This document shows positions 1 to 64,000 of a stretch of DNA of 64,000 bases, piece after piece (positions within the stretch are counted from its first letter, which is position 1; every line of letters begins with the position of its first letter). The notes under the pieces are model-generated. The model ran no database searches. It was not told the origin of the DNA and saw only the letters and a list, made by a program, of their open reading frames with translations. The stretch lies in the NCBI GenBank assembly GCA_030641665.1, contig DAOWHA010000038.1, forward strand, positions 23,857 through 87,856, in the 5' to 3' direction. This DNA is from a bacterium. Lineage in GTDB: Bacteria > Patescibacteriota > Patescibacteriia > JAACEG01. The translations under genes were made by a program, and so were the position numbers.

Positions 1-168
1 TGAATGGACTAATTTTAATTAATGTTTATTATATAATCATAGGAACGAGTTATTTTTATTTTATGGAAGCTTTGACTAAGCCAAGAATAATAAGGCATTT
101 GTCAATAAGTTTAATAATTATTATTTTAACATTAGCCACGGCTAAATGGGCGTAATTAGAAAATTAGC

Positions 169-1272
169 ATGATAAACAGCAAACATCAAAATTTAATCGT
201 TATATTTTTTGTATCAATTATCGGATTTCTTGCCGGATCTTTAGGCACGCTGGTTGTTGAAAATTATCGCTTTGATCATTTAAGCCAAGATTTGCCGAAA
301 CAGATTTCTATTTTCAAGCAGAGCGATAAGATTATTAAAAATGCTTCTATGGATTTGCTGCGCAAGAATATAGTCGGGATTATTATGAAAAAAGAGAAGC
401 CGTTAAATATTTTAGCGGCTTATTATTCTCCTGAAGATATTATCGCATACGGTTTCGTTCTTACCGGCGACGGATGGATTGTGAGCGTTGATAATAGGAA
501 TTTTCATAATAAAGAAAATATTCAAAAATTAGCGATAATCACGAATAACGGAGACATTTTAGAAATAGAAAAACAAGAAATTGACAATGTGTCAAGAACT
601 GTTTTTTTAAAAGTTAATAATCCAAAAAAAGAATTTTTAGCTATGAAATTAGGAGATAGCGATAAATTAAATTTAATAGATGAATTAGCAAGCATAGATT
701 TATATGGCAGCGCTATAAAGCACAGCGTGGTAAATTTAAAAAAAATAGACGCGGTAATTCAGTCGTCTGAAAAAATAAGCGGCAGAATGATTATGAGCCA
801 AGGTTCAACTGTAGGTTTGCCGCTGATAAATTTTAATAATGAAATTATGGGAATTACAGATTATACAGACGGCAATTTTATAAAAGTTATCCCTGTAAAT
901 TATTTTAAAAATCAGATAGGACAGATTTTAAAAACAGGAAAGTTAAGCAGAGTTTTTTTAGGCGTTAGTTATATAAATTTAAGCAAATTTTCTAAAAATG
1001 AATTAAGCAAGAATTTTATCAGCGGCGACAGCGGGGCTTTAATATATTCATTAGATAAAAATATGGCAGTGGCAAAAGACAGCCCGGCGGATATAGCGGG
1101 ACTAAAATATGAAGATATTATTATTTCAATTGAAGGAGAGGAGATAAGCGCGAACAAAGATTTAAGCGAAATAATCCAAGAATACAAGCAGAATGTCAGC
1201 GTTAATATGGAAATTTTAAGAAGAGGCGAGAAAAAAGAGATAGAAGTAGATTTAGTAGAATTTGAATTTTAA
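169..1272 (+). CDS. Membrane-anchored trypsin-like serine protease (HtrA/S1C-like) with C-terminal PDZ-like region
   Basis: N-terminal TM segment; GDSGALI resembles the catalytic GDSGGP motif; the C-terminal part has a PDZ-like pattern (AGLKYEDIIISIEGEEI). The family call is weak. Confidence 0.45.
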   Translation: MINSKHQNLIVIFFVSIIGFLAGSLGTLVVENYRFDHLSQDLPKQISIFKQSDKIIKNASMDLLRKNIVGIIMKKEKPLNILAAYYSPEDIIAYGFVLTGDGWIVSVDNRNFHNKENIQKLAIITNNGDILEIEKQEIDNVSRTVFLKVNNPKKEFLAMKLGDSDKLNLIDELASIDLYGSAIKHSVVNLKKIDAVIQSSEKISGRMIMSQGSTVGLPLINFNNEIMGITDYTDGNFIKVIPVNYFKNQIGQILKTGKLSRVFLGVSYINLSKFSKNELSKNFISGDSGALIYSLDKNMAVAKDSPADIAGLKYEDIIISIEGEEISANKDLSEIIQEYKQNVSVNMEILRRGEKKEIEVDLVEFEF

Positions 1273-1463
1273 AAAGGCTTTATGTTTTTTTAATTTTGTT
1301 GTATAATAAAATAGTCAAAAGTTTATAAAGTTGAAAGTCCATAAAGTCATTAGAACTTGTGGTTTTGAAGTTGTAATTTTTTTGGAAATAAACAGGTTTA
1401 GTTTTAAAATGATTTAATTAAGTATTATTAGAATATTTTATAAAATGATTTTAGTTTAATATT

Positions 1464-2711
1464 ATGAAACATAATCAACTTATCGCCGGGCTTGATATAG
1501 GATCAAGCAAAACCCGTTTAGCTGTGGCTCAGATTGAAAAAACAGACAGCGGAGCTCAAAAAATAAATATTATCGGTTTAAGCGAAACAGCCACCGAAGG
1601 ATTTGCGAAAGGAGATGTGATAAATGTGGAAGATTTAGTTTCGTCCATATCTATTGTTTTAGAAAAAGCCGAAAGAATGATAGGATTGCCGATAGACAGT
1701 GTTTTTGCGTCAGTCGCGGGAAATCATATTATTTCAAAATTAAATAAAGGAGTTGTGGCTATTTCTAAAATTAACGGCGAGATTGGCGACGATGACATTG
1801 ATCGCGCGATTGAAACAGTAAAAACAACTGCCATTCCTCCCAATTATGAAATTATTCATATTATTCCGGCGGTTTTTAATGTTGACACTCAAAAGGGAAT
1901 AAAGGATCCGGTTGGAATGACGGGCGTAAGATTGGAAGTGGAAGCGCAGGTAATAAGCGGACTATCAGCTAGGATAAATAATTTTACGCGCGCCATTCAC
2001 CGCACGGGAGCAGACTTAGAAGATCTTGTTTTTTCCATTTTAGCCGCATCTGAAACCATACTTAACAGAAAACAGAAAGAGCTGGGGGTTATGGCTTTAG
2101 ATATGGGATATGCCATTACCAAAGGCGCTATTTTTGAAGATGGCGAAGTGATTTATACTTTTAATATTCCTATTGGCTCGTCGCATATTACCGCTGATTT
2201 AGCCATAGGATTAAGATCGTCCATAGAGACGGCGGAAATAATAAAAAGAAAAGAAGGGACATTAGATTTAGGATCTATAAGAAAAACTGATAATATTGAT
2301 TTAGAAAAATACAGCAAATCAGACAATGGAGTTTTTTCAAAAAAATATATAAACGGGATTATTGAAGCGCGCGTGGAAGAAATTTTTGCGCATATATCCC
2401 GCGAGTTAAAGCGGGCGGACAGGTTTGGGAAGCTTCCGGCGGGAGTGGTATTGACGGGCGGAGGGGCAAAGTTGCCTCATTTAGTGGAATATGCTAAACT
2501 GAAATTGAAATTGCCGGTCTCTTTGGGCTATCCTTTCGGTTTTTCCACAAGCATTGATAAAATCAATGATTTAGATTACGCTTCTGTCTGCGGGCTAATA
2601 CTTTGGGGAACTCAGGAATTAGAATCAGGGCATAATAAAGGAATGAATATAAAAAAATTTTTAAATGTTTTTAAAGGGGCAAAAGGGTGGCTAAAAAAAT
2701 TAATGCCCTGA
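1464..2711 (+). CDS. ftsA: Cell division protein FtsA
   Basis: Actin-like ATPase N-terminus (LIAGLDIGSSKTRLAV), length 415 aa, lies directly upstream of ftsZ. Confidence 0.85.
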   Translation: MKHNQLIAGLDIGSSKTRLAVAQIEKTDSGAQKINIIGLSETATEGFAKGDVINVEDLVSSISIVLEKAERMIGLPIDSVFASVAGNHIISKLNKGVVAISKINGEIGDDDIDRAIETVKTTAIPPNYEIIHIIPAVFNVDTQKGIKDPVGMTGVRLEVEAQVISGLSARINNFTRAIHRTGADLEDLVFSILAASETILNRKQKELGVMALDMGYAITKGAIFEDGEVIYTFNIPIGSSHITADLAIGLRSSIETAEIIKRKEGTLDLGSIRKTDNIDLEKYSKSDNGVFSKKYINGIIEARVEEIFAHISRELKRADRFGKLPAGVVLTGGGAKLPHLVEYAKLKLKLPVSLGYPFGFSTSIDKINDLDYASVCGLILWGTQELESGHNKGMNIKKFLNVFKGAKGWLKKLMP

Positions 2712-2757
2712 TCGATGTTTTAATTTTTTAAATTTTAAATTTACATTATATTTTTAT

Positions 2758-3963
2758 ATGGCAGAGATAAAACCGGACATTGAAACTTTTGCGAAAATAA
2801 AAGTTATCGGAGTAGGCGGCGGAGGCAACTCAGTCGTTAACCGCATGATCGGCGCTAAAATTCATGGCGTTGAGTTTTTGGCTATCAATACGGATGTGCA
2901 AGCGCTTCATAGTTCTATGGCGCCAGTTAAATTGCATATCGGCAAGACGGTAACGCGCGGGCTTGGCGCTGGAATGAACCCTGAATTAGGCCGCCGCGCA
3001 GCGGAAGAAAGCCAAAATGAAATAAGGGATATTTTAAAAGGCGCTGATATGGTGTTTATCACTTGCGGATTAGGAGGCGGAACAGGGAGCGGGGCTTCTC
3101 CTATTGTGGCTGAAATAGCGCGAGACTTAGGAGCTTTAACCATAGCTGTTGTCACTAAGCCATTCTCCTTTGAGGGTGTTAAAAGAACTGAAATCGCCAA
3201 GCAGGCGCTTGAAGATCTTAGCAAGAAAGTTGACGCGATTATTACCATACCGAACGACAAGTTGTTAAAAGTGATTGATAAAAAAACATCGCTATTAGAC
3301 GCTTTTTCCGTGTCAGACAATGTTTTGCTGCACGGAGTTCGCGGCGTCGCGGAGCTGATTACTGTTCCAGGATTAATCAATGTTGATTTTGCGGATGTTA
3401 AAGCGATAATGTCAGAAACAGGATCTTCGCTAATGGGATTGGGAAAAGCCAGCGGAGAAAACAGAGCAGTTGAAGCCGCAAAACTGGCAATTGAAAATTC
3501 TTTATTGGATCTGTCTATCAACGGCGCGAAAGGAGTGCTTTTTACGATTTCTGGCAGCCCTGATTTAAGCATGCACGAAGTGAATGAAGCCGCGCAGATT
3601 ATCACTAAATCAGCCGATCCCAGTGCTAAAATTATTTTTGGCGCGATTATAGACGAGAGTTTAAAAGATACCGTAAAAATAACGGTTGTAGCAACTGGAT
3701 TCGGTGATTCGCCAGGTCCTATAAATAAAGATGAAGTTTTGGACGCGGATGAAAATTTTATGGCTGAAAATTTTTCAATAAATTCAGAAAACAGTTTACA
3801 AGGCAAGAAAAAATTTTCTAAAAAAGAAGAAGATGGTGTTTTTACAAAGACAGATGAGGGTGAAAATAATATTATAGATGAAAATGAAACAGATAATACT
3901 GATGATATTAATGGCGACGAACTGGATATCCCGGCGTTTATCCGCAAAAAAATGGTTTCATAA
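2758..3963 (+). CDS. ftsZ: Cell division GTPase FtsZ
   Basis: GVGGGGNSVVNRM and GLGGGTGSGA tubulin-signature motifs; long acidic C-terminal tail. Confidence 0.95.
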   Translation: MAEIKPDIETFAKIKVIGVGGGGNSVVNRMIGAKIHGVEFLAINTDVQALHSSMAPVKLHIGKTVTRGLGAGMNPELGRRAAEESQNEIRDILKGADMVFITCGLGGGTGSGASPIVAEIARDLGALTIAVVTKPFSFEGVKRTEIAKQALEDLSKKVDAIITIPNDKLLKVIDKKTSLLDAFSVSDNVLLHGVRGVAELITVPGLINVDFADVKAIMSETGSSLMGLGKASGENRAVEAAKLAIENSLLDLSINGAKGVLFTISGSPDLSMHEVNEAAQIITKSADPSAKIIFGAIIDESLKDTVKITVVATGFGDSPGPINKDEVLDADENFMAENFSINSENSLQGKKKFSKKEEDGVFTKTDEGENNIIDENETDNTDDINGDELDIPAFIRKKMVS

Positions 3964-3998
3964 AAATAATTTTAATATTGTGATATTAACTAAACTAT

Positions 3999-4241
3999 AT
4001 GCAAAAAAAAGAATTTTTTAATAATCAATCCGCAGATATGACATCGCTTGATACAGAGGAGACGATAAAAAAAATAAAAGAATTAAAAGAATTAAAAAAC
4101 AGTAAATTAACAGAGAAAGAGACCGAAAAACTATTTACATTAAAAGAGATTGTGAAAAATGGCGGATATTTAACAGAAGAGGAAATGGAAATTTATAAAA
4201 GATTAGAGGAAAAAATGTCATCAAAACAGCCTGTTCAATAA
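3999..4241 (+). CDS. Hypothetical small K/E-rich protein
   Basis: ORF with plausible start; no recognisable motif. Confidence 0.3.
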   Translation: MQKKEFFNNQSADMTSLDTEETIKKIKELKELKNSKLTEKETEKLFTLKEIVKNGGYLTEEEMEIYKRLEEKMSSKQPVQ

Positions 4242-4323
4242 TTATTTAGAGGATTTTTGCGATTTAAAAAGCATCTTTTCAATAAAGATGCTTGTTTATT
4301 TAAAATTTTAACAAGTATAACTT

Positions 4324-4674
4324 ATGCAAAAAATACAAGAAGTGTTTAATCGTATTCAGGTGTCTAAAAAAGAACAAAGAAAAATAAAAACTGTTTTTAA
4401 AGACGCTTTAGACAGTTCAGCAGAATATCAAAAGGCAGACGAAGATTGCAAGAACGCGAGAAACGCAAAAAAACAGATAAAAGATAAAATAGAATCTGAT
4501 TTTAAGAGCGAGTTTGACAAGTTGGATAAAATTAAAATGGATATAGAAACTGATAATATTTTGTTAAGCGATATGGCAATAAATTGCATAACAAAAGGCG
4601 AGCCGATAGAGATTTCAGACGATTATCAAAACAGATACGAACCGCTGATTAGCGTTAAATTTAAAAAGATATAA
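4324..4674 (+). CDS. Hypothetical protein
   Basis: ORF of 116 aa, no recognisable motif. Confidence 0.3.
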   Translation: MQKIQEVFNRIQVSKKEQRKIKTVFKDALDSSAEYQKADEDCKNARNAKKQIKDKIESDFKSEFDKLDKIKMDIETDNILLSDMAINCITKGEPIEISDDYQNRYEPLISVKFKKI

Positions 4675-4686
4675 ATTACCGCGAAC

Positions 4687-4775
4687 TGTCTTTGCGAGGA
4701 GGCGATAGCCGACGAAGCCACACCTAACTGGTAGTCACCCGACAGGATGACAATCCCATTACTGAGCGAAAAAAT
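4687..4775. mobile_element. MITE-like repeat family A, truncated copy A1 (left TIR plus internal hairpin module only)
   Basis: TGTCTTTGCGAGGAGGCGATAGCC...GGTCACCCGACAGGATGACAAT is shared with copies at 13446, 20318 and 38838; overlaps the 3' end of the malic enzyme gene. Confidence 0.6.
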
Positions 4776-5946
4776 CTTTATTACAAACTCTATCCCGCTG
4801 TTCCGCCGCGTTTTTTACAGCGCGCGCGACTGCGAGATGAACTTTTTTATTTAAGACAGCTGGGATAAAATTATTTCTTTTCGGCGTTTTAATAAAGCTG
4901 GCAATAGCAAAACTTGCGGCAAGCTTCATTTTTTTGGTAATTCGCAAAGCCCTTGCGTCTATCGCGCCTCTGAATATTCCGGGAAAGGCAAGCGCGTTAT
5001 TTATTTGATTTGGAAAATCAGATCTGCCAGTAGCAACTATAAACGCTCCGCCATTGAGAGCTTCGGTTGGAAAAATTTCAGGTGTAGGATTTGCCAAAGC
5101 GAATATTATCGGTTTTTTATTCATAGATTTAATCCACTCTTTCTTTAAAACATTCGGCGCTGATACGCCTATAAAAATATCCGCGTTTTTTAAAGCGTCA
5201 GGCAATCCGCCGTCTATATTTTTTTTATTCGTAATTCTAGCAATGTCTTGCTTATAGGCATTGTTTTTTATATCAGATCTGTTTGAATAGATAACTCCTT
5301 TTGTATCGCAAACTAAAAAATCTTTTACGCCTGCGGAATGCAGTAATTTCAAAATAGCATAACCAGCGGATCCCGCGCCATTAATCACAATTTTTATATT
5401 TGTAATATTTTTATTAGTTATTTTCAAGGCATTTATCAATGAAGCCAAGACAACCACTGCTGTTCCGTGCTGGTCGTCGTGCATAACTGGAATTCCGATA
5501 TTTTGCAGTTTTTTTTCTATTTCAAAGCATCGCGGCGCGGAAATATCTTCTAAATTTATTGCGGCAAAATTAGGCGATATATTTTTTACTAATTTAATTA
5601 TCTCTTCGCTATTTTGCGTTTTTATGCAGATTGGAAAAGCGTCAATGTTAGCGAATTTTTTAAAAAGCGCTGCTTTTCCTTCCATTACGGGAATGGCTGC
5701 CAAAGCGCCGATATTGCCCAAGCCCAAAACAGCAGATCCGTCGCTCACGACCGCTAAAGAATTAGCTTTCATTGTCATTTCATACGCTTTTTTTTCGTCT
5801 TTGTAAATTTGCCTACTTATCTCCGCAACTCCAGGAGTATAAACAGTTGATAAAGTTTGCTTATTACTAATTGGAACTTTTAATTTAATCTCAATTTTGC
5901 CTCTATGCTTTTTATACAAGGCAATCGCTTTTTTATTATAATCCAT
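4759..5946 (-). CDS. NAD(P)-dependent malic enzyme (malate dehydrogenase, oxaloacetate-decarboxylating)
   Basis: N-terminal LSTVYTPGVAEISRQI and VVSDGSAVLGLGNIG motifs typical of malic enzymes; Rossmann GAGSAG. Confidence 0.8.
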   Translation of the reverse strand: MDYNKKAIALYKKHRGKIEIKLKVPISNKQTLSTVYTPGVAEISRQIYKDEKKAYEMTMKANSLAVVSDGSAVLGLGNIGALAAIPVMEGKAALFKKFANIDAFPICIKTQNSEEIIKLVKNISPNFAAINLEDISAPRCFEIEKKLQNIGIPVMHDDQHGTAVVVLASLINALKITNKNITNIKIVINGAGSAGYAILKLLHSAGVKDFLVCDTKGVIYSNRSDIKNNAYKQDIARITNKKNIDGGLPDALKNADIFIGVSAPNVLKKEWIKSMNKKPIIFALANPTPEIFPTEALNGGAFIVATGRSDFPNQINNALAFPGIFRGAIDARALRITKKMKLAASFAIASFIKTPKRNNFIPAVLNKKVHLAVARAVKNAAEQRDRVCNKDFFAQ

Positions 5947-6031
5947 AGTTTTTAAAATTTGTCTTGTTTATTTTTTTAATTTATTATATCATAATTTTAA
6001 AAGAGGGGAATATTAAGATATTTTTTTGTCT

Positions 6032-6209
6032 TGTCTTTGCGAGGAGCTGAACGAGTGAAACGAGTGAGGTGCGACGAAGCAATCTCGTTAATAACCGCAC
6101 AAACTATACAAAAATATAAACAAAATTGTAATCATAGACTTGTTCGCCCAGTAATGAGATTGCTTCGTCGCTCTCTCTCACTGTGTTCGTTTGGCTCCTC
6201 GCAAAGACA
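6032..6209. mobile_element. MITE-like repeat family A, full copy A2
   Basis: Terminal inverted repeats TGTCTTTGCGAGGAGC / GCTCCTCGCAAAGACA; nested inverted repeat GACGAAGCAATCTC / GAGATTGCTTCGTC. Confidence 0.7.
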
Positions 6210-6274
6210 GTGTAGAAAAATTCGCAAAGACAGATGGGAAAGAAGGGTTTAAGTTTAATATCAAATTTAAAATT

Positions 6275-7477
6275 ATGTCAGAAATAAAAATAATATTAGA
6301 AAATAATCTTGGTAAAGAGATTATTTTTGAAGATCCTGTTAAAGACAAAAAAGACGATCCGGAATATTTTGATAATTTAAGAAAATCAGGAGCAAATCCG
6401 ATGCCGCTTTCCGCCCCGCTTGGAAAGAAAATTAAATTATCAATATTCGGAGATTCTCACGGAAAAAAAATCGGGTTTTTTCTTGACGGAATTCCAAAAA
6501 ATATTAAAATCAGCAAGAAAGAGATACAGGGCGAAGTTGACAAAAGAAGAAGCGTGAGTGGATTGTCAACCGCGCGGCAGGAAGCCGACGAAATACGAAT
6601 TATCAGCGGAATTGAAAACGGGCAGACAACTGGCGAAAAAATCAGGATAGAAATTTTTAACACGAGCATTCATTCAAAATCGTATGAAAATATAAGATTA
6701 ACTCCGCGTCCGGGACATGCGGATTTTACCGCAAGGGCGAAATACGCCAGCGTTTTCGATTATCGCGGCGGCGGTTTCGCTTCTGGGCGAATGACTGCCT
6801 GTATGGTGGCTGCGGGCGCGATTGCAAAGAAAATTTTAAAAAATAGAGGCGTTGAGATCTGCGCTTTTACAAAACAGATTGGAAATATCGCGCTAAATAA
6901 AGAGTTAAGTTTTGCTGAAATCAAGAAAAACGCTTATTCTAATTTAGTAAGATGCCCAGATAAAGCGATTGCGGAAAAAATGGTTCAGGAGATAGAAAAG
7001 GCAAAAAGCAAAAAGGATTCTATCGGCGGAATTGTTGAATGCGTAATTGATGGCTTGCCTGTCGGTTTAGGCGAACCGCTGTTTAATTCCGTAGAAAGCG
7101 TTTTATCTCACGCTATGTTTTCAATTCCAGCAGTAAAAGGCATGGAGTTCGGGGCTGGTTTTCATGCAGCCGCGATGCGCGGAAGCGAACATAACGACCC
7201 TTTTTATATTGATAAAAATGGAAATATTAAGACAAAAACAAACAGCTCAGGCGGAATTTTAGGAGGAATTACAAATTCAATGCCTGTTGTTTTTCGGCTG
7301 GCGATAAAACCGACTGCGTCAATCGGAATTAAGCAGGACACAGTAAATATTAAAACTCTAAAAAACGAAAAAATAACAATCAGCGGACGGCACGATCCGT
7401 GCATCGTAATAAGAGTTCCCCCGGTAGCAGAAGCGCTGTCCGCGCTGGTTATGCTGGATTTATGGGAGAGAAAATAG
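6275..7477 (+). CDS. aroC: Chorismate synthase
   Basis: FGDSHG and RPGHADF chorismate synthase motifs. The ORF-track start at 6191 lies inside the MITE, so I take ATG 6275 (or a later Met) as the likelier start. Confidence 0.85.
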   Translation: MSEIKIILENNLGKEIIFEDPVKDKKDDPEYFDNLRKSGANPMPLSAPLGKKIKLSIFGDSHGKKIGFFLDGIPKNIKISKKEIQGEVDKRRSVSGLSTARQEADEIRIISGIENGQTTGEKIRIEIFNTSIHSKSYENIRLTPRPGHADFTARAKYASVFDYRGGGFASGRMTACMVAAGAIAKKILKNRGVEICAFTKQIGNIALNKELSFAEIKKNAYSNLVRCPDKAIAEKMVQEIEKAKSKKDSIGGIVECVIDGLPVGLGEPLFNSVESVLSHAMFSIPAVKGMEFGAGFHAAAMRGSEHNDPFYIDKNGNIKTKTNSSGGILGGITNSMPVVFRLAIKPTASIGIKQDTVNIKTLKNEKITISGRHDPCIVIRVPPVAEALSALVMLDLWERK

Positions 7478-7601
7478 TTTCATCGGATAAAATAATTATT
7501 TTAAAGGAAAGAATGTAAAGGGTGATATTGAGTTGCTTGAAAAAGCAATGATTTTAAAAAATAATAAACAATAAAATGATTAAAAAGAAAAATATAAAAA
7601 A

Positions 7602-8771
7602 ATGAATTTTGAAACAGAAAAATTTAATAATAATCAGGAGTCGCCTGAAAATACCGCGAGATCAATCGCGCAGGGCGGTAATTTTAATGAAATAGAAAAA
7701 GAGCTTAAAAAAAAGGGGCTGTTTGATAATGAAAAAACGCGCGTAAAAGAATTTTTCAAAGAGCGTATTGATTTCTCCGATTTTCCAACAAAATACGAAG
7801 CGCTTTGCGAATTATTAACAATTCAAGAATTGCATGATCCTAATACGGCTGAACATGGCGTTAAAACATATCAAATAGCCAAAGAAAAAGTTGAAAAAGC
7901 GCTTTCTGGAAATATTGTGCTTTCGCGAATAATTGAAGAAGAAGGCGTTGAGATTGAGCGTTTTAAGTTTGCCTGCCTAACTCATGATATCGGCAAGATT
8001 GAAATTCCTCATTTTATTATCAAAAATACCATTAAAAAAAATGAGTGGGATAAAATATTTATTGATATAATTAAACAAGAGCAAATAACTAAAGAGATGC
8101 TCGCTAAATTTGATTTTGAGCCGAAAAGCAACCCGAATAAAGATGAACTATTAGCGCGCATGAAAGAGAAAAATCTTCGCGCGAACCAAATCGTTCCAAT
8201 AAATATGGCGATAAGCAAGGAGGAGGCAAAAGAGTTAGAAGAAAAATGGAATATTTCAACTGATATTTCTTTAATGGATATTATTGACAAGCATGCTGAA
8301 TTTTCCGAGCGCATTCTTCGTGAAAAAGGTTTCCCTGTAGTAGCTGAAATTGCAGGACAGCATCATCATAAAAAAGACGAGGAATCTTATCCTGTTGCCA
8401 TCAGTTCTTTACAGATTAGCGCGGATATGGCTGACATTCTTCACCTTGCCGATGTTAAACAAGCGCTTGAAGGCCATAGGCAATATCAACAAGAGGAATA
8501 TTCAGAGATTAAAGTCGTAAAAATACTTATTGAGCATGCGTATGAAAAAAAGATTGGCAAAGAAATTGCGTATTTATGGATTAAAGATGAATATGAAAAA
8601 TTAAAAAAGCAAGACGCCCTTAATAATCTTGATTTTAAAGAAAAAAAGATGCAACAAATTATTAATGATTTTATTGCTAAGTTTGAAACAGGTGACGGTG
8701 AATATAAACAGGATTTAGATGATTGGTATAAAAAGCATAATAGATTTTCTGATAATAGGCTTGCCGCGTAA
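7602..8771 (+). CDS. HDIG-domain metal-dependent phosphohydrolase
   Basis: HD-domain motifs AEHGVKTY and FACLTHDIGK; embedded between aroC and aroA. Confidence 0.55.
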   Translation: MNFETEKFNNNQESPENTARSIAQGGNFNEIEKELKKKGLFDNEKTRVKEFFKERIDFSDFPTKYEALCELLTIQELHDPNTAEHGVKTYQIAKEKVEKALSGNIVLSRIIEEEGVEIERFKFACLTHDIGKIEIPHFIIKNTIKKNEWDKIFIDIIKQEQITKEMLAKFDFEPKSNPNKDELLARMKEKNLRANQIVPINMAISKEEAKELEEKWNISTDISLMDIIDKHAEFSERILREKGFPVVAEIAGQHHHKKDEESYPVAISSLQISADMADILHLADVKQALEGHRQYQQEEYSEIKVVKILIEHAYEKKIGKEIAYLWIKDEYEKLKKQDALNNLDFKEKKMQQIINDFIAKFETGDGEYKQDLDDWYKKHNRFSDNRLAA

Positions 8772-8788
8772 ATATGAAATAAATAAAA

Positions 8789-10090
8789 ATGAATCAGAAG
8801 AAAGTTTTAAAAATTGAGAATAAAATAAACGCGGAAATTTTTTTGCCCGGGAGCAAGTCTATTACTTTGCGGGATTTCGTTTTGGCAAGCTTGGCAAATG
8901 GCGAAAGCGAAATTTTGCGCCCGGCAGAATGCGATGACGCGGATAGAATGATAGAAGCGCTAAAAGAATTAGGAATTAAAATTGAAAAAATTAGCGGAGG
9001 GCTGAAAATTTTCGGGCAGGTAGGCAAGTTTGCCAGCGGAGAGAAAAAGCTGTATTTAGGCGGAAGCGGTGTTTCAACCCGCCTTCTTTTGGCTGTAGCG
9101 GCGCTGCGAAAACAGAAAACCGTAATAGACGGGAATGAATCTTTGCGCGCGCGTCCGAATAAATATTTGATAGATTCTTTAAAAGAACTTGGCGCTGAAA
9201 TAAAATCGCGAAATGGATTTTTACCGCTTGAAATTATCGGCAGAGAAAATTTAAAGTCAAAAATAAAAATGAAAGGCGATTTGTCCAGCCAGTATTTTAC
9301 AGCGCTTCTGCAGATTGCGCCTGTTTTGTCGAAAGGATTAAAAATTGAAGTTGAGGGGAATTTAACAAGCAAGCCGTATATTGATATAACTGTCAATGAG
9401 ATGAAAAAGTTCGGCGCGGTTGTTGAAAACAGCAATTACAGAAGTTTTTTTGTCCAGTCGCAAAAATATAAGCCAGCAAAAATTATTGTTGAAGGAGACG
9501 CGTCTGCCGCCTCATATTTTATGGCATTAGCGGCAATTCACGGAGGAAAAATAATTTTAAAAAATTTAGGCAAAAATAGCGTCCAAGGAGATTTTAAATT
9601 TTATAAAGTTTGTGAAAAGTTGGGCGCGAAAGTTGAATTAAGCGATAGCGAGATAAAAATTACAGGTTCGCGAAACGGAAAATTAGACAGTTTAAAAGAG
9701 ATAAATATGGAGGATATTCCCGACACAGCGACAACCTTAATGGCGATAGCCCCGTTTATTCCCGGCAAAACTTTAATTACTGGAATTGCCAATTTAAAAC
9801 TAAAAGAATGCGATCGCATTTCAGCGCCGGTAGCTGAATTAAAAAAATTAGGCGTAAAAGTCAGGGAGGGAAAAGATTTTATTGAGATAGATGAAAAAAA
9901 GGATTTTAGCGATGTTGATTTATCTAAAATAAGCATTGATACTTATGATGACCATAGAATGGCAATGAGTTTCGCTATTTTGGGAACAAAAATAGGAAAT
10001 CTAAAAATCAACGATCCGTCATGCGTCAATAAAACTTTCCCGAGTTTTTGGGAAATATTGGAGCAAAAAACAACCGTTGACAAGAAATAA
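8789..10090 (+). CDS. aroA: 3-phosphoshikimate 1-carboxyvinyltransferase (EPSP synthase)
   Basis: LPGSKSITLR motif; EPSP synthase length and domain pattern. Confidence 0.9.
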   Translation: MNQKKVLKIENKINAEIFLPGSKSITLRDFVLASLANGESEILRPAECDDADRMIEALKELGIKIEKISGGLKIFGQVGKFASGEKKLYLGGSGVSTRLLLAVAALRKQKTVIDGNESLRARPNKYLIDSLKELGAEIKSRNGFLPLEIIGRENLKSKIKMKGDLSSQYFTALLQIAPVLSKGLKIEVEGNLTSKPYIDITVNEMKKFGAVVENSNYRSFFVQSQKYKPAKIIVEGDASAASYFMALAAIHGGKIILKNLGKNSVQGDFKFYKVCEKLGAKVELSDSEIKITGSRNGKLDSLKEINMEDIPDTATTLMAIAPFIPGKTLITGIANLKLKECDRISAPVAELKKLGVKVREGKDFIEIDEKKDFSDVDLSKISIDTYDDHRMAMSFAILGTKIGNLKINDPSCVNKTFPSFWEILEQKTTVDKK

Positions 10091-10415
10091 ATTTCATTTA
10101 AGATAAATAAAAAAATTGTTCTTTCATTATTTCCGAAATAGGGAATAATCATAGATAAAAGGCAGGGAAACAAAAATAGAAATAAAAATAGAAAAAAACA
10201 CCTAAAAACATACAAAAATAGACAAAACTCTCTAAAAAATAGGCAGAAGAGCGGGGTTTTTGTTGTCTAAAAATAGGAAAAACAAAATAGCGATTTTTGG
10301 ATTATAAGTTGGATTATAAAATCGTTTTCTGTTTTATTTAACTTTAAACTTTAAAATTAATTTTTAAAAAAATAATTTTATAATTCAAATTTAATTTTTA
10401 ATTTTATAACATTAT

Positions 10416-13400
10416 ATGAAAAATAGACTGATAAAGGGGGGAAAGAAAGTTTTGCAATGTTTTTTAATTTTGTTAGTAATTTTTCCGCTTAATTTAATGA
10501 TAACGCCATCGGCATCGGCAAGCGAGTTGCCGCCGCAGCCGCAAGCAGGCGAGGTTATTATAAATGAAATTATGCCCGACCCTTCTGTTGTTTCCGATAG
10601 TAACGGAGAATGGTTTGAGGTATATAATAACACCGATCATCAAGTTAATTTAATTAATTGTATTATTAAAGACGATGGCTCTGATTTACATACTATTAAT
10701 TTAGATTTAATTATTGATTCTAATGATTATGCGGTTTTAACAAAAAATAGCACTTCTACTGAAAATGGTGGCATTATATCTAATTATACATATACAGGAA
10801 TAACTTTAGCTAACGAAGAAGATGAGTTAATTTTAATTTGCAACGATACAGAAATAGATAGAGTAGAATATAATAAAGATAGCGGGTGGGTTATTAAAGT
10901 AGGAGAATCAATGATTTTGAGTGATTTTAATTTTGATAATAATATTACGGCTAATTGGTGTTTATCAACTTCGTCTTATGGAGATGGCGATTTAGGAACA
11001 CCTGGAATTACTAATGACCAATGTGAATATAATCCTGTTTGCGGGGATGAAATTTTAGAGGAAAACGAAAAATGCGATGATGGGAATAATCAAAACGGCG
11101 ACGGGTGCAGTTCAGATTGCCAGATTGAATCAATTTATGGTTATAAATTTAATGATTTAAATAAAGACGGGATAATGGGCGAGGGCGAGCCGATGCTTGG
11201 CGGTTGGGTGATTGAATTATATGATAATGCCAGTTCAACAATTCCGACAACAACAATCACAACAAGCATTGCAAACTCAACTTTAGGTTTTTACTCTTTC
11301 CAGAATTTAGAAGCAGGGGGTTATGTTATTAAAGAAGTTCAGCAGGATGGCTGGCTACAGACAACCCCGACAACTTCAACAACTACAATAAAGTTAGAAA
11401 GTCCAACGGCGACTACTACTGTAAATTTCGGCAATTGGGAATATAAAACTATTTCAGGGTATAAATATTATGATTCTGACAGAGATGGCGTAATGGGCGG
11501 AGGCGAAATCGGAATTAGCGGTTGGACAATCACGCTTACAAATTCCAGCACAACAGCCACAACAACCACTGACACAGAGGGTTATTATGAATTTAATAAT
11601 TTAGATATAGGAGATTATACAATTACAGAAATAATGCTGGATAATTGGCATAGAACAGATTTATTCGCCAGCAGCACTCCGACAACAACGCCGATTGAAT
11701 ATCATATTGAATATTCAGCAACAACTACTTCAACCTCAACTATCAATTTCGGAAACTGGCAGACTGAAATTTACGGCTATAAATTTAATGATTTAGATAA
11801 AAACGGCGAATTTGATGACGGAGAGGAAAAAATGGCTGGCTGGGAGATTGAATTATATAATGCCGCTAACGCAACTTCAAGTATAGATAAAACTACCACT
11901 GACGCAGAAGGAAATTATATTTTCAAAGGACATCCTTTTGGCGATTATTGGGTAAAAGAATTTCAGCAAGACGGCTGGATGCAGACTAATTTAGCGTCAA
12001 CAACAGCAACCACGACAATATCAACAGCAACTATAACAGCGGAAGTTAATTTTGGCAACTGGGAGTATAAAATAATTTCAGGATATAAATATAATGATTT
12101 GGATAGAGATGGAGAATGGGATATTAGTGAATCAGGCATTGGCGATTGGATGATTAAATTATATGATAACGCAAGCTCAACTAATCCAATTTTAATAAAT
12201 TCGACAGCAACCGACACGGCGACAACTTCAACAACAACATTAGGCTGCTATGAATTTAATGAATTAGAGCCTGGAGTTTATATGATTACTGAAGTTATGC
12301 GGGAGAATTGGATGACTGGCGTTGAAAGCGCTCCGACAACAACCCCGATTGAACATAATATTATAATTACAGCGACAAGCACAACGCCGACAAGCACTGC
12401 GGATATAAATTTTTATAATTGGCAATATGATTGCGTAGATAATGATGACGACGGTTATTATAGCAATGAAAGCGATATTGAATGCGGAGAGAAAGATTGT
12501 GATGACAATAATGCCGATATAAATCCATTGGCGAAAGAGATTTGCGGGAATAGCATTGATGAAAATTGCGACGGCAAAATTGAAAGCTGCGGAGGAGGCG
12601 GAGGTCACTCTAATTTTTTAACAATTCATTCTGAAAAATTAGTTGAAACAAAATCTAAAATAGAAGATGAAACAGAATTTGCGACAGAGACAATTACTTG
12701 GCACACGAATAAACCTGCCACCAGCAGAGTAGTTTACGGAACGCTGTCTGTTGCAGATATTGGCGAATGGCCTAATTTAGGCTATCAATATTCTACAACA
12801 GAAGACCTAAATAAAATAACATTCCACGAAGTTGTTATTAGCGGTCTTTTGCCAAACACTACATATTATTTCAGGACAATTTCCGCCGCGTCTCCAGCAA
12901 TATATGGCAAAGAACTTTTTTTCACCACTCCTCAATTATCAGAGCCGCAGGAAATAGAAGACGAGCAAGAAGATGAACCAGAAGATGACAAAGGCGAAAT
13001 TGAAGAAGAAGGCGAAAAAGGCGAAGACGAAGCAGGAGATTCAGTTGAAGGCGCGGACGAAAGCTCGCAAGAAAAAACAGACGGCGGCGGAATTATCGGA
13101 GAAGGAGCGCAAGCCGCGGCAGTAGTTGTCTTAGGCGAAAAATTAGCGTTAGTTGATGATTTGCCAGATGACATATTAGATGAGGATAGCGAAAAGGACG
13201 AAGCAGAAGAAGATGAAAAAGAGCAGGGAATAGTAGGCGGCGAAAAGATTATCGCGACCACAAGCGCGGATTCCGAAGATGGCGGCTATGATTGCTGGAG
13301 TGAATGGTGGTGGCTGATAATTTTGCTTCTGCTTATAATCGCTTATTTCGCTTATGAAAATTATCGGATTAAAGAAGAGAGCAGAGAATCGGAAGATATT

Positions 13401-13439
13401 AAAACAAGCCCGGACAGCGGCAAAAAAGATAATGAATAA
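10416..13439 (+). CDS. Large secreted multidomain surface protein (lamin-tail domain, Cys-rich repeat, SdrD-B-like repeats, Fn3-like module, acidic tail, C-terminal TM)
   Basis: Signal peptide (ASASE). LTD-like NEIMPDPS...GEWFEVYN. Cys-rich repeat CGDEILEENEKCDDGNNQNGDGCSSDC. About five repeats of YGYKFNDL(D/N)KDG...GW.IELYD...GYY.F. Fn3-like TNKPATSRVVYG...TYYFRTIS. E/D-rich tail then a hydrophobic anchor. Confidence 0.7.
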   Translation: MKNRLIKGGKKVLQCFLILLVIFPLNLMITPSASASELPPQPQAGEVIINEIMPDPSVVSDSNGEWFEVYNNTDHQVNLINCIIKDDGSDLHTINLDLIIDSNDYAVLTKNSTSTENGGIISNYTYTGITLANEEDELILICNDTEIDRVEYNKDSGWVIKVGESMILSDFNFDNNITANWCLSTSSYGDGDLGTPGITNDQCEYNPVCGDEILEENEKCDDGNNQNGDGCSSDCQIESIYGYKFNDLNKDGIMGEGEPMLGGWVIELYDNASSTIPTTTITTSIANSTLGFYSFQNLEAGGYVIKEVQQDGWLQTTPTTSTTTIKLESPTATTTVNFGNWEYKTISGYKYYDSDRDGVMGGGEIGISGWTITLTNSSTTATTTTDTEGYYEFNNLDIGDYTITEIMLDNWHRTDLFASSTPTTTPIEYHIEYSATTTSTSTINFGNWQTEIYGYKFNDLDKNGEFDDGEEKMAGWEIELYNAANATSSIDKTTTDAEGNYIFKGHPFGDYWVKEFQQDGWMQTNLASTTATTTISTATITAEVNFGNWEYKIISGYKYNDLDRDGEWDISESGIGDWMIKLYDNASSTNPILINSTATDTATTSTTTLGCYEFNELEPGVYMITEVMRENWMTGVESAPTTTPIEHNIIITATSTTPTSTADINFYNWQYDCVDNDDDGYYSNESDIECGEKDCDDNNADINPLAKEICGNSIDENCDGKIESCGGGGGHSNFLTIHSEKLVETKSKIEDETEFATETITWHTNKPATSRVVYGTLSVADIGEWPNLGYQYSTTEDLNKITFHEVVISGLLPNTTYYFRTISAASPAIYGKELFFTTPQLSEPQEIEDEQEDEPEDDKGEIEEEGEKGEDEAGDSVEGADESSQEKTDGGGIIGEGAQAAAVVVLGEKLALVDDLPDDILDEDSEKDEAEEDEKEQGIVGGEKIIATTSADSEDGGYDCWSEWWWLIILLLLIIAYFAYENYRIKEESRESEDIKTSPDSGKKDNE

Positions 13440-13445
13440 TAATAC

Positions 13446-13520
13446 TGTCTTTGCGAGGAGGCGATAGCCTACGAAGCCACACCTAACGGGTGGTCACCCG
13501 TTAGGGTGACAATCTTGTTA
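13446..13520. mobile_element. MITE-like repeat family A, truncated copy A3
   Basis: Left TIR plus hairpin module (CGGGTGGTCACCCG), the same arrangement as copy A1. Confidence 0.6.
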
Positions 13521-13644
13521 ACAGGCAGAAGAGTCGTATTGTTAAAATAGAGCAATCTAACCTGTGGATAATTTTAAATATTTTATTAAAAAACAGATAT
13601 TTAATGTTTTTAAAATAGTGATAAAGACCAATAGGCACAGGGGC

Positions 13645-13672
13645 TTGACATATTTTTTTAATATGTTATAGT
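13645..13672 (+). promoter_or_regulatory. Sigma70-like promoter (TTGACA-16-TATAGT) upstream of the tandem hairpin repeat locus
   Basis: cTTGACAtatttttttaatatgtTATAGTg read directly. Confidence 0.4.
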
Positions 13673-13723
13673 GATATTAAGATTGAGAGAGGAATAGTTG
13701 GATATTTAAAAGAGAATAAAAAA

Positions 13724-13995
13724 GTGAGAGTGGGAAATATAGTTTTAAAAAAGATTTGAAATTATGTTTCCCAATCTCACACAAAATTCTCAACAAAACA
13801 AAAAAACAAAATCTCCAACACAATAAACAATTCCTCTCTCAACCAAACTCTTTATATGAAGTGAGAGTGGGAAATATAGTTTTAAAAAAGATTTGAAATT
13901 ATGTTTCCCATTCCCACACAAAAAATTCTAACTCAAAAAAATCCACAACAAACAAACAAACAAACAAACTATCAATCCCCAACCTTTTATATCTA
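13724..13995 (+). ncRNA. Candidate structured small RNA: two tandem ~137-bp units, each with a 14-bp-stem hairpin
   Basis: GTGAGAGTGGGAAA-N31-TTTCCCAATCTCAC at 13724-13780, repeated at 13861-13918. Lies between a promoter and an intrinsic terminator. No ORF covers it. Confidence 0.35.
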
Positions 13996-14011
13996 TTTAT
14001 AAATTTTTCAA

Positions 14012-14035
14012 GCAGGATCTCATCCTGTTTTTTTA
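14012..14035 (+). terminator. Rho-independent terminator
   Basis: CAGGATCTCATCCTG hairpin followed by TTTTTTT. Confidence 0.55.
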
Positions 14036-14167
14036 ATTTTAATTTTAATTTCAAAATAAAATTATTAACAAAATATACGATCGTGAAAAAACGCTATAAT
14101 TAAATTTTTTAGTAAAATGCGCGCTTGTCCGCCTCGGGAGGAATCGCACAATTAGTTAAGAATTTTT

Positions 14168-14196
14168 TTGAATCGGTTTTATAGTTGTGGTATAAT
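14168..14196 (+). promoter_or_regulatory. Sigma70-like promoter TTGAAT-17-TATAAT
   Basis: ttgaatcggttttatagttgtggtataat, about 55 nt upstream of the 14250 ORF. Confidence 0.45.
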
Positions 14197-14249
14197 TTAT
14201 TTAGTTGATTTAGGGACTGTGGCGAATAAATATTTTTTAAATAAATTTT

Positions 14250-15509
14250 ATGAAACAGATAGCGGATTTGCATATCCATTCAAAATATTCCCGCGCTTGC
14301 TCAAAGCAGTTGGAACTGGAAAATATTGAAAGCGCCTGCAGAATAAAGGGCGTTGATATCGTCGCTACCGGAGATTTTACGCACCCGGCTTGGTTTGGAG
14401 ATATAAGCAGCAAATTAGAAGAGATAGAAAATTCAGGCTTATATAGATTAAAATCCGCGCCAGACAGTAAAATTAAATTTGTCCTTTCTACGGAAGTAGC
14501 GCTGATCTATAAAGCGTTAGACAAAGTGAGGCGGCTGCATATTATGGTTATGGCGCCGAATCTGAAATTAGCAAAAGAGTTTAATGATCATTTAAGCAAG
14601 AGCGGTTATAACATAAAATCGGACGGACGACCGATTTTAGGAATGAGCGCGCAAAAATTGTGCGAGATCTGTTTTAATATCAGTTCAGATTTTGTAATAT
14701 TTCCGGCCCATATCTGGACGCCATGGTTTGCGGTTTTCGGATCTAAATCAGGTTTTGATTCTTTGGAAGAATGTTTTGGAAAGTGGACGGACAAAATTCA
14801 CGCCATTGAAACCGGGCTGTCAAGCGATCCTGAAATGAATTGGGCGCTTTCAGGCTTGGACGATATTGTCCTGCTGTCTAATTCTGACGCGCACTCTTTA
14901 ATAAATATCGCGCGCGAAGCCAATATTTTTGACCTGCAAGATGTTTCTTATGGCGGAATTCGCGAAGCGATGAACAAAAAAAATCGCGGTAAAAATCTGC
15001 TTTTATCAACTATTGAATTTTATCCGGAAGAGGGGATGTATCATTTTGACGGGCATCGCGCTTGTAATGTCAGTTTTACGCCAGAAGAGACAAAAAAATA
15101 TAGCGGTATCTGCCCTGTCTGTAAAAGACCGCTTACAATTGGCGTGATGAGCAGAGTTAAAGAATTAGCGGACCGTGAATTCGGTTTTAAGCCGAAAAAC
15201 GCCGCGCCATTTGTTAAATTAGTGGAGCTGGATAAAATAATCGCTGAAACGCTGAATATAAAAAGCCGCTCCTCTAAAGCTGTGCTGGCTGAATACAATA
15301 ATTTAATCAAACTTGGCGGCAATGAGTTGAATATTCTGCTTAATCTGAATTATGATGAACTAAAAAAAATCGCTTCTGAGAAAATTACAGAAGCGATAAA
15401 AAGAGTGAGGGAGGGCAATCTGATTATTGAGCCAGGCTTTGACGGAGAATACGGCAAAGTTAAAATTTTCAGCGAAAAAGAAAAAACAAGGCAGAAAAAA
15501 CTGTTTTAA
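14250..15509 (+). CDS. PHP-domain protein, endonuclease Q (EndoQ)-like
   Basis: N-terminal DLHIHSKYSRACS...VATGDFTHPAW PHP pattern plus a C-terminal CPVC zinc ribbon, about 420 aa. This matches my memory of the EndoQ/TIGR00375 architecture. Confidence 0.55.
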   Translation: MKQIADLHIHSKYSRACSKQLELENIESACRIKGVDIVATGDFTHPAWFGDISSKLEEIENSGLYRLKSAPDSKIKFVLSTEVALIYKALDKVRRLHIMVMAPNLKLAKEFNDHLSKSGYNIKSDGRPILGMSAQKLCEICFNISSDFVIFPAHIWTPWFAVFGSKSGFDSLEECFGKWTDKIHAIETGLSSDPEMNWALSGLDDIVLLSNSDAHSLINIAREANIFDLQDVSYGGIREAMNKKNRGKNLLLSTIEFYPEEGMYHFDGHRACNVSFTPEETKKYSGICPVCKRPLTIGVMSRVKELADREFGFKPKNAAPFVKLVELDKIIAETLNIKSRSSKAVLAEYNNLIKLGGNELNILLNLNYDELKKIASEKITEAIKRVREGNLIIEPGFDGEYGKVKIFSEKEKTRQKKLF

Positions 15510-15636
15510 TAGAATGTGGTTAAAAAAATTTTTAGCATTTTGTACGATCGTACATTTTGCTAAAAATTTTTAAAATAACAAAAAGTTGACGAAACTGTGC
15601 GACCGCACAGTTTCGTCAACTTTTTAGATTATAGGA

Positions 15637-16242
15637 TTATAGATTTTTTCTGCCTTCTATGGCGTTAGCGATGGTAATCTCGTCTGTATATTCTAAATCA
15701 GCGCCCATTGGGAGTCCTCTCGCAAGGCAGGTAATTTTTATCCCTATCTCAGAAAACGGCTTAAGGATTTTTTTTAGATAGATATTGGTTGATTCTCCTT
15801 GTATATCAGGATTAAAAGCGAGAATTAACTCTTTAATATTCTCTTTTTTCAGCCGTCCTATTAGCTGTTTTATATTTAGCTTGTCTGGCGTAATGCCGTT
15901 AAGCTGGTCTATGGTTCCTCCTAAAATATGGTAAATTCCGTTAAATTTATTACTCGCTTCAATCGCTCGCATATTTTGCGGCGCTGCGACAACACATAGG
16001 ATCTCGCGATTTCTATTTGCGTCAGAGCAGATTTCGCAGGGGGATTTTTCAGTAAAATTGCGGCATTGTTCGCAGACAACAATTTTATTTCTTAATTCAA
16101 CCGCTGTTTTTATGAATTCCACAAATTCATTGCGCGGTTTTTTTAATAGATAAAAAACAAATTTTTCAGCTGTTTTAGCGCCAATCCCTGGAAATCTGCT
16201 GAATTGCCAGATTAAATTTTGAATAGGATGCGGAAATTTCAT
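15637..16242 (-). CDS. recR: Recombination protein RecR
   Basis: HhH N-terminus, C4 zinc finger CEQCRNFTEKSPCEICSD, Toprim region; adjacent to ybaB as in many bacteria. Confidence 0.9.
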   Translation of the reverse strand: MKFPHPIQNLIWQFSRFPGIGAKTAEKFVFYLLKKPRNEFVEFIKTAVELRNKIVVCEQCRNFTEKSPCEICSDANRNREILCVVAAPQNMRAIEASNKFNGIYHILGGTIDQLNGITPDKLNIKQLIGRLKKENIKELILAFNPDIQGESTNIYLKKILKPFSEIGIKITCLARGLPMGADLEYTDEITIANAIEGRKNL

Positions 16243-16247
16243 AAATT

Positions 16248-16523
16248 TTACATTCCGGGCAGGTTAAGACCGCCGCCCATCATTTTTTGCGCCATCAACT
16301 TTTGCGCTTTTTTTATCGCGTTGTTTACGGCTCTTTTTAAATTGCCCTCCACTATCTCTTTGTTTTCAATATCGGCGATTTTAACGCTCTGAATTTCCAT
16401 ATTGCCGTTAATAATAATTTCAACGCCGCCATCTTCAACTGTAATAATTTCATCGGCTAATTTTTTTTGCATTTCGCTAGCCTGCGAGCGAAGCTTGTTA
16501 AGGTCTTTTAGTTTGTTAAACAT
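16248..16523 (-). CDS. ybaB: Nucleoid-associated protein YbaB/EbfC
   Basis: 91 aa; N-terminal LRSQASEMQKKLADEII...GGGLNLPGM pattern is typical of YbaB; sits next to recR. Confidence 0.8.
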   Translation of the reverse strand: MFNKLKDLNKLRSQASEMQKKLADEIITVEDGGVEIIINGNMEIQSVKIADIENKEIVEGNLKRAVNNAIKKAQKLMAQKMMGGGLNLPGM

Positions 16524-16585
16524 AAAATTATAGTTATAAATAAATTATTAAAAAATAAATATTTGTTTTTATGAAGAATATTTTG

Positions 16586-16852
16586 TTAAAATTGAAAAAT
16601 TCCGACAATAATCAATATAATAGATAATACTAACAAATAAAAAAGAAATCGTGACGGCTGTTTATTAAAAGAAATAATAATACTTAACATCCCCACAGAA
16701 CTAAGCATTCCAGCAATACCAATACCATACCACCATAAATTAAATCCATTCCAAATTTCATCCATGCCAGTTATAAGAAAAAGCACGGTAAAACCGCAAA
16801 GCAAAAATCCAATAATAAATAAAATGTAATTTATTGTTTTTTTATTAATCAT
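16586..16852 (-). CDS. Hypothetical small membrane protein (2-3 TM)
   Basis: Hydrophobic 88-aa ORF. Confidence 0.3.
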   Translation of the reverse strand: MINKKTINYILFIIGFLLCGFTVLFLITGMDEIWNGFNLWWYGIGIAGMLSSVGMLSIIISFNKQPSRFLFYLLVLSIILIIVGIFQF

Positions 16853-16925
16853 TATATTTATTCATTCAAGGGCTTTTTATTTTCAATAAATTAAAAACAA
16901 ATCTGTCGCCCTGAATTCCACTATT

Positions 16926-17070
16926 GTCACCCTGAATTTATTTCAGGGTCTGTGCTTGTTATTTACTATATTATGTTTAAGAAAAATAAAGTAAAAAGTC
17001 AGGATTTTATTTATCTAATCATAATTTAGCGATAAGTAATAACAGATCCTGAAATAAATTCAGGATGACA
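16926..17070. mobile_element. MITE-like repeat family B, copy B1
   Basis: TIRs TGTCACCCTGAATTTATTTCAGGGTCTG / CAGATCCTGAAATAAATTCAGGATGACA; internal AATCATAATTTAGCGA is shared with the copy at 49605. Confidence 0.6.
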
Positions 17071-17124
17071 TAGTTTTTATTTTTTGAAAATTTATAATTG
17101 ATTGAAAATTGCAAATTGAAAATT

Positions 17125-18507
17125 CTAAAACGCTTCTTCTGTTTCTTCTTGCCCGCCAGCCTCCTCAATGTTGTTTTCATAATTGGTAAAACTCGCTCTA
17201 GCCATATTAAAATACAGTTCAAGCCGCCCGGTCGGTCCGTTGCGGTGCTTGGCGATAAAAATATCCGCGACATTCGGCTTAGAACTCTTTTCTTTGTAAT
17301 AATCATCGCGATAGATAAACATCACAACATCAGCGTCTTGCTCGATTGACCCAGAATCTCTTAAGTCTGCCAGTATAGGAATTTTATTAGGCCGCGATTC
17401 TACTGAACGGGAAAGTTGGGACAGCGCCAAGACAGGAATATTGAGTTCTTTTGCCAGCGATTTCAGTGAACGGGAAATTTCCGATATTTCTTGAACTCGA
17501 TTTTCAGTGCGGCTACCTTCCATTAATTGCAGATAATCAATAACAAGCAGCCCGAGATTATGTTCGGCTTTCAAACGCCGCGCTTTTGTGCGAAGCTCCA
17601 TAATATTCGCCACGGCGGAATCGTCTATGTAAATCTCCGCTTCAGACAGTACCCCCATAGCGTGATTGATGCTGGCGAAATCATCATCTCCGTCTTTTGT
17701 GGAAAGTTTTCCTGTTCGCATTTTCCATAAATCAACTTCTGCTTCCGCGCAAAGCAAACGATCAACCAATTGCTCCTTGCTCATTTCCAAAGAGAATATC
17801 CCGACGGGAATTTTTTGCTTGGCGACTTGCCGCGCGATATCCAGAGCCAATGAAGTTTTTCCCATTGACGGGCGAGCCGCTAAAATTATCAGATCCGATT
17901 TTTGCAATCCGGCGAGTTTTTTGTCAATATCTACAAAGTTAGTCGGAACTCCGCGCATCTTTCCCCGCTCTTTATGCAGAGTGTCTATGCGGTCAAACGC
18001 GTCGTCTAAAACATCTTTAATCGGTATGAAATTTTGCTTTAAATAGTTCTGCGAAACCGCGAACAGCTTCTGCTCCGCGCTGTCGAGCATCTGTTCCACC
18101 TCGTTAGTTTCATTATAACTCATTAAAGTGATTTCCGACGAAGCTTTAATCAGGCGGCGCAAGGTGGCTTTTCGCGCCACAATCTGGGCGTAAGAGACGA
18201 TATGGCTGGACGATGGAACTGAGTTTGTAAGGCTCACTAAATAGCTTCTTCCGCCGACATCCGACAGTTTTTTCTTTTCTTTCAGCCGATTAGACAGGTT
18301 TAAAATATCAATCGGCTGGCGTTTTTCATAAAGTTCGCTGATCGCTTCAAATATCGCGCTGTGGCGATCGTCATAAAAATCTTTGCGGTTCACAATATCG
18401 GCTATTTTGATTATAGCGTCTTTGTCAATCAGAAGAGAACCGAGCAGCGACTGCTCAGCTTCAAGATTTTGCGGCGGCATTTTTTCAATTAAATTTTCTT
18501 TAGCCAT
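17125..18507 (-). CDS. dnaB: Replicative DNA helicase DnaB
   Basis: N-terminal PPQNLEAEQSLLGSLL, Walker A GARPSMGKTSLAL, RecA-like C-terminus. Confidence 0.9.
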   Translation of the reverse strand: MAKENLIEKMPPQNLEAEQSLLGSLLIDKDAIIKIADIVNRKDFYDDRHSAIFEAISELYEKRQPIDILNLSNRLKEKKKLSDVGGRSYLVSLTNSVPSSSHIVSYAQIVARKATLRRLIKASSEITLMSYNETNEVEQMLDSAEQKLFAVSQNYLKQNFIPIKDVLDDAFDRIDTLHKERGKMRGVPTNFVDIDKKLAGLQKSDLIILAARPSMGKTSLALDIARQVAKQKIPVGIFSLEMSKEQLVDRLLCAEAEVDLWKMRTGKLSTKDGDDDFASINHAMGVLSEAEIYIDDSAVANIMELRTKARRLKAEHNLGLLVIDYLQLMEGSRTENRVQEISEISRSLKSLAKELNIPVLALSQLSRSVESRPNKIPILADLRDSGSIEQDADVVMFIYRDDYYKEKSSKPNVADIFIAKHRNGPTGRLELYFNMARASFTNYENNIEEAGGQEETEEAF

Positions 18508-18615
18508 ATTATTATAATAACCTTATTTAAAATAATATCAAATTTTGCCGCTTTATTCAAGTTCTTGACAATATTTTTTTATGTAATAAAATGGTAGTAG
18601 AAAAAATAAAAATTT

Positions 18616-19545
18616 ATGATTAAAATAAAAAATTTAACAAAAAAGTTTGATGGCAAAACCGTTTTAGATAAAATTTCATTTGATGTTAAGCAAGGTGAGA
18701 TTTTAGGTTTTTTAGGACCGAACGGCGCGGGCAAGACAACTACGATGAAAATTATCACCGGCTATATCCCGCTGAATAAAGGATCGGTAAAAGTGGATAA
18801 TATTGATGTTGAAATAGATTCTATTAAAACGCGCGCGAAAATCGGCTATTTGGCGGAAAACAATCCTTTGTATGACGAGATGAAAGTTTTTGAATTTTTA
18901 AGTTTTATCGCTGAATTAAGAGGCGTGGACAAAAATGAGATAGATGAAAAAATCAGCGAAATCAGCAAGGTCTGCGGCTTGGAAAAAGTTATCAATAAAT
19001 TAATCAGCGAACTGTCAAAAGGCTTCCGCCAGCGGGTCGGATTGGCGCAGGCGATGATCAGCGATCCAGAGATTTTAATTTTAGACGAGCCGACAAGCGG
19101 ACTTGACCCTAACCAAATCATAGAGATTCGAGAATTGATTAAAAAAATCGGTAAAGAGAAAACCGTAATTTTTTCAACGCATATTTTAAGCGAGGCTCAA
19201 GCCGTGAGCGACAGGATTATCATCATCAATAACGGCAGAATTGCCGCGTCTGGAACGCCTGATGAATTGATTAAACAGGCAAAAACAAGAGATGTAATTT
19301 ATATAAAAATTAAAGGAGATAAAAATGAAGTTTTGCGCAAATTAAAAAATTTGGAAAATATTGATGAAGCAAGAATTAAAGATAAAGAGAGCGACGGCGT
19401 CTACGGATATAAAATAAAGCCGAAACAAGGAGTTGACTTGCGCGAATATTTGTCAATCACGATTATGAAGAATAACTGGGCGATTTTAGAAATGCGACAG
19501 GAAAGAAAAAGCTTGGAAGGAGTGTTTAGGGAACTAACGAAATAA
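18616..19545 (+). CDS. ABC transporter ATP-binding protein (ABC-2 / GldA-like)
   Basis: Walker A GPNGAGKTTT, signature LSKGFRQRV, Walker B ILILDEPT. Confidence 0.85.
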   Translation: MIKIKNLTKKFDGKTVLDKISFDVKQGEILGFLGPNGAGKTTTMKIITGYIPLNKGSVKVDNIDVEIDSIKTRAKIGYLAENNPLYDEMKVFEFLSFIAELRGVDKNEIDEKISEISKVCGLEKVINKLISELSKGFRQRVGLAQAMISDPEILILDEPTSGLDPNQIIEIRELIKKIGKEKTVIFSTHILSEAQAVSDRIIIINNGRIAASGTPDELIKQAKTRDVIYIKIKGDKNEVLRKLKNLENIDEARIKDKESDGVYGYKIKPKQGVDLREYLSITIMKNNWAILEMRQERKSLEGVFRELTK

Positions 19546-19560
19546 ATTAAAATAAATAAA

Positions 19561-20277
19561 ATGAAAAATATTTATACAATTTTTAAAAAAGAATTGGCAG
19601 GCTATTTTAACAGCCCGATTGCTTATATTTTTATCGCTGTTTTTTTAGTTTCGTCCTCGTGGCTGTTTTTCCAGAATTTCTTTTTATATAATCAAGCGGT
19701 AATGCGCGGGTATTTTTCTTTTTTGCCTTGGATATTTTTGTTTTTAGCCCCGGCGATCGCTATGCGAAGCTTTGCTGAAGAGAAAAGAAGCGGAACAATG
19801 GAACTGATTTTGACCTTGCCGATAAAAGACTGGGAAGTTGTGGTCGGGAAATTTTTGTCAAGTTTGGGATTTATGGCAATAACGATTTTGCTTTCAATTT
19901 CAATTCCTATCTCTATTAGCAATGTCGGGCAACTTGACATCGGACCTGTCATCGGCGGATACATTGGAACAATTTTGCTGGCGGGCGCTTATCTCTGTAT
20001 TGGGATTTTTATCTCTTCTTTGACTAAAAATCAGATTATCTCATTTGTGATCGCGATTGCCGCGTCTTTCGGGCTGTTTATCATCGGAACGAATTTTGTC
20101 CTGGAAGCGGTGCCGAATTTTTTAGCTCCGCTGTTCAGTTTTATCGGGCTGGGAACGCATTTTCAAAATATTGCTAAAGGCGTGATTGACACGCGCGATT
20201 TAATATATTACGGCTCTTTTATATTTTTATTCTTATGGCTCACTGTTAAGAATTTGGAAAGCAGGAATTGGAGGTAG
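19561..20277 (+). CDS. ABC-2 type transporter permease (GldF-like)
   Basis: Six predicted TM segments directly downstream of the ABC ATPase. Confidence 0.65.
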   Translation: MKNIYTIFKKELAGYFNSPIAYIFIAVFLVSSSWLFFQNFFLYNQAVMRGYFSFLPWIFLFLAPAIAMRSFAEEKRSGTMELILTLPIKDWEVVVGKFLSSLGFMAITILLSISIPISISNVGQLDIGPVIGGYIGTILLAGAYLCIGIFISSLTKNQIISFVIAIAASFGLFIIGTNFVLEAVPNFLAPLFSFIGLGTHFQNIAKGVIDTRDLIYYGSFIFLFLWLTVKNLESRNWR

Positions 20278-20317
20278 GTTAAGAATTATTTTGAATTATA
20301 AAACGCATAAATTCTCC

Positions 20318-20508
20318 TGTCTTTGCGAGGAATGAAGTGGAGCGGCAGCGGAACGAAATGACGAAGCAATCTCATTACTGAGCGAATAAACCTATAATTA
20401 TAATCCCTTTGCCTATTAACGGGATTGTCACCCTGTCGGGTGACCACTCGTTAGGCGTGGCTTCGTCGCATTTTGCTCATTTTATTCGCTCGGCTCCTCG
20501 CAAAGACA
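20318..20508. mobile_element. MITE-like repeat family A, full copy A4 (internal module inverted relative to A5)
   Basis: TIRs TGTCTTTGCGAGGA / GCTCCTCGCAAAGACA; the internal GGTGACCACTCG/CACCCTGTCGGGTGAC hairpin module sits in reverse orientation. Confidence 0.7.
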
Positions 20509-20904
20509 GAAATGGAAAATTTCTTGCAAAGACAATTTGACAAAGAATGTATTTTAAAAAAAATAAGACTCGCCGATTGTTTGTGGCGAGCCCGCAGGGA
20601 TCGTAGAGGCAAGATTATTTTGTTATCGCCTCTGTTATTTTTTTTAAACCATCTTCGCCAACTGTTATGCTGGCGAAAACATCTTTTTCTTCATCAGTAA
20701 TTATAAAGGTTATTAACGAAGAACTAGTTTTTGTTAGAAACATCGTTTTTAATGAATTTTTTTCATCACTATCTATCCTGCAAATTTCTTTATCCATTTT
20801 ATTGTCCCCCTTTTTTCAGTGTTTGTGTTTTTTATAAAAATTATCAATATTTAAAATAAAAGTCAAGAGTAAAATTAAAAAAATAAAATAAATAAAATAA
20901 AAAA

Positions 20905-22476
20905 ATGTCAATAGTTAAAAAATTTAAGAACAGAGCGAGTTTTAGCGTATCCGTTTTAATAATCATCGGAATTTTAATAGTGATAAATATTATCAGCTAT
21001 CAAATTTTTCATCGTTTTGACCTTACCGAAAGCAATGATTATAGCATTTCTAAAACAACAAAAGATATGCTGAAAAATTTGGACGATACCGTTGAGATTA
21101 AGGTTTGCTTTTCGCGCGAACTTCCGCCGAATTTTATAAATATTAGGCAAGAAGTGAACGATATTTTAGATGAATATAAAAACTATTCAGCGGGAAAAGT
21201 TAAAATAGAGGATATTTTTGCGGAAGACGATCTTGAAATAGAGCAAAAAATGCAGGAGCTTGGAATACCAAAGCTTCAATTTAATATAAAGGAGAAGGAT
21301 AAATTTCAGGCAATCGGCGGTTATGCCGGTTTAGTTGTTTATTTCGGGGACAAAAAAGAGGTAATTTCAGTTATCCAGACAAGCAAGAATTTGGAATACG
21401 AGATTACCGCGATTATTAAAAAACTTACATTGGAAAAAATTCCAACTATTGCTTTTGCGACAGGACATAACGAAAAAAGTCCGATTGACGGGCTCGCTAA
21501 CATCAGCGAAGTTTTAAGAAAGCAGTATAGCGTTATTTCCGCTGATTTGTCGCAAGGCGATTTAGTCAGCGATGAAGTCGACACTTTGATTATTTTAGGC
21601 GCGAGCAGCCCTTTTGACGATCGCTCTAAATATATAATTGATCAATTTTTAATGCGTGGCGGAAGTTTAATGATCGCGCAGGACGGAGTTCTCGTGAGCC
21701 AAGGAATGGCGGGCGCGAATTTAACAGGTTTAGAGGAAATCCTTTCGTCTTACGGCGTGAAAATAAACGCGGATTTAGTTTTAGATGTTTCAAATGAGGT
21801 TGTGAATATTCCAACCGGTTTTTTTCCGATAATGATGAATTATCCTTTTTGGCCTAAAATTTTAGCAGAGAATTTTGATCAAGATAATCCCGCGACCGCG
21901 AATTTAGAAACAGCGTTTTTTCCATGGGCAAGTTCGCTTGAAATTTTGTCGGACAGGATAGGCGATAAGCAGGTTTTTGAATTAGCAAAGACAACTGAAA
22001 AAAGTTGGGCGATAAAAGAAAATTTCAATCTTGATCCGCAGCAGCAATTTATTCCGCAAGGGCAGAAGCAGAATATTTTGGCGGTTAGCGTTTTTGGAAA
22101 ATTCAGCAGTTTTTATCAGGACAAGGACAGGCCGCAAAAAGAGGTTGCGGACGGCGAAGTCGCGCTTGCGGAAGAATTTATTTTCGAGACTGAAAACGGG
22201 CGGCTTGTCGTGATCGGCGATTCTGAATTCGCGCAAGACAGTTTTTTAAGCAGCAGCAATCTGATTTTATTCCAGAATATTGTTGACAGTTTGGCGCTGG
22301 ATCAGGATTTGATAAATATCCGCTCCAAAGGAATTACAAGCCGGCCGCTGCAAGAGATGTCAGACGCGGAAAGAAATTCAATGAAATATTTTAATATTTT
22401 TGGCGTTACGATTTTGGTTATTATCTTTGGAATTGCCAGATATAATTTAAGAAAAAAGAAAAGGTTTGAGGGCTGA
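20905..22476 (+). CDS. GldG-like ABC transporter auxiliary protein (gliding-motility-type ABC system accessory)
   Basis: N-terminal TM then RFDLTESNDYSIS, the characteristic GldG start; a C-terminal TM; follows the ABC ATPase and permease. Confidence 0.55.
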   Translation: MSIVKKFKNRASFSVSVLIIIGILIVINIISYQIFHRFDLTESNDYSISKTTKDMLKNLDDTVEIKVCFSRELPPNFINIRQEVNDILDEYKNYSAGKVKIEDIFAEDDLEIEQKMQELGIPKLQFNIKEKDKFQAIGGYAGLVVYFGDKKEVISVIQTSKNLEYEITAIIKKLTLEKIPTIAFATGHNEKSPIDGLANISEVLRKQYSVISADLSQGDLVSDEVDTLIILGASSPFDDRSKYIIDQFLMRGGSLMIAQDGVLVSQGMAGANLTGLEEILSSYGVKINADLVLDVSNEVVNIPTGFFPIMMNYPFWPKILAENFDQDNPATANLETAFFPWASSLEILSDRIGDKQVFELAKTTEKSWAIKENFNLDPQQQFIPQGQKQNILAVSVFGKFSSFYQDKDRPQKEVADGEVALAEEFIFETENGRLVVIGDSEFAQDSFLSSSNLILFQNIVDSLALDQDLINIRSKGITSRPLQEMSDAERNSMKYFNIFGVTILVIIFGIARYNLRKKKRFEG

Positions 22477-22869
22477 ATTTTAAGGATTAAGTTATCCACA
22501 GGTTTTCTCTTGACTTATTTTTATTTATAATTATTATAATTATTATAGTATAGTGTTCATTTGTTAAGATTCATTATTATTAAAAATTATGAATATGAAG
22601 ATAAATGGAAACGCCACAATTAAAATTATTATAAATAAAGTTAGAAAAAAATCTGCGCTATAATTTTTAGTGTAGATTTTTTTGTTCTTTTAAAAAAGCA
22701 AAGGAAGGCTACCGTTCCTCTTACTGTTTTTTAAAAAATGGAATTTATCCTTTAGGATTTTATTCACAGCCGTTGGTTCCATAGTCCCGCAGGGCTGTGG
22801 AACCTAAATGCAAGATAAAATTTTAAAGGGTGAATTTCAAATTCAAAAAAAATAAAAAGGAGGGGAAAA

Positions 22870-23046
22870 GTGGCAGAAAAAAAAGAAAAAAATAGAGACA
22901 AAAAATTACCGCCGAAACATATGGGCGATTTAGAAAAAAGCAAGCCTCAAATTCCCCTAGAGGGAATATGGACTGATGAGCAAGAGGAGAAGTTGTTTCG
23001 GCAGACCAATAGTGATTTGCCAAAATCAGCGTCTCTAAGTTATTAA
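22870..23046 (+). CDS. Minigene cassette 1 (58 aa, GTG start) of the tandem small-protein array
   Basis: Preceded by AAAAGGAGGGGAAAAGTG; followed by the GAGGCAAATC...GATTTGCCTC hairpin. Confidence 0.3.
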   Translation: MAEKKEKNRDKKLPPKHMGDLEKSKPQIPLEGIWTDEQEEKLFRQTNSDLPKSASLSY

Positions 23047-23055
23047 ACTTCAGTT

Positions 23056-23084
23056 GAGGCAAATCACAGAAAGCGATTTGCCTC
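23056..23084 (+). terminator. Recurring palindromic hairpin (terminator-like) of the minigene array
   Basis: GAGGCAAATCACAGAAAGCGATTTGCCTC; near-identical hairpins at 23428, 23937 and 25684. Confidence 0.5.
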
Positions 23085-23207
23085 AGCCAGCCCTTTTAAA
23101 ATTATTCAGTTTGAATTTTCTTTATCACTTTCTGGTTTTAAAAAATCAGGGAATGAAAATAGAGGATTTAAAAAAATAAAATTTAAACCCTAAAAAAGGA
23201 GGAAAAA

Positions 23208-23417
23208 ATGAAAAGAACAAAAAAATGCCCTAATTGCGGGGCAGAGATGACTGAAGTGGAAGAAACGGGATTTTTATGGGACACATGCGTGAAAAACTGC
23301 CAAGGGGATTTTAAAGTCCTTGTGTCCCCTAGGACAAATGAAAAAACAGCAATTTTTAATTTTACAGAGGCTGTAAAAGAAGCTATATCCAAACTTGAAG
23401 CGTTGGGATATACATAA
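23208..23417 (+). CDS. Minigene cassette 2: small zinc-ribbon protein (CPNCG...C..NC)
   Basis: SD AAAAAGGAGGAAAAAATG; CxxCG ... CxxNC; followed by the conserved hairpin. Confidence 0.5.
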   Translation: MKRTKKCPNCGAEMTEVEETGFLWDTCVKNCQGDFKVLVSPRTNEKTAIFNFTEAVKEAISKLEALGYT

Positions 23418-23581
23418 AAAAGCAACTGAGGCAAATCGCCTTTCCGCGATTTGCCTCAGCCAACCCTTTTAAAATTATTCAGTTTGAATTTTCTTTATCA
23501 CGCTCTGATTTTAAAAAATCAGGGAATGAAAATAGAGGATTTAAAAAAATAAAATTTAAACCCTAAAAAAGGAGGGAAAAA

Positions 23582-23701
23582 ATTGTCAAAAAAACAAAAA
23601 GGAAAGAAAGAAGAGGAAGAAGAAGAAAAGAAATTTAACGAAAAAATAAAATGGATAAACGAAAGATACTTAATGTGGGCAAAAAACGGAAATAATGTTT
23701 A
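23582..23701 (+). CDS. Minigene cassette 3 (39 aa, TTG start, K/E-rich)
   Basis: SD AAAAAGGAGGGAAAAAATTG. The whole 23418-23580 upstream spacer is a near-duplicate of 23050-23207. Confidence 0.3.
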
Positions 23702-23790
23702 ATTTAATTTGTTGGGGTGAAACGAAACAGTTTTGCCCCAACCCAACCTTTTAATTTATAATTATAAATTAAAAAAAAGTAGGGGGGAAA

Positions 23791-23919
23791 ATGTCAGAAG
23801 AAAAAAAAGAATATTGTCCGCAATGCGGAAGAGAGCTAAAAGAGATAAAGGGGTTTGCGAAAGAGTCTGTTGTAAAGCCGATCAAGGCTTGTCCCAGAGG
23901 TTGCGTATCACAGAGATAG
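23791..23919 (+). CDS. Minigene cassette 4: 42-aa zinc-ribbon protein (CPQCG...CPRGC)
   Basis: SD-like GTAGGGGGGAAAATG; CxxC pair; followed by the hairpin at 23937-23962. Confidence 0.4.
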   Translation: MSEEKKEYCPQCGRELKEIKGFAKESVVKPIKACPRGCVSQR

Positions 23920-24141
23920 ATATTCAAAATACGGTTGAGGTAAGGCAAAAATGTTTTGCCTCAGCCAACTAACCTTTAAAATTTATAATTATTATCTTAG
24001 TTTTCAATAGATTTTTTTATAAAGATCTATAATAAAGGTCGATGAAAACAAAAACTAAGTTTTAATAAATTTTATTTATTAAAAGATTTTTAAAAGATTA
24101 AATGATTAATTTTAATCTTTATAAAATCGCCACTTAATTTT

Positions 24142-25038
24142 ATGAAAAAGAGAATTTTATTAAGTTTGGCTCTTGTGGCTGCGGTGGCTGTAGGAGCAAT
24201 GGGCTTAGTAGCTTTTGAAGCTCATGTCATTAATGTAACGGCTAAAATTGAGAATGCTTTAGCTGTTGACACAGAACATATTGATTTTGGAACAGTTTTT
24301 CCGCAGGAGTTTATTAAAGAAAATTTGACTATCGCTTTAAGCAGTTCATTTTTAGCAGAAGACAGGGTTGATGATGTTAATTATGTTATTAAGCAGAAGC
24401 CAAAAGTAAGGCCAAGCGATCAAAATCCAGATGGAGATCCTTATGCAATGATCTATCCTGACCCACAAAATCCAAACGAAGGAATTGTTGCTCATGAATA
24501 TTGTTTAGAGGAGGGTCCTGTTGACGCAGACGATCCGAATGATCCTTATTATATCCATTGCTACCCAATTTTATGTCCTTATTTGTCAAAGCACAAGCAT
24601 ATTGACGACCATACTATGTTAACAGATAGGTGTGATTCTGCATATCCTTATGACTGCGAAGTAGACGCTTTTCATGAAACATCTGTAATAGCGACTGGTC
24701 ATTTAGTTCAATCAGTTAACGACATAACAGATAAATGGGTTATTGATTTAGCAGTTCCTTGTTTTGACGGACAATGCGACCAGACTTACGATGAATGGGT
24801 TTGGGGCATCAATCCTGATGTTGTGAATCCATGGGATTGGACATTGCCGGCAAGTTTAGAAAGCCAAACTTTTGGCTGTGATTTATGGATTGAAGTTACT
24901 GGAATTAGCGCGAATACTGGCACTTGTAGTGATGGTCTTGACAATGATCAAGATGGTTATATTGATTATCCAGAAGATCCTGATTGTATAGATCCTTATG
25001 ATAATGAGGATGTGCCTAATGATCCCCCTCTTACTTAG
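24142..25038 (+). CDS. Secreted Cys-rich protein with TasA/camelysin-like N-terminal module (putative SipW-cognate)
   Basis: Signal anchor then AFEAHVINVTAKIENALAVDTEHIDFGTVFPQEF. The module is shared with ORFs 25782, 26728 and 29091, and resembles the TasA N-terminus (AFND...NL.PGD..F.L.N.G). Confidence 0.5.
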   Translation: MKKRILLSLALVAAVAVGAMGLVAFEAHVINVTAKIENALAVDTEHIDFGTVFPQEFIKENLTIALSSSFLAEDRVDDVNYVIKQKPKVRPSDQNPDGDPYAMIYPDPQNPNEGIVAHEYCLEEGPVDADDPNDPYYIHCYPILCPYLSKHKHIDDHTMLTDRCDSAYPYDCEVDAFHETSVIATGHLVQSVNDITDKWVIDLAVPCFDGQCDQTYDEWVWGINPDVVNPWDWTLPASLESQTFGCDLWIEVTGISANTGTCSDGLDNDQDGYIDYPEDPDCIDPYDNEDVPNDPPLT

Positions 25039-25141
25039 TAATTTTAATCCCTTAATGCATCCTTTCCCCAGTTTTTTAAACTGGGGAGGGGGAGATTAGA
25101 GGAGTAAAAACCGAAAAACAAAAACAAAAAAGGAGGAAAAA

Positions 25142-25321
25142 ATGGCGGGAAAAGAAGTTTGTCCCATTTGCGGGGCGGAAAAAACGAAAAAGATGGATGC
25201 GCTCGGTCGCGAGTGGCTGAAATGCCCGAAATGTGATGGCGGAGTTTATGTCTTTCCCCGCGTCTTTCCAAAAAAAGACAGGGACGAGATTAAGGCAAAT
25301 CATCTTCATGGGCTCGCGTAG
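25142..25321 (+). CDS. Minigene cassette 5: 59-aa zinc-ribbon protein (CPICG...CPKCDG)
   Basis: SD AAAAAGGAGGAAAAAATG; two CxxC pairs; too short for the ORF track. Confidence 0.45.
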   Translation: MAGKEVCPICGAEKTKKMDALGREWLKCPKCDGGVYVFPRVFPKKDRDEIKANHLHGLA

Positions 25322-25349
25322 AGCGAATTTTAAAAAAAGGAGGAAAAAA

Positions 25350-25676
25350 GTGAGCAATTTTAAAAGAACAGTCAAAAAGGTAGCGAAAGAGCAAGGAAAA
25401 AAAGAAAAATGTCCCAATTGCGGGACAGAAATGAAAGAAGTTAGCCTTTTTGGCAACACATGGAACGCATGTCCAGATTGCGAAAAAGAAGTATTGTTTT
25501 TCTCAAATGGAGAAAACAAAGAAAAACAGCGCTGCAAGATTTGCGGGGAATTCACAAAAGAAAAAAGAGAAGACGATAGATTGCCAATAGTATGCCGGCA
25601 ATGCAAAAATGATATCGCGGCGCTACAGAAAAGATTAAAACCGCGGCAACCCCCTTTCTTAAGAATAATTGCTTAA
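25350..25676 (+). CDS. Minigene cassette 6: 108-aa double zinc-ribbon protein (GTG start)
   Basis: SD AAAAAAAGGAGGAAAAAAGTG; CPNCG/CPDC/CKICG/CRQC. The ORF-track start at 25233 is likely too far upstream. Followed by the hairpin at 25684-25717. Confidence 0.45.
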   Translation: MSNFKRTVKKVAKEQGKKEKCPNCGTEMKEVSLFGNTWNACPDCEKEVLFFSNGENKEKQRCKICGEFTKEKREDDRLPIVCRQCKNDIAALQKRLKPRQPPFLRIIA

Positions 25677-25781
25677 ACTTCGGTTGAGGCGAATCGCAAA
25701 AAAACGATTTGCCTCAACCAACAACTTATTTTATAAATTCAGCGATAGATATTGATATTTTTAACATTTTAATACAAATAT

Positions 25782-26285
25782 ATGGAGACACAAAACAGAG
25801 AAAACCGAGCAGAGCCATGGCGGCCGTCCAGCGTGGTTGAAAAAGCCGCCGCGGAGCAGAACAATAAGAAACCCAAAAGAACAACTTTAAAAAGAATAAT
25901 TTGGGCGATTATCGGCGTTTTAATTTTTATAATAATCGTTCAGGTTGCCATAGCGGATAAATACAGCGCGCAGGTTTTAGTCATAGAAGGCGAGAAAAAA
26001 GTCGGGGTCAATCCTACGGACGAGCGGCTGGATTTCGGAGATTTGTCAGCAGATACATCTGCTACTCGGTATGTCACCTTGAACGCCGGCGGGATTGACA
26101 CTTTTATATTTGTTTTAAAGTTCGGATCAATCGCGGAATTAGTCAAACTAAGCGAGAATAATTTTACAATGAAAAAAGGAGATGAAAAGAAATTGGAATT
26201 CAGTTTGTATATGCCTGTGTCAGCGCCGATCGGAGAAAAGTACACTGGCTTCGTCTGGATTTTTAAACTGCCGAAAGCATGGTAA
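25782..26285 (+). CDS. TasA/camelysin-like membrane-anchored protein directly upstream of sipW
   Basis: N-terminal TM, then LDFGDLSADTSATRYVTLNAGGIDTF, similar to TasA (NL.PGD...F.L.N.GSLD); overlaps sipW by 7 nt. Confidence 0.45.
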   Translation: METQNRENRAEPWRPSSVVEKAAAEQNNKKPKRTTLKRIIWAIIGVLIFIIIVQVAIADKYSAQVLVIEGEKKVGVNPTDERLDFGDLSADTSATRYVTLNAGGIDTFIFVLKFGSIAELVKLSENNFTMKKGDEKKLEFSLYMPVSAPIGEKYTGFVWIFKLPKAW

Positions 26286-26707
26286 AAAATAATAAAATAA
26301 TTAAAATAATTTTAGAATGGACAGCTTATATTTTAGTCTTTACTCTGATTGTCTGGGGAACTCCAGCAGCGCTGAAAAAAATATTAGACAGCGAATATCC
26401 GATCGCTTCCATAACATCAAGCTCAATGTGGCCGCAGCTGAAAAAAGGAGACCTGATTTTAATCAAAGGCGTTAGCGGCAAAAATGAGATTGCAGTAGGA
26501 GATATCGTAGTCTACGCGAACGAAAAAGGATTTACCATTCACCGAGTAATTGAATTGAAAGAAGATACTTTTATCACTAAAGGCGACGCTAATAATATAA
26601 AAGACAAGCCGATTAAATATGACAAATTGATCGGAAAAACGCTGAATTTTAGAAACAAGCCGATTAGAATTCCGTTTTTAGGAAAATTATCGCAAATAAA
26701 TATATGA
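26279..26707 (+). CDS. Signal peptidase I, archaeal/ER (SipW/Sec11) type
   Basis: N-terminal TM; catalytic Ser box ITSSSMWPQL (SxSMxP); KGDANN matches the GDNN box of Sec11/SipW-type peptidases; 142 aa. Confidence 0.7.
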   Translation: MVKNNKIIKIILEWTAYILVFTLIVWGTPAALKKILDSEYPIASITSSSMWPQLKKGDLILIKGVSGKNEIAVGDIVVYANEKGFTIHRVIELKEDTFITKGDANNIKDKPIKYDKLIGKTLNFRNKPIRIPFLGKLSQINI

Positions 26708-26727
26708 TTAATATAAATTTTATACCT

Positions 26728-29067
26728 ATGTATAAAATACAAAAGCGAAAAAACAGAATAATTTTTTTCAAAAAGAATCTAACGAGGATGGTTTGCGTCG
26801 TTCTTTTGGCAATGGTTTTTGTTGTTTCGCAAGCGCAGCTATTTAACGCTTTTGAAGCGCATATAATAAATGTTACGGCTAAAATCGTTAATGATGTTCC
26901 AAATATTGATCCGCCGAGCGGGGAGTTTTGCAACGACGGCAGCTTAGTTGTAACTTTAAGCGCCACTTTAACCGGAACAACTACGACTATTTATTATACT
27001 ACTGACGGCAGCGATCCGGATTGCCATGCTCCGAACGGCTCATTATATGCAGATCCGTTTCCTTTAACATACAGCGCGACTGTCAAAGCGAGAACCTGCC
27101 ATGAAAGAGACGGGGAATTGCTGCAAAGCGCGATTATGAGCGAAACTTACGATGTTTCAGCCGTGTATTGCGATTCATATTGCGGCGACGGCATAGTTGA
27201 CCCGGGCGAACAATGCGACGACGGAAATTTGATTGACGGCGATGGTTGCAATTCTGATTGTTCAATAGAAGAATGCGGGCCTTGCGACGGCAAGATAACA
27301 AGTTTAACTATGCAATATAACGGAACTTCAACTGCAGTAATTAAAGTTGTTCAGAAAAGCGACGGAGTTATAGTATTTAATGATGCAGTAAATTCTGGCG
27401 AACAATTCAGTTTTGTCGGGACATGGGGAGTTCATCCTACATTAGGAACAGAAATTACTATTTATATTGATGATGTAGAGAATGTTCAAATCCATACCAG
27501 CTGTTCCGCGCCTGTCGGGCCTGGCATGATTTTCGGTGATTTTTTGATTATTGCCGGCGAAAGCAGAAATGGCGGTCCTTTATGCCCAGGCGTAGTTCTT
27601 AATGAGTTTTTGCCTGATCCTATCGGCGATGACGCGGCTGCTATGCCTAACGGCGAATGGGTTGAATTGTATAATTTGTCCGCTATTTATTCAGTTAATT
27701 TAGCAGGTTATTATTTAACTGACGCCGGAGGCAACAGGATTGATGTTGAGGCCTGTCGCACCAATACAGGCGGTGTTATGATAAGGCCAAATGATTTCTT
27801 GGTAGTTTATCGTAAAGGAGGAGACAGCTGCACCTCGCATAATTTTTCTTTAAATAATGACAATGACACGATTAATTTCTTTGATTATAATGATAATTTA
27901 ACAGATAGCCACAGTTATAGCGGCAGCCATTATGATTCATTAACGCCAACGCCGGGCAATCCTAATTACGATGATTCAGTTGTCGGCAGCGGTAGTGGCG
28001 CGGTGCCAGAAAATAAATCTTACGCCCGCATCCCAGACGGTATAGGCGAATGGGTTGATCCAGTTCCTACTCCCGGCGCGCCAAATATATTAGAAGAATA
28101 CGAGGAAGAAGAACAAGATTTTTCAGCAGGATCAAGTTCGGCTTCAACAGGCGCTTCAGAATCAGGGACATCTCATAGATCGGCCGCGGCAGGATCGCCT
28201 GCGGAAGACTATAGCGAAACAGGAGAAAGCAATCCAGCGGATGACGCAGACGGTCAGACAGCTGATAATTCAGGACAAACCAACGGGGACGAAGCAGAAG
28301 AAGACGAAACCGATGAAGATCAAGGCGGCGGCGCTGATAAAGACGGCGAAGAAGATGGAAATGACAGCGATGGTGATACTGGCGATGATAGCGGTGACAC
28401 AGTTGAAGATGACGGGCAAACCGACGATGCTGGCGATTCGGACGAAACAGGCGATACCGACGATGAGCAAAATGAAGACGATCAAGACGATAATCAAGAT
28501 CAAGACGGCGGAACACAAGGCGAGACAGCAGATGACGGCGCGGATACTGCCAGCGGTCAAGACGGCGGAACAGAAGGCGGCGCAATAGATGACGACGGCG
28601 GAGAAAACTCTGGCGATGACGATGCTGACGGCGGCGATGACGATGCTGACGGTGGCGATGACGCAGTTGAAGATGATGGGCAAACCGATGATGCTGGCGA
28701 TTCGGACGAAACAGGCGATACCGACGGTGAGCAAGATGAAGACGATCAAGGCAGCGGAGCAGATGATGCTGGTGATTCTGGAGACTCGGCTATTGCCAGC
28801 GGGCAAGATAATGGCGCAGATACTGGCGCTGGCGGCGATCAAAATGATCAAGGCAGTGGAACAGATGACTCAGGAGATAGTAATTCAACTGATAGTGATG
28901 ACTCGGGCGATATGGGCGGAGACGCTGGCAGCGGCGCAGATAATCCAGACACAGCAGGCGATGCCGGCGGCGGGCAAGATACTGGCGGTGATAGTTCCGC
29001 GGCTGATGTTAGTAATCCGGCTGATACAGGCGGAGGCGATGATACTGGCGGTCAGCCAAACGATTAA
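26728..29067 (+). CDS. Large secreted protein: TasA-like N-terminal module, chitobiase-C/Fn3-like region, Cys-rich repeat, lamin-tail domain, 330-aa D/G/E/T-rich acidic tail
   Basis: KRK n-region plus hydrophobic core then NAFEAHIINVTAKIVN; CGDGIVDPGEQCDDGNLIDGDGCNSDC; LTD VLNEFLPDPIGDD...GEWVELYN; the tail has internal nucleotide repeats. Start could be 26704, 26728 or 26788. Confidence 0.65.
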   Translation: MYKIQKRKNRIIFFKKNLTRMVCVVLLAMVFVVSQAQLFNAFEAHIINVTAKIVNDVPNIDPPSGEFCNDGSLVVTLSATLTGTTTTIYYTTDGSDPDCHAPNGSLYADPFPLTYSATVKARTCHERDGELLQSAIMSETYDVSAVYCDSYCGDGIVDPGEQCDDGNLIDGDGCNSDCSIEECGPCDGKITSLTMQYNGTSTAVIKVVQKSDGVIVFNDAVNSGEQFSFVGTWGVHPTLGTEITIYIDDVENVQIHTSCSAPVGPGMIFGDFLIIAGESRNGGPLCPGVVLNEFLPDPIGDDAAAMPNGEWVELYNLSAIYSVNLAGYYLTDAGGNRIDVEACRTNTGGVMIRPNDFLVVYRKGGDSCTSHNFSLNNDNDTINFFDYNDNLTDSHSYSGSHYDSLTPTPGNPNYDDSVVGSGSGAVPENKSYARIPDGIGEWVDPVPTPGAPNILEEYEEEEQDFSAGSSSASTGASESGTSHRSAAAGSPAEDYSETGESNPADDADGQTADNSGQTNGDEAEEDETDEDQGGGADKDGEEDGNDSDGDTGDDSGDTVEDDGQTDDAGDSDETGDTDDEQNEDDQDDNQDQDGGTQGETADDGADTASGQDGGTEGGAIDDDGGENSGDDDADGGDDDADGGDDAVEDDGQTDDAGDSDETGDTDGEQDEDDQGSGADDAGDSGDSAIASGQDNGADTGAGGDQNDQGSGTDDSGDSNSTDSDDSGDMGGDAGSGADNPDTAGDAGGGQDTGGDSSAADVSNPADTGGGDDTGGQPND

Positions 29068-29090
29068 ACAATTATTGAATAAATATATTT

Positions 29091-31745
29091 ATGAATTTAC
29101 ATAAAAACAAAAATCAGATAAATTTTATAAAGCCGAAGAGGAAATTTTGTCGTGAGTGGACAAAATATGTTCGTATTTTTGTTTTTGCGTTTTTTATATT
29201 AGCAACCGTTATTTCATTGCAAGGCATTATGGTTAATGTTTTGGCAAATATTGAAAATTTGAGATTCACAATTAGCCATCTTGATTTTGGCTTGCGCTTT
29301 CCAGGCGAAGAAACTGATAAATATTTTACTGTTGAATTTGTAGATTCAGGAAATCCTGATAATTATTCTATCTCCACTCATCCAAAGCCGCTGCTTGAAG
29401 AAGATAAAGAACATTGCCGCAATAACCCGGCAGATTATGAAAAATGCTACCGCGATTTATGCGATCATCTTACGATTTCAAGCATGGATTCTGATACTCC
29501 ATTAGATATTTTAACAGACGCATGGGTAGGCGAAGACGACAGAATAGATACTTGGCAGGTGCATTTAAGAACGCCAGCTATAGCAGGCATGGTCGCGCAG
29601 GAGCATGGCTATGGCGTAGTTGATTCTTCCGGCGACTTTGGCTGCGATATTGCCATTGAGATTGAGGGTGATGATTATTCTTCAATTTCTGGCTGTAAAT
29701 ATAATGATGTTAATAATAACGGCATAATTGATCAAGACGAGGACACAATAAATGGCTGGGAGATACAGTTGATAGGATGCCCATACCTGCCTTCAGGAGA
29801 GCTTTTGCCAATTAGCTATTTAGACAGTTTAGGTTCAGGCGATCCAGGCGCTTGCTCATTAATAGCCACAACAACTACCAGCAACGGCTGCTATGAGTTT
29901 GCCGGTTTAGATTCAGGTAATTACGGAGTAGCTGAAGTTCAGCGGGAAAATTGGTTACAGACCTTGCCTGCTGGCCAAACTTTCTACTACTTTAACCTTC
30001 CAGCAGGAGAAGCGACCACTACTATTGATTTTGCCAACCATTATACAGAAGAAACAGGATCAATTTGCGGCATTAAATTTTATGATTATAATTTAGACGG
30101 CGAAATGAATGGCGAAGATTACGGGCTTTATAGCTGGACAATTAATCTGTTTGAAAAACAGGAGACAGAACAATTAGTTGACATAGTAACGGTTTATGCC
30201 ATAGATGGCGCTGCCACAACCTCTAATATTGTTTTAAATAACGGCGATAATTATCGCATTGAAGCAAGCGGCGCTTATTTTGCCGGAGGCGAGAACCCTG
30301 AGGATATTGAGGCTGACGCTAAATATTCGCAGGATGATTATCAAGCCAGCAGCAGTTTGCCTTGGACTGATTCAGTAAGAGGTTATGAAAGCGAAGGCAC
30401 GATTTTATTGAATTTATTAGTAGACGGGGCAGAAGTTGATTGGGGCGATTATTCAGCAGATCATATTTATTCTATCAATATGGCAGGTTCCAGCAGCACA
30501 GTTGAATTTTTAATTTATGACATATATTATCCAAATAATACAGGAAGTTTAACAGTTAAAATTTATAAGATAGTTGAGCAGACTGTTTTAGTTGATCATA
30601 GAATAACAGATTCAGATCCGGCAGGACATTATTGCTTTACAGATATAGAAGCGGGAAATTATATATTGGGAGAAGTTTTAGAAGATGATGAAGGCTGGAC
30701 GGCAACAGCGCCAATTAATCCGCCGTATTATGAATTTACTATAAATCAAGGAGATCAGCTTATCTATAATTTTGGCAATTATAAGCCGGGACAAGGCGGA
30801 CCTGATACTTATTGCGGCGACGGCATTAAACAAAGCCCGAATGACGCTTTGCTTGGCGGTCCTAATAATGACGGTTATGAAGCATGCGATGGCAGCGATG
30901 GCGTGCCAAGCGGAAAATCCTGCACTATTGATTGTAAATTAAGCGGCGGCGGAGGCGGTGGCGGTGGCGGAGGCGAGACTTATCTGACAGTGCATGACGA
31001 GCAAGTATCATGCATATCAGAAACTTCTGTTCTTGTTAGTTGGCGGACCAATAAATACGCGACAAGCCGCGTGGTTTATGACACAAAATCGCATCCATCA
31101 ACTGGCTTGCCGCCAAATTACGGTTACGCAAGCTCCACTGCCGAAAGCGCTGATAAAGTGACAATTCATTCAATGACTATTGAGAATTTAGGCGGAAATA
31201 TTCTTTATTACTTTAAACCGATTTCCAGCGCTTCTCCTGAAGTTCTTGGTAAGGAATTATCATTTAATATGGCAGACTGCTGCGGTCCGATTGTCTTGGG
31301 CGAAGAAGGCGCGCCCGAGTTGACAATTAGCAAGACAGTTAATAAGGATTTTGCGAATTCTGGCGACACCGTTATCTATAAAGTGAATATAGCAAATATC
31401 GGCAATATGGCGGCTTATAATACAGTGCTAACCGATACTTTGCCGGCAGAATTTGCCTTTATTGACGGAGGCGGAACTTTAAAGACATGGCAGCTTGGAG
31501 ATATTGAGCCGGGACAGGAAAAAATTACGGAATATGAAGTTTCTATCAGCGCGACTGCGGCAACTGGAATATACGCTAATATAGCGCAAGCCAGCGCAGA
31601 CAACCACGAACCTATCAGCGCTTCTGTTGATGTGAGTATTGAATTGGCGGCAACCGGTTTTAGTGTAAAAGAACTTATGATTTTGATTTTAGCGCTTGTA
31701 GCGCTGTCTGCCTCCGCGATAATATTAAGGAGAAAGTATTTGTGA
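29091..31745 (+). CDS. Large cell-wall-anchored surface protein (sortase substrate, LAATG sorting signal)
   Basis: N-terminal anchor then VNVLANIENLRF...HLDFGLRFPGEE; SdrD-B-like repeats; Gly10 linker; Fn3-like SWRTNKYATSRVVYD...YYFKPIS; DUF11-like repeat. C-terminus is LAATG, then a hydrophobic stretch, then RRKYL. Confidence 0.7.
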   Translation: MNLHKNKNQINFIKPKRKFCREWTKYVRIFVFAFFILATVISLQGIMVNVLANIENLRFTISHLDFGLRFPGEETDKYFTVEFVDSGNPDNYSISTHPKPLLEEDKEHCRNNPADYEKCYRDLCDHLTISSMDSDTPLDILTDAWVGEDDRIDTWQVHLRTPAIAGMVAQEHGYGVVDSSGDFGCDIAIEIEGDDYSSISGCKYNDVNNNGIIDQDEDTINGWEIQLIGCPYLPSGELLPISYLDSLGSGDPGACSLIATTTTSNGCYEFAGLDSGNYGVAEVQRENWLQTLPAGQTFYYFNLPAGEATTTIDFANHYTEETGSICGIKFYDYNLDGEMNGEDYGLYSWTINLFEKQETEQLVDIVTVYAIDGAATTSNIVLNNGDNYRIEASGAYFAGGENPEDIEADAKYSQDDYQASSSLPWTDSVRGYESEGTILLNLLVDGAEVDWGDYSADHIYSINMAGSSSTVEFLIYDIYYPNNTGSLTVKIYKIVEQTVLVDHRITDSDPAGHYCFTDIEAGNYILGEVLEDDEGWTATAPINPPYYEFTINQGDQLIYNFGNYKPGQGGPDTYCGDGIKQSPNDALLGGPNNDGYEACDGSDGVPSGKSCTIDCKLSGGGGGGGGGGETYLTVHDEQVSCISETSVLVSWRTNKYATSRVVYDTKSHPSTGLPPNYGYASSTAESADKVTIHSMTIENLGGNILYYFKPISSASPEVLGKELSFNMADCCGPIVLGEEGAPELTISKTVNKDFANSGDTVIYKVNIANIGNMAAYNTVLTDTLPAEFAFIDGGGTLKTWQLGDIEPGQEKITEYEVSISATAATGIYANIAQASADNHEPISASVDVSIELAATGFSVKELMILILALVALSASAIILRRKYL

Positions 31746-31751
31746 TAATCT

Positions 31752-32468
31752 ATGTTTCAAATAAATAAAAAAAGGTTAATAAAAACTCTAGTTTTTACGC
31801 TAGAGTTTTTAATTATCGGCATTATAGTTTATTTAATAGCTTTGCCGTTTTATCCAGCAGTAAAATATAGGTTATCGCAACAAGGCGAACCTTCGAGCAT
31901 TGACTGGCAGGATTTTGAAACCGTAAAGCAAAAAACAGGCGAAATTATAAAAAGCGAACCTTTTGTTTTAGAAAATGGACAAAATAATCAAGAAAAACAA
32001 GTTGAAAAAGAAGTTGATTTGCCGCAGGTCCAGCCAGCCGTCGCTTATCCTGCATCACAGGCAGAATATAATAACCGCGTAATTATCGCTAAAATCGGCG
32101 TAAATGCGCCGATTATTGATTCGTCTAATGAAGATTGGGCGCTGTCGCATGGCGCTTGGCGGATACCGGGAAGTTCCTCGCCTGACAAAGCAGGCAATAC
32201 CGTGATTACCGGGCACCGCTTTAAATATTTGCCTCCGAGCAATCTGACTTTTTATCTGTTTCATAAGCTTGAGATAGGGGATATTATCTTGGCGGTTTGG
32301 GAGCAAAAAAAATATTATTATAAGATAAATGAGATAAAAATAGTTAGTCCGCGCGACTTGTCAATTTTAGAGAAAACAGAAAAGCCGACCTTAACTCTGT
32401 TCACTTGCGATCCGATTTATTCGCAAAAAAATCGGCTAGTGATAATAGCGGAACTGATTGAGGATTGA
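31752..32468 (+). CDS. Sortase (transpeptidase)
   Basis: N-terminal TM, catalytic His region VITGHR, Cys motif PTLTLFTCD, conserved Arg downstream; immediately follows the LAATG substrate. Confidence 0.8.
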   Translation: MFQINKKRLIKTLVFTLEFLIIGIIVYLIALPFYPAVKYRLSQQGEPSSIDWQDFETVKQKTGEIIKSEPFVLENGQNNQEKQVEKEVDLPQVQPAVAYPASQAEYNNRVIIAKIGVNAPIIDSSNEDWALSHGAWRIPGSSSPDKAGNTVITGHRFKYLPPSNLTFYLFHKLEIGDIILAVWEQKKYYYKINEIKIVSPRDLSILEKTEKPTLTLFTCDPIYSQKNRLVIIAELIED

Positions 32469-32778
32469 TTTTAGCCTGCAAAAGACGAGATATATAGGCA
32501 ACGGTCCATAATTTGCTTAAAATTAAAAAATTAGGCAGAATAGAGCGTTAAATTTTAACTATGCATCAAAAGGAAAAATTGGAAACCAAGATAATAATTT
32601 CTAAAATTTTGATAAAATTTAGCGAAGTGTTACCTATGTACTTATTTTGTATATCCTATTGACAATTTAATCTAATAATATACACTAAAAAAATGGGGGG
32701 ATTAGATTGGTTCTTTGACAATTTCATTCCCAAAAGAAAGCTAATAAATAACGAAAAAGCGGAAAAGGAGAAATAATA

Positions 32779-33024
32779 ATGTTAAATAAAAAAATTATGC
32801 CTTTTGAACAACCAAAAATAGACACAGGCGGTCCTAAAACGCCTGAAAAATCTACGCCTGAAAAACCTAAAAAAACAGGAAAGGTACTCGAATTCTTTAA
32901 TAAATTAGGGAAAGGTTTTGATGAAGTAGGAGATAATATGGAAGTAATAAAGAAAGAAGAAGAAAAAGTTGCTAAAAAAGAATTGAAAAAGTATGAAAAG
33001 AGATTAAGAGAAATAAAAGGTTAA
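32779..33024 (+). CDS. Hypothetical small K/E-rich protein
   Basis: Strong SD AAAAGGAGAAATAATAATG. Confidence 0.35.
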   Translation: MLNKKIMPFEQPKIDTGGPKTPEKSTPEKPKKTGKVLEFFNKLGKGFDEVGDNMEVIKKEEEKVAKKELKKYEKRLREIKG

Positions 33025-33216
33025 AAGCGGCATGCCTCTTCAAAGAAATTTATTAAAACTTTGGTAATTCTTTTTTAAAGAAATGCCAAAGTTTATTTTT
33101 ATCTGTAAATTACAGCACTAAAGAAAGGAAAGGAGGTGATGAGAGATTAGTTTTCCTTGACAATCATTTTTTTCATTTTTCTTACATTAAAAAGAAAACC
33201 GAAAAGGAGAGATCTC

Positions 33217-36200
33217 ATGAGAAAGTTTATCGTTTGGCTTATAATTGTTTGTTTTTTTGGCGCAGGTCAAGGTATGCCTGCATTGGCAAATGTTGATTTT
33301 TCAGATGAATTTATCGATTTACGAAAGCCTTTGGCTTTCAGTATAGATAAAGGACCTAGCAATCCCTTTATAGTTCAAGAGGACTTTTTCAGGTTAAGGC
33401 AGGAAATCACAGAAGCCAGAGCAATGGAATTAATGCTAGCGCTAAGTGAAGAATACACGTATTCTGCTGGCAATGAGATCATTAATGAAGAGATTCGTAA
33501 TTTTTCCTTTATAACTCTAAAGTATGATCCTGTTGAAATTTTTGACTATGTTTACAAGATTGAGACAGAATTCTATTATGGACTACGTAATAGTTCAATT
33601 AAAACCCTTCATGCTAATAGAGCAAGTCCTTGGGAGAAATGCGTTCTTTTGCACGATCTTCTAATTGTAGCTGGCTATGATGTCTTTCTTGAAGAAGTCA
33701 TCATGACACTAACCGGCGAAGAGATGATGAGCTGGACAGGGGCTGAAAGTCCCTATGCAGCTGGTCTGATGTTGGGCAAGAGATACATTCCAATCATTCC
33801 TTTAAACGAGCATTTTAGTGACTTTATAGTTATGCAACCTAGGGTATCCGTACATAATATGTACGGAGATGGCCGAACCATCACCTTGGATCCGTCATAT
33901 AAAAGCCATGAACGGACAGAGGGGTACAGCGCGGAAATAGAGGTAGGCGAGAAGACAAGGTCTATTTTTAGCTCAGTAGATTCAAAAGAGTCTATTTTGC
34001 TTGATCCTGATTTAGTTAGAAATGCTTTAAAAGAACAAGAAAGTATTTTTAACAATACTGTGGGAAATTTGACTCCGAAAGAATTTTTCGGGTCAAGAGA
34101 AATTAATCAGTATTACCCCACAGAAAAAGAAAGAGGGGTAGATTTGGATCGATGGAAAGTTGTAAGACAATTTTCATCACTGCCGGAAGAACTAATGGCA
34201 AAGATAGAAATAACGATGTCAGGCGGTGAATTTTTCCAGTGCTCACTTTCTGAACTAACAGAAGAACTCTCAATAACCTATATTGAAAGTTCCGAAGAAG
34301 GATATCTGCCTGTTTTAAAACTCGGCGCGGAGATTGTGGCAACAGGGACTTCTGCTGGCTTAAACGAGACTCAAAACATTAGAGTCGGATTTTTTGAACC
34401 AGGTAAAAAAGGCTGGGAATATTCGGAGATAAAATTAATTGCTGGCGAGGATAAACATGTTTTTACTCCGGGTATTCAACAGAATGAGAAAGACCTGTGG
34501 CAAGAAGCTGAAAAATTAAAATCTTTAGTTGATGATCTTGACCCAGATCAGGAAATGCCTGATGAAGCAAAATTAAAAATTCTCAGCCTTACAGGGAAAA
34601 TGTATTGTTTTCTCTCGGGAAAATCTATTCAGAATTTGGCTAAAATGGCCAAGATAGACAATGTGGACGCTTTATCATTGGTCTTGACATCTTGGACAAA
34701 CGAAGGTGTTGAGATAAATGTAGTTAGAGATCCCTCAATGGCAGTTTCGCTACAAGAAACCCAGGACAATGACAAAGAGGCTGAAGTAAAGAGTTGGTTT
34801 GTAATAAAAGCTACTATCTGCAGCTTATATGAAAGCTTAACTCTTCAATCTTTGTTTAAAACAAAAGCTTTTTCCACTGCAAGCTGTTTTGCTGAAGCAA
34901 TGGAACAGGGAATTTCCGTGGTTATTTTGGAAAACACGGAAGACCTTGGAAAATTTTCCGCAAAGAATGAAATAAGAAACGCTATAAGGCGTTATCTAGA
35001 ACAAGGGTTTATAATTGCAATCCTTGAGCGCCCAATCACAACCGGACAGGCATGGATAGTGATGGATAAGGAGATGAAGTCCATTACCTTCCAAATTGAG
35101 AGTGATTATGGAATTATTAATGGAGGCAAAACAGGCGCAATAGAATATTCTCCTTCAAAAGCATGGTTTATCGGAGTAGCTGCGCTTGAGCTTGCAGATG
35201 CTATAATAGTATCTGTCAGCATGGTTTTGGCCGGAGGAGTTAAAGCCGGAGTAGGTTATCAAATCATGGTCGCCGGCCATGCAACAGAATTGGCATTCTT
35301 AACTCTGCCTTTTGGTATAGGCGGTGTCGTAGTTGGAACCGTCTTTATGTGCGCAGCAGTTGTTGTTGGGCACAAATTGTTGGGTAATGTTCATCACATA
35401 GTAGATGAGCATCTGCTCAACGAGATAAACGATGACTTTAACGACTTGAATATCACGGATGACGTTATAGATGACGAAGTAACCGAGGACTCGAATATCC
35501 CGGATGACGAATCAGACATTCCGAATATCTCGGATGATAATTATCATTCAGAGTACATGGAAATGGTTCACGCGAACAGTCCGGATAATTCGGAGTTCTT
35601 TAAGAATTTAGACGACTTAGAGAGTTCGGGCTTTTGGGATGAGTATTATCCTAACTGGAAGGACTTTGGCATCTGGGATGGAGTACAAGGAACATGGGAC
35701 GGTGCCGGCTTTAGTGTAGACAGGGAAATTGAACGGGGATTGGATGTCCGAGAAAGCAATCTGAACGGCGCTCTGAACGGCGTCCCGACAATCTTGATCG
35801 GCGGCTCGGACAGCATCTTTGACAGCGGCTCGGACAACTTAGATAGCTCTGACGTCGGCTTAGACACTAGCCCTAGCCCGACCGACAACTCGGACGGTAA
35901 CTCTAACATTCTGGATGACGATTTGGACAGTAGCTCGGACAACGATTTGATCGGTGGCTCGGGCAACGGCTCGGACAACAGTAGCCTTGACAGTGGCTTT
36001 GACAGCTGGTACGGCGAATGGAACAGTGATATGGACGGCTCGGGCAACGAGCCAGGCAGCTCGGACGGCGGCATAATCGAGACCTTGTACGGCAGCCAAG
36101 ACAAGATTGATTATGTATACATCACCGAACCCAAGGGCAATCCAGAGACCACTACCGGCGGCAACTGGATTTTGGATAGAGGTATGGGCGGTAGCATGGA

Positions 36201-36225
36201 CATTTGGGGCTTGTACGGTCGTTGA
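33217..36225 (+). CDS. Large transglutaminase-like (Cys-His-Asp) membrane protein with S/D/G-rich acidic C-terminal tail
   Basis: Signal peptide. ASPWEKCVLLHDLLIVAGYDVFL matches the TGase-core Cys region; HNMYGDGRTITLDPS matches the His...Asp region. Two TM helices near residues 650-720. Low-complexity DSGSDN tail. Start taken at ATG 33217 (SD AAGGAGA). Confidence 0.45.
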   Translation: MRKFIVWLIIVCFFGAGQGMPALANVDFSDEFIDLRKPLAFSIDKGPSNPFIVQEDFFRLRQEITEARAMELMLALSEEYTYSAGNEIINEEIRNFSFITLKYDPVEIFDYVYKIETEFYYGLRNSSIKTLHANRASPWEKCVLLHDLLIVAGYDVFLEEVIMTLTGEEMMSWTGAESPYAAGLMLGKRYIPIIPLNEHFSDFIVMQPRVSVHNMYGDGRTITLDPSYKSHERTEGYSAEIEVGEKTRSIFSSVDSKESILLDPDLVRNALKEQESIFNNTVGNLTPKEFFGSREINQYYPTEKERGVDLDRWKVVRQFSSLPEELMAKIEITMSGGEFFQCSLSELTEELSITYIESSEEGYLPVLKLGAEIVATGTSAGLNETQNIRVGFFEPGKKGWEYSEIKLIAGEDKHVFTPGIQQNEKDLWQEAEKLKSLVDDLDPDQEMPDEAKLKILSLTGKMYCFLSGKSIQNLAKMAKIDNVDALSLVLTSWTNEGVEINVVRDPSMAVSLQETQDNDKEAEVKSWFVIKATICSLYESLTLQSLFKTKAFSTASCFAEAMEQGISVVILENTEDLGKFSAKNEIRNAIRRYLEQGFIIAILERPITTGQAWIVMDKEMKSITFQIESDYGIINGGKTGAIEYSPSKAWFIGVAALELADAIIVSVSMVLAGGVKAGVGYQIMVAGHATELAFLTLPFGIGGVVVGTVFMCAAVVVGHKLLGNVHHIVDEHLLNEINDDFNDLNITDDVIDDEVTEDSNIPDDESDIPNISDDNYHSEYMEMVHANSPDNSEFFKNLDDLESSGFWDEYYPNWKDFGIWDGVQGTWDGAGFSVDREIERGLDVRESNLNGALNGVPTILIGGSDSIFDSGSDNLDSSDVGLDTSPSPTDNSDGNSNILDDDLDSSSDNDLIGGSGNGSDNSSLDSGFDSWYGEWNSDMDGSGNEPGSSDGGIIETLYGSQDKIDYVYITEPKGNPETTTGGNWILDRGMGGSMDIWGLYGR

Positions 36226-36705
36226 CAATACCGCTATGCGACATAAAAATAAAGCAAAAAATTAGGGCAGTTGGAATGCCCACAGGAGGAAAATTATACA
36301 CGGAAGATCTTTTAATATAATAGCCGACATATTACAAAGCAATGTAATATGTCGGCTATTTTTATTTTAATTTTTTTTAAACCCGCTAAAGATTAAAAAA
36401 TTAAAAGTCTATAAAGTTAAAATAAATTTATTTTCGACTTTATGGGTTTTTTATTTTTAACTTCTTTTGATTATTTTTTATGAATAAGTTCACTCACATA
36501 TTGGAATTTAATTATTTTTTTCATATTATTTTTTACGATTTTTTAAAACCCAATTCAATTTAGAAGTATAACTTTAAGCGATATGATTAAAAAGCAAAAA
36601 AATAAGAGCAATAGAAAAGTTGTAAAATTGATGCGGTCGCACATCTCTTATAACTTTTGATATTTTTATTTTTTTTGGCTGAATAAACTCGCTTATTGAA
36701 TAAAC

Positions 36706-36770
36706 TCACTTGCGATCCGATTTATTCGCAAAAAAATCGGCTAGTGGTAATAGCGGAGTTGATGGAATAG
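36706..36770 (+). pseudogene. Remnant 3' fragment of a second sortase gene
   Basis: About 90% identical to 32401-32468, the sortase 3' end encoding TCDPIYSQKNRLVIIAEL; no upstream ORF body. Confidence 0.5.
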
Positions 36771-37286
36771 GATATTTTAAATAAAATAAAATTTTAATTA
36801 TATTAAAAGGGCAGTAGAAAAACAATAAAAAAAAGTCAACGAGAAATATAGAATTTTCTAATAGATTTGTCGCGTAATTAATTTTTTTATATCCCGATTT
36901 TATGATTGAGAATTTTTTTATTTATAGATACCTTGCTTAAAGGAATTAATTTTGTTAAAATAAATAAAAAATTAAAGTTTTTTTTGGTTTCCGCAAAGCC
37001 AAAAAATATTCAGACTAATTCAAAGTAAAATAGGTATATTCGTATAAAAATATGCAAGATAAAAATATTCGCAAAGCAATAAAAAAATTTGCCTCTTCTC
37101 TATACAGAAAACTTATGCCCGCATACTTTGATTATTTAGGCAGCAAGGGGGTTAAAAGAAAAATAAAATAATAAAAAAAGAAAAGGTCTCCTTAGGCATT
37201 AAACCGTTTGGATCCCTTTTCGTCTTAATATTTAAATTATATAACAATAATTATAAAAAGTCAAGAATTGCTTAAATAAGCCAAGT

Positions 37287-38708
37287 ATGAAATTTTTTAA
37301 AAAAATAAAAAATGGTTTTAAAAAATATTTTTTAGTTTTGCGGGAATTTTTTGCTAAATTGCCTTTTTTTAAATTTGGCAAAAAAAACGGAAAAAAAATT
37401 TATGGCAATTTTAAAGATTTTTTAGATGAGGAAAAAGAGGAAATAGAAGAACTGGCAAGCGGAAAAGAGGGGCTTAAAAGATTTTGCTGCGATTCAGGGT
37501 CTATTTTTAAAGAATATTTCATACCGACCGAAGAAAACGGGCATAGGCCGAAAATTTTAAGAGCTAAATCCTTAGTGATTATCGCCGCGGTTTTAGTTAT
37601 TGTTAAAATGTCAGTGACCGGCTATCTGTTTTTCATTTATCCGAATCAGGCGAAAATGTCAGAACTGATTACCAAGAATATTTTAGAATTAATTAATGTT
37701 GACAGAAAAAGCAATGGAATAAGCGAACTGACAAATAATTCTGTTTTAAACGAAGCGGCTCTCAGTAAGGCGAAAGATATGGTTGAGAAAGGCTATTTTG
37801 CGCACAAAAGCCCTGATGGCCGCATGTCTTGGGATTTTATTAATAGATCGGAATACGCTTATCTGTTCGTTGGCGAGAATTTAGCAATGAATTTTACTTC
37901 AGCGCAATCGGCGCATAAAGCCCTGATGCTTTCAGAAACGCATAAAAAAAATATTTTAAGCGGCAAGTATTCAGATGTCGGACTGGCTATATTAACAGGA
38001 GTTATAGACGGAAGGAAGACTAATGTTTTAGTGCAGATTTTTGGCAGCGCGAATAACACAAAATTAGCAATGGTCTCAGCCGCTGATGATCAGACAGTTA
38101 AAAGCGAATCGCCGGCTGAAAGCGAAATAATTGAAAATCCGACAGTTGAAAAGATAGTTGCAGTTAAACAGGAAATATCAGCAGAAAATCCGCAAATTGA
38201 AGTCAAGGAGGCAAGCGCAGTTAAAGAAGAAATAAAAAAAACAGAGGAGGGGAAAAAGATAGAAGAAACTAAAGAAATAGGAGAAACAAAAAAGACAGAA
38301 GCGATAAAAGATATAGAAAAAACAGAAAAGCCAGCCGTTCAAACTCCTGCTGAAAAAATTATAGCAAAAGTAAGGGCTGCCTCTGCGTTAAGCGTTAAGC
38401 CTAAAGTAGATAATATTGATTTTAGCGGAATGAATGCCAGTTTGGCAGGCAAAGTTAAATCTTTTAATATAGAAGCTGAAAAAGAGATAACTATGGCAGA
38501 AAGCATTATAAAAATGTCGCGCTATACTTTCTTTATCGCTTTGGTAATAATCGCTGTCTCTTTACTGATTAATATATTTATTAAATTCAGAATTCAGCAC
38601 AAGCCGCTGATTATAGAAAGTATTTTGGCGATGATTTTTATAATCAGCTTAATCTATATAAAAACAAATTTTTTAGAGTATGTTTTAGAAAAAGTTTTTG
38701 TAGTTTAG
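37287..38708 (+). CDS. Membrane-anchored CAP/SCP/PR1-like domain protein
   Basis: GYFAHKSPDG...GENLAMNF...HKALMLSETHKKNIL is the CAP-domain signature; N- and C-terminal TM segments; K/E-rich linker. Confidence 0.6.
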   Translation: MKFFKKIKNGFKKYFLVLREFFAKLPFFKFGKKNGKKIYGNFKDFLDEEKEEIEELASGKEGLKRFCCDSGSIFKEYFIPTEENGHRPKILRAKSLVIIAAVLVIVKMSVTGYLFFIYPNQAKMSELITKNILELINVDRKSNGISELTNNSVLNEAALSKAKDMVEKGYFAHKSPDGRMSWDFINRSEYAYLFVGENLAMNFTSAQSAHKALMLSETHKKNILSGKYSDVGLAILTGVIDGRKTNVLVQIFGSANNTKLAMVSAADDQTVKSESPAESEIIENPTVEKIVAVKQEISAENPQIEVKEASAVKEEIKKTEEGKKIEETKEIGETKKTEAIKDIEKTEKPAVQTPAEKIIAKVRAASALSVKPKVDNIDFSGMNASLAGKVKSFNIEAEKEITMAESIIKMSRYTFFIALVIIAVSLLINIFIKFRIQHKPLIIESILAMIFIISLIYIKTNFLEYVLEKVFVV

Positions 38709-38837
38709 ATATTAATTGAAAGTTTATAAGGTCTATAAAGTCAAAGGTTTGTTTAATTTTAGCTGTTTTTGCTATTTTTTTAATTTTTTTGTATAATAAA
38801 AAAAGTTGGAGATTTATTTTGCATTTTTTTTATATTT

Positions 38838-39011
38838 TGTCTTTGCGAGGAGCCGAACGAGCGTAGCGAGAGAGAGCGACGAAGCCACGCCTAACGGGTG
38901 GTCACCCGACAGGGTGACAATCTCGTTAATTACGCAAAAAAGTTTATAATCATAGATTTGTCCGCTCAGTAATGGGATTGCCGCGTCGGCTATTGCCTCC
39001 TCGCAAAGACA
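38838..39011. mobile_element. MITE-like repeat family A, full copy A5
   Basis: TIRs TGTCTTTGCGAGGAGCC / GCCTCCTCGCAAAGACA; carries both the hairpin module and the TAATCATAGATTTGT module. Confidence 0.7.
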
Positions 39012-39050
39012 GAGGAATTTATACATTTCGTAATTTATAGAAATAAAAAA

Positions 39051-41240
39051 ATGAGGAGAAAAAGAAGGCAAAAAAACATAATAAGAGAAGAAACTGATTT
39101 TTCGCTTAAATCCGAAACAAAAAAAGGCGTGCTTATCGTTATAGTTTTTACTTTTGCGGTTCTATCCCTTTTGAGTTTTTTTCACTCAGCCGGGCGTTTT
39201 GGATTTTGGTTTGAAAAAATTTTAAAAAATTTTTTCGGACTGGGATATGCTGTTTTTCCGCTGATTTTATTAGCGTTTAGCTATCTGCTGATTGTTTCAA
39301 AAAAAATGGCGCTAAAAGCGATTCATTATTTTAGTTTCGCGTTTTTTGTATTAAGTTTTTACGCGCTTTTGCATTTAAGCCATCCGTTAAGCCAGAATTT
39401 TTTTCAAGATTTAAAAACGGCTTCGCATGGCGGCGGATATGTCGGAATTCTTTTAAGCTGGCCGCTTGAATATTTTTTAAGTTTTTGGGGCAGTTTGATA
39501 ATTTTATTGGCGATATTTATCAGTTCAATCTTGATAATTTTTAATATTTCTTTGGGCAGTATGTTTAACGGAGCGAGTATTTTTAAATTTGCGGCTATGA
39601 AATTTTTGCGAATTTTAAAATTATTAAAAATTAAGGCGGGTAATATTTATCAGCATAAAAAATTTAATGACAGCGGCGAGCAGCGCGAGGAAGAAGATTA
39701 TGAAAGCAGCGAAGACAGCAAAGACAGCAAGATTGATTTCAGGCAGTCTGAAATCAAAAAAAATTCTAACATCGAAAGTGAAAACGGCGGCGGGTTTCAG
39801 TTAAATCTTAATAATGTTTTTAATAAGCAGAAAATAGACCTTCCTGTGAGCTTATTGGAAAACAGTGGAGGCAAGCCGACAAGCGGCGACATAAACAGCA
39901 ATATAAATATTATTAAAAATACTTTGCAGAATTTCGGCATTGAGGTTGAAATGGGCGAAGTCAATATCGGACCGACCGTAACGCAATACACCTTAAAGCC
40001 GGCGGAAGGGGTTAAATTGTCGCAAATTATTACTTTGGGCAACGACTTGGCTTTAGCGCTGGCAGCGCATCCGATTCGCATAGAAGCGCCTATTCCGGGA
40101 AAATCTTTAGTAGGCGTTGAAGTTCCTAATAAAACCGCTGCCACTGTTCGCCTTAAAGATATTATAACCTCAAAAGAATTTAAGAATCGCGCTTCTAATC
40201 TGATGCTATCGCTTGGAAAAGATGTCTCTGGCAAGGCATGGATGCTGGATTTAGTGAAAAATCCGCATCTGCTGATTGCCGGATCTACCGGGTCTGGCAA
40301 AAGCATCTGCATAAATTCAATTATTTTAAGCCTGTTTTACCAAAACAGCCCGAATGAGTTAAAGTTCATTATGGTTGATCCGAAAAGAGTGGAGTTGCCT
40401 ATTTATAACAACACACCTTATTTAATCGCTCCTGTTATCACTAACACCAAGAAGACAGTAAGGGCATTAAAATGGGCGATTTCGGAAATGGAAAGGCGGT
40501 TTGAAGTTTTAGCGGAAGCAAGAAAACGGGATATTATTTCTTATAACGCAGCCAGCGAAGAAAAAATGTATAATTTGGTTATTATTATTGACGAACTTGC
40601 GGATTTAATGGCATCTGCAGGCGCTGAAATAGAAAATTTAATCATCCGCTTGGCGCAGATGTCGCGCGCGGTCGGGATCTATCTGATTTTAGCCACGCAA
40701 AGACCGTCCGTTAATGTAATTACCGGGCTTATTAAAGCGAATATAACTTCGCGCATCGCTTTTAGCGTCGCTTCGCTTGTTGATTCGCGGACAATTTTAG
40801 ATATGAGCGGAGCGGAAAAGTTATTAGGCAAAGGAGATATGCTTTTTATTTCCAATGAAATTTCCAAGCCGAAAAGGCTGCAAGGGGCTTATATTTCAGA
40901 AAAAGAGATTAAAAATATCACAGCTTACCTGCAAGCTCGCAACGACACGGAATATAATAATGAAATAACAGAAATTTCAGAATTAAGCAGCGAGGAAGAA
41001 AATCTTAATATTCCCGATGATGATTTAGAATTATTAAAACAAGCCAAAGAGATTGTGATTGCGGCAGGCAAAGCGTCGTCTTCTATGCTGCAAAGAAGGC
41101 TGCGTATCGGATATAATAGAGCGGCGCGGCTGATTGATATTTTAGAAGAGCAGGGAATGATTTCTCCATCAGACGGAACAAATCGTCCGCGCGAAGTGCT
41201 GGCTCTTGGGAAAGATATGCCGGATGATAAAAATGAATAA
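39051..41240 (+). CDS. ftsK: DNA translocase FtsK/SpoIIIE
   Basis: N-terminal polytopic membrane region, Walker A GSTGSGKS, C-terminal winged-helix gamma domain MLQRRLRIGYNRAARLID. Confidence 0.85.
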   Translation: MRRKRRQKNIIREETDFSLKSETKKGVLIVIVFTFAVLSLLSFFHSAGRFGFWFEKILKNFFGLGYAVFPLILLAFSYLLIVSKKMALKAIHYFSFAFFVLSFYALLHLSHPLSQNFFQDLKTASHGGGYVGILLSWPLEYFLSFWGSLIILLAIFISSILIIFNISLGSMFNGASIFKFAAMKFLRILKLLKIKAGNIYQHKKFNDSGEQREEEDYESSEDSKDSKIDFRQSEIKKNSNIESENGGGFQLNLNNVFNKQKIDLPVSLLENSGGKPTSGDINSNINIIKNTLQNFGIEVEMGEVNIGPTVTQYTLKPAEGVKLSQIITLGNDLALALAAHPIRIEAPIPGKSLVGVEVPNKTAATVRLKDIITSKEFKNRASNLMLSLGKDVSGKAWMLDLVKNPHLLIAGSTGSGKSICINSIILSLFYQNSPNELKFIMVDPKRVELPIYNNTPYLIAPVITNTKKTVRALKWAISEMERRFEVLAEARKRDIISYNAASEEKMYNLVIIIDELADLMASAGAEIENLIIRLAQMSRAVGIYLILATQRPSVNVITGLIKANITSRIAFSVASLVDSRTILDMSGAEKLLGKGDMLFISNEISKPKRLQGAYISEKEIKNITAYLQARNDTEYNNEITEISELSSEEENLNIPDDDLELLKQAKEIVIAAGKASSSMLQRRLRIGYNRAARLIDILEEQGMISPSDGTNRPREVLALGKDMPDDKNE

Positions 41241-41307
41241 ATGTGGTATAATGAACAAAAGTTAAAAGTTGAAAGTCTATAAAGTCGAAAGTAAAAAGTG
41301 AAATTTT

Positions 41308-41997
41308 ATGGTTTTTTGGAAAAAAAAACAGTTAATTTTAGAGAGCGCTTTAGGCGGAATATTAAAAAAGGAGCGGATTGCCCGCTGTATTTCTATTGAT
41401 GACATAGAGAAGCGAACAAATATTCAAAAAAGGTATATTGTGTTTTTAGAAAAATCGGATTATTCAAGTCTGCCGGGAAAAGTTTATGTTAAAAATTTTA
41501 TCAAAAATTACGCTGATTTTTTAAATCTTAATACAAGATATATATTAGAAATTTTTGAAAAAGAATACTTGTTTTTTGAAAAAACAAAAGATGATAAAAA
41601 CGGAATTTTTAAAAATGTAAAAATTTCAAATTTTCGTTTTATTGTCGCGCCTAAAATTTTTAGAAATATTACTATCGCAGCCGTCTTTTTTTTATGCTTT
41701 TGCTATTTAAGCGGAGAAGCGAAAAATATTTCCAAGCCGCCAGCGCTAAATATATATTCACCGCTAAACAATCTTGTAACCAGCGAACAATCAATAAAAA
41801 TAATCGGGGAGACTGATCGCGGATCGCAGATATTTATTAACGATAAACTGATAATAGCCGACAGCGAAGGAAAATTTTCTGAAAATATAAATCTGCAAAT
41901 AGGCGTTAATATTATAAAAATAGTGGTTAAGAAAAAATATACAAGAGAGAATGTTGTTTATAGAAAAGTTTTAGTTATTGATGAATCAGCAGATTAA
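41308..41997 (+). CDS. RodZ-like cytoskeletal protein (HTH plus TM)
   Basis: N-terminal HTH with [18 protein letters not shown], typical of RodZ; a single TM follows. Confidence 0.45.
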
Positions 41998-42032
41998 AAA
42001 ATTGTTTAATAATTTATTTAATTATAATTTTT

Positions 42033-43058
42033 ATGGCGAAAGATAAACAGACAGAAGACAAAATAGGCGGAAAATTAAAAGCAGCCGAAGAGGCGATTGC
42101 GCAAATTAAAGAGCGATTTGGCGACGGCGCTATTATGAAATTAGGCGAAGCGAAAAGAATGGAGGTTAAGTCCGTTCCTACCGGGTGCTTATCGCTTGAT
42201 ATCGCGCTCGGAGTAGGCGGAGTTCCGCGAGGGAGGATTGTAGAAATTTACGGACCTGAATCTTCAGGAAAAACGACATTGGCGCAGCATATAACAGCAG
42301 AAGTGCAAAAAATGGGCGGAATTGCGGCTTTTGTAGACGCTGAGCATGCGCTGGATCCTGATTACGCGAAAAAAATCGGCGTGAACATCAAAGACTTGCT
42401 GATTTCACAGCCTGACACAGGAGAGCAAGCGCTGGAAATAGTGGAAACCCTAGTCAGATCAAACGCTGTTGATGTTATTGTTGTTGATTCTGTCGCGGCA
42501 TTAGTGCCGAAATCTGAAATTGAAGGCGAGATGGGGGACCGCCAGATGGGAACTCAGGCGCGGCTGATGAGCCAAGCATTAAGAAAATTAGCCGGAATTA
42601 TCCATAAAACAAATACAGTTTTAATTTTTATAAATCAAATTAGATTAAAAATAGGCGTGTTTTTCGGCAATCCAGAAACAACTCCGGGCGGAATGGCGCT
42701 GAAATTTTATTCTTCCGTCAGAATTGAAGTCCGCCGCAGCGCCCAGATTAAAAAAGGCGAAAATATTGTCGGAAATCAGGTTAAAGCGAAAATCGTTAAA
42801 AATAAAGTCGCCGCGCCTTTCAAAACAACAGTTTTTGAAATTATGTATAACGAAGGAATTTCAATCGCTGGAGATTTATTAGATGTCGGAGTTGATAATA
42901 AAATTATAGTAAAATCCGGGAATTCTTACGCTTATGGAAATGAAAAATTAGGTGTTGGGCGCGAGAACGCAAAGCAGCATTTGCGTGAAAATCCAAAAAT
43001 GATAAAAGAATTAAAAGAAAAAATTACAAAAGCGGTTAAAGAAAAAGAAGAGGAGTAA
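42033..43058 (+). CDS. recA: Recombinase RecA
   Basis: [18 protein letters not shown]alker A and canonical RecA core. Confidence 0.95.
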
Positions 43059-43182
43059 AAATTATAAAATAAATTACAACAAAAAAACGCGCTTAGGCGC
43101 GTTTTTGTAGTGTTTTTATGAAACTTGACAAACGCAATATATGGTATTATAATTCAGTTAAATATACTAAATATTCTATTTT

Positions 43183-43650
43183 ATGCGGTGCCCAAATTGC
43201 AGAAACTTAGACACAAAAGTCATTGATTCCCGCCTTTCGCCAGACGAATCTTCTATCCGCCGCCGCAGGGAATGCTTAAAATGCGCTTTTCGCTTTTCAA
43301 CCTTGGAAGAGGCGAGAATTTTTGATTTAACAATTATTAAAAACGGCGGAAAGCGGCAAACATACAACCGTAAAAAAATTGAAAATGGACTAAAAAGAGC
43401 TTTAGAAAAAAGACGGTTCACGGAGGAAAAGTTTAAAAAATTGATCGGGAAAATAGAGATAGATATTCAAAAAACTAAAAAAAAGGAAGAGATAAAAAGC
43501 AGCCAGATCGGGGAAATTATAATGAAAAATTTAAAAAAAGTTGACAAGGTCGCCTATATCCGATTCGCCTCAGTCTATAAATCTTTTGAGGATGTGGAGA
43601 CTTTTGAACAGGAAATAAGCAAACTTTTCCGCAAAAAATCTAAAAAATAA
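43183..43650 (+). CDS. nrdR: Transcriptional repressor NrdR
   Basis: MRCPNCRNLDTKVIDSR...CLKC zinc ribbon plus ATP-cone. Confidence 0.9.
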   Translation: MRCPNCRNLDTKVIDSRLSPDESSIRRRRECLKCAFRFSTLEEARIFDLTIIKNGGKRQTYNRKKIENGLKRALEKRRFTEEKFKKLIGKIEIDIQKTKKKEEIKSSQIGEIIMKNLKKVDKVAYIRFASVYKSFEDVETFEQEISKLFRKKSKK

Positions 43651-43689
43651 TTTTTTATTTTTAGTTATAAAATTTTTTCAAAAAATACT

Positions 43690-45666
43690 ATGGATAATGC
43701 GCCACAAAAAATTTTTACAAATATTAGCGATAATACAGTGTTTAATGTTAAAAATACTGCTTCGTTTTTAAATATATCTTCGGCAACTGTTAGAAATTGG
43801 GTAAAATCAGGATATTTAAAAAGTTTTGATAATAATTCCAAAAATTTTTTTCATATAAACGAAATTAAAAATATAAAATCAGAAATAATAAACGGAAATT
43901 CTGTTAAATTAAGCAAGAGAGCGAATAAATCAAAGGCGAATAGAACCTTTATCCCAAAAGAATATTTGAAAAACAAAAATGAGCTTGATAATTTTAATAA
44001 TATTATCAATTTTATTCAAAAAAATAATATTGATTTGACTTCAGCGCTTTTACTTGTTGCTTTAAATTTACTAATAAAAGAAAACTTATTATCGCCGATT
44101 ACGATAGAAGATGTTAAAAAAAAGAAAGATTTGCGATATTTTAATAAGCAGATAGGAGAAGAAATAAAATCTTGGCTGGCAGAAATTGAAAAATTAAAAA
44201 TTAAAAAAGAATATTCTTATTTACTTAATTGCTTATTGCCAAAACAGCGCGATGTTTTGGGCTTTATTTACCAGTCTTTGCTGCTTGAGGGGAAAAAATC
44301 TCAAAGCGGGTCGTATTATACACCGTCAAATATTGTTGACGAAATTATAAGCGAATATATAAAAAAAGATTTAAAAGTTTTAGATCCTTGCTGCGGGACA
44401 GGACAGTTTTTATTGGCTTTTGCGGATATTATTAAAGACCCAAGCAAAATTTACGGAGTAGATATTGATGAAATAGCTGTTAGAATAGCAAGGATAAATT
44501 TATTGATTAAATATAAAAATAGAGACTTTGCTCCAAATATTGTTTGTAAAAATACTTTATTTGAAATCGGCAATTATGATTTATTTAGTTTGAACGATGA
44601 AAATATTAGAAATTTTGATGTTGTTGCCACAAATCCGCCGTGGGGAATGCATTTTTCAAAACAAGATACTGAAATATTGAAAAAAATATATCCTCAAATA
44701 TCATCTTTTGAATCCTTTTCTTATTTTTTGAAAAAAGGCATTGATTTATTAAAAGATGATGGAATTTTATCTTTTATTTTACCAGAGTCAATTTTGAATG
44801 TTAAAACGCATAAAGATATTAGAGAAATTATTTTAAATAACACGCATATTAAAAAAATAATTTATCTTAATCGCGTATTTAAAAATGTTTTTACGCCAGT
44901 GATAAGATTGGATTTAGAAAAAAGCGTAAAAAATGATAATGAAATAAAAATTTGCAAAAAAAATAAAAATTATAAGGTAAACCAGTTAAGATGGAAAAAT
45001 AATCAAGATTTTATTTTTAATATACATGCTAACGATTTTGATACTGGGATAATAGATAAAATTTATAATGTCAATCATACAACATTAAAAGGACAGTCCG
45101 ATTGGGCGTTAGGAATTGTGACAGGTGATAATTCTAAATATATTATCAATAGGCCAAAAGACGGATATGAAAAAATTTACAAAGGAAAAGATGTTAAAAA
45201 ATTTGTTTTAAAAAAATCAAATAACTATATTCAATTTACGCCTGAAAAATTCCAGCAAGCAGCGCCGCAAGAAAAATATCGGGTTAAAGAAAAGTTAATC
45301 TACAAATTTATATCAAAATATTTAATTTTTGCTTATGATAATAAACAAAAAATAACATTAAATAGCGCTAATATTGTAATACCAAAAATTTCAAATTATC
45401 CGATAAAAGTTATTGCCGCGCTGTTTAACTCTTCTTTATATCAGTTTATTTTTCAAAAAAAGTTTTCCAGCATTAAAGTTTTGCGAAGCCATATAGAACA
45501 GTTGCCATTGCCCCTCTGGGATAAAAAAACTTTTAATGAAATAATTGAATTAGTTGATAAAGTAATTAAAGAAAAAATAAATTTTAAAAAATTAGATGAT
45601 TGTATTATGAGTAGATATTCTTTAACCGAGAAAGAAAAAAGTTATATTAAAAAATTTAATAAATAA
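43690..45666 (+). CDS. Gamma-class N6-adenine DNA methyltransferase with N-terminal HTH and C-terminal target-recognition region
   Basis: Motif X GSYYTP, motif I VLDPCCGTGQFL, motif IV VVATNPPWG; HTH NISSATVRNWVKSGYL; 658 aa with no recognisable nuclease motif. Confidence 0.75.
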   Translation: MDNAPQKIFTNISDNTVFNVKNTASFLNISSATVRNWVKSGYLKSFDNNSKNFFHINEIKNIKSEIINGNSVKLSKRANKSKANRTFIPKEYLKNKNELDNFNNIINFIQKNNIDLTSALLLVALNLLIKENLLSPITIEDVKKKKDLRYFNKQIGEEIKSWLAEIEKLKIKKEYSYLLNCLLPKQRDVLGFIYQSLLLEGKKSQSGSYYTPSNIVDEIISEYIKKDLKVLDPCCGTGQFLLAFADIIKDPSKIYGVDIDEIAVRIARINLLIKYKNRDFAPNIVCKNTLFEIGNYDLFSLNDENIRNFDVVATNPPWGMHFSKQDTEILKKIYPQISSFESFSYFLKKGIDLLKDDGILSFILPESILNVKTHKDIREIILNNTHIKKIIYLNRVFKNVFTPVIRLDLEKSVKNDNEIKICKKNKNYKVNQLRWKNNQDFIFNIHANDFDTGIIDKIYNVNHTTLKGQSDWALGIVTGDNSKYIINRPKDGYEKIYKGKDVKKFVLKKSNNYIQFTPEKFQQAAPQEKYRVKEKLIYKFISKYLIFAYDNKQKITLNSANIVIPKISNYPIKVIAALFNSSLYQFIFQKKFSSIKVLRSHIEQLPLPLWDKKTFNEIIELVDKVIKEKINFKKLDDCIMSRYSLTEKEKSYIKKFNK

Positions 45667-45760
45667 TTTTATGGAAATTTTAAAAAATAATTTAAAAAAT
45701 ACGAAATAAAACCGAGAAATTTATTAAAAGAAATAATTAGGGCTTATAAAAAGTAAAAAT

Positions 45761-46465
45761 ATGCTACACGAATTTCAAAAATCAATTAAGGCGGTATTAT
45801 ATGACAAATTAACAAGTCCGCTGACTGGTACATTCTTTTTTTCATGGTTTGCTTGGAATTGGCGATTGGTTTATTATGTTATTTTAGGGGATAATACGCG
45901 AAATATTATTGAAAGAATGGAATATATTGAAGGTTATTTTTTAGATTTTCATTATATAGTTTCGCGTCCAGTAATATCTACGGCTGTTTTAATAATTATA
46001 TATCCATTTATAACTACTTTTGCATATTGGGTAACATTAAAATTCAGAAAATGGAAAAAAGAGATAAAAAATGAAATAGAAGATGAAACGCCTCTATCAG
46101 TAAAAGAATCAAGGAAAATCAAAGAATTGATTAGAGATGAAATTGAAAACCGAAAAGAGCAAGATGGAAAATTTCAAGTATTAATAGAAGATTTTAATAC
46201 TGAAATTGAAAAATTAAAAAAAGAAAACAGTAGGTTAAAACAAGTAATTGAAACAAAGGATGGTTTAGAAAAATTAAAAAATGACGAACAATTAAAATTA
46301 AAATTAGGTAATAAAATTTATAAGGATAAAAAAATAGGGACGGAAAAGATATCGTCGGTTGTTGACAAAGAATTAAACGGAAAAAATTATAAGGAAATAA
46401 AAACTTATAGCGGACAAACTTTTTTATTATCAAAAGAAGATTTAGAAAAACAGATTAAAGAATAA
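45761..46465 (+). CDS. Hypothetical membrane protein with coiled-coil C-terminal half
   Basis: Two N-terminal TM segments, then a heptad-rich E/K region. Confidence 0.35.
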   Translation: MLHEFQKSIKAVLYDKLTSPLTGTFFFSWFAWNWRLVYYVILGDNTRNIIERMEYIEGYFLDFHYIVSRPVISTAVLIIIYPFITTFAYWVTLKFRKWKKEIKNEIEDETPLSVKESRKIKELIRDEIENRKEQDGKFQVLIEDFNTEIEKLKKENSRLKQVIETKDGLEKLKNDEQLKLKLGNKIYKDKKIGTEKISSVVDKELNGKNYKEIKTYSGQTFLLSKEDLEKQIKE

Positions 46466-46485
46466 GTCATTTTTAAGAATAGAGT

Positions 46486-47307
46486 ATGAATAAAAATAAC
46501 AAATTAATAATTTTTGAGAGCAAACAAATTCGCAGGGCTTGGCATAATGGCGAATGGTTTTTTTCAGTGGTTGATATTGTTGGAATTTTAACGGAAAGTC
46601 TTTATCCAAGGCAATATTGGGAAAAAGTAAAGCAAAGAGAATTTATAGATATTCAGTTGTCCCCAATTTGGTTACAACTGAAATTAGAAAGTTCTGACGG
46701 AAAAAAATACAGCACTGATTGCGTAAATTTGAAAAATGCTTTTCGTTTAATTCAATCAATTCCAAACAAAAAAGCAGAGCCGTTTAAAATGTGGCTGGCA
46801 CAAGTTGGAAAAGAAAGAATTGACGAAATAGAAAATCCAGAATTGGCGCAAGAAAGGATGAAACAAATTTACGAACAAAAGGGTTATCCAAAAGATTGGA
46901 TTGATAAACGATTGCGAGGAATGGCGATTAGACAAAATTTAACCGACGAATGGAAAGAGCGAGGAATTAAAATCCAAAGCGATTTTGCGATATTGACTGC
47001 TGAAATTTCCAAAGCGACTTTTGGAATGACGCCATCGGAATACAAAAAAATAAAAAATATCACAACAAAATCAAAAGCGAATTTGCGTGACAATATGACT
47101 GACTTGGAATTGATTTTTACAATGCTTGGCGAAAAAGTAACAACGGAAATTTCTCAAAAAGAAAAGCCAGACAATTTTGTTAAAAATAAAAAAGTTGCAA
47201 AACGAGGTGGTGGGGTAGCTGGTAAAGCAAGAAAAGATGCGGAAAAAGAGATAGGCAAAAGTATAATTTCAAAAAATAATTATTTAAGTAATAAAAAAAT
47301 AAAATAA
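46486..47307 (+). CDS. DinD-like DNA-damage-inducible protein (Bro-N-like N-terminus)
   Basis: N-terminal IFESKQIRRAWHNGEWFFSVVDI (Bro-N/DinD-like). The C-terminal FAILTAEISKATFG...KVAKRGGGVAGKARKD resembles E. coli DinD as I recall it. Confidence 0.55.
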   Translation: MNKNNKLIIFESKQIRRAWHNGEWFFSVVDIVGILTESLYPRQYWEKVKQREFIDIQLSPIWLQLKLESSDGKKYSTDCVNLKNAFRLIQSIPNKKAEPFKMWLAQVGKERIDEIENPELAQERMKQIYEQKGYPKDWIDKRLRGMAIRQNLTDEWKERGIKIQSDFAILTAEISKATFGMTPSEYKKIKNITTKSKANLRDNMTDLELIFTMLGEKVTTEISQKEKPDNFVKNKKVAKRGGGVAGKARKDAEKEIGKSIISKNNYLSNKKIK

Positions 47308-47451
47308 AAAAATGACAAAAAAGGGGGAGTCTTACGGCACTACGCCATTAGGAACCCCTTTCGTCTTAATATTTTTATTATATTATAAAAATAAATAGTA
47401 TTAATAGTTTAAAAAATAATTTAAAAATATTTAATAAATAAACAAAACCTT

Positions 47452-49593
47452 ATGCCAAAAGCCAAAATCACACAGATCATTAAAAGAAGCGGGAAAATCG
47501 CTGATTTTAAACATGACAAAATCGCCAGCGCGATTTTAAAAGCTTTAAAAGTGACGGACGAAGTTAAAAATCCGTTAAAAAAAAGCGAGCAGCTTGCGAA
47601 AGAAGTCGTAAAAATTTTAGAGAAAAAATTTCATCACCGCTCAATCCCGGCTGTTGAAGAAATACAAGACATCGTTGAAGAAGTCTTAATTAAAAATCGT
47701 TTAATTCAAACAGCCAAATCCTATATTCTCTATAGAGACCAAAGAGCAAAAATGAGAGATATGAAAAAGTTGATAGATTCATCAGACTTAATAGATAAAT
47801 ATTTGAAAAAAGCGGATTGGCGGATAAAAGAAAACAGCAATATGGCTTTTTCGCTGCAAGGGCTGAATAATCATTTAGCGTCCGCGATCTCTTCAAATTA
47901 TTGGCTGAACAAAGTTTATCCGCGCGAAATACGGCGCGCACACATTGACGGCGATATGCACATTCACGATCTGCAGCTTTTGGCGGCTTATTGCGCTGGC
48001 TGGGATTTATATGATCTGTTAGTTAAAGGTTTTGGAGGCGTAAGCGGAAAAGTGGAAGCAAAGCCAGCAAAGCATTTTCGCACAATTTTAGGCCAAATAA
48101 TAAATTTTTTCTATACCTTGCAGGGCGAGGTTGCCGGGGCGGAAGCGTTTTCTAATTTTGACACATTTTTAGCGCCGTTTGTCAGATACGACAAATTAAA
48201 TTCCAGAGATGTCAAGCAGGCTCTGCAGGAATTTTTATTCAACATCAATGTGCCGACTCGAGTAGGTTTTCAGACTCCGTTTACAAATTTAACAATGGAT
48301 CTATCTGCTCCGAAAACTTTAAAAGATAAAAATGTTATTATCGGCGGAGAAGCGAAAAAAGAGACTTACGGCGATTTTCAAAAAGAGATGGATATGATAA
48401 ACACGACTTTTGCGGAACTTATGATGGAGGGAGACGCGAAAGGCAGAGTTTTTACTTTTCCAATTCCGACTTATAACATCACAAAAGATTTTGACTGGGA
48501 CAGCCCCGTGATGGAAAAAGTTTTTGAAATGACGGCAAAATACGGCATCCCTTATTTTTCAAATTTTATAAATTCCGATATGAGTCCTGACGACACGCGA
48601 AGCATGTGCTGCCGCTTGCGCTTGGATAACCGCGAATTAAGAAAAAGAGGCGGCGGTCTTTTTGCGGCAAATCCGCTCACGGGATCTGTCGGCGTTGTTA
48701 CGCTTAATCTGCCTCGGCTAGGATATTTAGCAAAAAAAGCGCATCCGAACAGTTTAGAAAAAGCCAAGAAAGAATTTTTTGAAAAATTGGAAAAATTAAT
48801 GGACACCGCGTTTCAAAGTTTGGAAATTAAAAGAGATATACTGGAAGATTTAAGCAAGAAAGGGCTGTATCCTTACGCTAAATTTTATCTAACAGGAATT
48901 TACAGCCGTTTCGGGCAATATTGGAAAAACCATTTTTCAACAATCGGAATTAACGGAATGAACGAAGCGCTGCTTAATTTAATGGATAAAAATATCGCTT
49001 CGCAAGACGGCGGAAAATTCGCTTTGAAAATTATGGACAAAATGCGCGATAAACTGGTTGATTACCAAAATAAAACTAATAATCTGTATAACTTAGAAGC
49101 AACTCCGGCTGAAGGCGTAACAAGGCGGCTTGCCAACACTGATAAAAAGAAATATCCTGATATTATCGTCGCCAACGAAGAAGAAGTTTTAAAAAAGAAA
49201 GCGTCTCCTTATTATACGAATTCAACAAATTTGCCTGTCGGCTACACAGACGATCTTTTTAAAGCGCTTGATTTGCAAGATGAAATTCAGACAAAATATA
49301 CAGGCGGCACTGTTTTGCATTGCTTTATCGGCGAACGGCTTCCTTCCGCAAAAGCGGCAAAAAATTTAGTTAAAAAAATCGCTGAAAAATACCGCCTCCC
49401 TTATTATTCAATCACTCCGTCGTTTAGTGTCTGCCCGACTCATGGCTATCTGTCAGGCGAGCATTTTAAATGCCCAGATTGCGGTATTGACTGCGAGGTT
49501 TATTCAAGAGTAGTCGGCTATCTTCGCCCTGTCCAGCAATGGAACGACTCTAAACAAGCGGAGTTTAAAGACAGAAAAGTTTATAAGGTGTAG
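47452..49593 (+). CDS. nrdD: Anaerobic ribonucleoside-triphosphate reductase (class III)
   Basis: N-terminal ATP-cone, C-terminal Zn site CPDCG and glycyl-radical motif RVVGYLRP. Confidence 0.9.
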   Translation: MPKAKITQIIKRSGKIADFKHDKIASAILKALKVTDEVKNPLKKSEQLAKEVVKILEKKFHHRSIPAVEEIQDIVEEVLIKNRLIQTAKSYILYRDQRAKMRDMKKLIDSSDLIDKYLKKADWRIKENSNMAFSLQGLNNHLASAISSNYWLNKVYPREIRRAHIDGDMHIHDLQLLAAYCAGWDLYDLLVKGFGGVSGKVEAKPAKHFRTILGQIINFFYTLQGEVAGAEAFSNFDTFLAPFVRYDKLNSRDVKQALQEFLFNINVPTRVGFQTPFTNLTMDLSAPKTLKDKNVIIGGEAKKETYGDFQKEMDMINTTFAELMMEGDAKGRVFTFPIPTYNITKDFDWDSPVMEKVFEMTAKYGIPYFSNFINSDMSPDDTRSMCCRLRLDNRELRKRGGGLFAANPLTGSVGVVTLNLPRLGYLAKKAHPNSLEKAKKEFFEKLEKLMDTAFQSLEIKRDILEDLSKKGLYPYAKFYLTGIYSRFGQYWKNHFSTIGINGMNEALLNLMDKNIASQDGGKFALKIMDKMRDKLVDYQNKTNNLYNLEATPAEGVTRRLANTDKKKYPDIIVANEEEVLKKKASPYYTNSTNLPVGYTDDLFKALDLQDEIQTKYTGGTVLHCFIGERLPSAKAAKNLVKKIAEKYRLPYYSITPSFSVCPTHGYLSGEHFKCPDCGIDCEVYSRVVGYLRPVQQWNDSKQAEFKDRKVYKV

Positions 49594-49604
49594 TAAAAAC
49601 ACAA

Positions 49605-49750
49605 TGTCATTCCGAATTTATTTCGGAATCTGTGTTTAATATTAACTAAATATTACTCGGCAAGATAAGTTATGATATTTAAAGTTTTATCAATCTTAAT
49701 CATAATTTAGCGAATAGTAGTGACAGATCCTGAAATAAATTCAGGATGAC
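49605..49750. mobile_element. MITE-like repeat family B, copy B2
   Basis: TIRs TGTCATTCCGAATTTATTTCGGAATCTG / CAGATCCTGAAATAAATTCAGGATGACA. Confidence 0.6.
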
Positions 49751-49770
49751 AATAATTTTGAATTATTCTT

Positions 49771-51405
49771 ATGTACGCATTGAAGTTTATCTACAAAAAT
49801 CTTGACCATTTTCGGAAAAAATTCATTTTAATTTTTTTTGTTGGGATTATAGACGGCGCGGCGCTTTTTTTTATTCCAGTTGTTTTGGCAAAATTCGCCG
49901 AAGGAGAATTAAATATAATAAATTTTAAGGAATTTTTTTCTTATGTTATCTGTTTTTACGCAATATCTCTTTTGACGCAATTTATTATAAGAAAATATGG
50001 AGAGTCGCTATGTGATCAGTTTGCCAATTATTTTAAATTAAAATGTTTTAAAAAATTAGCGCGGCTTCCAGTAAAAATTTTTATTGAATATCATTCAGGA
50101 TATATTCTTTCTTTAATAAATAAAGTGGCTGAAAGAATTATTTGGATTATTTTTGGTATTTTTTGGAATATTTCCCATAGTATCGCTTATTTTTCGCTAT
50201 TTTTCTTTTTTACCGCAAAAGAATCTTTGTCAATAGCTTTTTTAAACGCGATGATTTTGATTTTATTTTCAATAATCAGCGTTTTTTTATCTAAAAAAAT
50301 AATTGCGATATCTAAAATTTTAAATAAAAAAGACGCTTCATTGATGGAAAGTTATGTTGATTTTATGGTTAATATTTTAACTGTTAAAAAATTAGGAATT
50401 GCTGATTTTGCCGAGAATAAATTAAATATTAAAACTAAAGATAATTATGATCAAATTCAGAAGAGGCAGGATTTTCACGCTAATAGATGGCTTATTTTGC
50501 ATAGTTTATATGCATTAGCATTTTTATCAACAATCGGCTTTTTGCTGTTTCAAATTATAAAAGGGGATATTAGCATCGCAGTCTTAATTCTTTTTGTTTC
50601 TGCTTATGCTGTCATAAAACATAGCATTGAACGCTTATCTGAAAATTTTAAAATTTTAATGGAGATGAAAGAGTATGTTAAAACTTTAGAAGAAATTATT
50701 ACGCCTATCAAAGATATTAACCAAGACGGAGCGCAGATTAAAAAATGGCAGGAGATTAAATTTAAAAATATCTTTTTTAAATATCCTGAAAACGATAAAA
50801 TAATCAGCATTCCAAATTTTAAAATTAAAAAAGGTGAAAAAATTTGCGTGATGGGCGAATCGGGAGAAGGCAAGACTACTTTATTGAATTTAATCGCTGA
50901 TTTTTTAAAACCGCAAAAAAGCGAACGATTAGTAGATAATAATTCTTACGAAAAAATAGATAAAGATTTTTTTAAGAGTAAAATGGTTATGGTTTCTCAG
51001 GAGATAGAACTGTTTAACCTGTCTTTGAAGGAGAATATCAGTTTGGGAAAGAATATAAGTGAAGAGAAAATTATCGGAATTTTTAAGGAATTGAATCTTT
51101 CGCGCTGGCTAAAAACTTTGCCGAACGGATTGAATACCAAAATAGGAGAAAAAGGGATTAAGCTTTCCGCCGGGCAGAAACAGAGAATAAATTTAATCAG
51201 AGGAATTTTATTAAACAGAGAAATTTTTTTGCTTGACGAACCTACTTCGCATTTAGATTCAGAAACAAAAGAAAAAGTGATTCTATTTTTAAAAAAATAT
51301 TTAAAAGGAAAAACAGCGGTTATTGTTTCTCATCATCAGAATTTGCGTAGAATTTGCGACCGCTGCTATAATATGAAAAATGGGGTTTTAAAAGAGTTGA
51401 TTTAA
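49771..51405 (+). CDS. Fused ABC exporter (permease plus ATP-binding domain)
   Basis: Five or six N-terminal TM segments; Walker A GESGEGKTTLLNL, signature LSAGQKQRI, Walker B FLLDEPTSHLD. Confidence 0.7.
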   Translation: MYALKFIYKNLDHFRKKFILIFFVGIIDGAALFFIPVVLAKFAEGELNIINFKEFFSYVICFYAISLLTQFIIRKYGESLCDQFANYFKLKCFKKLARLPVKIFIEYHSGYILSLINKVAERIIWIIFGIFWNISHSIAYFSLFFFFTAKESLSIAFLNAMILILFSIISVFLSKKIIAISKILNKKDASLMESYVDFMVNILTVKKLGIADFAENKLNIKTKDNYDQIQKRQDFHANRWLILHSLYALAFLSTIGFLLFQIIKGDISIAVLILFVSAYAVIKHSIERLSENFKILMEMKEYVKTLEEIITPIKDINQDGAQIKKWQEIKFKNIFFKYPENDKIISIPNFKIKKGEKICVMGESGEGKTTLLNLIADFLKPQKSERLVDNNSYEKIDKDFFKSKMVMVSQEIELFNLSLKENISLGKNISEEKIIGIFKELNLSRWLKTLPNGLNTKIGEKGIKLSAGQKQRINLIRGILLNREIFLLDEPTSHLDSETKEKVILFLKKYLKGKTAVIVSHHQNLRRICDRCYNMKNGVLKELI

Positions 51406-51426
51406 ATTATGAAATATAAAATTTAC

Positions 51427-51566
51427 TGTCTTTGCGAGGAGGCGATAGCCGACGAAGCAATCCCATTACTGGGCGAGTAAATCTATAATTATAATTTTTT
51501 TATCTATTAACGAGATTGCTTCGTCGCATCTCATTCGCTGCGCTCATTCGGCTCCTCGCAAAGACA
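51427..51566. mobile_element. MITE-like repeat family A, full copy A6
   Basis: TIRs TGTCTTTGCGAGGAGG / GGCTCCTCGCAAAGACA; contains the GACGAAGCAATCCCATTACTG / TAACGAGATTGCTTCGTCG inverted pair. Confidence 0.7.
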
Positions 51567-51843
51567 TTTTGTAATTTAAAATAATTTATAATAATTATTG
51601 TAAAAATTGCAATAAAAAAAGCCATCTATTAGATCACTTGGGATTAAGTGATACGAGAAAGAACTTGTTTAAAGGGAAGGAGGGGTAAAAATGAAAACCC
51701 GTAAACCCTTTAAATCCTTCCTCGTATCACATTTAATCTAACGGTTAAATAAAAAAATGTCAATGGTGTTTATCGGTTTTTTGAAAATTTTTCAGCAAAA
51801 AAGCCATTGTTGGTTAATCCAATAATGGCTATATAATTTTGAT

Positions 51844-51923
51844 TGGTCGGTCGCAGCGGATTTGAACCGCCGATATCCACGATCGACGATCATGGCGCCT
51901 TAACCTGACTTGGCTAACGACCG
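51844..51923 (-). tRNA. tRNA (CCA encoded). The anticodon loop looks non-canonical and is centred on GTC, so possibly Asp
   Basis: Reverse complement gives acceptor CGGTCGT/GCGACCG, T-arm GGCGG-TTCAAAT-CCGCT, D-arm with GG, and anticodon region CCATGA-TCGTCGA-TCGTGG. Confidence 0.55.
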
Positions 51924-51945
51924 ACATAAATCAAAAAATTTTGTT

Positions 51946-52021
51946 TGGTTGGGGTGGGGGGATTTGAACCTCCGACTATTCGGTTATACCCAAATACTCT
52001 ACCATGCTGAGTTACACCCCG
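51946..52021 (-). tRNA. tRNA (76 nt, CCA encoded) with C1xA72 mismatch and an unusual 6-nt or 8-nt anticodon loop; identity unresolved
   Basis: Reverse complement: CGGGGTG...D-arm ACTC-AGCATGGTA-GAGT...TTTGG-GTATAA-CCGAA...GGAGG-TTCAAAT-CCCCC-CACCCCA-A-CCA. Confidence 0.5.
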
Positions 52022-52063
52022 ACAAAACTTATTTATAAAAAAATATTAACAGATAAAAAAAAT

Positions 52064-52762
52064 ATGTCAATAGCAATTCGCGGTTTTCAAAAATTTTCCT
52101 TGATTGATTATCCAGACAAGACAGCTGCGGCGATTTTTACAGGCGGCTGCAATTTTAACTGCGCTTATTGCCACAACAAAGAACTGATAAATTTCAATGA
52201 AAACGGAAAAATTTTTGAAAAAGAAATTTTGGATTTTTTACAGACAAGAATCGGGCTGTTGGATGCTGTCTGCATCAGCGGCGGCGAGCCGACACTGCAA
52301 AAAGACCTGCCGCGATTTATCAGAAAGATTAAAAAAATGGGGTTTTTAATTAAATTAGACACAAATGGAACAAACCCTAAAATGCTGAAAAATTTAATTG
52401 ATAAAAAATTGATTGATTATGTCGCGATGGATATTAAAGCGCCGCTTGATTGGCAAAATTATGAAAAAATAATCAGAGTAAAAAATATAAATTTAATTAA
52501 AGCGGTTAAAAAAAGCGTTGATATTTTACTAAAAGGAAAAACAGATTATGAATTCCGCACAACTGTAGCGAAAAATTTATTAAGTAAAAGCGATGTTGAA
52601 AAAATCGCGAAAGGGATTAAGGGGACTGAAAAATATTATTTGCAAAATTTTGTAAAAACGGAAAAAATAGGTTATAATAAATTAAATCCGCTGGATAAAA
52701 ATGAATTAGAAGAATTAAAATCAGCGGTAAAAAAATATGTTTTAAATTGTAAAATTAGATAA
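52064..52762 (+). CDS. nrdG: Anaerobic ribonucleotide reductase activating protein (radical SAM)
   Basis: CNFNCAYC CxxxCxxC radical-SAM cluster motif. Start moved to ATG 52064 because the ORF-track start at 52004 overlaps the tRNA. Confidence 0.85.
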   Translation: MSIAIRGFQKFSLIDYPDKTAAAIFTGGCNFNCAYCHNKELINFNENGKIFEKEILDFLQTRIGLLDAVCISGGEPTLQKDLPRFIRKIKKMGFLIKLDTNGTNPKMLKNLIDKKLIDYVAMDIKAPLDWQNYEKIIRVKNINLIKAVKKSVDILLKGKTDYEFRTTVAKNLLSKSDVEKIAKGIKGTEKYYLQNFVKTEKIGYNKLNPLDKNELEELKSAVKKYVLNCKIR

Positions 52763-52767
52763 AATTT

Positions 52768-53043
52768 ATGAGCGAACAAAATAAAAAATTAGATCTGAAA
52801 AAAAATTCAGATGAAAAAAGCAAAATAGTAGAATTATTAGAAGAAAATCTAAAAGTTTCGCGGCAAATTTTAAAATTAAGCCAAAAAACTCAGCGCTGGA
52901 TTGTTTTGCAAAAAATAAAAGCTGTTATTTATTTTATTTTAATCATAGCGCCGATTATCTTGGCAGCCATCTACCTCCCGCCGATTTTAAGCGGATTATT
53001 AGAGCAGTATCAGGAATTACTCGGCATTTTTCCGAATAAATAA
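52768..53043 (+). CDS. Hypothetical small membrane protein
   Basis: 91 aa with one TM. Confidence 0.3.
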   Translation: MSEQNKKLDLKKNSDEKSKIVELLEENLKVSRQILKLSQKTQRWIVLQKIKAVIYFILIIAPIILAAIYLPPILSGLLEQYQELLGIFPNK

Positions 53044-53057
53044 TTAAAATTTATTTT

Positions 53058-54323
53058 ATGCCAAATAAAAAACAGAATGATTTAAGCAAAGAGATTAAGC
53101 GTTTAATGGTCGGAGTTTTAATTGTTAGTTTATTTGCGGGAATTATCGCCGGCGGAATTTCAGGTATTATTTTTAGTCATTATGGTTCAGATTATATTCG
53201 CAAAATCGCATTTTCTAATAAAAATGAGAAAAAAATTGAAAAAAAATTAGCAAGAAATATTAAAGTTGAACAGTTGCAAGAAGAATCAGCAACTATAAGC
53301 GCTGTTAAAAAAGTGAGTCCAGCTGTCGTGAGCATTATAATTTCCAAAGATTTAAGCAAGTATTATAATTCTACCGGTCCTGACATATTTCCTTTTGACG
53401 ATTTTTTTGAGTTCGAATTTCCTCCGTTAATATCTCCTAAATTCGGCGAAAAACAGAAAGTCGGGAGCGGAACAGGTTTTATAGTTGACGCGGAAAAAGG
53501 ATTGATTTTAACAAATAAGCATGTGGTTTCAGATCCGGACGCGGAATATTCAGTAATCATTAACAGCGGTAATCGGTACGGCGCCGAAGTTTTAGCGCTG
53601 GATCCGATAAATGATTTAGCCGTTATTAAAATTCAGGCGGATGAAAAATTATCAGAAGCCGAGTTTGGCAATTCTGATAATTTGCAGATAGGGCAGTCAG
53701 CCATAGCCATCGGCTTTGCCTTAGGGGAATATCAGAATAGCGTTACTAAAGGAATTATTTCAGGCATTGGAAGAAGCGTTATAGCTGGAGATTCCAGCGG
53801 CAAAACTGAACCTCTGGAAGATATAATTCAGACCGACGCAGCTGTTAATCCGGGAAATTCAGGCGGACCCTTAATTGATTTGCGCGGCAAAGTTATCGGA
53901 GTTAATACCGCAATTGATCGCGAGGGGCAGTCCGTCAGTTTTGCCATTCCGTCCAATGAAGCAAAATTTGTTTTTGAGAGCGTCCGAGAGCATAATAAAA
54001 TTATAAGGGCGTTTTTGGGCGTTAGATATATTCTGCTTAATCAAGCTATTGCCGCGGCTAATAATTTAGATGTTGATTATGGCGCTTTAATTATAAGGGG
54101 AGAAAGCGCTGCGGATTTAGCTATTATTCCAGGAAGTCCCGCCGATAAAGCAGGTCTGGTTGAGAACGATATTATTTTAGAAATTGAAAACGAAAAAATC
54201 AGCCAAAAGCATAATTTAGCGAAAGCTATTGGCAGGCGAAATCCAGGCGAAGAAGTTGAATTAAAAATTTTACATAAAGGAGAGGAAAAAATTATTAAGG
54301 TTGTTTTGGAAGAAAGGGAATGA
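53058..54323 (+). CDS. HtrA/DegP-family serine protease with PDZ domain
   Basis: N-terminal TM; His region LTNKHVV; GNSGGPLIDLRGKVIGVNTAI catalytic Ser motif; C-terminal PDZ. Confidence 0.85.
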   Translation: MPNKKQNDLSKEIKRLMVGVLIVSLFAGIIAGGISGIIFSHYGSDYIRKIAFSNKNEKKIEKKLARNIKVEQLQEESATISAVKKVSPAVVSIIISKDLSKYYNSTGPDIFPFDDFFEFEFPPLISPKFGEKQKVGSGTGFIVDAEKGLILTNKHVVSDPDAEYSVIINSGNRYGAEVLALDPINDLAVIKIQADEKLSEAEFGNSDNLQIGQSAIAIGFALGEYQNSVTKGIISGIGRSVIAGDSSGKTEPLEDIIQTDAAVNPGNSGGPLIDLRGKVIGVNTAIDREGQSVSFAIPSNEAKFVFESVREHNKIIRAFLGVRYILLNQAIAAANNLDVDYGALIIRGESAADLAIIPGSPADKAGLVENDIILEIENEKISQKHNLAKAIGRRNPGEEVELKILHKGEEKIIKVVLEERE

Positions 54324-54330
54324 ATTATTT

Positions 54331-55305
54331 ATGAAAAAAAATATTAAAATCACAACTATTGGCGGCGGTACTGGAAGTTTTACCATTCTTTCAGGCTTAA
54401 AAAATTATCCTGCCGAGTTATCAGCAATTGTCAGTATGGCAGACGATGGCGGATCAACTGGCGTTTTGCGCGATGAATTAGGCGTATTGCCCCCAGGAGA
54501 TGTAAGGCAATGCTTAGTGGCTTTGTCGGAATCAAGCCAAGTATTGCGGGAATTGTTTAACTACCGTTATATCAAGGGGGGATTAAAAGGGCATAATTTC
54601 GGCAATATTTTTTTATCAACTTTAGAAAAAATAACAGGCGGTTTTGACAGAGCGGTTGAAAATGCCGGGCAAATTTTAAGGATTAAAGGAAAAGTCATCC
54701 CTGTTACTTTAAAAAATACAAAATTGATAGCGGTTTTGAAAAGCGGAAAAAAAATAATAGGGCAGCATAATATTGACGAAGCAGATATTAGCAATTTAAA
54801 AAAATTAAAACTTGAACCAAGAGCAGAAGCAAATCCAAAAGCCATTTTTGCCATTAAAAATGCTGATAAAATTGTTATAAATCCGGGAAATCTGTTTTGC
54901 AGCATTACGCCTAATTTTTTAGTAAAAGGGATTGCGGACGCTGTCAGAAAATCAACGGCAAAAAAAATATATATATGCAATTTAATGACAAAATTAGGGC
55001 ATACTCATAATCTTTCAGTTGTCGGGCATCTGAATGAATTGGAAAAACAGATTGGGGAAAATGCCATTGATTATTTAATTTTTAACAAAGAAAAACCAGA
55101 GGAAAATTTATTAAAAAAATATTCTAAAAAAGGAGAATATCTTGTAGATTATAAGGATTTAAACAGCAGTTCAACAAAGACAAAATTTATCGGCGGTAAT
55201 CTTTTAAGCGATAAAATTTTTAAACAGGCTAAAAATGACGCAATAAAAAGAGCATTGGTTCGGCACGACAGCGGCAAAATCGCTAAAATAATTTACGAAT
55301 TATAA
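54331..55305 (+). CDS. YvcK/UPF0052 family protein (gluconeogenesis factor, CofD-like)
   Basis: ITTIGGGTGSFTILSGL...SMADDGGSTGVLRDELGVLPPGDVRQC is the signature. Confidence 0.75.
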   Translation: MKKNIKITTIGGGTGSFTILSGLKNYPAELSAIVSMADDGGSTGVLRDELGVLPPGDVRQCLVALSESSQVLRELFNYRYIKGGLKGHNFGNIFLSTLEKITGGFDRAVENAGQILRIKGKVIPVTLKNTKLIAVLKSGKKIIGQHNIDEADISNLKKLKLEPRAEANPKAIFAIKNADKIVINPGNLFCSITPNFLVKGIADAVRKSTAKKIYICNLMTKLGHTHNLSVVGHLNELEKQIGENAIDYLIFNKEKPEENLLKKYSKKGEYLVDYKDLNSSSTKTKFIGGNLLSDKIFKQAKNDAIKRALVRHDSGKIAKIIYEL

Positions 55306-55393
55306 ATTTTTCATAATAAAATTTTTATGTTCGTATTGACAAAAATGCGCGATTAGAGTATGGTTATTTTATAACTTAAATTTAGAAAAAAAT

Positions 55394-55708
55394 ATGAATT
55401 TAGCAGTGATAAAAACTGGAGGAAAACAGTATATAGTTAAAAAAGGAGATGATTTAAAAATAGAAAAAATTGATGAAAAAATTGGAAGAAAAATTAATTT
55501 TGAAGAAGTTTTGCTCGTTTCAGACAAGGAAGAAAAGGAGATTAAAATCGGCAATCCTTTTATTGATGGCGTTAAGGTTCAGGGCGAAATAATTGAGCAG
55601 GGAAAAAATAAAAAAGTCGTTGTAGTGAAGTATAAATCAAAGACAAGATATAAAAGGACATTAGGGCATAGACAAAATTATACAAAAGTAAAAATAACAA
55701 AAGTATAA
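55394..55708 (+). CDS. rplU: 50S ribosomal protein L21
   Basis: MNLAVIKTGGKQYIVKKGD is the canonical bL21 start. Confidence 0.9.
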   Translation: MNLAVIKTGGKQYIVKKGDDLKIEKIDEKIGRKINFEEVLLVSDKEEKEIKIGNPFIDGVKVQGEIIEQGKNKKVVVVKYKSKTRYKRTLGHRQNYTKVKITKV

Positions 55709-55731
55709 ATAATTTTAATTATAAATTTTTT

Positions 55732-56076
55732 ATGTTTGATTCTTTGCCAGTTTTTGACAATTCATCAGAATTAGAGAATATAATCACTAATTGTCCAATT
55801 TGCGGAAACAAAAATGGAAGTTTAGAAGTGTCGATTTTAGAGGATGGCGGCAATAGCAATTTAATTTACATTAAATGCCATAAATGCTTTAACAATTTAT
55901 TAGGAGTAATAAATTATAGCCCTTTCGGCGTTAGCATAGCCACCTTTGCCACTGATTTAAAAAAGTCTGAAGTTCTCAAATTTCAAAATGGAGACTATGT
56001 CAACAGCGACGATGTTTTAGAACTTCATAGCATATTAGAAGATAAAAAAATAGACTTTAAGGAGATAATAAGATAA
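55732..56076 (+). CDS. Hypothetical zinc-finger protein (CPICG...CHKC)
   Basis: Two CxxC pairs; occupies the position where prp/rpmA usually follow rplU. Confidence 0.4.
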   Translation: MFDSLPVFDNSSELENIITNCPICGNKNGSLEVSILEDGGNSNLIYIKCHKCFNNLLGVINYSPFGVSIATFATDLKKSEVLKFQNGDYVNSDDVLELHSILEDKKIDFKEIIR

Positions 56077-56311
56077 AAAATTTAATTTTGATATTTTTTG
56101 TCTGATTTTTTGGTAAATTTTTATCTGAAACATAAATTCCAAATCTAAAATTACAAATAAATTACAATAATTAAAATTACAAATCCAAAACGATTTATAA
56201 TTCAAAATTGTTTTGAATTTTGGATTTATTCACTTATTTATATTGTTAGTTAAAGTCGAATTTTATTAAAAAAATCAAAAGCATCAAAGTATAATTATTA
56301 AGTAAAAAATT

Positions 56312-57001
56312 ATGGATTTATTTTTAAAAGCTGAAAAAAGAGAGGTGATCGGAAAAAAAGTCCAGCAATTAAGAAAAGACGGCAAGATTCCGGCTATTAT
56401 ATATGGGTCTGAAATAGAGCCGACTATTTTAACTGTTGATTATCAAGAATTTGAAAAGGTGTATAAAAAAGCGGGCGGAAGCGCTTTAGTTAATCTTAAA
56501 ATAGGAGAAGAAAAAGATGAACTGCCGATTTTAATCCATTCCGTGTCGTATAATCCCGTGAGCGACAAAGTTGACCATATTGATTTTTATAAAATTAAAT
56601 ACGGGCAAAAATTAACCGCAACGGTTGAATTAAAATTTATTAACGAGTCAAAAGCGGTAAAAGAACTGGGCGGCATATTATCCACTGTTTTAAAAAGCGT
56701 TGAGATTGAGTGTCTGCCTCGCCATCTTATTAGCAAAATAGAGGTGGATTTAAGCGTATTAAAAAGTTTTAGCGATATTATTCATATAAAGGATCTGTCT
56801 ATTCCTGAAAATATTAAAATAACAACAGACAATGAATTAGTAGTTGCTAATGTGTCGCAGCCGAAAATTGAAGAGGAAGTCAAGAAGGAAGAAACCGAAC
56901 AGCCAAAAGAAGAGAAAGAAGGAGAAGAAAAAGAGGGCGACAAGAAAGAAGGCGGAAAAGATCAAAAGGATGAAAAAGACGCAAAGAAAGAAAAGAAATA
57001 A
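56312..57001 (+). CDS. 50S ribosomal protein L25 / general stress protein Ctc with K/E-rich C-terminal tail
   Basis: LRKDGKIPAIIYG and bL25 beta-barrel pattern; long lysine/glutamate tail. Confidence 0.85.
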   Translation: MDLFLKAEKREVIGKKVQQLRKDGKIPAIIYGSEIEPTILTVDYQEFEKVYKKAGGSALVNLKIGEEKDELPILIHSVSYNPVSDKVDHIDFYKIKYGQKLTATVELKFINESKAVKELGGILSTVLKSVEIECLPRHLISKIEVDLSVLKSFSDIIHIKDLSIPENIKITTDNELVVANVSQPKIEEEVKKEETEQPKEEKEGEEKEGDKKEGGKDQKDEKDAKKEKK

Positions 57002-57167
57002 TTTAAAAATAGAATTACCCCGCCCAAGTTTAAAAAATTAGGGCGGGGTTTCTTGACTTTTATATATTATCGTGATAAAATAAATCATTCTTTCTAAATG
57101 GAAGAATCCCAGTCCTCTGGCAGAGGAAAAATTTAAATTTCGGGCTTTTGGCCTGAAAGGGGGGGAA

Positions 57168-58163
57168 ATGGATCATCACAAATTAACTTTGGAGCAAGTA
57201 GCAAGAGTAGAGAAAGGCATTGGTATTGATGCTTTTGTACGACTAAGTAATCAGTTGCCGGAAATCGGTGTTAAATACGGCGACAAGTTGCTTGGGCAAG
57301 TTGAGGCGATTCTCAATATGGTTGATCCCATGGATCAGGAAAAGTTGCTTGCCGGCGAAGCGTCAATCGAAATTATCGAGATTATTAAATCTTTGTTCGA
57401 TAACACTAGTCGCGTTATTCCGCCTCGCGGATTTAAGTTGCCGGTAACTGATGAAAATAGGAAGTTTTATCTTGATCAGCATGTTGTTGATCATCAAGAC
57501 ACACTGAAACGTTTAACAGATTATCTCCATGGATATAAATATCCGTCTTTATCCGAGTTTCAGGATAAATGCGAATCCGTCAAGGAGAAATCATTGCAGT
57601 ATCCGCGAATCGGAGAAAACGCGTTTAATCGCTGCTATCTTCCTCTTCCGATACCGCATATTCCGGAATTGTCTGACTTAACAAAACTGGGAAAAGTTAT
57701 AGAAGATTTGCTTGAAGGAGTGGGACGGGCTTATAAGAATGAGTTTCCCGATCGTACTTTCTATAATCACAGACAAGGAACTTTGGCAGGCGAGGTTTCA
57801 ATCGTTTCCGGCACAAGACATGGCAAATTACTTGAAGCTGCTTCCAAAGCGCCGCAATCAGGCATATTTCTCCCTGATTCTTTGCAGGGATATTCAATTC
57901 ACGCTGACAGGAAAATTATTTCATTGTTTCCCAACTTTGTTTCACTTAGCGGTATTGAATATATTTTTGCAATGATTGCTTATCCTGACATTCTGGCGCG
58001 TGACTACAACACGCCCGGACTGGATATGGCCGCTCTTTTCTGGCGGTCCGCCGACTATTCGCTTCTCTTCGAGGCTAGCGACGACGAGCTCAGCTTCGGC
58101 CGCACGGGCTACTTGGCCGTTGCCTACGACTTCTATTCTGGCGGTCTCTTGTTTCTCGGGTAG
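57168..58163 (+). CDS. DGR target protein; C-terminal variable region in a putative C-type-lectin/FGE-like fold
   Basis: Its last 126 nt form the VR. The C-terminal WRSADYS...GGLLFLG resembles the CRSANR...IGFRLV ends of CLec/FGE-type DGR targets. The 3' end is locally GC-rich. Confidence 0.65.
   Translation: MDHHKLTLEQVARVEKGIGIDAFVRLSNQLPEIGVKYGDKLLGQVEAILNMVDPMDQEKLLAGEASIEIIEIIKSLFDNTSRVIPPRGFKLPVTDENRKFYLDQHVVDHQDTLKRLTDYLHGYKYPSLSEFQDKCESVKEKSLQYPRIGENAFNRCYLPLPIPHIPELSDLTKLGKVIEDLLEGVGRAYKNEFPDRTFYNHRQGTLAGEVSIVSGTRHGKLLEAASKAPQSGIFLPDSLQGYSIHADRKIISLFPNFVSLSGIEYIFAMIAYPDILARDYNTPGLDMAALFWRSADYSLLFEASDDELSFGRTGYLAVAYDFYSGGLLFLG
58037..58162 (+). repeat. DGR variable repeat (VR)
   Basis: 126 bp paired with 58531-58656; 18 mismatches, all at positions that are A in the other copy. 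Confidence 0.85.
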
Positions 58164-58244
58164 TGCAGGGATTTGGTCTTTTTGTTCCTTGGTTTTTGGA
58201 TCAAAAATTTTGGTTCTTGGTTTTTGGTCGAATTTTTAAAATCA

Positions 58245-58280
58245 CGAGGCGTGACAATGTTGCGCCTCGTTTTTCTTTTT
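58245..58280 (+). terminator. Rho-independent terminator after the DGR target gene
   Basis: CGAGGCGTGACAATGTTGCGCCTCG hairpin followed by TTTTTCTTTTT. Confidence 0.55.
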
Positions 58281-58530
58281 AAAATATGATAAAATAAATT
58301 TGGGAGTAGGCTAATGCAACCGGTCTCAAGGGGTAGCGGTTCGCCGAAACCCTAAATTTCTACCAACGCATCAGAATTTTGCGGTTCACTTTGGATTGCA
58401 AAAGAGTATGTGAAAATTTAGGCACTACTTGTCTTTTTCTGGCGTTCAACTTTTAAGAGCCAAATAAAATACAGGGGGAATATTACTTTTCAAGCTATTT
58501 TCCCAGTGGTTAAAGATGGAAAAAGACGAA

Positions 58531-58656
58531 TTTTCTGGCAGTCCGCCGACTATTCGCTTAACTTCAAGGCTAACGACGACAAGCTCAACTTCGACAACAC
58601 GGACAACTTGGCCAATGCCAACGACAACTATTCTAGCGGTCTCTTGTTTCTCGGGT
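58531..58656 (+). repeat. DGR template repeat (TR)
   Basis: Intergenic copy rich in AAC codons (NFKANDDKLNFDNTDNLANANDNY in frame); it carries adenine at every VR/TR mismatch site. Confidence 0.85.
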
Positions 58657-58720
58657 TGTGTCTAAATGTAATAAAGGCCTCATTATAGAGGTCTTTATTC
58701 GTTATTATCTTTGAGGTAAT

Positions 58721-59071
58721 TTAGTTAAGCGAGCGTTGCCAGCCGCCTAACATTCTGCCAATTTCTTGAATCTGCTTTTGTAATTCGAGATATTTTTTAC
58801 TATCAATAATATTCAAGTCTTTTAGCAGTCTAATAAACAGTTTTAGGGTATCAAATTTAGCATTAGCTTTCTTAATTAAAGCCAACTTTTCATCTCTGTA
58901 AGCGCAACTGGTCTCCAACAATAGTTCAAGCGTAACAATAATATACATTTCGCACTTAGCCCCTAAAGTATGTTTATCTTTTTTAGGAAATAAAGCAGAG
59001 TATTTATAAAAAAGTTTATACAGTTCATATAATTTTTTAATTATTGGAATATCTGTATTTTTATGATCCAT
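58721..59071 (-). CDS. Avd-like accessory variability determinant (four-helix-bundle protein, TIGR02436-like)
   Basis: 116-aa helical protein (YELYKLFYKYSALFPKKDKHTLGAKCEMYIIVTLELLLETS...GGW) resembling four-helix-bundle/Avd proteins found beside DGR reverse transcriptases. Opposite strand, overlapping the RT start by 9 nt. Confidence 0.6.
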   Translation of the reverse strand: MDHKNTDIPIIKKLYELYKLFYKYSALFPKKDKHTLGAKCEMYIIVTLELLLETSCAYRDEKLALIKKANAKFDTLKLFIRLLKDLNIIDSKKYLELQKQIQEIGRMLGGWQRSLN

Positions 59072-60124
59072 AATATTTATGATAAATTAATTAGTTTGGA
59101 AAATATTTTAATTTGCTGGAATGAATTCAAAAAAGGCAAATCAAAAAAATATGACATGATGGAATTTGAGCGTTATTTGGAAGATAATATTTTTGAGCTT
59201 CATAACGAATTAGTTAATCAAACTTATCAGCACTGCCCTTATGTAAAATTCCATATCTATGATCCAAAGCATAGAATAATCCATAAAGCCGAAGTTAAAG
59301 ACAGAATAGTTCATCACATTGTTTTTAAGGAATTATATAGAATTTTTAATCCAACTTTTATATATCATTCGTATTCGTCCAGAAATAATAAGGGTACTCA
59401 TTTGGCTGTTAGGAATTTATCCCGTACATTACGGAAAGTTAGCAATAACTACACAAAGCAGGTTTATGTATTGAAATGCGATATTAAAAAATTTTTTCAT
59501 AGCGTATCTCACCAAAAACTTTTTGAAATAATAAAAAATAAGATTAACGACCATAAATTTTTGTGGCTAGTATGGCAAATTATATCAAGTTTTTTCATAA
59601 TTGCGGAAAACTTTCCGCAGAGAGAGTTAAAGAAAAATTTTTTAGAAAAAAGAGGTTTACCAATAGGTAATTTAACCTCACAAATTTTTGCTAATATATT
59701 TTTGGATAAATTCGACTGGTTCATTAAAAAGCAATTAAGAATAAAATATTATTTTAGATATGCTGACGATTTTGTGATTATTAATTCAAACCCGGAATAT
59801 CTTAATAATATTGTTAACTTAATAGAGGAATTTTTAAATACAAAACTTAATTTAAAATTACATCCTCAGAAAACAGAAATTAGAAAATTCGAACAGGGTG
59901 TTGATTTTCTCGGATATGTTATTTTACCTCATTATATAACACTTCGGACAAAAACCAAAAAGAGGGTGTTTAAAAAAATTAAAGATAATAAAGAAAAATT
60001 GGATCAAAATTTGATATCTAAAAATTCTTTTAATCAATCGCTTCAGTCGTATTACGGAATATTTATGCGCTGTAATAGCTATAAATTAAAACGAGAACTT
60101 GATAAGTTTATTAAAGATTTTTAG
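59063..60124 (+). CDS. DGR reverse transcriptase
   Basis: RT motifs: domain 4 PIGNLTSQ (DGR-type [ILV]GxxxSQ), domain 5 RYADDFVII (YxDD); 353 aa; no maturase or endonuclease domain; adjacent to TR/VR. Confidence 0.8.
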   Translation: MIHNIYDKLISLENILICWNEFKKGKSKKYDMMEFERYLEDNIFELHNELVNQTYQHCPYVKFHIYDPKHRIIHKAEVKDRIVHHIVFKELYRIFNPTFIYHSYSSRNNKGTHLAVRNLSRTLRKVSNNYTKQVYVLKCDIKKFFHSVSHQKLFEIIKNKINDHKFLWLVWQIISSFFIIAENFPQRELKKNFLEKRGLPIGNLTSQIFANIFLDKFDWFIKKQLRIKYYFRYADDFVIINSNPEYLNNIVNLIEEFLNTKLNLKLHPQKTEIRKFEQGVDFLGYVILPHYITLRTKTKKRVFKKIKDNKEKLDQNLISKNSFNQSLQSYYGIFMRCNSYKLKRELDKFIKDF

Positions 60125-60278
60125 TTTTGGCTTAAAATTTCAAGTCATTCTTTCGCGATATAGAATTATAATTCCTTTACAAATCGGTTTAGAATAGATA
60201 AGATACAATCAGTTAAAACATTTTATTTTTTTACAATTTAATATCAAAAATTTAAATTGGGCGAAAAGGAGGAAAAAA

Positions 60279-60527
60279 ATGAAAAATTTTTCGAAAAAAT
60301 ATTTTCAAAATTTAATAACACAAAGACCTAATTGGTGTCGTAGTACCACATTATTAATTCTGGCGATATTTTTAGTTTTATTATTTATCAAAGATGTTGC
60401 GTGGGTTACAGAGAATGTAAAAAAAATATCCGTGATAAGCATCAGTTTTATTGTTTCATTATTTATAATAGCCCGGGTTGTTGATTTTTTCAGTTTTTTT
60501 CAAAATCAAACTAAAAAGGGCAATTAA
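60279..60527 (+). CDS. Hypothetical small membrane protein
   Basis: SD AAAAGGAGGAAAAAAATG; two TM segments. Confidence 0.35.
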   Translation: MKNFSKKYFQNLITQRPNWCRSTTLLILAIFLVLLFIKDVAWVTENVKKISVISISFIVSLFIIARVVDFFSFFQNQTKKGN

Positions 60528-60596
60528 AGTTTCAAGAGCGAGAGAAAACCAAAGCCCAACTCTCGCTCCTCAATCCAAATTTTTGATGAAAATTAT

Positions 60597-60739
60597 TGTC
60601 TTTGCGAGGAGCCGAATGAGCGAAGCGAGAGAGGTGCGACGAAGCAATCTGATTAATTACGCAAAAAAATTTATAATCATAGATTTGTTCACTTAGTAAT
60701 GAGATTGCTTCGCTCCGTTGCACTACGCTCGCAAAGACA
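60597..60739. mobile_element. MITE-like repeat family A, copy A7 (degenerate right TIR)
   Basis: Left TIR TGTCTTTGCGAGGAGCC; GACGAAGCAATCTG...GAGATTGCTTCG inverted pair; right end CGCTCGCAAAGACA. Confidence 0.65.
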
Positions 60740-60806
60740 AGAATAGAAATAGAAAGCCCGCTCGCAAAGGCAAAAAAATCAAAGTATTATTATAATTTTA
60801 TATTTT

Positions 60807-63587
60807 ATGAAATTTTTTAACAAAATTTTCGGGGATCCGAATAAAAAAATAATAGATAAATTAAAGCCGATTGTTCAAGAAATAAACGATTTAGAATCTG
60901 AATTTGAAAAATTGACAGACAGCGGATTAAAAGAGAAGACAAGAGAGTGGCAAAAAATGATAAAACAGGCGAATAATAGAGAAGCAGAAGAAAAAGTAAT
61001 AGAAAAAATTCTGCCACAAGCATTCGCTTTAGTTAGAGAGGGCGCGAAAAGAACTTTAAATCAGCGGCATTTTGACTGCCAGTTAATGGGCGGCATAATT
61101 TTGCATCGCGGCGAAATTTCTGAAATGAGAACTGGCGAAGGAAAAACGCTCACGGCAACGCTGCCTATTTACCTTAACGCTTTAAGCGGAAGGGGGGTGC
61201 ATGTGATCACGGTTAATGATTATCTTTCAAGAAGAGACGCTATCTGGATGGGGCAGATATATGACCTGCTTGGACTTTCAATTTCTTGCATTGTTCATGA
61301 TGAAGCGTTTATTTATCAGAATCCAAAAAACGGATTAGATGAAAAAAGGGACATTGGCATAGAAATTATCGATGATTTTTTAGGCAAAACAACGAGGAAA
61401 GAAGCGTATCAAGCGGATATTATTTACGGAACCAACAACGAATTCGGTTTTGATTATTTGCGCGGCAATATGGTTCAAAACAGAGATCAGGCGGCGCAAG
61501 GCGAATTGAATTATGCTGTTATTGATGAGATTGACAGCATTTTAATAGATGAAGCAAGGACGCCGCTGATAATTTCAGCGCCAGCGCGCGAATCAACTGA
61601 TAAATATTATAAATTTACGGCTTTGGTTAAAAAATTAAGCGAGAACGAAGATTATAATATTGATGAAAAAATGCGCGCGGCTACTTTATCAGAGCAAGGA
61701 ATAGAAAAGATGGAAAAATGGCTTGGCGTGGAAAATATTTATACGGCTGGCGGAATTCGCGATGTTCATCATATAGAACAGGCGCTGCGGGCAAGAGCGC
61801 TGTTTAAAAGAGATCGCGATTATGTGGTTAAAGACGGCGAGGTTGTTATTGTCGATGAATTTACCGGTCGCATGCTTTTCGGACGCCGCTACTCAGAGGG
61901 GCTGCATCAAGCCATTGAAGCAAAAGAAGGATTGAAAATACAGCAGGAAAGCATTACTTTAGCAACAGTCACCTTTCAGAATTATTTTCGGATATACAAT
62001 AAATTGAGCGGAATGACAGGCACAGCAATTACAGAAGCGGAAGAATTTTCTAAAATTTACAGATTGGATGTGACGGTTATTCCGACCAACAAGCAGATGA
62101 TCAGGAAAGATATGCCTGACAGGATTTATAAAAACGAGAATGGCAAATTTAAAGCTATCGCGGAAGAGATTAAAGAACGGAACCGAAATGGGCAGCCTAT
62201 TTTAGTAGGCACGATATCAATTGAAAAAAATGAGCTGCTGGGCAGAATGCTTGACAGAGAAGGCGTTAAATATGAATTATTGAACGCTAAAAATCACGAA
62301 AGAGAAGCTAAAATTGTAGCAAACGCAGGAAAGGTTGGAGCGGTTACAGTTGCGACAAATATGGCTGGACGCGGAGTAGATATTGTTTTGGGCGGAGCAA
62401 AAGAAAATTTTAACAGCGACGAAGAATGGCAGAAAGAATATGAGAAGGTAATCTCCGCAGGCGGGCTGTATATTTTAGGCACAGAAAGGCATGAGTCAAG
62501 GCGGATTGACAACCAGCTTCGCGGAAGATCCGGACGGCAAGGCGACGCAGGCGAGAGCAGATTTTTTGTTTCTATGGAGGATGATTTGATGAGGATTTTC
62601 GGCGGTGAAAGAATGAAAGGGATAATGGAGCGGTTTAATTTTCCAGAAGATATGCCGATTGAAAACGCGCTTATTTCACGCTCTATTGAGCAGGCGCAAA
62701 AAAAAGTTGAAGGGAATAATTTTGACATCAGAAAGCATTTAGTTGAATATGATGATGTGATAAATAAGCACAGAGAGACAATATACGCAAAACGGAAAGA
62801 TATATTAAACAAAGTCAAAAGTCAAAAGTCAAAAGTCAAACGAGGTTTATCTGATGTTGTCTTAGAGATGGTCGGCAATGAAATTGAACAGGTTGCGATG
62901 TTTCATACGGCTGGCGATGATTTTAAAAAATGGGATTTAAAAGAGATATATGAAACTGTTAATACTATTTTTCCTCTTCCACAGGACAAAAGATTAAAAG
63001 CGGAAGATATTCCTATTCGCGAAAATAGCAGCAATCAAAAAGTTGAGTTGCGTTCTAAAATAATAGATTATTTAATTAAATTGGCTAAAAACGAATACGG
63101 CAAACTTGAACAAAAAATTAATTCAGCAGGAATAGATTTTATTCAGGTTGAAAAAGAGGTTATTTTGCGCTCAATTGATAATTTATGGATTGAGCATTTG
63201 GGCGCCATGGATCATTTGCGGACAGGAATAGGACTTCGCGGCTACGGGCAGCAAGACCCTTTGGTGGAATACAAAAAAGAAGCCTACCGCCTTTTTACTG
63301 AATTGATGAATTTAATCCAGAAACAGGTTGTCTATACAATTTATAAAATCGGATTAACCCAAAATTTTGCTCCAGCAATAATGGAAGCTGAAAATACTCA
63401 AATTTCTAATGTAAGCAGCACTGGCATAATCGCCAGCGAAGCGCAAAAGCAAGAAAATCAAAATAGTATTTCTAATAAAACAGTAAGTCAAAATGGCAAA
63501 AAAGTGGGGCGCAACGATCCTTGCCCGTGCGGAGCGAAAAAAGCGGACGGCTCTCCAAAAAAATACAAGCATTGCTGCGGCAGATAG
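60807..63587 (+). CDS. secA: Preprotein translocase ATPase SecA
   Basis: DEAD-like motor motifs (GEGKTL, DEIDSILIDEARTPLIIS), C-terminal Zn-binding CPCGAKK...HCCG. Confidence 0.95.
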   Translation: MKFFNKIFGDPNKKIIDKLKPIVQEINDLESEFEKLTDSGLKEKTREWQKMIKQANNREAEEKVIEKILPQAFALVREGAKRTLNQRHFDCQLMGGIILHRGEISEMRTGEGKTLTATLPIYLNALSGRGVHVITVNDYLSRRDAIWMGQIYDLLGLSISCIVHDEAFIYQNPKNGLDEKRDIGIEIIDDFLGKTTRKEAYQADIIYGTNNEFGFDYLRGNMVQNRDQAAQGELNYAVIDEIDSILIDEARTPLIISAPARESTDKYYKFTALVKKLSENEDYNIDEKMRAATLSEQGIEKMEKWLGVENIYTAGGIRDVHHIEQALRARALFKRDRDYVVKDGEVVIVDEFTGRMLFGRRYSEGLHQAIEAKEGLKIQQESITLATVTFQNYFRIYNKLSGMTGTAITEAEEFSKIYRLDVTVIPTNKQMIRKDMPDRIYKNENGKFKAIAEEIKERNRNGQPILVGTISIEKNELLGRMLDREGVKYELLNAKNHEREAKIVANAGKVGAVTVATNMAGRGVDIVLGGAKENFNSDEEWQKEYEKVISAGGLYILGTERHESRRIDNQLRGRSGRQGDAGESRFFVSMEDDLMRIFGGERMKGIMERFNFPEDMPIENALISRSIEQAQKKVEGNNFDIRKHLVEYDDVINKHRETIYAKRKDILNKVKSQKSKVKRGLSDVVLEMVGNEIEQVAMFHTAGDDFKKWDLKEIYETVNTIFPLPQDKRLKAEDIPIRENSSNQKVELRSKIIDYLIKLAKNEYGKLEQKINSAGIDFIQVEKEVILRSIDNLWIEHLGAMDHLRTGIGLRGYGQQDPLVEYKKEAYRLFTELMNLIQKQVVYTIYKIGLTQNFAPAIMEAENTQISNVSSTGIIASEAQKQENQNSISNKTVSQNGKKVGRNDPCPCGAKKADGSPKKYKHCCGR

Positions 63588-63905
63588 ATTAAAAAATAAA
63601 AAAAATGTAAAATTCCTTATTTCTTTAAAAATATAATTTTTAAAGTTATCCACAGTTAATTGCTTGACAACCGTATTATTTTTTATTATAAATAAATAAA
63701 AGCATATAAATTTTATATTTCGGTTAAATTTTAATATAAATCTGCTGTGCTGACTGCATTTAGAAAAAACAGCGGAGCGCTCAAAGCGCAATGATAAAAA
63801 TCACTTAAAAGAATATTGTTTGTTGAAAAATTCGACTCTTTGTGAGAGGCGAAGATTTTTTGTGTTTTAAAATAATTTTTTATAGTAGTATTAATATTAT
63901 TTTTT

Positions 63906-64000
63906 ATGAAACAACAATCTCAAAAAAGAATCTTTTTTTCTTACAATGACAAAGACGACTTGGCGGCGAAAAATGGACAAAAATATTCGACATTTTTTAA
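63906..64000 (+). CDS. Partial ORF (5' end only) of unknown function
   Basis: ATG at 63906 runs to the window end. Confidence 0.2.
   Translation, partial: MKQQSQKRIFFSYNDKDDLAAKNGQKYSTFF

What the first reader, a model, noticed from the sequence alone, without database searches (positions are those of the whole stretch)
4687..60739. MITE-like repeat family A: seven copies with TGTCTTTGCGAGGAG terminal inverted repeats and modular hairpin-rich interiors
Copies lie at 4687-4775, 6032-6209, 13446-13520, 20318-20508, 38838-39011, 51427-51566 and 60597-60739. Full copies (about 140-200 bp) are bounded by TGTCTTTGCGAGGAG...CTCCTCGCAAAGACA. Two short copies carry only the left end plus module H. 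The interiors are assembled from two modules:
- Module H, GACGAAGCCACRCCTAACGGGTGGTCACCCGACAGGGTGACAAT, which holds two alternative hairpins.
- Module T, GACGAAGCAATCTC...TAATCATAGATTTGT...GAGATTGCTTCGTC.

The modules occur in either orientation. All copies are intergenic and often touch gene ends; the aroC start annotated by the ORF track lies inside copy A2. No transposase is present. The density (about 1 per 9 kb) suggests a non-autonomous element or a REP-like structured RNA family.
Basis: seen in the sequence. Interest (0 to 1): 0.55.

Follow-up and report, generated by a model that had tools for sequence, protein, structure and literature searches.

The report
Nuclease-linked hairpin repeats in a Parcubacterium
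The seven repeats are real, non-coding hairpin elements; their ends belong to a hairpin-repeat family found across many bacterial phyla that elsewhere flanks genes for small GIY-YIG single-strand DNA nucleases (Ssn), so this is a local variant of a recently described system, not a classical transposon relic.

Summary
Seven copies lie at the stated coordinates, all intergenic. Five are full copies that fold into long hairpins and two are half copies. The window is a Candidatus Parcubacteria MAG (GCA_023142625.1).

The ends are not lineage-specific. TGTC[A/T]TTGCGAGGAG…GACGAAGCAATC occurs in at least 15 phyla, usually as 72-130 nt head-to-head hairpin dimers. Among 118 sampled flanking ORFs no transposase family recurred; separately, a ~95-aa single-domain GIY-YIG gene lay beside the units in 3 of 119 loci. 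In 7 of 7 independent loci of that gene clade, these units flank the gene. In one locus the gene sits exactly in the hairpin loop. The clade is homologous (44% identity, E=7e-17) to the NTS-flanked gonococcal gene that I take to be the ssnA orthologue. SsnA is a published site-specific ssDNA nuclease (Chenal 2025).

Family A is therefore best read as a TGTC-tagged, REP-like, Ssn-related hairpin repeat. It is elaborated here with a conserved AT-rich spacer (module T) and a 33-nt insert (module H).

- It has no target-site duplications.
- It is absent from the orthologous site and from ~64 kb of close relatives, so it was gained recently.
- It fails the published SRM search motif.
- No ssn gene lies in the window.

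Verdict: new variant of a known kind, moderate interest.

The parts
4687..4775 (+). A1, half copy. Unit with short insert: TGTC-TTTGC-GAGGAG-GCGATAGCC-GACGAAGC. Then module H (4719-4751), then AATC, then the start of module T. Its last 17 nt overlap the 3' end and stop codon of the malic-enzyme gene (4759-5946, minus strand).
6032..6209 (+). A2, full copy: long-insert arm, module T, long-insert arm. It lies between the divergent malic-enzyme and aroC genes.
   Evidence: (-88 kcal/mol, z -12.9)
6221..6232 (-). Partial extra end TTCGCAAAGACA, 12 nt outside A2's right end ('stutter').
13446..13520 (+). A3, half copy: short-insert unit, module H (13478-13510), then the start of module T. It begins 6 nt after the stop of the 1007-aa surface-protein gene.
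20318..20508 (-). A4, full copy in inverted orientation. It has a long-insert arm with module H (20427-20459), module T, and a third arm type. The left end has 1 mismatch.
20523..20534 (-). Partial extra end CTTGCAAAGACA, 15 nt outside A4's right end.
38838..39011 (+). A5, full copy: long-insert arm with module H (38886-38918), module T, short-insert arm. It sits between a conserved promoter-like site (38769-38797) and the ftsK start (39051). It is absent at the orthologous site in relatives.
51427..51566 (-). A6, full copy in inverted orientation: the same as A5 without module H. It lies between an ABC-transporter gene and two tRNA genes.
60597..60739 (+). A7, full copy with a degenerate right arm. 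It lies between an 82-aa ORF downstream of the DGR and secA.
60761..60772 (-). Degenerate partial extra end CTCGCAAAGGCA, 21 nt outside A7's right end.

Best explanation
Family A is the local form, in one Parcubacteria lineage, of a hairpin repeat found across many bacterial phyla.

**The unit.** It reads TGTC, then (A/T)TTGC, then GAGGAG, then a variable small hairpin, then GACGAA, then GCAAT, then C. Two units in head-to-head orientation, separated by a spacer, make a long hairpin or cruciform, much like a REPIN. In this genome the spacer is a conserved ~60-70 nt AT-rich segment (module T). Some units carry a discrete 33-nt insert (module H) between GACGAAGC and AATC.

**The partner.** In other genomes this repeat type is the flanking motif of small single-domain GIY-YIG genes of the Ssn family. 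Ssn proteins are site-specific ssDNA endonucleases that bind their hairpin motif in single-stranded DNA and cut a few nucleotides upstream of the GTC tag (shown for the Neisseria NTS motif in PMC11893778).

**Inferred mechanism here.** When the locus becomes single-stranded (replication, DNA uptake, repair), each TGTC-tagged strand presents a recognition hairpin for a cognate Ssn encoded elsewhere in the genome or lost. Copies are non-autonomous. They were gained by an ssDNA-level, duplication-free insertion or copy process.

**Shown:**
- the repeat and its hairpins;
- the distribution across phyla;
- the gene association in other genomes;
- homology of that gene to the NTS-flanked gonococcal gene that I take to be the ssnA orthologue;
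- absence of target-site duplications;
- absence at an orthologous site in relatives.

**Inferred:**
- that an Ssn recognises this flavour;
- that Ssn or another enzyme spreads it;
- any role in controlling transformation.
For: They come from Chloroflexota, Patescibacteria, Bacteroidota, Alpha-, Beta- and Gammaproteobacteria, Desulfobacterota, Verrucomicrobiota, Nitrospirota, Acidobacteriota, Gemmatimonadota, Omnitrophota, Bacillota, Campylobacterota and others. Isolate genomes are included. Members are mostly 72-130 nt head-to-head dimers.
2. **Gene partner.**
   - A ~95-aa ORF matching only PF01541 GIY-YIG lies directly beside units in L104, L150 and L195.
   - In L104 the gene fills the loop between the two arms.
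   - Four further independent loci of the same clade (L203, L206, L209, L214) also carry units within 260 nt of the gene. That makes 7 of 7.
3. **The clade is Ssn.** tblastn gives a single homologue in N. gonorrhoeae (44% identity, E=7e-17, 91% coverage). It is embedded among 11 NTS copies in 3.2 kb, which is the NTS-ssnA-NTS architecture of PMC11893778.
4. **Key positions are kept.** The positions critical for SsnA on NTS are GTC just upstream of the palindrome and C just after it (PMC11893778). Both are conserved in the unit, TGTC|TTGC...GCAA|TC.
5. **The variable insert is under selection for pairing.** Inserts of 8-12 nt have a stem of at least 4 bp in 43% of cases, against 1.5% when shuffled. 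The stem sequences are very different from one another.
6. **Recent gain.**
   - A5 is missing from the orthologous CAP-ftsK spacer in relatives with 93% and 87% FtsK identity.
   - There are no copies in about 64 kb of non-redundant DNA from relatives, against 7 in this 64 kb window.
7. **No other candidate mobilising gene.** No target-site duplications and no recurrent transposase among 118 neighbouring ORFs.
8. **Module H is a clean 33-nt insertion.** A1 equals the left arm of A6 plus H. H sits at the same position in a Saccharibacteria copy, L125.
Against: - No GIY-YIG gene lies in the window. The rest of this genome could not be searched, so a cognate Ssn is unproven here.
- The published SRM search motif matches none of the window's units and 0 of 132 units elsewhere, although it works on NTS loci.
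- Single units fold only weakly as DNA (-1.6 to -5.7 kcal/mol, z not significant). NTS folds at -9.2 kcal/mol with z -3.4. The stable structure here is the dimer.
- The window's T variant replaces the first A-T stem pair by T·T.
- Only 3 of 119 repeat-selected loci carry the gene.
- In Tolypothrix and Calothrix the gene sits in one conserved context. That looks domesticated and stable, not actively mobile.
- No experiment shows that any Ssn moves DNA.
Confidence: 0.65

Rival explanations
1. Classical MITE. A deletion derivative of a DDE-transposase insertion sequence (for example IS630/Tc1-like), mobilised in trans through its 15-bp terminal inverted repeats by cut-and-paste.
For: - Terminal inverted repeats, small size, no coding capacity and intergenic location.
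- Presence/absence polymorphism between relatives.
Against: - There is no target-site duplication at any of the five full copies. Flank similarity is not above shuffles.
- The same ends occur in at least 15 phyla without any recurrent transposase among 118 neighbouring ORFs.
- Half copies keep one complete unit, as expected for REP-like singlets.
- The ends are part of an internally structured 38-55 nt unit, not a simple transposase-binding end.
Confidence: 0.05
2. REP/REPIN system mobilised by a RAYT or other IS200/IS605-type HUH tyrosine transposase encoded elsewhere in the genome.
For: - Head-to-head dimers of a tagged palindromic unit, with singlets as well as doublets.
- No target-site duplication, and intergenic location. 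All of this is REPIN-like.
Against: - The tag is TGTC, not GTAG.
- Di Nocera 2013 (PMC3733652) found no tyrosine transposase gene flanked by CGTC/TGTC repeats.
- None appeared among the families listed for 118 neighbouring ORFs.
- The only recurrent neighbour is GIY-YIG.
Confidence: 0.08
3. A host-function element independent of any nuclease. The long hairpins would act at RNA level (3'-end stabiliser, attenuator or 5'-UTR structure) or as binding sites for a host DNA-binding protein, and were spread by recombination.
For: - Most copies lie just downstream of + strand genes or in 5' leaders. A5 lies between a conserved promoter-like site and ftsK.
- The hairpins are very stable.
- GC content is 43-53% in a 36% GC genome.
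Against: - No terminator-like T-run follows the hairpins, and no consistent promoter lies in module T.
- No Rfam match, even at E=1.
- Close relatives lack the element at the same gene junction, so it is dispensable there.
- Conservation of exact DNA words across phyla together with a nuclease gene partner points to protein recognition of DNA.
Confidence: 0.15

Closest known systems
Ssn-related motifs (SRM), including the Neisseria NTS/dRS3 repeat, with their Ssn GIY-YIG ssDNA nucleases (Chenal et al., Nat Commun 2025, PMC11893778)
   Same: - An oriented hairpin repeat with a (C/T)GTC tag just 5' of the stem and a C just 3' of it.
- High copy number and intergenic location, often in inverted pairs.
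- Flanks homologues of ssnA (7 of 7 loci for this flavour).
- The gene clade is homologous to the NTS-flanked Neisseria gene.
   Different: - It does not match the published SRM search sequence.
- The stem is only 4-5 bp, followed by a conserved purine-rich internal loop (GAGGAG / GACGAA) and a variable upper hairpin. NTS has a simple 8-bp stem with a 4-nt loop.
- Single units are predicted to be weak hairpins.
- In this window the dimer carries a conserved 60-70 nt spacer and an optional 33-nt insert.
- No ssn gene is in view.
- No cleavage data exist for this flavour.
CGTC-tagged REPs (Di Nocera, De Gregorio & Rocco, BMC Genomics 2013, PMC3733652)
   Same: - The tag is CGTC, 'changed to TGTC in many repeats'.
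- The stem begins with A-T pairs in the common A variant.
- Mostly head-to-head dimers, found in several phyla.
- No dedicated transposase was found.
   Different: - The described families have 8-9 bp stems and 4-5 nt loops. Here the lower stem is 4-5 bp and the interior is 12-40 nt.
- The window's variant starts with T·T.
- The tail is CTC or CCC here, not CCA.
- The paper's Figure 2 is not held, so I could not check whether the ATTGCGAG type is one of its four families.
REPINs / REP-RAYT systems (GTAG-tagged REP doublets)
   Same: Doublets of inverted REP units form a long hairpin that moves as one unit. Singlets coexist. No target-site duplication. Intergenic.
   Different: A different tag (TGTC against GTAG), and no RAYT association (PMC3733652).
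Bacterial MITEs such as Correia/NEMIS, ERIC, RUP and Nezha
   Same: Size of 140-190 bp, terminal inverted repeats, modular interiors, intergenic location and hairpin-forming transcripts.
   Different: - Those families have target-site duplications and ends related to insertion sequences.
- They are genus-restricted. About 97% of prokaryotic MITE clusters are genus-specific according to PMC11602168.
- Here there is no duplication, and the ends are shared across phyla.

Membership tests
Ssn-related motif (SRM) / NTS | Matches the published degenerate search sequence HGTCWYN(0-2)YYVSBRHN(0-5)WNVSBRGN(0-2)RNCYNB | tested here: not met
   There are 0 matches in the window (0.02 expected) and 0 of 132 ATTGCGAG-type units elsewhere. 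The same regex finds 8 sites in the gonococcal ssnA locus.
Ssn-related motif (SRM) / NTS | Oriented hairpin with GTC immediately 5' of the palindrome and C immediately 3' of it (the positions critical for SsnA cleavage and binding) | tested here: met
   The unit is TGTC|TTGC...GCAA|TC in every complete unit. The requirement comes from PMC11893778.
Ssn-related motif (SRM) / NTS | A 20-50 nt inverted repeat that forms a stable hairpin on its own | tested here: inconclusive
   Units are 38-55 nt, and the minimum-energy fold shows the expected lower stem plus upper hairpin. The energies are weak (-1.6 to -5.7 kcal/mol, z not significant) against -9.2 kcal/mol and z -3.4 for NTS. Pairing of the upper stem is enriched over shuffles.
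Ssn-related motif (SRM) / NTS | Flanks genes of the Ssn (single-domain GIY-YIG) family | tested here: met
   Met for the repeat type in other genomes: 7 of 7 independent loci. The gene is homologous to the NTS-flanked Neisseria gene. Not met inside this window, where no GIY-YIG ORF was found.
Ssn-related motif (SRM) / NTS | Bound and cut as ssDNA, on one strand only, by the cognate Ssn | not testable with these tools
   Needs purified protein and oligonucleotides.
CGTC-tagged REP (Di Nocera 2013) | Terminal CGTC or TGTC tag, mostly head-to-head dimers, no flanked transposase gene | tested here: met
   definition.
CGTC-tagged REP (Di Nocera 2013) | Stem of 8-9 bp starting with A-T pairs, loop of 4-5 nt, CCA tail | tested here: not met
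   The lower stem is 4-5 bp with a 12-40 nt interior. The window variant begins with T·T, and the tail is CTC or CCC.
MITE (non-autonomous DDE transposon) | Terminal inverted repeats, small size, no ORF | tested here: met
MITE (non-autonomous DDE transposon) | Target-site duplication flanking each copy | tested here: not met
   No short direct repeats at the boundaries. Local alignment of the 45-nt flanks is not above shuffles for any of the 5 full copies.
MITE (non-autonomous DDE transposon) | A parent insertion sequence with the same ends that encodes a transposase | tested here: not met
   No transposase family recurs among 118 ORFs next to family members. None is in the window. The whole source genome could not be searched.
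REP/REPIN-RAYT | GTAG tag and an associated RAYT gene flanked by the repeats | tested here: not met
   The tag is TGTC. No Y1 transposase was among the neighbours listed. The literature agrees.

The most novel reading that the evidence does not exclude
The Ssn-type GIY-YIG nuclease may be the long-missing mobilising enzyme of CGTC/TGTC-tagged REPs. On this reading, 'hairpin arm, ssn, hairpin arm' units such as L104 253-619 are autonomous members of a previously unrecognised class of ssDNA transposon that leaves no target duplication. Family A of this Parcubacterium would then be its non-autonomous (MITE/REPIN-like) offspring.

The evidence does not exclude this:
- the gene sits exactly in the hairpin loop in one locus;
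- the protein is 70-80% identical across distant phyla;
- the non-coding copies show presence/absence polymorphism between close relatives.
Probability: 0.2. Interest if true: 0.8.

Novelty: new variant of a known kind. Interest (0 to 1): 0.42.

Why it matters
- **It resolves the 'orphan MITE'.** A repeat that looked like an orphan MITE in a candidate-phyla-radiation genome is tied to a concrete, recently discovered enzyme family, the Ssn ssDNA nucleases.
- **It adds a widespread motif flavour.** The ATTGCGAG…GCAATC type has a two-tier hairpin and is missed by the published SRM search motif. It may account for part of the Ssn homologues reported without a motif, and it would offer new specificities for ssDNA-cutting tools.
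- **It bears on Patescibacteria biology.** As far as I know (general knowledge, not tested here), Patescibacteria are thought to depend on DNA uptake. In Neisseria, Ssn and its motif modulate natural transformation. Dense Ssn-type hairpins in a Parcubacterium therefore raise a testable idea: incoming or replicating ssDNA may be policed in these reduced genomes.
- **It gives a starting point for an open question.** The presence/absence polymorphism at ftsK gives a concrete locus for asking how these repeats spread, which has been open since CGTC REPs were described without a transposase.

Tried and rejected
- **Literature search with peptide and DNA words** read from the repeat (RFARND, CHCEE, FASLAMT, CATTGCGAGG): only noise.
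- **Exact look-up of a window protein** (ABC transporter): not on record. The organism was identified later through FtsK.
- **E. coli YhbQ (UPF0213) as a probe** for GIY-YIG neighbours: it found only one weak hit. The L104 ORF itself was needed. The closest PDB entry is only 1ZG2 at E=8e-4.
- **Viral contigs.** The 15-mer occurs 83 times, about what I would expect by chance for a 15-mer in a collection of this size. Only three contigs show the full unit, and none has a GIY-YIG gene nearby.
- **Metagenome scan** with a window-specific inner-arm word: 9 hits. None is from close relatives, and two look like unrelated repeats. The lineage's own ssn-bearing copy, if any, was not found.
- **Promoter idea** (a TATAAT in module T driving downstream genes): no consistent -35/-10 pair inside the element. 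Promoter-like sites lie upstream of A5 instead.
- **Long (~26 nt) target duplication at A5**, suggested by eye: not above shuffles.
- **Identical ssn proteins in different genomic contexts** as a sign of active transposition. P0022 and P0044 each occupy a single conserved context.
- **Four-helix-bundle (Avd-like) gene as partner:** no support.


Full report

Yes. TGTCTTTGCGAGGAG (up to 2 mismatches) occurs 11 times in the window, against 0.07 expected. Every hit lies at a stated copy end. I read all seven copies.
- A2, A4, A5 and A6 are bounded by the inverted 15-mer. A4's left end has one mismatch.
- A7 has a degenerate right end (12 of 15).
- A1 and A3 are half copies.

The five full copies fold into long hairpins on either strand (-46 to -88 kcal/mol, z -4.5 to -12.9). 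Module H occurs four times and the inner motif GACGAAGCAATC six times, and both occur only inside family A. All copies are intergenic in a window that is about 86% coding. Element GC content is 43-53%, against 35.6% for the window.

**2. Anatomy**

Each arm is a unit: TGTC, TTTGC, GAGGAG, an insert, GACGAA, GCAAT, C. Two insert types recur.
- The short type is GCGATAGCC, which forms a small GGC/GCC hairpin.
- The long type is purine-rich, about 26 nt: CCGAAYGAGCGNAGCGAGWGAGRTGC.

The canonical element is long-insert arm, module T, short-insert (or other) arm. A2, A5 and A7 are in one orientation and A4 and A6 are in the other.

Module H is a clean 33-nt insertion between GACGAAGC and AATC. A1 is identical to the left arm of A6 except for H.

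Three right ends are followed 12-21 nt further out by a second partial end, (C)TCGCAAAGACA. Such 'stutters' occur at 5 of 208 units overall. My own estimate of the chance expectation is about 0.3.

There are no target-site duplications. Nothing is visible at the boundaries, and flank-to-flank similarity is not above shuffles.

**3. Organism and relatives**

SecA and FtsK place the window in Patescibacteria. NCBI contig JAGLJD010000090.1 of Candidatus Parcubacteria bacterium GCA_023142625.1 equals window 29051-40768 at 99.97% identity.

Relatives with 93% and 87% FtsK identity keep the CAP-gene to ftsK junction, including a conserved promoter-like TTGCTA-17-TATAAT. They lack A5. About 64 kb of non-redundant DNA from these near relatives holds no family A copy, against seven in this 64 kb window. 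If the density were equal, the Poisson probability of finding none would be about 1e-3. The family was therefore gained or expanded recently in this lineage.

**4. The ends are not lineage-specific**

The 119 stretches come from at least 15 phyla and include isolate chromosomes of Bradyrhizobium, Mucilaginibacter, Chryseobacterium and Flavobacterium. This rules out an assembly artefact.

Most members are 72-130 nt head-to-head dimers. The window's 140-191 nt copies are at the long end. Only 5 of 132 units use the T variant that is universal in the window.

The insert between GAGGAG and GACGAA is highly variable but self-complementary far more often than shuffles. For 8-12 nt inserts, 43% have a stem of at least 4 bp, against 1.5% shuffled. 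For 13-33 nt inserts the figures are 70% and 23%. That is compensatory variation.

An H-bearing unit at the same position occurs in a Saccharibacteria genome, L125.

**5. Gene partner**

In 3 of the 119 loci a ~95-aa ORF lies directly beside the units. It matches only PF01541 GIY-YIG. In L104 it fills the loop between the two arms (253-619).

The protein family is huge. At least 8000 homologues were found, with 70-80% identity across Bacillota, Dehalococcoidia, cyanobacteria, Desulfobacteraceae, WOR-3 and KSB1. Four further independent loci of the clade all carry ATTGCGAG-type units within 260 nt of the gene. That makes 7 of 7.

As a control, the 118 nearest ORFs to units in the 119 loci are unrelated housekeeping genes. 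No transposase family recurs.

**6. Link to the literature**

Di Nocera et al. 2013 (PMC3733652) described CGTC-tagged REPs. These are often TGTC-tagged, have A-T-initiated stems, occur as head-to-head dimers in several phyla, and 'apparently lack a dedicated transposase'.

Chenal et al. 2025 (PMC11893778) showed several things about N. meningitidis SsnA.
- It is a 94-aa single-domain GIY-YIG protein (cd10448) that binds the NTS hairpin CGTCATTCCCGCGMAVGCGGGAATCYRG.
- It binds only ssDNA, and only one strand.
- It cuts a few nucleotides upstream of the motif.
- The GTC before the palindrome and the C after it are the critical bases.
- 71% of ssnA homologues have such 'Ssn-related motifs' in their flanks.
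- The system modulates natural transformation.

The L104-clade protein finds a single homologue in N. gonorrhoeae (44% identity, E=7e-17). That homologue sits among 11 NTS copies in 3.2 kb, so I take it to be the ssnA orthologue.

Other homologues carry other flavours of the motif.
- Planktothrix: GTCATTCTGAG…GAAGAATC.
- Spirosoma: GTCATCCCGAGG…GGGATC.
- Neorhizobium: CGTCATCCTCGGG…CCGAGGATCC.
- Aeromonas: NTS-like.

The ATTGCGAG…GCAATC type is thus one flavour of a GTCAT-tagged superfamily, and it keeps both critical positions.

**7. Where it does not fit**

- The published SRM search sequence matches nothing in the window.
- It matches 0 of 132 units elsewhere, although my implementation finds 8 sites in the gonococcal locus.
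- Single units fold weakly as DNA, unlike NTS. The stable structure is the dimer.
- No GIY-YIG ORF is in the window, and I could not search the rest of the genome.
- In Tolypothrix and Calothrix the ssn homologue sits in one conserved context. This argues against ongoing mobility of the gene there.

**8. Other tests**

- Rfam found only two tRNAs in the window and nothing in A5, even at E=1.
- There is no consistent promoter in module T and no terminator-like T-runs.
- GC skew is positive throughout, and 44 of 54 genes are on the + strand. The + strand is therefore probably the lagging-strand template. Both half copies present their TGTC-tagged strand on it, but with n=2 this is not evidence.

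**9. Verdict**

It is wrong on the likely partner, which is not IS200/IS605 or IS630, and on 'MITE' in the DDE-transposon sense.

The best-supported reading is a lineage-specific, elaborated, head-to-head dimer form of a TGTC-tagged hairpin repeat found across phyla, one flavour of the motifs associated with Ssn ssDNA nucleases.

How the copies spread is not known. The idea that Ssn itself mobilises them is attractive but unproven. I rate it a new variant of a known kind, with moderate interest.

Noticed in passing
window 57168-60124: A complete diversity-generating retroelement.
- The target gene is 57168-58163, with its variable repeat at 58036-58165.
- The template repeat is 58531-58660.
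- Within the repeat core, all differences are adenines in the template changed to G, T or C in the variable copy.
- A 116-aa ORF at 58721-59071 (minus strand) may be an Avd-like accessory gene. This was not tested.
- A 353-aa reverse transcriptase with a YADDFVI motif is at 59063-60124.
- The whole cassette, plus A7, lies between the L25 gene and secA. Close relatives (L218, L219) have only a 385-nt spacer there.
   Followed up: partly
window 13722-13830 and 13859-13967: Two tandem ~109-nt copies (80% identical) of a hairpin-containing sequence, GTGAGAGTGGGAAATATAG...TTTCCCAATCTCAC. They lie in the 810-nt gene-free gap just downstream of A3. This could be a small RNA or another repeat family.
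   Followed up: no
window 1303-1352, 36389-36474, 38700-38740, 41248-41295; also L232 ~3270-3320: A second short repeat family made of ~16-nt AAAGTCTATAAAGT(C/T)GAAAG units, in tandem and inverted arrangements. It is also present upstream of ftsK in the 93%-identity relative, at the place where this window has A5.
   Followed up: no
window 16922-17070 and 49686-49754: A ~66-69 nt inverted-repeat family (74-80% complementary), unrelated to family A. One pair of arms lies only 14 nt apart.
   Followed up: no
window 37154-37251 and 47295-47392: A 98-nt direct repeat (73% identical) in two intergenic regions upstream of genes. It contains GGTCTCCTTAGGCATTAAACCGTTTGGATCCC and could be a conserved leader or small RNA.
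   Followed up: no
window 51946-52021 (minus strand): Rfam calls this a tRNA at 42 bits, but ARAGORN reports an undetermined anticodon ('at' at position 35). It lies next to tRNA-Asp (51844-51923) and 280 nt from A6.
   Followed up: no
L217 (Planktothrix agardhii plasmid NZ_LR882964.1, 18847-19131): An Ssn-type GIY-YIG gene with its own hairpin flavour (GTCATTCTGAG...GAAGAATC) and tandem 'stuttered' partial tags. It sits between an MmeI-type restriction-modification gene and DISARM drmA, which is a defence-island context.
   Followed up: no
window 4759-4775: The last five codons and the stop codon of the malic-enzyme gene (…DFFAQ*) are supplied by the end of half copy A1. The element has therefore either remodelled the C-terminus or inserted flush with it.
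   Followed up: partly
window 23073-23208 and 23446-23581; 25126-25429: A 136-nt direct repeat (96% identical). In addition, there are three copies of a ribosome-binding site plus start region encoding a small zinc-ribbon-like N-terminus (CPxCG). This suggests recently duplicated small genes.
   Followed up: no

What the first reader, a model, noticed from the sequence alone, without database searches (positions are those of the whole stretch)
13645..14035. Promoter-to-terminator noncoding unit containing two tandem 137-bp repeats, each a long hairpin
A TTGACA-16-TATAGT promoter at 13645-13672 is followed by two near-identical tandem units (13724-13860 and 13861-13995). Each contains GTGAGAGTGGGAAA-31 nt-TTTCCCAATCTCAC. 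An outer inverted pair (AGAGAGGAAT...ATTCCTCTCT) brackets unit 1. The unit ends at the CAGGATCTCATCCTG-T7 intrinsic terminator (14012-14035). No ORF of at least 60 aa covers it. It is a candidate sRNA (about 390 nt) of unknown class. With only two repeats and no spacer logic, it is not CRISPR-like.
Basis: seen in the sequence. Interest (0 to 1): 0.5.

Follow-up and report, generated by a model that had tools for sequence, protein, structure and literature searches.

The report
Clade-specific long-hairpin small RNA gene
This is a real, conserved, non-coding RNA gene with its own promoter and terminator, found only in a small group of Parcubacteria (ultra-small CPR bacteria); it folds into one or two long hairpins, matches no known RNA family, and its function is unknown.

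Summary
A near-consensus promoter (13645-13672), two tandem repeats, each with a 57-nt hairpin, and an intrinsic terminator (14010-14037) are all present, and no ORF is conserved.

The anatomy needs one correction. The basic module is a roughly 160-nt extended hairpin (13683-13842). A purine-rich, C-free 5' leader pairs with three blocks of the G-free "tail", and a 26-bp apical helix caps the structure. In this genome the second unit is a truncated duplicate. It has lost its own leader, so about 70 nt of G-free A/C-rich RNA is predicted to be unpaired.

Relatives were found only in closely related Parcubacteria MAGs, always at this one locus, between a surface-protein gene and an EndoQ-like gene. 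They carry one or two modules.

The promoter (28/28) and leader (44/44) are invariant, while four-fold sites of the neighbouring gene are only 70-73% identical. Two G·U pairs conserved in all six hairpins point to a plus-strand RNA.

It has no Rfam family and is not a CRISPR array, TIGR array, type III antitoxin, MITE, retron or recognisable 6S RNA.

My best reading is a new lineage-specific structured sRNA that acts through its hairpin module, probably by binding a protein or being processed by a nuclease. Interest is moderate to low.

The parts
13562..13644 (+). Conserved upstream (regulatory) block. Its 5' edge is a perfect DnaA-box 9-mer (TTATCCACA on the minus strand, 13563-13571). It also contains an AAAAACA-N9-TGTTTTT inverted repeat.
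   Evidence: About 85-90% identical in variants A-E, and conservation starts exactly at CTGTGGATAA while the sequence further upstream is unrelated. The DnaA-box match is; single boxes are not enriched in the window. The regulatory role is inferred.
13645..13672 (+). Sigma-70-type promoter TTGACA-16-(TG)TTATAGT.
   Evidence: Matches 11/12 with an extended -10. Identical 28/28 in variants A, B, C and E, and 27/28 in D.
13679..14037 (+). Inferred transcript, about 355-360 nt.
   Evidence: The start is inferred from the -10 spacing and from the fact that the only variable bases lie between the -10 and AAGATTGAGAG. The end is the terminator. There are no expression data.
13683..13842 (+). Module 1: a 160-nt extended hairpin. 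P1 is 13683-13695 / 13830-13842. P2 is 13697-13707 / 13809-13819. P3 is 13712-13717 / 13786-13791. P4 is 13724-13749 / 13755-13780, with loop 13750-13754. The 5' half is C-free and the 3' half is G-free. The internal loops on the 3' side are A/C-rich.
   Evidence: MFE and centroid folds, pairing probabilities, and the same consensus fold in 4 variants. Paired blocks are invariant while the A/C loops vary in length.
13861..13917 (+). Module 2 apical hairpin (P4'), a duplicate of P4. In this genome its own leader has been deleted.
   Evidence: 57/59 identical to 13722-13780. Relatives L003 and L015 keep a 47-nt leader 2 whose GATTGATAGTTGGTTG pairs with CAACCAACTATCAATC.
13918..13985 (+). G-free A/C-rich tail of module 2, predicted single-stranded in this genome. 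It contains (CAAA)5 and ACUAUCAAUC, a 10-mer kept in all four variants in which this region is present (A, B, D, E).
   Evidence: Unpaired probability is at least 0.9 throughout. It lies inside the 108-nt G-free run 13904-14011.
14010..14037 (+). Intrinsic terminator: a stem around CAGGAT-CTC-ATCCTG followed by T7.
   Evidence: The stem is retained with different loops in variants B, D and E.

Best explanation
This is an independently transcribed, non-coding, structured small RNA gene, restricted as far as can be seen to a narrow clade of Parcubacteria.

What is shown directly, or inferred directly from sequence:
- A strong sigma-70 promoter drives a transcript of about 355 nt that ends at an intrinsic terminator.
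- The functional module is a roughly 160-nt rod-like hairpin. A purine-rich, C-free leader pairs with three blocks of a G-free tail (P1-P3), capped by a 26-bp helix (P4) that carries conserved G·U wobbles.
- The module has been tandemly duplicated and then variously trimmed by deletion or recombination. Related strains therefore carry one or two modules.
- In this genome module 2 has lost its leader, which exposes about 70 nt of G-free A/C-rich single strand.

What is inferred about mechanism:
- The invariant nucleotides are the helix-forming blocks and the whole leader. The single-stranded A/C loops drift freely in length and sequence.
- I therefore think the RNA most likely works in trans through its folded hairpin module. 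It would be a ligand, decoy or scaffold for a protein, or a substrate of a double-strand-specific nuclease such as RNase III. A classical seed-pairing antisense sRNA seems less likely.
- Module copy number would then set the dosage of binding sites.

My probabilities: about 0.8 that it is a genuine functional ncRNA gene; about 0.4 that it acts through its structure (protein binding or processing); about 0.3 that it acts by base-pairing. The confidence given for this entry (0.4) is for the full statement including the structure-based mechanism.
For: - Promoter and terminator.
- Fold: z = -11.8 in the window, -12.5 in L003 and -7.2 in L013. The consensus fold is the same in 4 variants.
- Strand: G19·U39 and U23·G35 are kept in 6/6 hairpins, and a third wobble in 3/6. 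These become A·C mismatches on the minus strand, whose fold is weaker against its shuffles (z = -5.5). The T-run follows the terminator stem only on the plus strand.
- Selection: four-fold degenerate sites of the adjacent EndoQ gene are 73% (A-B) and 70% (A-D) identical. The promoter is 28/28 and the leader 44/44 (A-B), or 27/28 and 43/44 (A-D).
- Paired tail blocks (ATTCTC, ATCTCCAAC, TCCTCTCTCAACC) are invariant, while the intervening A/C loops change length.
- Non-coding: ORFs stop after 11 codons in A and C, and use different frames in B-h1, B-h2 and D.
- Single locus: it always lies between the surface-protein gene and the EndoQ-like gene. There are no other copies in the window or in other loci.
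- Variable module number.
- Against anti-SD seed pairing: genes in this window essentially lack Shine-Dalgarno sequences.
Against: - There are no expression data, so the transcript is inferred from sequence signals only.
- Covariation support is weak because the homologues are too close. There is one compensatory pair (G-C to A-U) in P4 and none in P1-P3, and 86 of 500 shuffles reach the observed score. The extended hairpin therefore rests on thermodynamics and on the pattern of conservation.
- Several P4 substitutions break pairs (A·C at positions 4, 8 and 9).
- No partner protein is identifiable in the neighbourhood.
- High local conservation could partly reflect recent recombination of the locus between strains.
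- Rapid gain and loss of whole modules shows that much of the RNA is dispensable.
- Variant E may be an assembly collapse (967-nt contig).
Confidence: 0.4

Rival explanations
1. It is a classical trans-acting base-pairing sRNA. The structured 5' hairpins give stability, and the G-free unstructured 3' tail just upstream of the terminator (or the invariant purine-rich leader) is the seed that pairs with target mRNAs.
For: - Most promoter-to-terminator bacterial sRNAs work this way (general knowledge).
- The tail 13918-13985 is predicted unpaired.
- ACUAUCAAUC and CCUUUAUA in the tail are kept in variants A, B, D and E.
- The leader is invariant beyond what pairing needs.
- One 20/21 antisense match links tail 13923-13943 to the HtrA-like mRNA at 53400-53420.
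Against: - The single-stranded parts are the least conserved and change length between strains.
- In B and C the conserved tail 10-mer is locked in a 16-bp helix with leader 2.
- The htrA match is lost in B and the segment is deleted in D.
- No other complementarity was found in 64 kb.
- C-rich or anti-SD targeting is implausible because the genes here lack SD sequences.
Confidence: 0.3
2. It is a functional analogue of 6S RNA. A roughly 160-nt rod (closing stem P1-P2, loosely paired A-rich centre around P3, long terminal stem P4) binds RNA polymerase holoenzyme as an open-promoter mimic.
For: - The size and overall rod architecture of module 1 fit.
- It has a strong constitutive-looking promoter.
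- It is present once per genome.
- Full-text searches found no paper describing 6S RNA or small RNAs in Patescibacteria/Parcubacteria.
Against: - The Rfam 6S model gives no match even at E <= 10 or 5 in three variants.
- The central region is very asymmetric (4 nt against 17-25 nt) and its 3' strand is variable. As I recall, in 6S that strand carries conserved -10-like contacts.
- The distribution is extremely narrow, whereas 6S RNA is widespread across bacteria.
- The element is absent upstream of EndoQ in relatives with 86% (L006) and 67-68% EndoQ identity.
Confidence: 0.08
3. It is a selfish or neutral repeat, either a MITE-like foldback element or a decaying tandem duplication, with no function of its own. 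The promoter and terminator would be fortuitous.
For: - It has foldback architecture with terminal inverted repeats.
- It shows rapid indel and recombination dynamics and variable unit number.
- The intergenic region is an insertion hot spot.
Against: - There is only one locus per genome, with no dispersed copies.
- The promoter and leader are invariant against 27-30% neutral divergence.
- The G·U wobbles are strand-specific.
- The true MITE-like family in this window (11 copies) is unrelated.
Confidence: 0.08
4. It is a DNA-level cis element, for example a DnaA-associated or nucleoid/replication site next to recR-ybaB-dnaB, in which the hairpins act as cruciforms or protein-binding palindromes.
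For: - A perfect DnaA box marks the edge of the conserved block in all five variants.
- The neighbouring genes are recR, ybaB and dnaB.
Against: - Cumulative GC skew rises monotonically across the whole window, so this is not an origin.
- There is only one DnaA box, and boxes are not enriched in the window.
- The conserved G·U positions would be mismatches in DNA hairpins.
- The consensus promoter plus terminator frame the element as a transcription unit.
Confidence: 0.05

Closest known systems
Generic Rho-independent bacterial sRNA genes (for example Firmicute sRNAs such as RsaE/RoxS)
   Same: It is a stand-alone intergenic unit with a sigma-70 promoter, stem-loops, an unstructured C-containing G-poor stretch and an intrinsic terminator. 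It has no conserved ORF.
   Different: It has no sequence or covariance-model match. It is much longer and rod-like. The conserved parts are helices rather than C-rich loops. The host genes lack the SD sequences that RsaE-type C-rich motifs target.
6S RNA (Rfam RF00013)
   Same: A 150-190-nt single long irregular hairpin formed by pairing of the 5' and 3' parts, strongly transcribed, and single-copy.
   Different: There is no hit to the Rfam model. The central 'bubble' is asymmetric and partly paired (P3). The distribution is narrow, and the tandem copy number varies.
Type III toxin-antitoxin antitoxin arrays (ToxI/CptI)
   Same: The order promoter, tandem direct repeats, intrinsic terminator, downstream gene.
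   Different: The repeats are 137-190 nt long hairpins, 1-2 copies. From memory, ToxI-type arrays have several copies of about 36 nt. The downstream gene is a housekeeping EndoQ-like nuclease with its own promoter, is separated by 1.5 kb in L013, and is widespread without the repeats.
TIGR stem-loop arrays (TIGR-Tas, PMC12045711)
   Same: Tandem stem-loop RNA units found in CPR bacteria.
   Different: There are no box C / box D motifs (the 3' halves contain no G at all). There are no variable spacer pairs. No Nop-domain Tas protein was found among the 40 ORFs of the window that were scanned.
MITEs / foldback repeats (Correia, RUP, REP-like)
   Same: A long imperfect inverted repeat of about 160 nt that would fold if transcribed.
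   Different: It has a single locus per genome, its own promoter and terminator, and strand-specific G·U pairs. The genuine MITE-like family of this genome is a different sequence.
Protein-sponge RNAs with repeated modules (CsrB/RsmZ, CrcZ)
   Same: Repeated modules whose number varies between strains, and A/C-rich single-stranded tracts like the CA-rich motifs of CrcZ.
   Different: There are no GGA loops. The A/C tracts have no fixed motif or periodicity ((CAAA)n in A, (AAC)n in B) and are the least conserved part. There is no Rfam match.

Membership tests
Any Rfam 15 family | Covariance-model score at or above the family gathering threshold | tested here: not met
   The whole window at gathering thresholds gives only two tRNAs. 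The element at E <= 10 or 5 in three variants gives only sub-threshold generic hairpin (miRNA-precursor) matches of 13-26 bits over the element itself.
6S RNA | Match to RF00013, with a large two-sided central bubble between closing and terminal stems | tested here: not met
   No RF00013 match at E <= 10. The central region is 4 nt against 17-25 nt with a 6-bp helix inside it.
6S RNA | Binds sigma-70 holoenzyme and templates pRNA | not testable with these tools
   This needs biochemistry.
CRISPR array | At least 3 short (23-50 nt) identical repeats separated by unique spacers of similar length, often with cas genes nearby | tested here: not met
   There are two 137-nt units in tandem with no spacers. 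No cas domain was found in the Pfam scans.
TIGR array | Repeated units with box C/D-like motifs and dual spacers, adjacent to a Nop-domain Tas protein (PMC12045711) | tested here: not met
   The 3' halves are G-free, so no CUGA or UGAUGA motif is possible there. No Nop domain was found in the window ORFs scanned.
Type III TA antitoxin RNA | Short tandem repeats followed by a terminator and a ToxN/AbiEii-like toxin gene in one operon | tested here: not met
   The downstream gene is EndoQ-like (MJ0043_C family) with its own promoter. A 1.5-kb insertion separates the two in L013. EndoQ homologues commonly lack the repeats.
MITE / dispersed foldback repeat | Multiple dispersed copies per genome | tested here: not met
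   There is only this locus in the window and in the two GTDB MAGs hit. Caveat: the MAGs are incomplete and the search pattern was strict.
Retron msr-msd | ncRNA with flanking inverted repeats immediately next to a retron reverse transcriptase | tested here: not met
   The adjacent genes are a surface protein and EndoQ. The only RT in the window (59063-60124) belongs to a DGR 45 kb away that has its own TR/VR.
DGR template/variable repeat pair | Two repeats differing mainly at adenines of the template, with the variable repeat inside a coding gene | tested here: not met
   Both repeats are non-coding, and their differences are not adenine-specific (for example A->T and T->C in the hairpin).
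Small-protein gene | An ORF conserved in frame and length among homologues | tested here: not met
   The ORF starting at the base of P4 has 11 codons in A and C, 60 or 46 aa in different frames in B, and 63 aa in D. The ATG at 13764/13901 is ATA in B.
Stand-alone bacterial sRNA gene (generic kind) | Own promoter, own terminator, non-coding, conserved in relatives | tested here: met
Stand-alone bacterial sRNA gene (generic kind) | A discrete transcript is detected | not testable with these tools
   No transcriptome data are available here.

The most novel reading that the evidence does not exclude
The rod-like module is the CPR/Parcubacteria counterpart of a global protein-titrating RNA. It would be a 6S-like RNA-polymerase mimic, or a decoy for another core factor such as Rho (via the G-free, C-containing tails) or a dsRNA-binding enzyme. 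Its promoter would be wired to DnaA through the conserved upstream DnaA box. It would therefore couple replication status to global gene expression in organisms that lack most known regulators. Module copy number would tune the dose.
Probability: 0.1. Interest if true: 0.6.

Novelty: new member of a known kind. Interest (0 to 1): 0.35.

Why it matters
Non-coding RNA regulators are essentially uncharted in the Candidate Phyla Radiation. My full-text searches found no paper describing 6S RNA or sRNAs in Patescibacteria or Parcubacteria. This element is a clean, well-delimited candidate under measurable purifying selection. Its composition is unusual: the arms are strictly segregated into G-only and C-only halves, with G-free runs of 90-110 nt. 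Close strains also show module gain and loss.

If it is expressed, it would be an experimentally tractable entry point to RNA-based regulation in these reduced, symbiotic bacteria. Its known distribution is very narrow and no function can be assigned, so on present evidence it is one more lineage-specific sRNA candidate rather than a new principle.

Tried and rejected
1. Rfam at gathering and permissive thresholds on three variants gave nothing meaningful.
2. Two DNA-pattern scans of JGI metagenome contigs, one strict and one purine/pyrimidine-degenerate, gave 0 hits.
3. Viral contigs (3 patterns) and blastn against phage and plasmid collections gave 0 hits. The element is therefore not recognisably from a mobile element.
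4. Synteny walking through EndoQ homologues at 86% and 67-68% identity found different neighbours and no element.
5. I searched the protein database with translations of the element, to catch ORFs mis-called inside homologous elements. A six-frame concatenated query failed. A three-sequence profile found two entries, which gave variant E and another copy of B.
6. The small-protein hypothesis is rejected because frames are not conserved.
7. DGR, retron, TIGR, CRISPR and type III TA are all rejected (see the membership tests).
8. An origin of replication is rejected because GC skew is monotonic.
9. Anti-Shine-Dalgarno, C-rich seed regulation is unlikely because the genes here have no SD.
10. The target search within the window gave one 20/21 match to the htrA-like gene, which is not conserved in relatives and is likely chance. 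Searches for leader-like or leader-2-like target sites found only the element itself.
11. A minus-strand transcript is rejected. The G·U pairs become mismatches, there is no T-run after the stem on that strand, and only weak promoter-like sites exist there.

Full report
**Context.** The window comes from an AT-rich (about 36% GC) Parcubacteria/Patescibacteria (CPR) genome. The closest database proteins are named Candidatus Parcubacteria. GC skew is positive across the whole window. The finding lies in the 810-nt gap between a 1007-aa surface protein gene with LTD, SdrD_B and SpaA domains (10416-13439, +) and an EndoQ-like PHP nuclease gene (14250-15509, +). These are followed on the minus strand by recR, ybaB and dnaB.

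**Observation.**
- The promoter is TTGACA-16-TATAGT with an extended -10 TG at 13645-13672. It matches 11/12 and is the best site in the region.
- A direct repeat of period 137 aligns 13722-13830 with 13859-13967 at 80% identity.
- Each unit has a 26-bp-arm hairpin, at 13724-13780 and 13861-13917.
- An outer inverted pair lies at 13683-13699 / 13826-13842.
- A terminator lies at 14010-14037.
- No ORF longer than 51 aa overlaps the element.
- The plus strand folds at -98.5 kcal/mol against -46.5 +/- 4.4 for shuffles, z = -11.8.
- The composition is striking. The two longest G-free runs of the 64 kb (13904-14011, 108 nt; 13767-13857, 91 nt) and the longest C-free run (13650-13769, 120 nt) all lie inside this element. 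The plus strand is otherwise G-enriched. Such runs are expected about 1e-6 to 1e-4 times per window.

**Anatomy, corrected.** The fold shows that unit 1 is not a 57-nt hairpin followed by a loose tail. It is a single 160-nt rod.
- The leader 13683-13723 pairs with three blocks of the tail. P1 is UUGAGAGAGGAAU / AUUCCUCUCUCAA. P2 is GUUGGA.UAUUU / AAAU.CUCCAAC. P3 is GAGAAU / AUUCUC.
- The rod is capped by the 26-bp helix P4.
- All G lie on the 5' side and all C on the 3' side, which excludes competing intra-arm structures.
- The 3'-side internal loops are pure A/C.
- Unit 2 in this genome has only the apical hairpin. Its tail (13918-13985) is predicted unpaired at p >= 0.9.
- Only the hairpin parts of the two units are near-identical (57/59). 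The tails are diverged.

**Relatives.** Homologues were reached in three ways: through the neighbouring EndoQ protein, through a purine/pyrimidine-degenerate pattern over GTDB genomes, and through mis-called ORFs inside the element. Five sequence variants exist, all in close Parcubacteria relatives and all at the same locus.

| Variant | Source | Layout |
|---|---|---|
| A | window and L002 | Module 1 complete; module 2 lacks its leader |
| B | L003, L004, L014, L017 | Two complete rods |
| C | L015 | Strain variant of B, truncated by the contig end |
| D | L013, MAG159 | One rod, a linker hairpin, only the 3' end of tail 2, then the terminator |
| E | L016 | Leader 1, one hairpin, tail 2 |

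- In B, unit 2 has its own 47-nt leader, whose GAUUGAUAGUUGGUUG pairs perfectly with CAACCAACUAUCAAUC in tail 2. The window copy therefore carries a deletion.
- In D, a 1.5-kb insertion separates the element from EndoQ.
- E is a recombinant, or possibly an assembly collapse of a 967-nt contig.
- The two-repeat layout is therefore lineage-variable. The constant parts are the upstream block, the promoter, leader 1, at least one P4 and, wherever the contig reaches that far (A, B, D, E), the end of tail 2 and the terminator.
- Nothing was found in JGI metagenome contigs, viral contigs (29, 91, 92), phage or plasmid collections (59, 60), or upstream of EndoQ in more distant relatives.
- A covariance model of P4 finds only the known copies in the window and in all fetched loci. 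The element is single-locus and not a dispersed repeat.

**Selection and strand.**
- Four-fold degenerate sites of the adjacent EndoQ gene are 73% (A-B) and 70% (A-D) identical.
- Against that, the promoter is 28/28 and the 44-nt leader 44/44 between A and B, and 27/28 and 43/44 between A and D.
- The paired tail blocks are invariant, whereas the A/C loops between them expand and contract: AACAAAACAAAAAAACAAA, then AACAAAAAAACAAAAAA, then AACAAAAA, with (AAC)n and (CAAA)n tracts.
- The only variable bases near the start lie between the -10 and AAGAUUGAGAG. This fits a transcription start at about 13679.
- In P4, G19·U39 and U23·G35 are kept in all six hairpins, and U15·G43 in three. On the minus strand these are A·C mismatches, and the minus-strand hairpins are correspondingly interrupted.
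- Together with the T-run, this fixes the plus strand as the RNA strand.
- Honest limit: covariation is weak. There is one compensatory G-C to A-U pair in P4 and none in P1-P3, and 86 of 500 shuffles do as well, because the homologues are too similar. The structure rests on thermodynamics and on the block pattern of conservation.

**Not coding.** The ORF that starts at the base of P4 stops after 11 codons in A and C. It runs 60 and 46 aa in two different frames in B, and 63 aa in D. The internal ATG of the window is ATA in B. G-free sequence can only contain TAA stops, which explains the spurious ORFs.

**What it is not.**
- No Rfam family fits, including 6S, in three variants.
- It is not a CRISPR array.
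- It is not a TIGR array. The 3' halves lack G, so no box C/D motif is possible, and no Nop-domain protein was found among the ORFs scanned (PMC12045711).
- It is not a type III antitoxin array. EndoQ is a widespread housekeeping gene with its own promoter.
- It is not a retron or a DGR repeat. The only RT, at 59063-60124, belongs to a separate DGR with its own TR/VR.
- It is not an origin of replication, since the skew is monotonic.
- It is unrelated to the MITE-like family that has 11 copies in the window.

**How it probably works.**
- The invariant nucleotides are the helices and the entire 5' leader, including its unpaired A-runs. The single-stranded A/C tracts are the least constrained parts.
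- Whole modules are gained and lost between strains.
- The genes of this genome have essentially no Shine-Dalgarno sequences, so the usual C-rich, anti-SD seed mechanism has nothing to act on.
- No conserved complementarity to anything in the 64 kb was found. The single 20/21 match to the htrA-like mRNA is not conserved.
- I therefore favour, at about 0.4, a structure-based role. The rod would be a ligand or decoy for a protein, or a substrate for a dsRNA-specific nuclease, with module number setting the dose.
- A seed-pairing sRNA remains a serious rival at about 0.3. The seed would be the exposed tail with the conserved ACUAUCAAUC, or the leader.
- A 6S-like RNA-polymerase mimic is architecturally tempting but fails the only membership test available, and the distribution is too narrow (about 0.08).
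- A neutral foldback repeat (about 0.08) and a DNA-level site (about 0.05) are unlikely, given the selection signal, the single locus and the strand-specific wobbles.

**An extra lead.** The conserved block upstream of the promoter begins exactly at a perfect DnaA box (TTATCCACA, 13563-13571, minus strand) in all five variants, while the sequence further upstream is unrelated. A single box is not statistically remarkable in 64 kb, but its conservation suggests regulated transcription.

**Verdict.** This is a genuine, new, lineage-specific structured sRNA gene candidate in Parcubacteria, a new member of a known kind. Interest is moderate to low (0.35). The organisms are poorly explored and the RNA is unusually clean and oddly composed, but the distribution is very narrow and no function can yet be assigned.

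Noticed in passing
window 57168-60124: A complete diversity-generating retroelement. The target gene is 57168-58163 (331 aa, no Pfam hit) with a variable repeat at about 58030-58165. The template repeat at about 58536-58658 differs from it almost only at template adenines. There is a small accessory ORF on the minus strand (58721-59071) and a reverse transcriptase at 59063-60124 (RVT_1, E = 7e-28).
   Followed up: partly
window 4688, 6033/6195, 13447, 20319/20494, 38839/38997, 51428/51552, 60598: A dispersed intergenic repeat family with core GTCTTTGCGAGGAG has 11 copies against 0.3 expected. Most occur as inverted pairs 125-175 bp apart, which looks MITE- or REP-like. One half-copy (13447-13545) sits between the surface-protein stop codon and the sRNA upstream block and is absent from relative L003.
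   Followed up: partly
window 13563-13571 (minus strand): A perfect DnaA box TTATCCACA lies about 110 nt upstream of the inferred RNA start. It is conserved in all five variants and marks the exact 5' boundary of the conserved block.
   Followed up: partly
whole window (42 gene starts): Almost no gene has a Shine-Dalgarno motif. Upstream regions are A/T-only, and several carry a TATAAT-like hexamer just before the ATG. This suggests SD-independent or leaderless initiation in this organism.
   Followed up: partly
window 14085-14150; L013 916-945 and 1944-1970: A conserved GC-rich island with an ACGATCGT palindrome (ACGATCGTGAAAAAACGC ... GCGCGCTTGTCCGCC) lies upstream of the EndoQ promoter. In L013 the motif TTTAGCAAAACGCGCGATCGTGAAA is duplicated on both sides of a 1-kb insertion carrying a 238-aa ORF with no Pfam hit.
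   Followed up: no
L003 4690-4830 (also L014, L016, L017): A long foldback insertion of about 150 nt (GACTTCCTCACTTTTTG ... AAAAAGTGAAGAAGTC) lies immediately after the sRNA terminator. It is absent from the window, so this intergenic region is an insertion hot spot.
   Followed up: no
window 15580-15625 and 16925-17070: A perfect 22-bp palindrome lies between the convergent EndoQ and recR genes and is probably a bidirectional terminator. A 66-nt-arm imperfect inverted repeat, with adjacent TTGAAAA tandem repeats, lies next to the dnaB start.
   Followed up: no
window 51946-52021 (minus strand): Rfam recognises a tRNA here (42 bits), but ARAGORN reports an undetermined two-base anticodon. It sits next to tRNA-Asp (51844-51923).
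   Followed up: no

What the first reader, a model, noticed from the sequence alone, without database searches (positions are those of the whole stretch)
22850..25720. Tandem array of minigenes (mostly CxxC zinc ribbons) with identical SD and identical palindromic terminators
At least six tiny ORFs (39-108 aa) each begin right after the same ribosome-binding context AAAAAAGGAGG(A/G)AAAAA(A/G)TG. Four of them encode CxxCG...CxxC zinc ribbons (CPNCGAEM, CPQCGREL, CPICGAEK, CPNCGTEM). Each unit ends with the same hairpin GAGGCAAATCGC-N-GCGATTTGCCTC, followed by AGCCAACCCTTTTAAAATT. The 23050-23207 spacer is duplicated almost exactly at 23418-23580. The array sits on both sides of the first TasA-like gene (24142-25038), immediately upstream of the sipW locus. 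The ORF track misses three of them. This is a cassette-like paralogous minigene family of unknown role. The small zinc-ribbon proteins could be regulators or partners of the secreted proteins.
Basis: seen in the sequence. Interest (0 to 1): 0.55.

Follow-up and report, generated by a model that had tools for sequence, protein, structure and literature searches.

The report
Shuffled zinc-ribbon minigene cassette array
A tiny-genome Parcubacteria bacterium carries a row of six very small genes, mostly zinc-binding, built on one reused set of control sequences, and they are almost the only genes in 64 kb with a classic ribosome-binding site.

Summary
Six small ORFs (39-108 aa) lie at 22870-25676, around a secreted-protein gene and upstream of a SipW-type signal peptidase. 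Five share AAGGAGG 5-7 nt before the start codon. Five end 6-14 nt before a 12-15 bp hairpin. A 136-nt spacer is duplicated at 96%.

They look like real genes. Four are paralogous CPxCG zinc ribbons whose Cys, Pro and Gly codons differ synonymously. m2 has an orthologue elsewhere with dN/dS about 0.16, and m3 has one too.

Three related Parcubacteria populations carry the same hairpin, spacer and SD modules next to the same surface-protein or SipW genes (after GldG in the two contigs that reach it), but with largely different minigenes. Insertions and deletions begin and end at the modules. The hairpin covaries and has 17 G·U against 3 A·C cells, so it most likely acts as sense-strand RNA. It occurs nowhere else in the window.

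New here: none of 38 long genes has GGAGG upstream. The minigenes are SD-led exceptions in an SD-poor genome.

There is no integrase, attC-like site, phage relative or Rfam match. What the proteins do is unknown. My best guess is small nucleic-acid-binding regulators. I rate this a new variant of a known kind, of moderate interest.

The parts
22739..22840 (+). Long imperfect hairpin in the spacer upstream of m1 (hairpin 2, S_B type, with a nested extra hairpin in its loop)
   Evidence: -50.2 kcal/mol, z -7.5. Its arms recur upstream of minigenes in L011 and L012.
22857..22863 (+). SD-like AAGGAGG of m1
   Evidence: 6 nt from GGAGG to the GTG start.
22870..23046 (+). m1, 58 aa, Lys/Glu-rich, no Cys
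   Evidence: No Pfam, NCBIfam or PHROG family.
23053..23087 (+). Hairpin 1, copy h1, followed by the tail GCCAGCCCTTTTAAAATT
   Evidence: -21 kcal/mol, z -5.5; model R1, 67 bits.
23088..23207 (+). Junction spacer J1: TAAAAT box, hairpin 2 (about 23110-23172), A-rich tract, AAGGAGG at 23196-23202
   Evidence: (D1), (97% identical to J2, 94% to the L011 spacer).
23208..23417 (+). m2, 69 aa, CPNCG...CVKNC zinc ribbon with a C-terminal helix
   Evidence: PF13453 at 26.4 bits, above the cut-off of 22. Orthologue P0124 in L021, dN/dS about 0.16. AF2 model has low confidence.
23426..23459 (+). Hairpin 1, copy h2, with tail
   Evidence: -25.4 kcal/mol, z -8.8; 59 bits.
23460..23582 (+). Junction spacer J2, the duplicate of J1, with hairpin 2 at about 23483-23545 and SD at 23569-23575
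   Evidence: (z -3.8).
23583..23702 (+). m3, 39 aa, TTG start, Lys/Glu-rich, ends ...RYLMWAKNG
   Evidence: Orthologue in L011 at 2805-2909 (BLASTP 1.3e-6). The YL.W..NG residues are kept, with synonymous changes. Not called in the public annotations.
23711..23742 (+). Hairpin 1, copy h3 (diverged). Its 3' arm and tail overlap a promoter-like TTGCCC-18-TATAAT
   Evidence: 61 bits; promoter-like site 23733-23762, 10 of 12 matches.
23791..23919 (+). m4, 42 aa, CPQCG...CPRGC, with a G-rich (GGGGGG) SD-like leader
   Evidence: The stop codon is polymorphic (23918 A>C gives 50 aa in GCA_023142625.1).
23933..23966 (+). Hairpin 1, copy h4 (diverged)
   Evidence: 74 bits.
24142..25038 (+). It has its own, different hairpin at 25060-25092
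   Evidence: Its N-terminal AFEAHxINVTAKI motif is shared with the 787-aa protein at 26704 (D5). No TasA HMM hit.
25142..25321 (+). m5, 59 aa, CPICG...CPKC, SD at 25130-25136, no hairpin after it
25350..25676 (+). m6, 108 aa, two zinc ribbons, SD at 25337-25343, starts 28 nt after m5
   Evidence: The second ribbon resembles the 69-aa minigene product of L011.
25682..25719 (+). Hairpin 1, copy h6
   Evidence: -26.3 kcal/mol, z -6.9; 61.5 bits. The homologous hairpin in L021 lies directly upstream of sipW.

Best explanation
The region is a locus-bound array of real small-protein genes in a Parcubacteria (CPR) genome.

Each gene sits in the same reusable non-coding frame. In order this is:
- a short AT-rich tail with a TAAAAT/TATAAT box;
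- a long imperfect stem-loop (hairpin 2);
- an A-rich tract;
- a canonical AAGGAGG 5-7 nt before the start codon;
- the ORF;
- a GC-rich 12-15 bp stem-loop (hairpin 1) 6-14 nt after the stop codon.

Shown:
- the ORFs are under protein-level constraint;
- four of them are paralogous CPxCG zinc ribbons;
- hairpin 1 is conserved as a structure, with compensatory changes and a sense-strand G·U bias;
- the frame recurs in three related populations while the ORFs inside it differ;
- the differences between genomes begin and end at the frame modules;
- ordinary genes here have no SD.

Inferred:
- each unit is transcribed from the tail box, so the mRNA starts with a protective 5' stem-loop and ends at hairpin 1, which acts as a terminator or 3' stabiliser (m5 and m6 share one transcript);
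- the repeated frames serve as homology arms, so cassettes are duplicated, lost, swapped and fused by homologous recombination or gene conversion, without a dedicated recombinase;
- the SD gives these mRNAs a route to translation initiation that the rest of the genome does not use.

Most speculative: the products are cytoplasmic nucleic-acid-binding zinc ribbons that adjust expression of the adjacent fast-evolving surface-protein, SipW and sortase genes.
For: Coding:
- The SD motif is enriched (5 array hits against 0.12 expected) and correctly spaced.
- Stop codons lie 6-14 nt before the hairpins.
- CPxCG is kept with synonymous codon differences: TGC/TGT, CCT/CCC/CCG, GGG/GGA.
- The products are paralogous.
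- m2 against L021: pN 0.27, pS 0.70. m3 has an orthologue in L011.

RNA hairpin 1:
- 11 copies from 3 genomes are 97.7% paired.
- 15 compensatory cells against 5.3 in shuffles, 0 of 500 shuffles as high.
- 17 G·U against 3 A·C cells. Pairing would be 87.1% on the opposite strand.

Confined to the locus: model R1 finds only the 5 array copies in 64 kb. The next + strand hit scores 17 bits.

Hairpin 2: present in every spacer examined with it, nine spacers in four genomes, with different sequences (z -1.2 to -7.5, eight of nine at -2.4 or below). One C-G to U-A double change in the outer stem, read by eye.

Turnover:
- L011, L012/L013 and L021 carry the same modules with different minigenes.
- The W/L011 homology blocks break at the modules.
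- m3 dN is 0.52 against 0.088 for GldG, while the spacers are 95% identical.
- Within this genome J1 and J2 are 97% identical, more than either is to L011 (94-95%).
- m6 looks like a fusion of an m2-like ribbon with a ribbon like the L011 69-aa product.

SD exception: 0 of 38 long ORFs have GGAGG upstream. The same holds for ordinary genes in relatives.

Narrow lineage: a profile search of 1.84 billion proteins found only the window's own proteins and P0124 below 1e-10. Word-index searches with m2 and m6 returned only themselves.
Against: - There are no expression data, so promoters, transcript ends and translation are all inferred.
- On the + strand the U-run starts 8-12 nt after the hairpin-1 stem, so the hairpins are not canonical intrinsic terminators and the scan did not call them.
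- Promoter-like sites are not above background in the region (18 against 14.1 expected).
- Other intergenic regions at this locus are also about 95% conserved between W and L011, so the conservation of the spacers is not special to them.
- Recombination is inferred from patterns, not observed. Only four related populations are available, and they are one orthologous locus.
- The AF2 model of m2 is poor (pLDDT 62).
- Nothing links the proteins to the surface genes beyond adjacency.
- Parcubacteria often lack the anti-SD (detected in 48%; PMC9297842). If this one lacks it, the GGAGG box cannot act as an SD.
Confidence: 0.6

Rival explanations
1. One long operon rather than autonomous units. The minigenes and the secreted-protein gene are co-transcribed. 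Hairpins 1 and 2 are intercistronic processing or stability elements that set the relative amounts of each segment, not terminators and 5' ends.
For: - All genes are on the same strand.
- Hairpin 1 has no adjacent U-tract and was not called as a terminator.
- The G·U bias shows that both hairpins lie within sense RNA.
- No significant promoter signal.
- m5 and m6 are clearly co-transcribed, being 28 nt apart.
Against: - A conserved TAAAAT/TATAAT box sits at a fixed position after most hairpin-1 copies (alignment A2).
- There is a 10-of-12 promoter-like site at 23733-23762.
- Cassettes work in different orders and neighbourhoods in different genomes, which is easier if each one is self-sufficient.
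Confidence: 0.25
2. Foreign or mobile origin. The minigenes are moron-like cargo from a phage, plasmid or other bacterium that landed beside the surface-protein locus, and the SD reflects a donor that uses SD.
For: - The SD is atypical for this genome.
- The proteins are orphans.
- Content turns over quickly between close relatives.
- Small zinc-ribbon genes are common in phage early regions (my own knowledge).
Against: - No integrase, transposase or phage gene among the 38 long ORFs of the 64 kb.
- GC content of 0.33-0.40 is the same as the flanks.
- No viral contig has the hairpin pattern or a relative of the ribbons, and PHROG hits are only weak.
- The modules and the SD are kept beside the same genes in four populations whose GldG dS is 0.64-1.0. 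That implies long residence, and selection for the SD by the host ribosome.
Confidence: 0.12
3. An integron-like cassette array. Hairpin 1 is an attC-like recombination site used by a site-specific recombinase encoded elsewhere.
For: - Variable ORFs are separated by a conserved imperfect palindrome.
- Cassette content differs between relatives, with breakpoints at the repeats.
Against: - No tyrosine recombinase in 64 kb.
- The hairpins are 32-38 nt with near-perfect stems and no extrahelical bases.
- The conserved outer boxes read GTTGAGG...CCTCAAC. This is the reverse of the attC order RYYYAAC...GTTRRRY (compared with the attC consensus from my own knowledge).
- Every unit carries a spacer of about 50-180 nt with its own SD and structured leader, whereas integron cassettes are mostly promoterless.
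- The G·U bias points to RNA.
Confidence: 0.04
4. Non-coding repeats. The ORFs are chance open frames in purine-rich DNA, and the real features are repeated regulatory RNAs or REP-like elements.
For: - Purine-rich sequence leaves long open frames, and the antisense strand has 59-83 aa ORFs too.
- m1 and m3 are low-complexity Lys/Glu-rich.
- m4 has a polymorphic stop codon.
- Most products have no homologues.
Against: - Cys, Pro and Gly codons are kept through synonymous changes across paralogues.
- m2 pN is 0.27 against pS 0.70.
- SD spacing is fixed, and stop codons are placed just before the hairpins.
- m2 passes the Pfam PF13453 cut-off.
- Zinc-ribbon ORFs recur in the arrays of all the relatives.
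Confidence: 0.04

Closest known systems
[quoted passage not shown]
   Same: - m2, m4 and m5 meet the published motif definition. m6 carries the motif twice.
- Size is 40-70 aa, with no other domain.
- Brz lies directly upstream of the gene it regulates.
- Several Haloferax deletion mutants change biofilm formation and swarming, which gives a functional parallel to a position beside surface-protein genes.
   Different: - This is a bacterial (CPR) lineage, not an archaeon.
- The genes are clustered in a tandem array with a shared non-coding frame.
- Content turns over between close relatives.
- Translation is SD-led in an SD-poor genome.
- There is no sequence homology beyond the Cys motif (Zn_ribbon_Brz and HVO_2753 hits at E > 0.1).
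Pfam PF13453 Zn_ribbon_TFIIB ('transcription factor zinc-finger'); best solved relative 8yoz_A
   Same: - m2 scores 26.4 bits, above the cut-off of 22.
- The profile of the four ribbons hits 8yoz_A best (E 1.6e-4).
- The pattern CPxCGxxM...G..W..CP.C matches the family consensus.
   Different: - m5 (14.6 bits) and m6 (19.9 bits) fall below the cut-off, and m4 does not hit.
- The family is a generic fold with no defined function, so membership says little about role.
Integron gene-cassette arrays
   Same: A row of short, unrelated or loosely related ORFs separated by a conserved imperfect palindrome. Cassette content differs between close relatives.
   Different: - No integrase.
- The palindrome is too short and too perfect, and its conserved boxes are in the reverse order.
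- Every unit has its own leader and SD.
- Strand-specific G·U pairs indicate an RNA element.
- The likely mechanism is homologous rather than site-specific recombination.
The SD-led rpsU gene in SD-blind Bacteroidia (PMC7797042, PMC9976891, PMC13000453)
   Same: A genome whose ordinary genes lack SD and use A-rich leaders, with a very small set of genes for small proteins that keep a strong SD.
   Different: - There the gene is bS21. The mechanism, anti-SD sequestration and autoregulation, has been demonstrated.
- Here the products are not ribosomal proteins by any HMM.
- The state of the anti-SD is unknown.
- The SD-led set is a multi-gene array.
Phage morons, and the sinI-sinR regulator pair beside tapA-sipW-tasA in Bacillus subtilis (both from my own knowledge)
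   Same: - Morons are self-contained promoter-gene-terminator units inserted between other genes.
- sinI (57 aa) and sinR (111 aa) are small regulators that lie next to the SipW/TasA operon. Their sizes resemble m5 (59 aa) and m6 (108 aa) downstream of the secreted-protein gene.
   Different: - There is no phage context.
- SinR and SinI are helix-turn-helix and helical-hook proteins, not zinc ribbons. This is a positional analogy only.

Membership tests
CPxCG-related small zinc-finger proteins (definition in PMC2253796) | [quoted passage not shown] | tested here: met
   m2 CPNCG, m4 CPQCG, m5 CPICG, m6 CPNCG and CKICG. m1 and m3 have no Cys and are not members.
CPxCG-related small zinc-finger proteins (definition in PMC2253796) | A second Cys/His pair with 2-3 residues between its two members, lying 7-40 residues from the first pattern | tested here: met
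   m2 CVKNC (15 residues on), m4 CPRGC (20 on), m5 CPKC (16 on), m6 CPDC and CRQC.
CPxCG-related small zinc-finger proteins (definition in PMC2253796) | Protein shorter than 100 aa | tested here: met
   m2 69 aa, m4 42 aa, m5 59 aa. m6, at 108 aa with two ribbons, exceeds the limit.
Pfam PF13453 Zn_ribbon_TFIIB | Score at or above the gathering cut-off of 22 bits | tested here: inconclusive
   m2 26.4 (met), m6 19.9, m5 14.6, m4 no hit. The m2 orthologue P0124 scores 21.5.
Integron cassette array | An IntI-type tyrosine recombinase with attI next to the array | tested here: not met
   None among the 38 long ORFs of the 64-kb window. The rest of the genome was not available.
Integron cassette array | attC sites of 57-141 nt with R''/L''/L'/R' boxes (RYYYAAC...GTTRRRY) and extrahelical bases | tested here: not met
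   Hairpins are 32-38 nt, 97.7% paired, with outer boxes GTTGAGG...CCTCAAC in the reverse order.
Canonical intrinsic (Rho-independent) terminator | A GC-rich stem-loop | tested here: met
   Stems of 12-15 bp, -21 to -26 kcal/mol.
Canonical intrinsic (Rho-independent) terminator | A U-tract starting 0-2 nt after the stem | tested here: not met
   On the + strand the stem is followed by (A/G)CCAAC... and the T-run begins 8-12 nt later. None was called on the + strand.
Dispersed REP/MITE-like intergenic repeat | Many copies scattered between unrelated genes | tested here: not met
   Model R1 with filters off finds 5 copies, all in the array, and nothing else on the + strand above 17.4 bits in 64 kb. 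A different, truly dispersed repeat does exist.
Shine-Dalgarno-led translation initiation | A GGAGG-type motif 4-9 nt upstream of the start codon | tested here: met
   Five of six minigenes have GGAGG with a 5-7 nt gap, and m4 has GGGGGG.
Shine-Dalgarno-led translation initiation | A complementary anti-SD (CCUCC) at the 3' end of this organism's 16S rRNA | not testable with these tools
   There is no rRNA in the window and the genome could not be fetched. Only 48% of Parcubacteria show the motif (PMC9297842).
TasA / SipW secretion pair (context) | An archaeal-type signal peptidase I (SipW-like) | tested here: met
   26279-26707 scores 87.1 bits on TIGR02228, cut-off 51.85.
TasA / SipW secretion pair (context) | The substrate matches a TasA or camelysin family model | tested here: not met
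   24142-25038 has no TasA or camelysin hit in Pfam or NCBIfam, and no PDB sequence hit. A fold-level test was not done.

The most novel reading that the evidence does not exclude
The array is a specialised-translation regulon. In a Parcubacterium whose ordinary mRNAs start translation without SD pairing, a set of recombining minigene cassettes keeps a perfect SD. They would then be translated only, or mainly, by ribosomes whose anti-SD is exposed, as with bS21-less ribosomes in Flavobacteria. That would couple the state of the ribosome to a changeable set of small zinc-ribbon regulators next to the cell-surface filament genes. The conserved 5' and 3' stem-loops would be the RNA frame that makes any captured ORF a member of the regulon.
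Probability: 0.1. Interest if true: 0.8.

Novelty: new variant of a known kind. Interest (0 to 1): 0.55.

Why it matters
Small proteins and CPR bacteria are both poorly charted. This locus gives three concrete handles.
- It holds small zinc-ribbon genes that carry evidence of protein-level selection yet are missed or left unnamed by annotation. Public gene calls omit m3.
- It shows a non-coding expression frame that outlasts its coding content. This suggests how a reduced genome without an obvious recombinase can try out and discard small genes at one site.
- It shows a sharp contrast between SD-led minigenes and SD-less housekeeping genes, in a phylum where about half the lineages lack a detectable anti-SD. 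That makes the question of what SD pairing still does in Parcubacteria directly testable: read the 16S 3' end and profile translation of these six genes.

If the minigenes control the adjacent SipW, sortase and giant-adhesin genes, they would bear on how an episymbiont changes its surface.

Tried and rejected
- Rfam found no family in the region (E-value mode) and only two tRNAs in the whole window.
- A scan of genome contigs with the 298-aa protein returned only Myxococcota hits to its C-terminal acidic Cys repeat.
- The hairpin-plus-tail DNA pattern had 0 hits in IMG/VR and 0 in JGI metagenomes.
- The ribbon alignment against viral contigs matched 329 pattern stretches, none confirmed.
- Word-index protein searches with m6 and m2 returned only themselves. 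The exhaustive profile search was needed to find P0124.
- Contigs of two close relatives, P0005 and P0007, end just after GldG and show nothing of the array.
- A 33-bit R1 hit in L014 is a different hairpin between unrelated genes.
- The AF2 model of m2 from the 4-sequence alignment has pLDDT 62, so no fold search was run.
- PHROGs and NCBIfam gave only weak generic zinc-ribbon hits. PADLOC was not run.
- I first thought the J spacer was uniquely conserved. Other intergenic regions of the locus are equally conserved, so that claim was dropped.
- MAFFT put the L021 inner hairpin of J out of register, so I made no formal covariation count for hairpin 2.
- CRISPR, integron and REP readings were rejected (see the membership tests).

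Full report
**Source and setting.** The window is a chromosomal segment of a Candidatus Parcubacteria (CPR) metagenome-assembled genome. The same sequence occurs in GCA_023142625.1 and in several scaffolds of one study. It carries housekeeping genes: FtsA, FtsZ, chorismate and EPSP synthases, RecR, DnaB, FtsK, RecA, NrdR/NrdD, L25 and SecA. The array lies between a GldG-type ABC auxiliary gene (20905-22476) and a surface-protein cluster. That cluster holds a SipW-type signal peptidase (26279-26707; TIGR02228 87 bits), two giant adhesin-like proteins and a sortase.

**The observation.** Six ORFs are present as described: m1 22870-23046, m2 23208-23417, m3 23583-23702, m4 23791-23919, m5 25142-25321 and m6 25350-25676.
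- The motif AAAAAGGAGGRAAAAA, with at most one mismatch, occurs six times in 64 kb, five of them in the array, against 0.12 expected. GGAGG lies 5-7 nt from the start codon. m4 has a G-rich variant instead.
- Five hairpins follow the stop codons of m1, m2, m3, m4 and m6 at 6-14 nt. They fold at -21 to -26 kcal/mol, z -4.9 to -8.8.
- Three hairpins carry the quoted GAGGCAAATCGC arms. Two are diverged relatives.
- m5 has no hairpin and m6 starts 28 nt after it.
- The 136-nt spacer is duplicated at 96%.
- Four products have CPxCG plus a second Cys pair.

**Are they genes?** I think so, for five reasons.
- m2, m5 and the first ribbon of m6 are significantly similar as proteins, and m4 more loosely.
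- Their Cys, Pro and Gly codons differ synonymously.
- A profile of the four ribbons, searched against 1.84 billion proteins, found one outside relative below 1e-10. This is P0124 (54 aa, E 1.3e-11).
- P0124's contig, L021, shows the same SD, spacer and hairpin, and a sipW gene directly downstream.
- m2 against P0124 gives pN 0.27 and pS 0.70, which indicates purifying selection. m3 has an orthologue in L011 that keeps YL.W..NG through synonymous changes.

m2 passes the Pfam PF13453 cut-off and the other ribbons fall below it. The best solved relative is a PF13453-type protein, 8yoz_A, followed by Fpg zinc fingers and eL43. All of these are nucleic-acid-binding zinc ribbons.

**Relatives.** I searched with GldG to find sister genomes.
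- L011 (GldG 84% identical) and L012/L013 (78%) have arrays at the same position.
- Their minigenes are mostly different Cys-rich proteins of 34-77 aa, related to the window's only as a loose family.
- The non-coding parts are recognisably the same: hairpin 1 with its tail, a spacer holding a long imperfect stem-loop, and an A-rich SD leader.
- Homology blocks between the window and L011 break at these modules. L011 has GldG-J-m3-h3 and then its secreted-protein genes. It lacks m1, m2 and m4.
- The S_B spacer and an h1-like hairpin that precede the secreted-protein gene here lie after it in L011.
- Relatives at 60% GldG identity have a DUF4340 gene after GldG and no array.

**Hairpin 1.** Eleven copies from three genomes align with 12 base pairs.
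- 97.7% of cells are paired.
- Five pairs show double changes, and 15 cells are compensatory against 5.3 in shuffles. No shuffle, and no slid register, reaches this.
- There are 17 G·U cells against 3 A·C, so pairing would fall to 87.1% on the other strand. This points to an RNA element in the sense transcript.
- A covariance model finds only the five array copies in the window.
- On the + strand the U-run begins 8-12 nt after the stem, so the hairpins are not canonical terminators.
- The tail holds a positionally conserved TAAAAT/TATAAT box, and one 10-of-12 promoter-like site overlaps h3.

From this I infer, without proof, that transcription of the next unit starts just after the tail. The mRNA would then begin with hairpin 2.

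**Hairpin 2.** Each of the nine longer spacers examined, in four genomes, has a long stem-loop (z -1.2 to -7.5, eight of nine at -2.4 or below). The short spacer before m4 has only a small palindrome. The inner stem is replaced outright between genomes, for example CCCUGAUUUU...AAAAUCAGGG against CCCGCGCC...GGUGCGGG. The outer stem keeps three G·U pairs and shows one C-G to U-A double change (read). I could not make a formal count because the alignment was out of register.

**Rates of change.** Between the window and L011:

| Segment | Value |
|---|---|
| GldG | dS 0.64, dN 0.088 |
| Secreted-protein gene | dN 0.42 |
| m3 | dN 0.52 |
| J spacer | 95% identical |
| Two other intergenic regions | 95-96% identical |

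So the coding content of this locus evolves fast while its non-coding DNA is constrained. This is not special to J. Within this genome J1 and J2 are 97% identical, more than either is to L011. That fits recent duplication or gene conversion.

**The Shine-Dalgarno contrast.**
- None of 38 long ORFs in the window has GGAGG within 20 nt of its start, and only one has even a 4-nt core. Their leaders are AT-rich. With the gene-caller's start, the 1002-aa gene has GGAG.
- L25, SecA, RecA and FtsZ lack any SD.
- The same holds for ordinary genes, including small ones such as GroES and ATP synthase c, in relatives.
- The only other SD-led ORFs in the window are orphans: an 82-aa membrane ORF (60279-60527), an 81-aa Lys/Glu-rich ORF (32779-33024) and a 60-aa ORF (20615-20797, minus strand).
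- The anti-SD was detected in only 48% of Parcubacteria 16S genes (PMC9297842).
- In Bacteroidia the ribosome ignores SD, and essentially one gene, rpsU, keeps a strong SD for autoregulation (PMC7797042, PMC9976891, PMC13000453).

Whether something similar operates here cannot be tested without the 16S sequence. The SD is retained in four diverged populations, which argues that it is under selection.

**Rejected readings.**
- Integron: no recombinase in 64 kb, and the hairpins fail the attC criteria.
- Dispersed repeat: the hairpin is confined to the array, whereas a different repeat is truly dispersed.
- Phage origin: no viral hit, and GC content is like the flanks.
- Non-coding: contradicted by the coding evidence above.

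Whether the units are monocistronic or part of one processed operon stays open.

**Verdict.** This is a real, lineage-restricted array of small-protein genes, mostly CPxCG zinc ribbons, on a reused RNA-structured expression frame. Its content is reshuffled between close relatives, and it is set apart from the rest of the genome by SD-led initiation. The function of the proteins is unknown. My best guess is small nucleic-acid-binding regulators tied to the neighbouring surface-protein genes. That rests only on fold class, adjacency and analogy with archaeal zinc-finger micro-proteins (PMC2253796, PMC6562870).

Noticed in passing
window 4686-4718(+), 13445-13477(+), 51426-51458(+), 38980-39012(-); degenerate copies near 20490-20520(-) and 60590-60720: A dispersed intergenic repeat, CTGTCTTTGCGAGGAGGCGATAGCCGACGAAGC, has 4 copies with at most 3 mismatches against 0 expected. 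Each lies just past a gene end. It looks like a REP/MITE-like family and is unrelated to the minigene hairpin.
   Followed up: partly
window, all 38 ORFs of 120 aa or more: Ordinary genes, including L25, SecA, RecA, FtsZ and DnaB, have no Shine-Dalgarno motif. Their leaders are AT-rich, for example AAATAAAAATG. Relatives at 60% GldG identity are the same.
   Followed up: yes
window 59063-60124 and 60279-60527: A reverse-transcriptase gene (RVT_1 98 bits; group II intron-type RT 150 bits, below the 300 cut-off; weaker Drt3a and retron RT hits). It is followed by one of the few other SD-led ORFs, an 82-aa membrane protein. I did not work out what kind of element the RT belongs to.
   Followed up: no
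window 32779-33024(+) and 20615-20797(-): Two more orphan small ORFs, flanking the surface-protein locus, have purine-rich SD-like leaders: 81 aa, Lys/Glu-rich, AAAAGGAGAAAT; and 60 aa, AAAAAAGGGGGAC. Neither has a hairpin-1 module.
   Followed up: partly
window 22739-22840: A roughly 100-nt hairpin (-50 kcal/mol, z -7.5) lies upstream of m1. Its arms match the spacer hairpins of L011 and L012, but its loop holds an extra nested GC-rich hairpin (CACAGCC...GGCTGTGGAACC) not seen in the relatives.
   Followed up: partly
window 23918: A population polymorphism, A>C, turns the m4 stop codon TAG into TCG in GCA_023142625.1. This extends m4 from 42 to 50 aa, into hairpin h4.
   Followed up: yes
window 22477-22683, 23990-24141 and the J spacers, compared with L011: Intergenic DNA is 95-96% identical between two genomes whose GldG genes have dS 0.64 and 85% nucleotide identity. 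Non-coding DNA at this locus is far more conserved than the coding DNA.
   Followed up: partly
window 51946-52021(-): ARAGORN reports a tRNA with an undetermined anticodon ('at' at position 35) next to tRNA-Asp. Rfam confirms a tRNA there (42 bits).
   Followed up: no
window 43690-47307: A low-GC stretch (0.25-0.29) holds an Eco57I/TaqI-type N6 DNA methyltransferase, an unassigned 234-aa ORF and a BRO-N domain protein. It may be a small acquired island beside nrdR and nrdD.
   Followed up: no
window 26704-29067: The 787-aa protein after sipW shares the AFEAHxINVTAKI N-terminus with the 24142 gene. It ends in a very long acidic Asp/Gly/Ser/Thr-rich low-complexity tail, where local GC reaches 0.54.
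   Followed up: no
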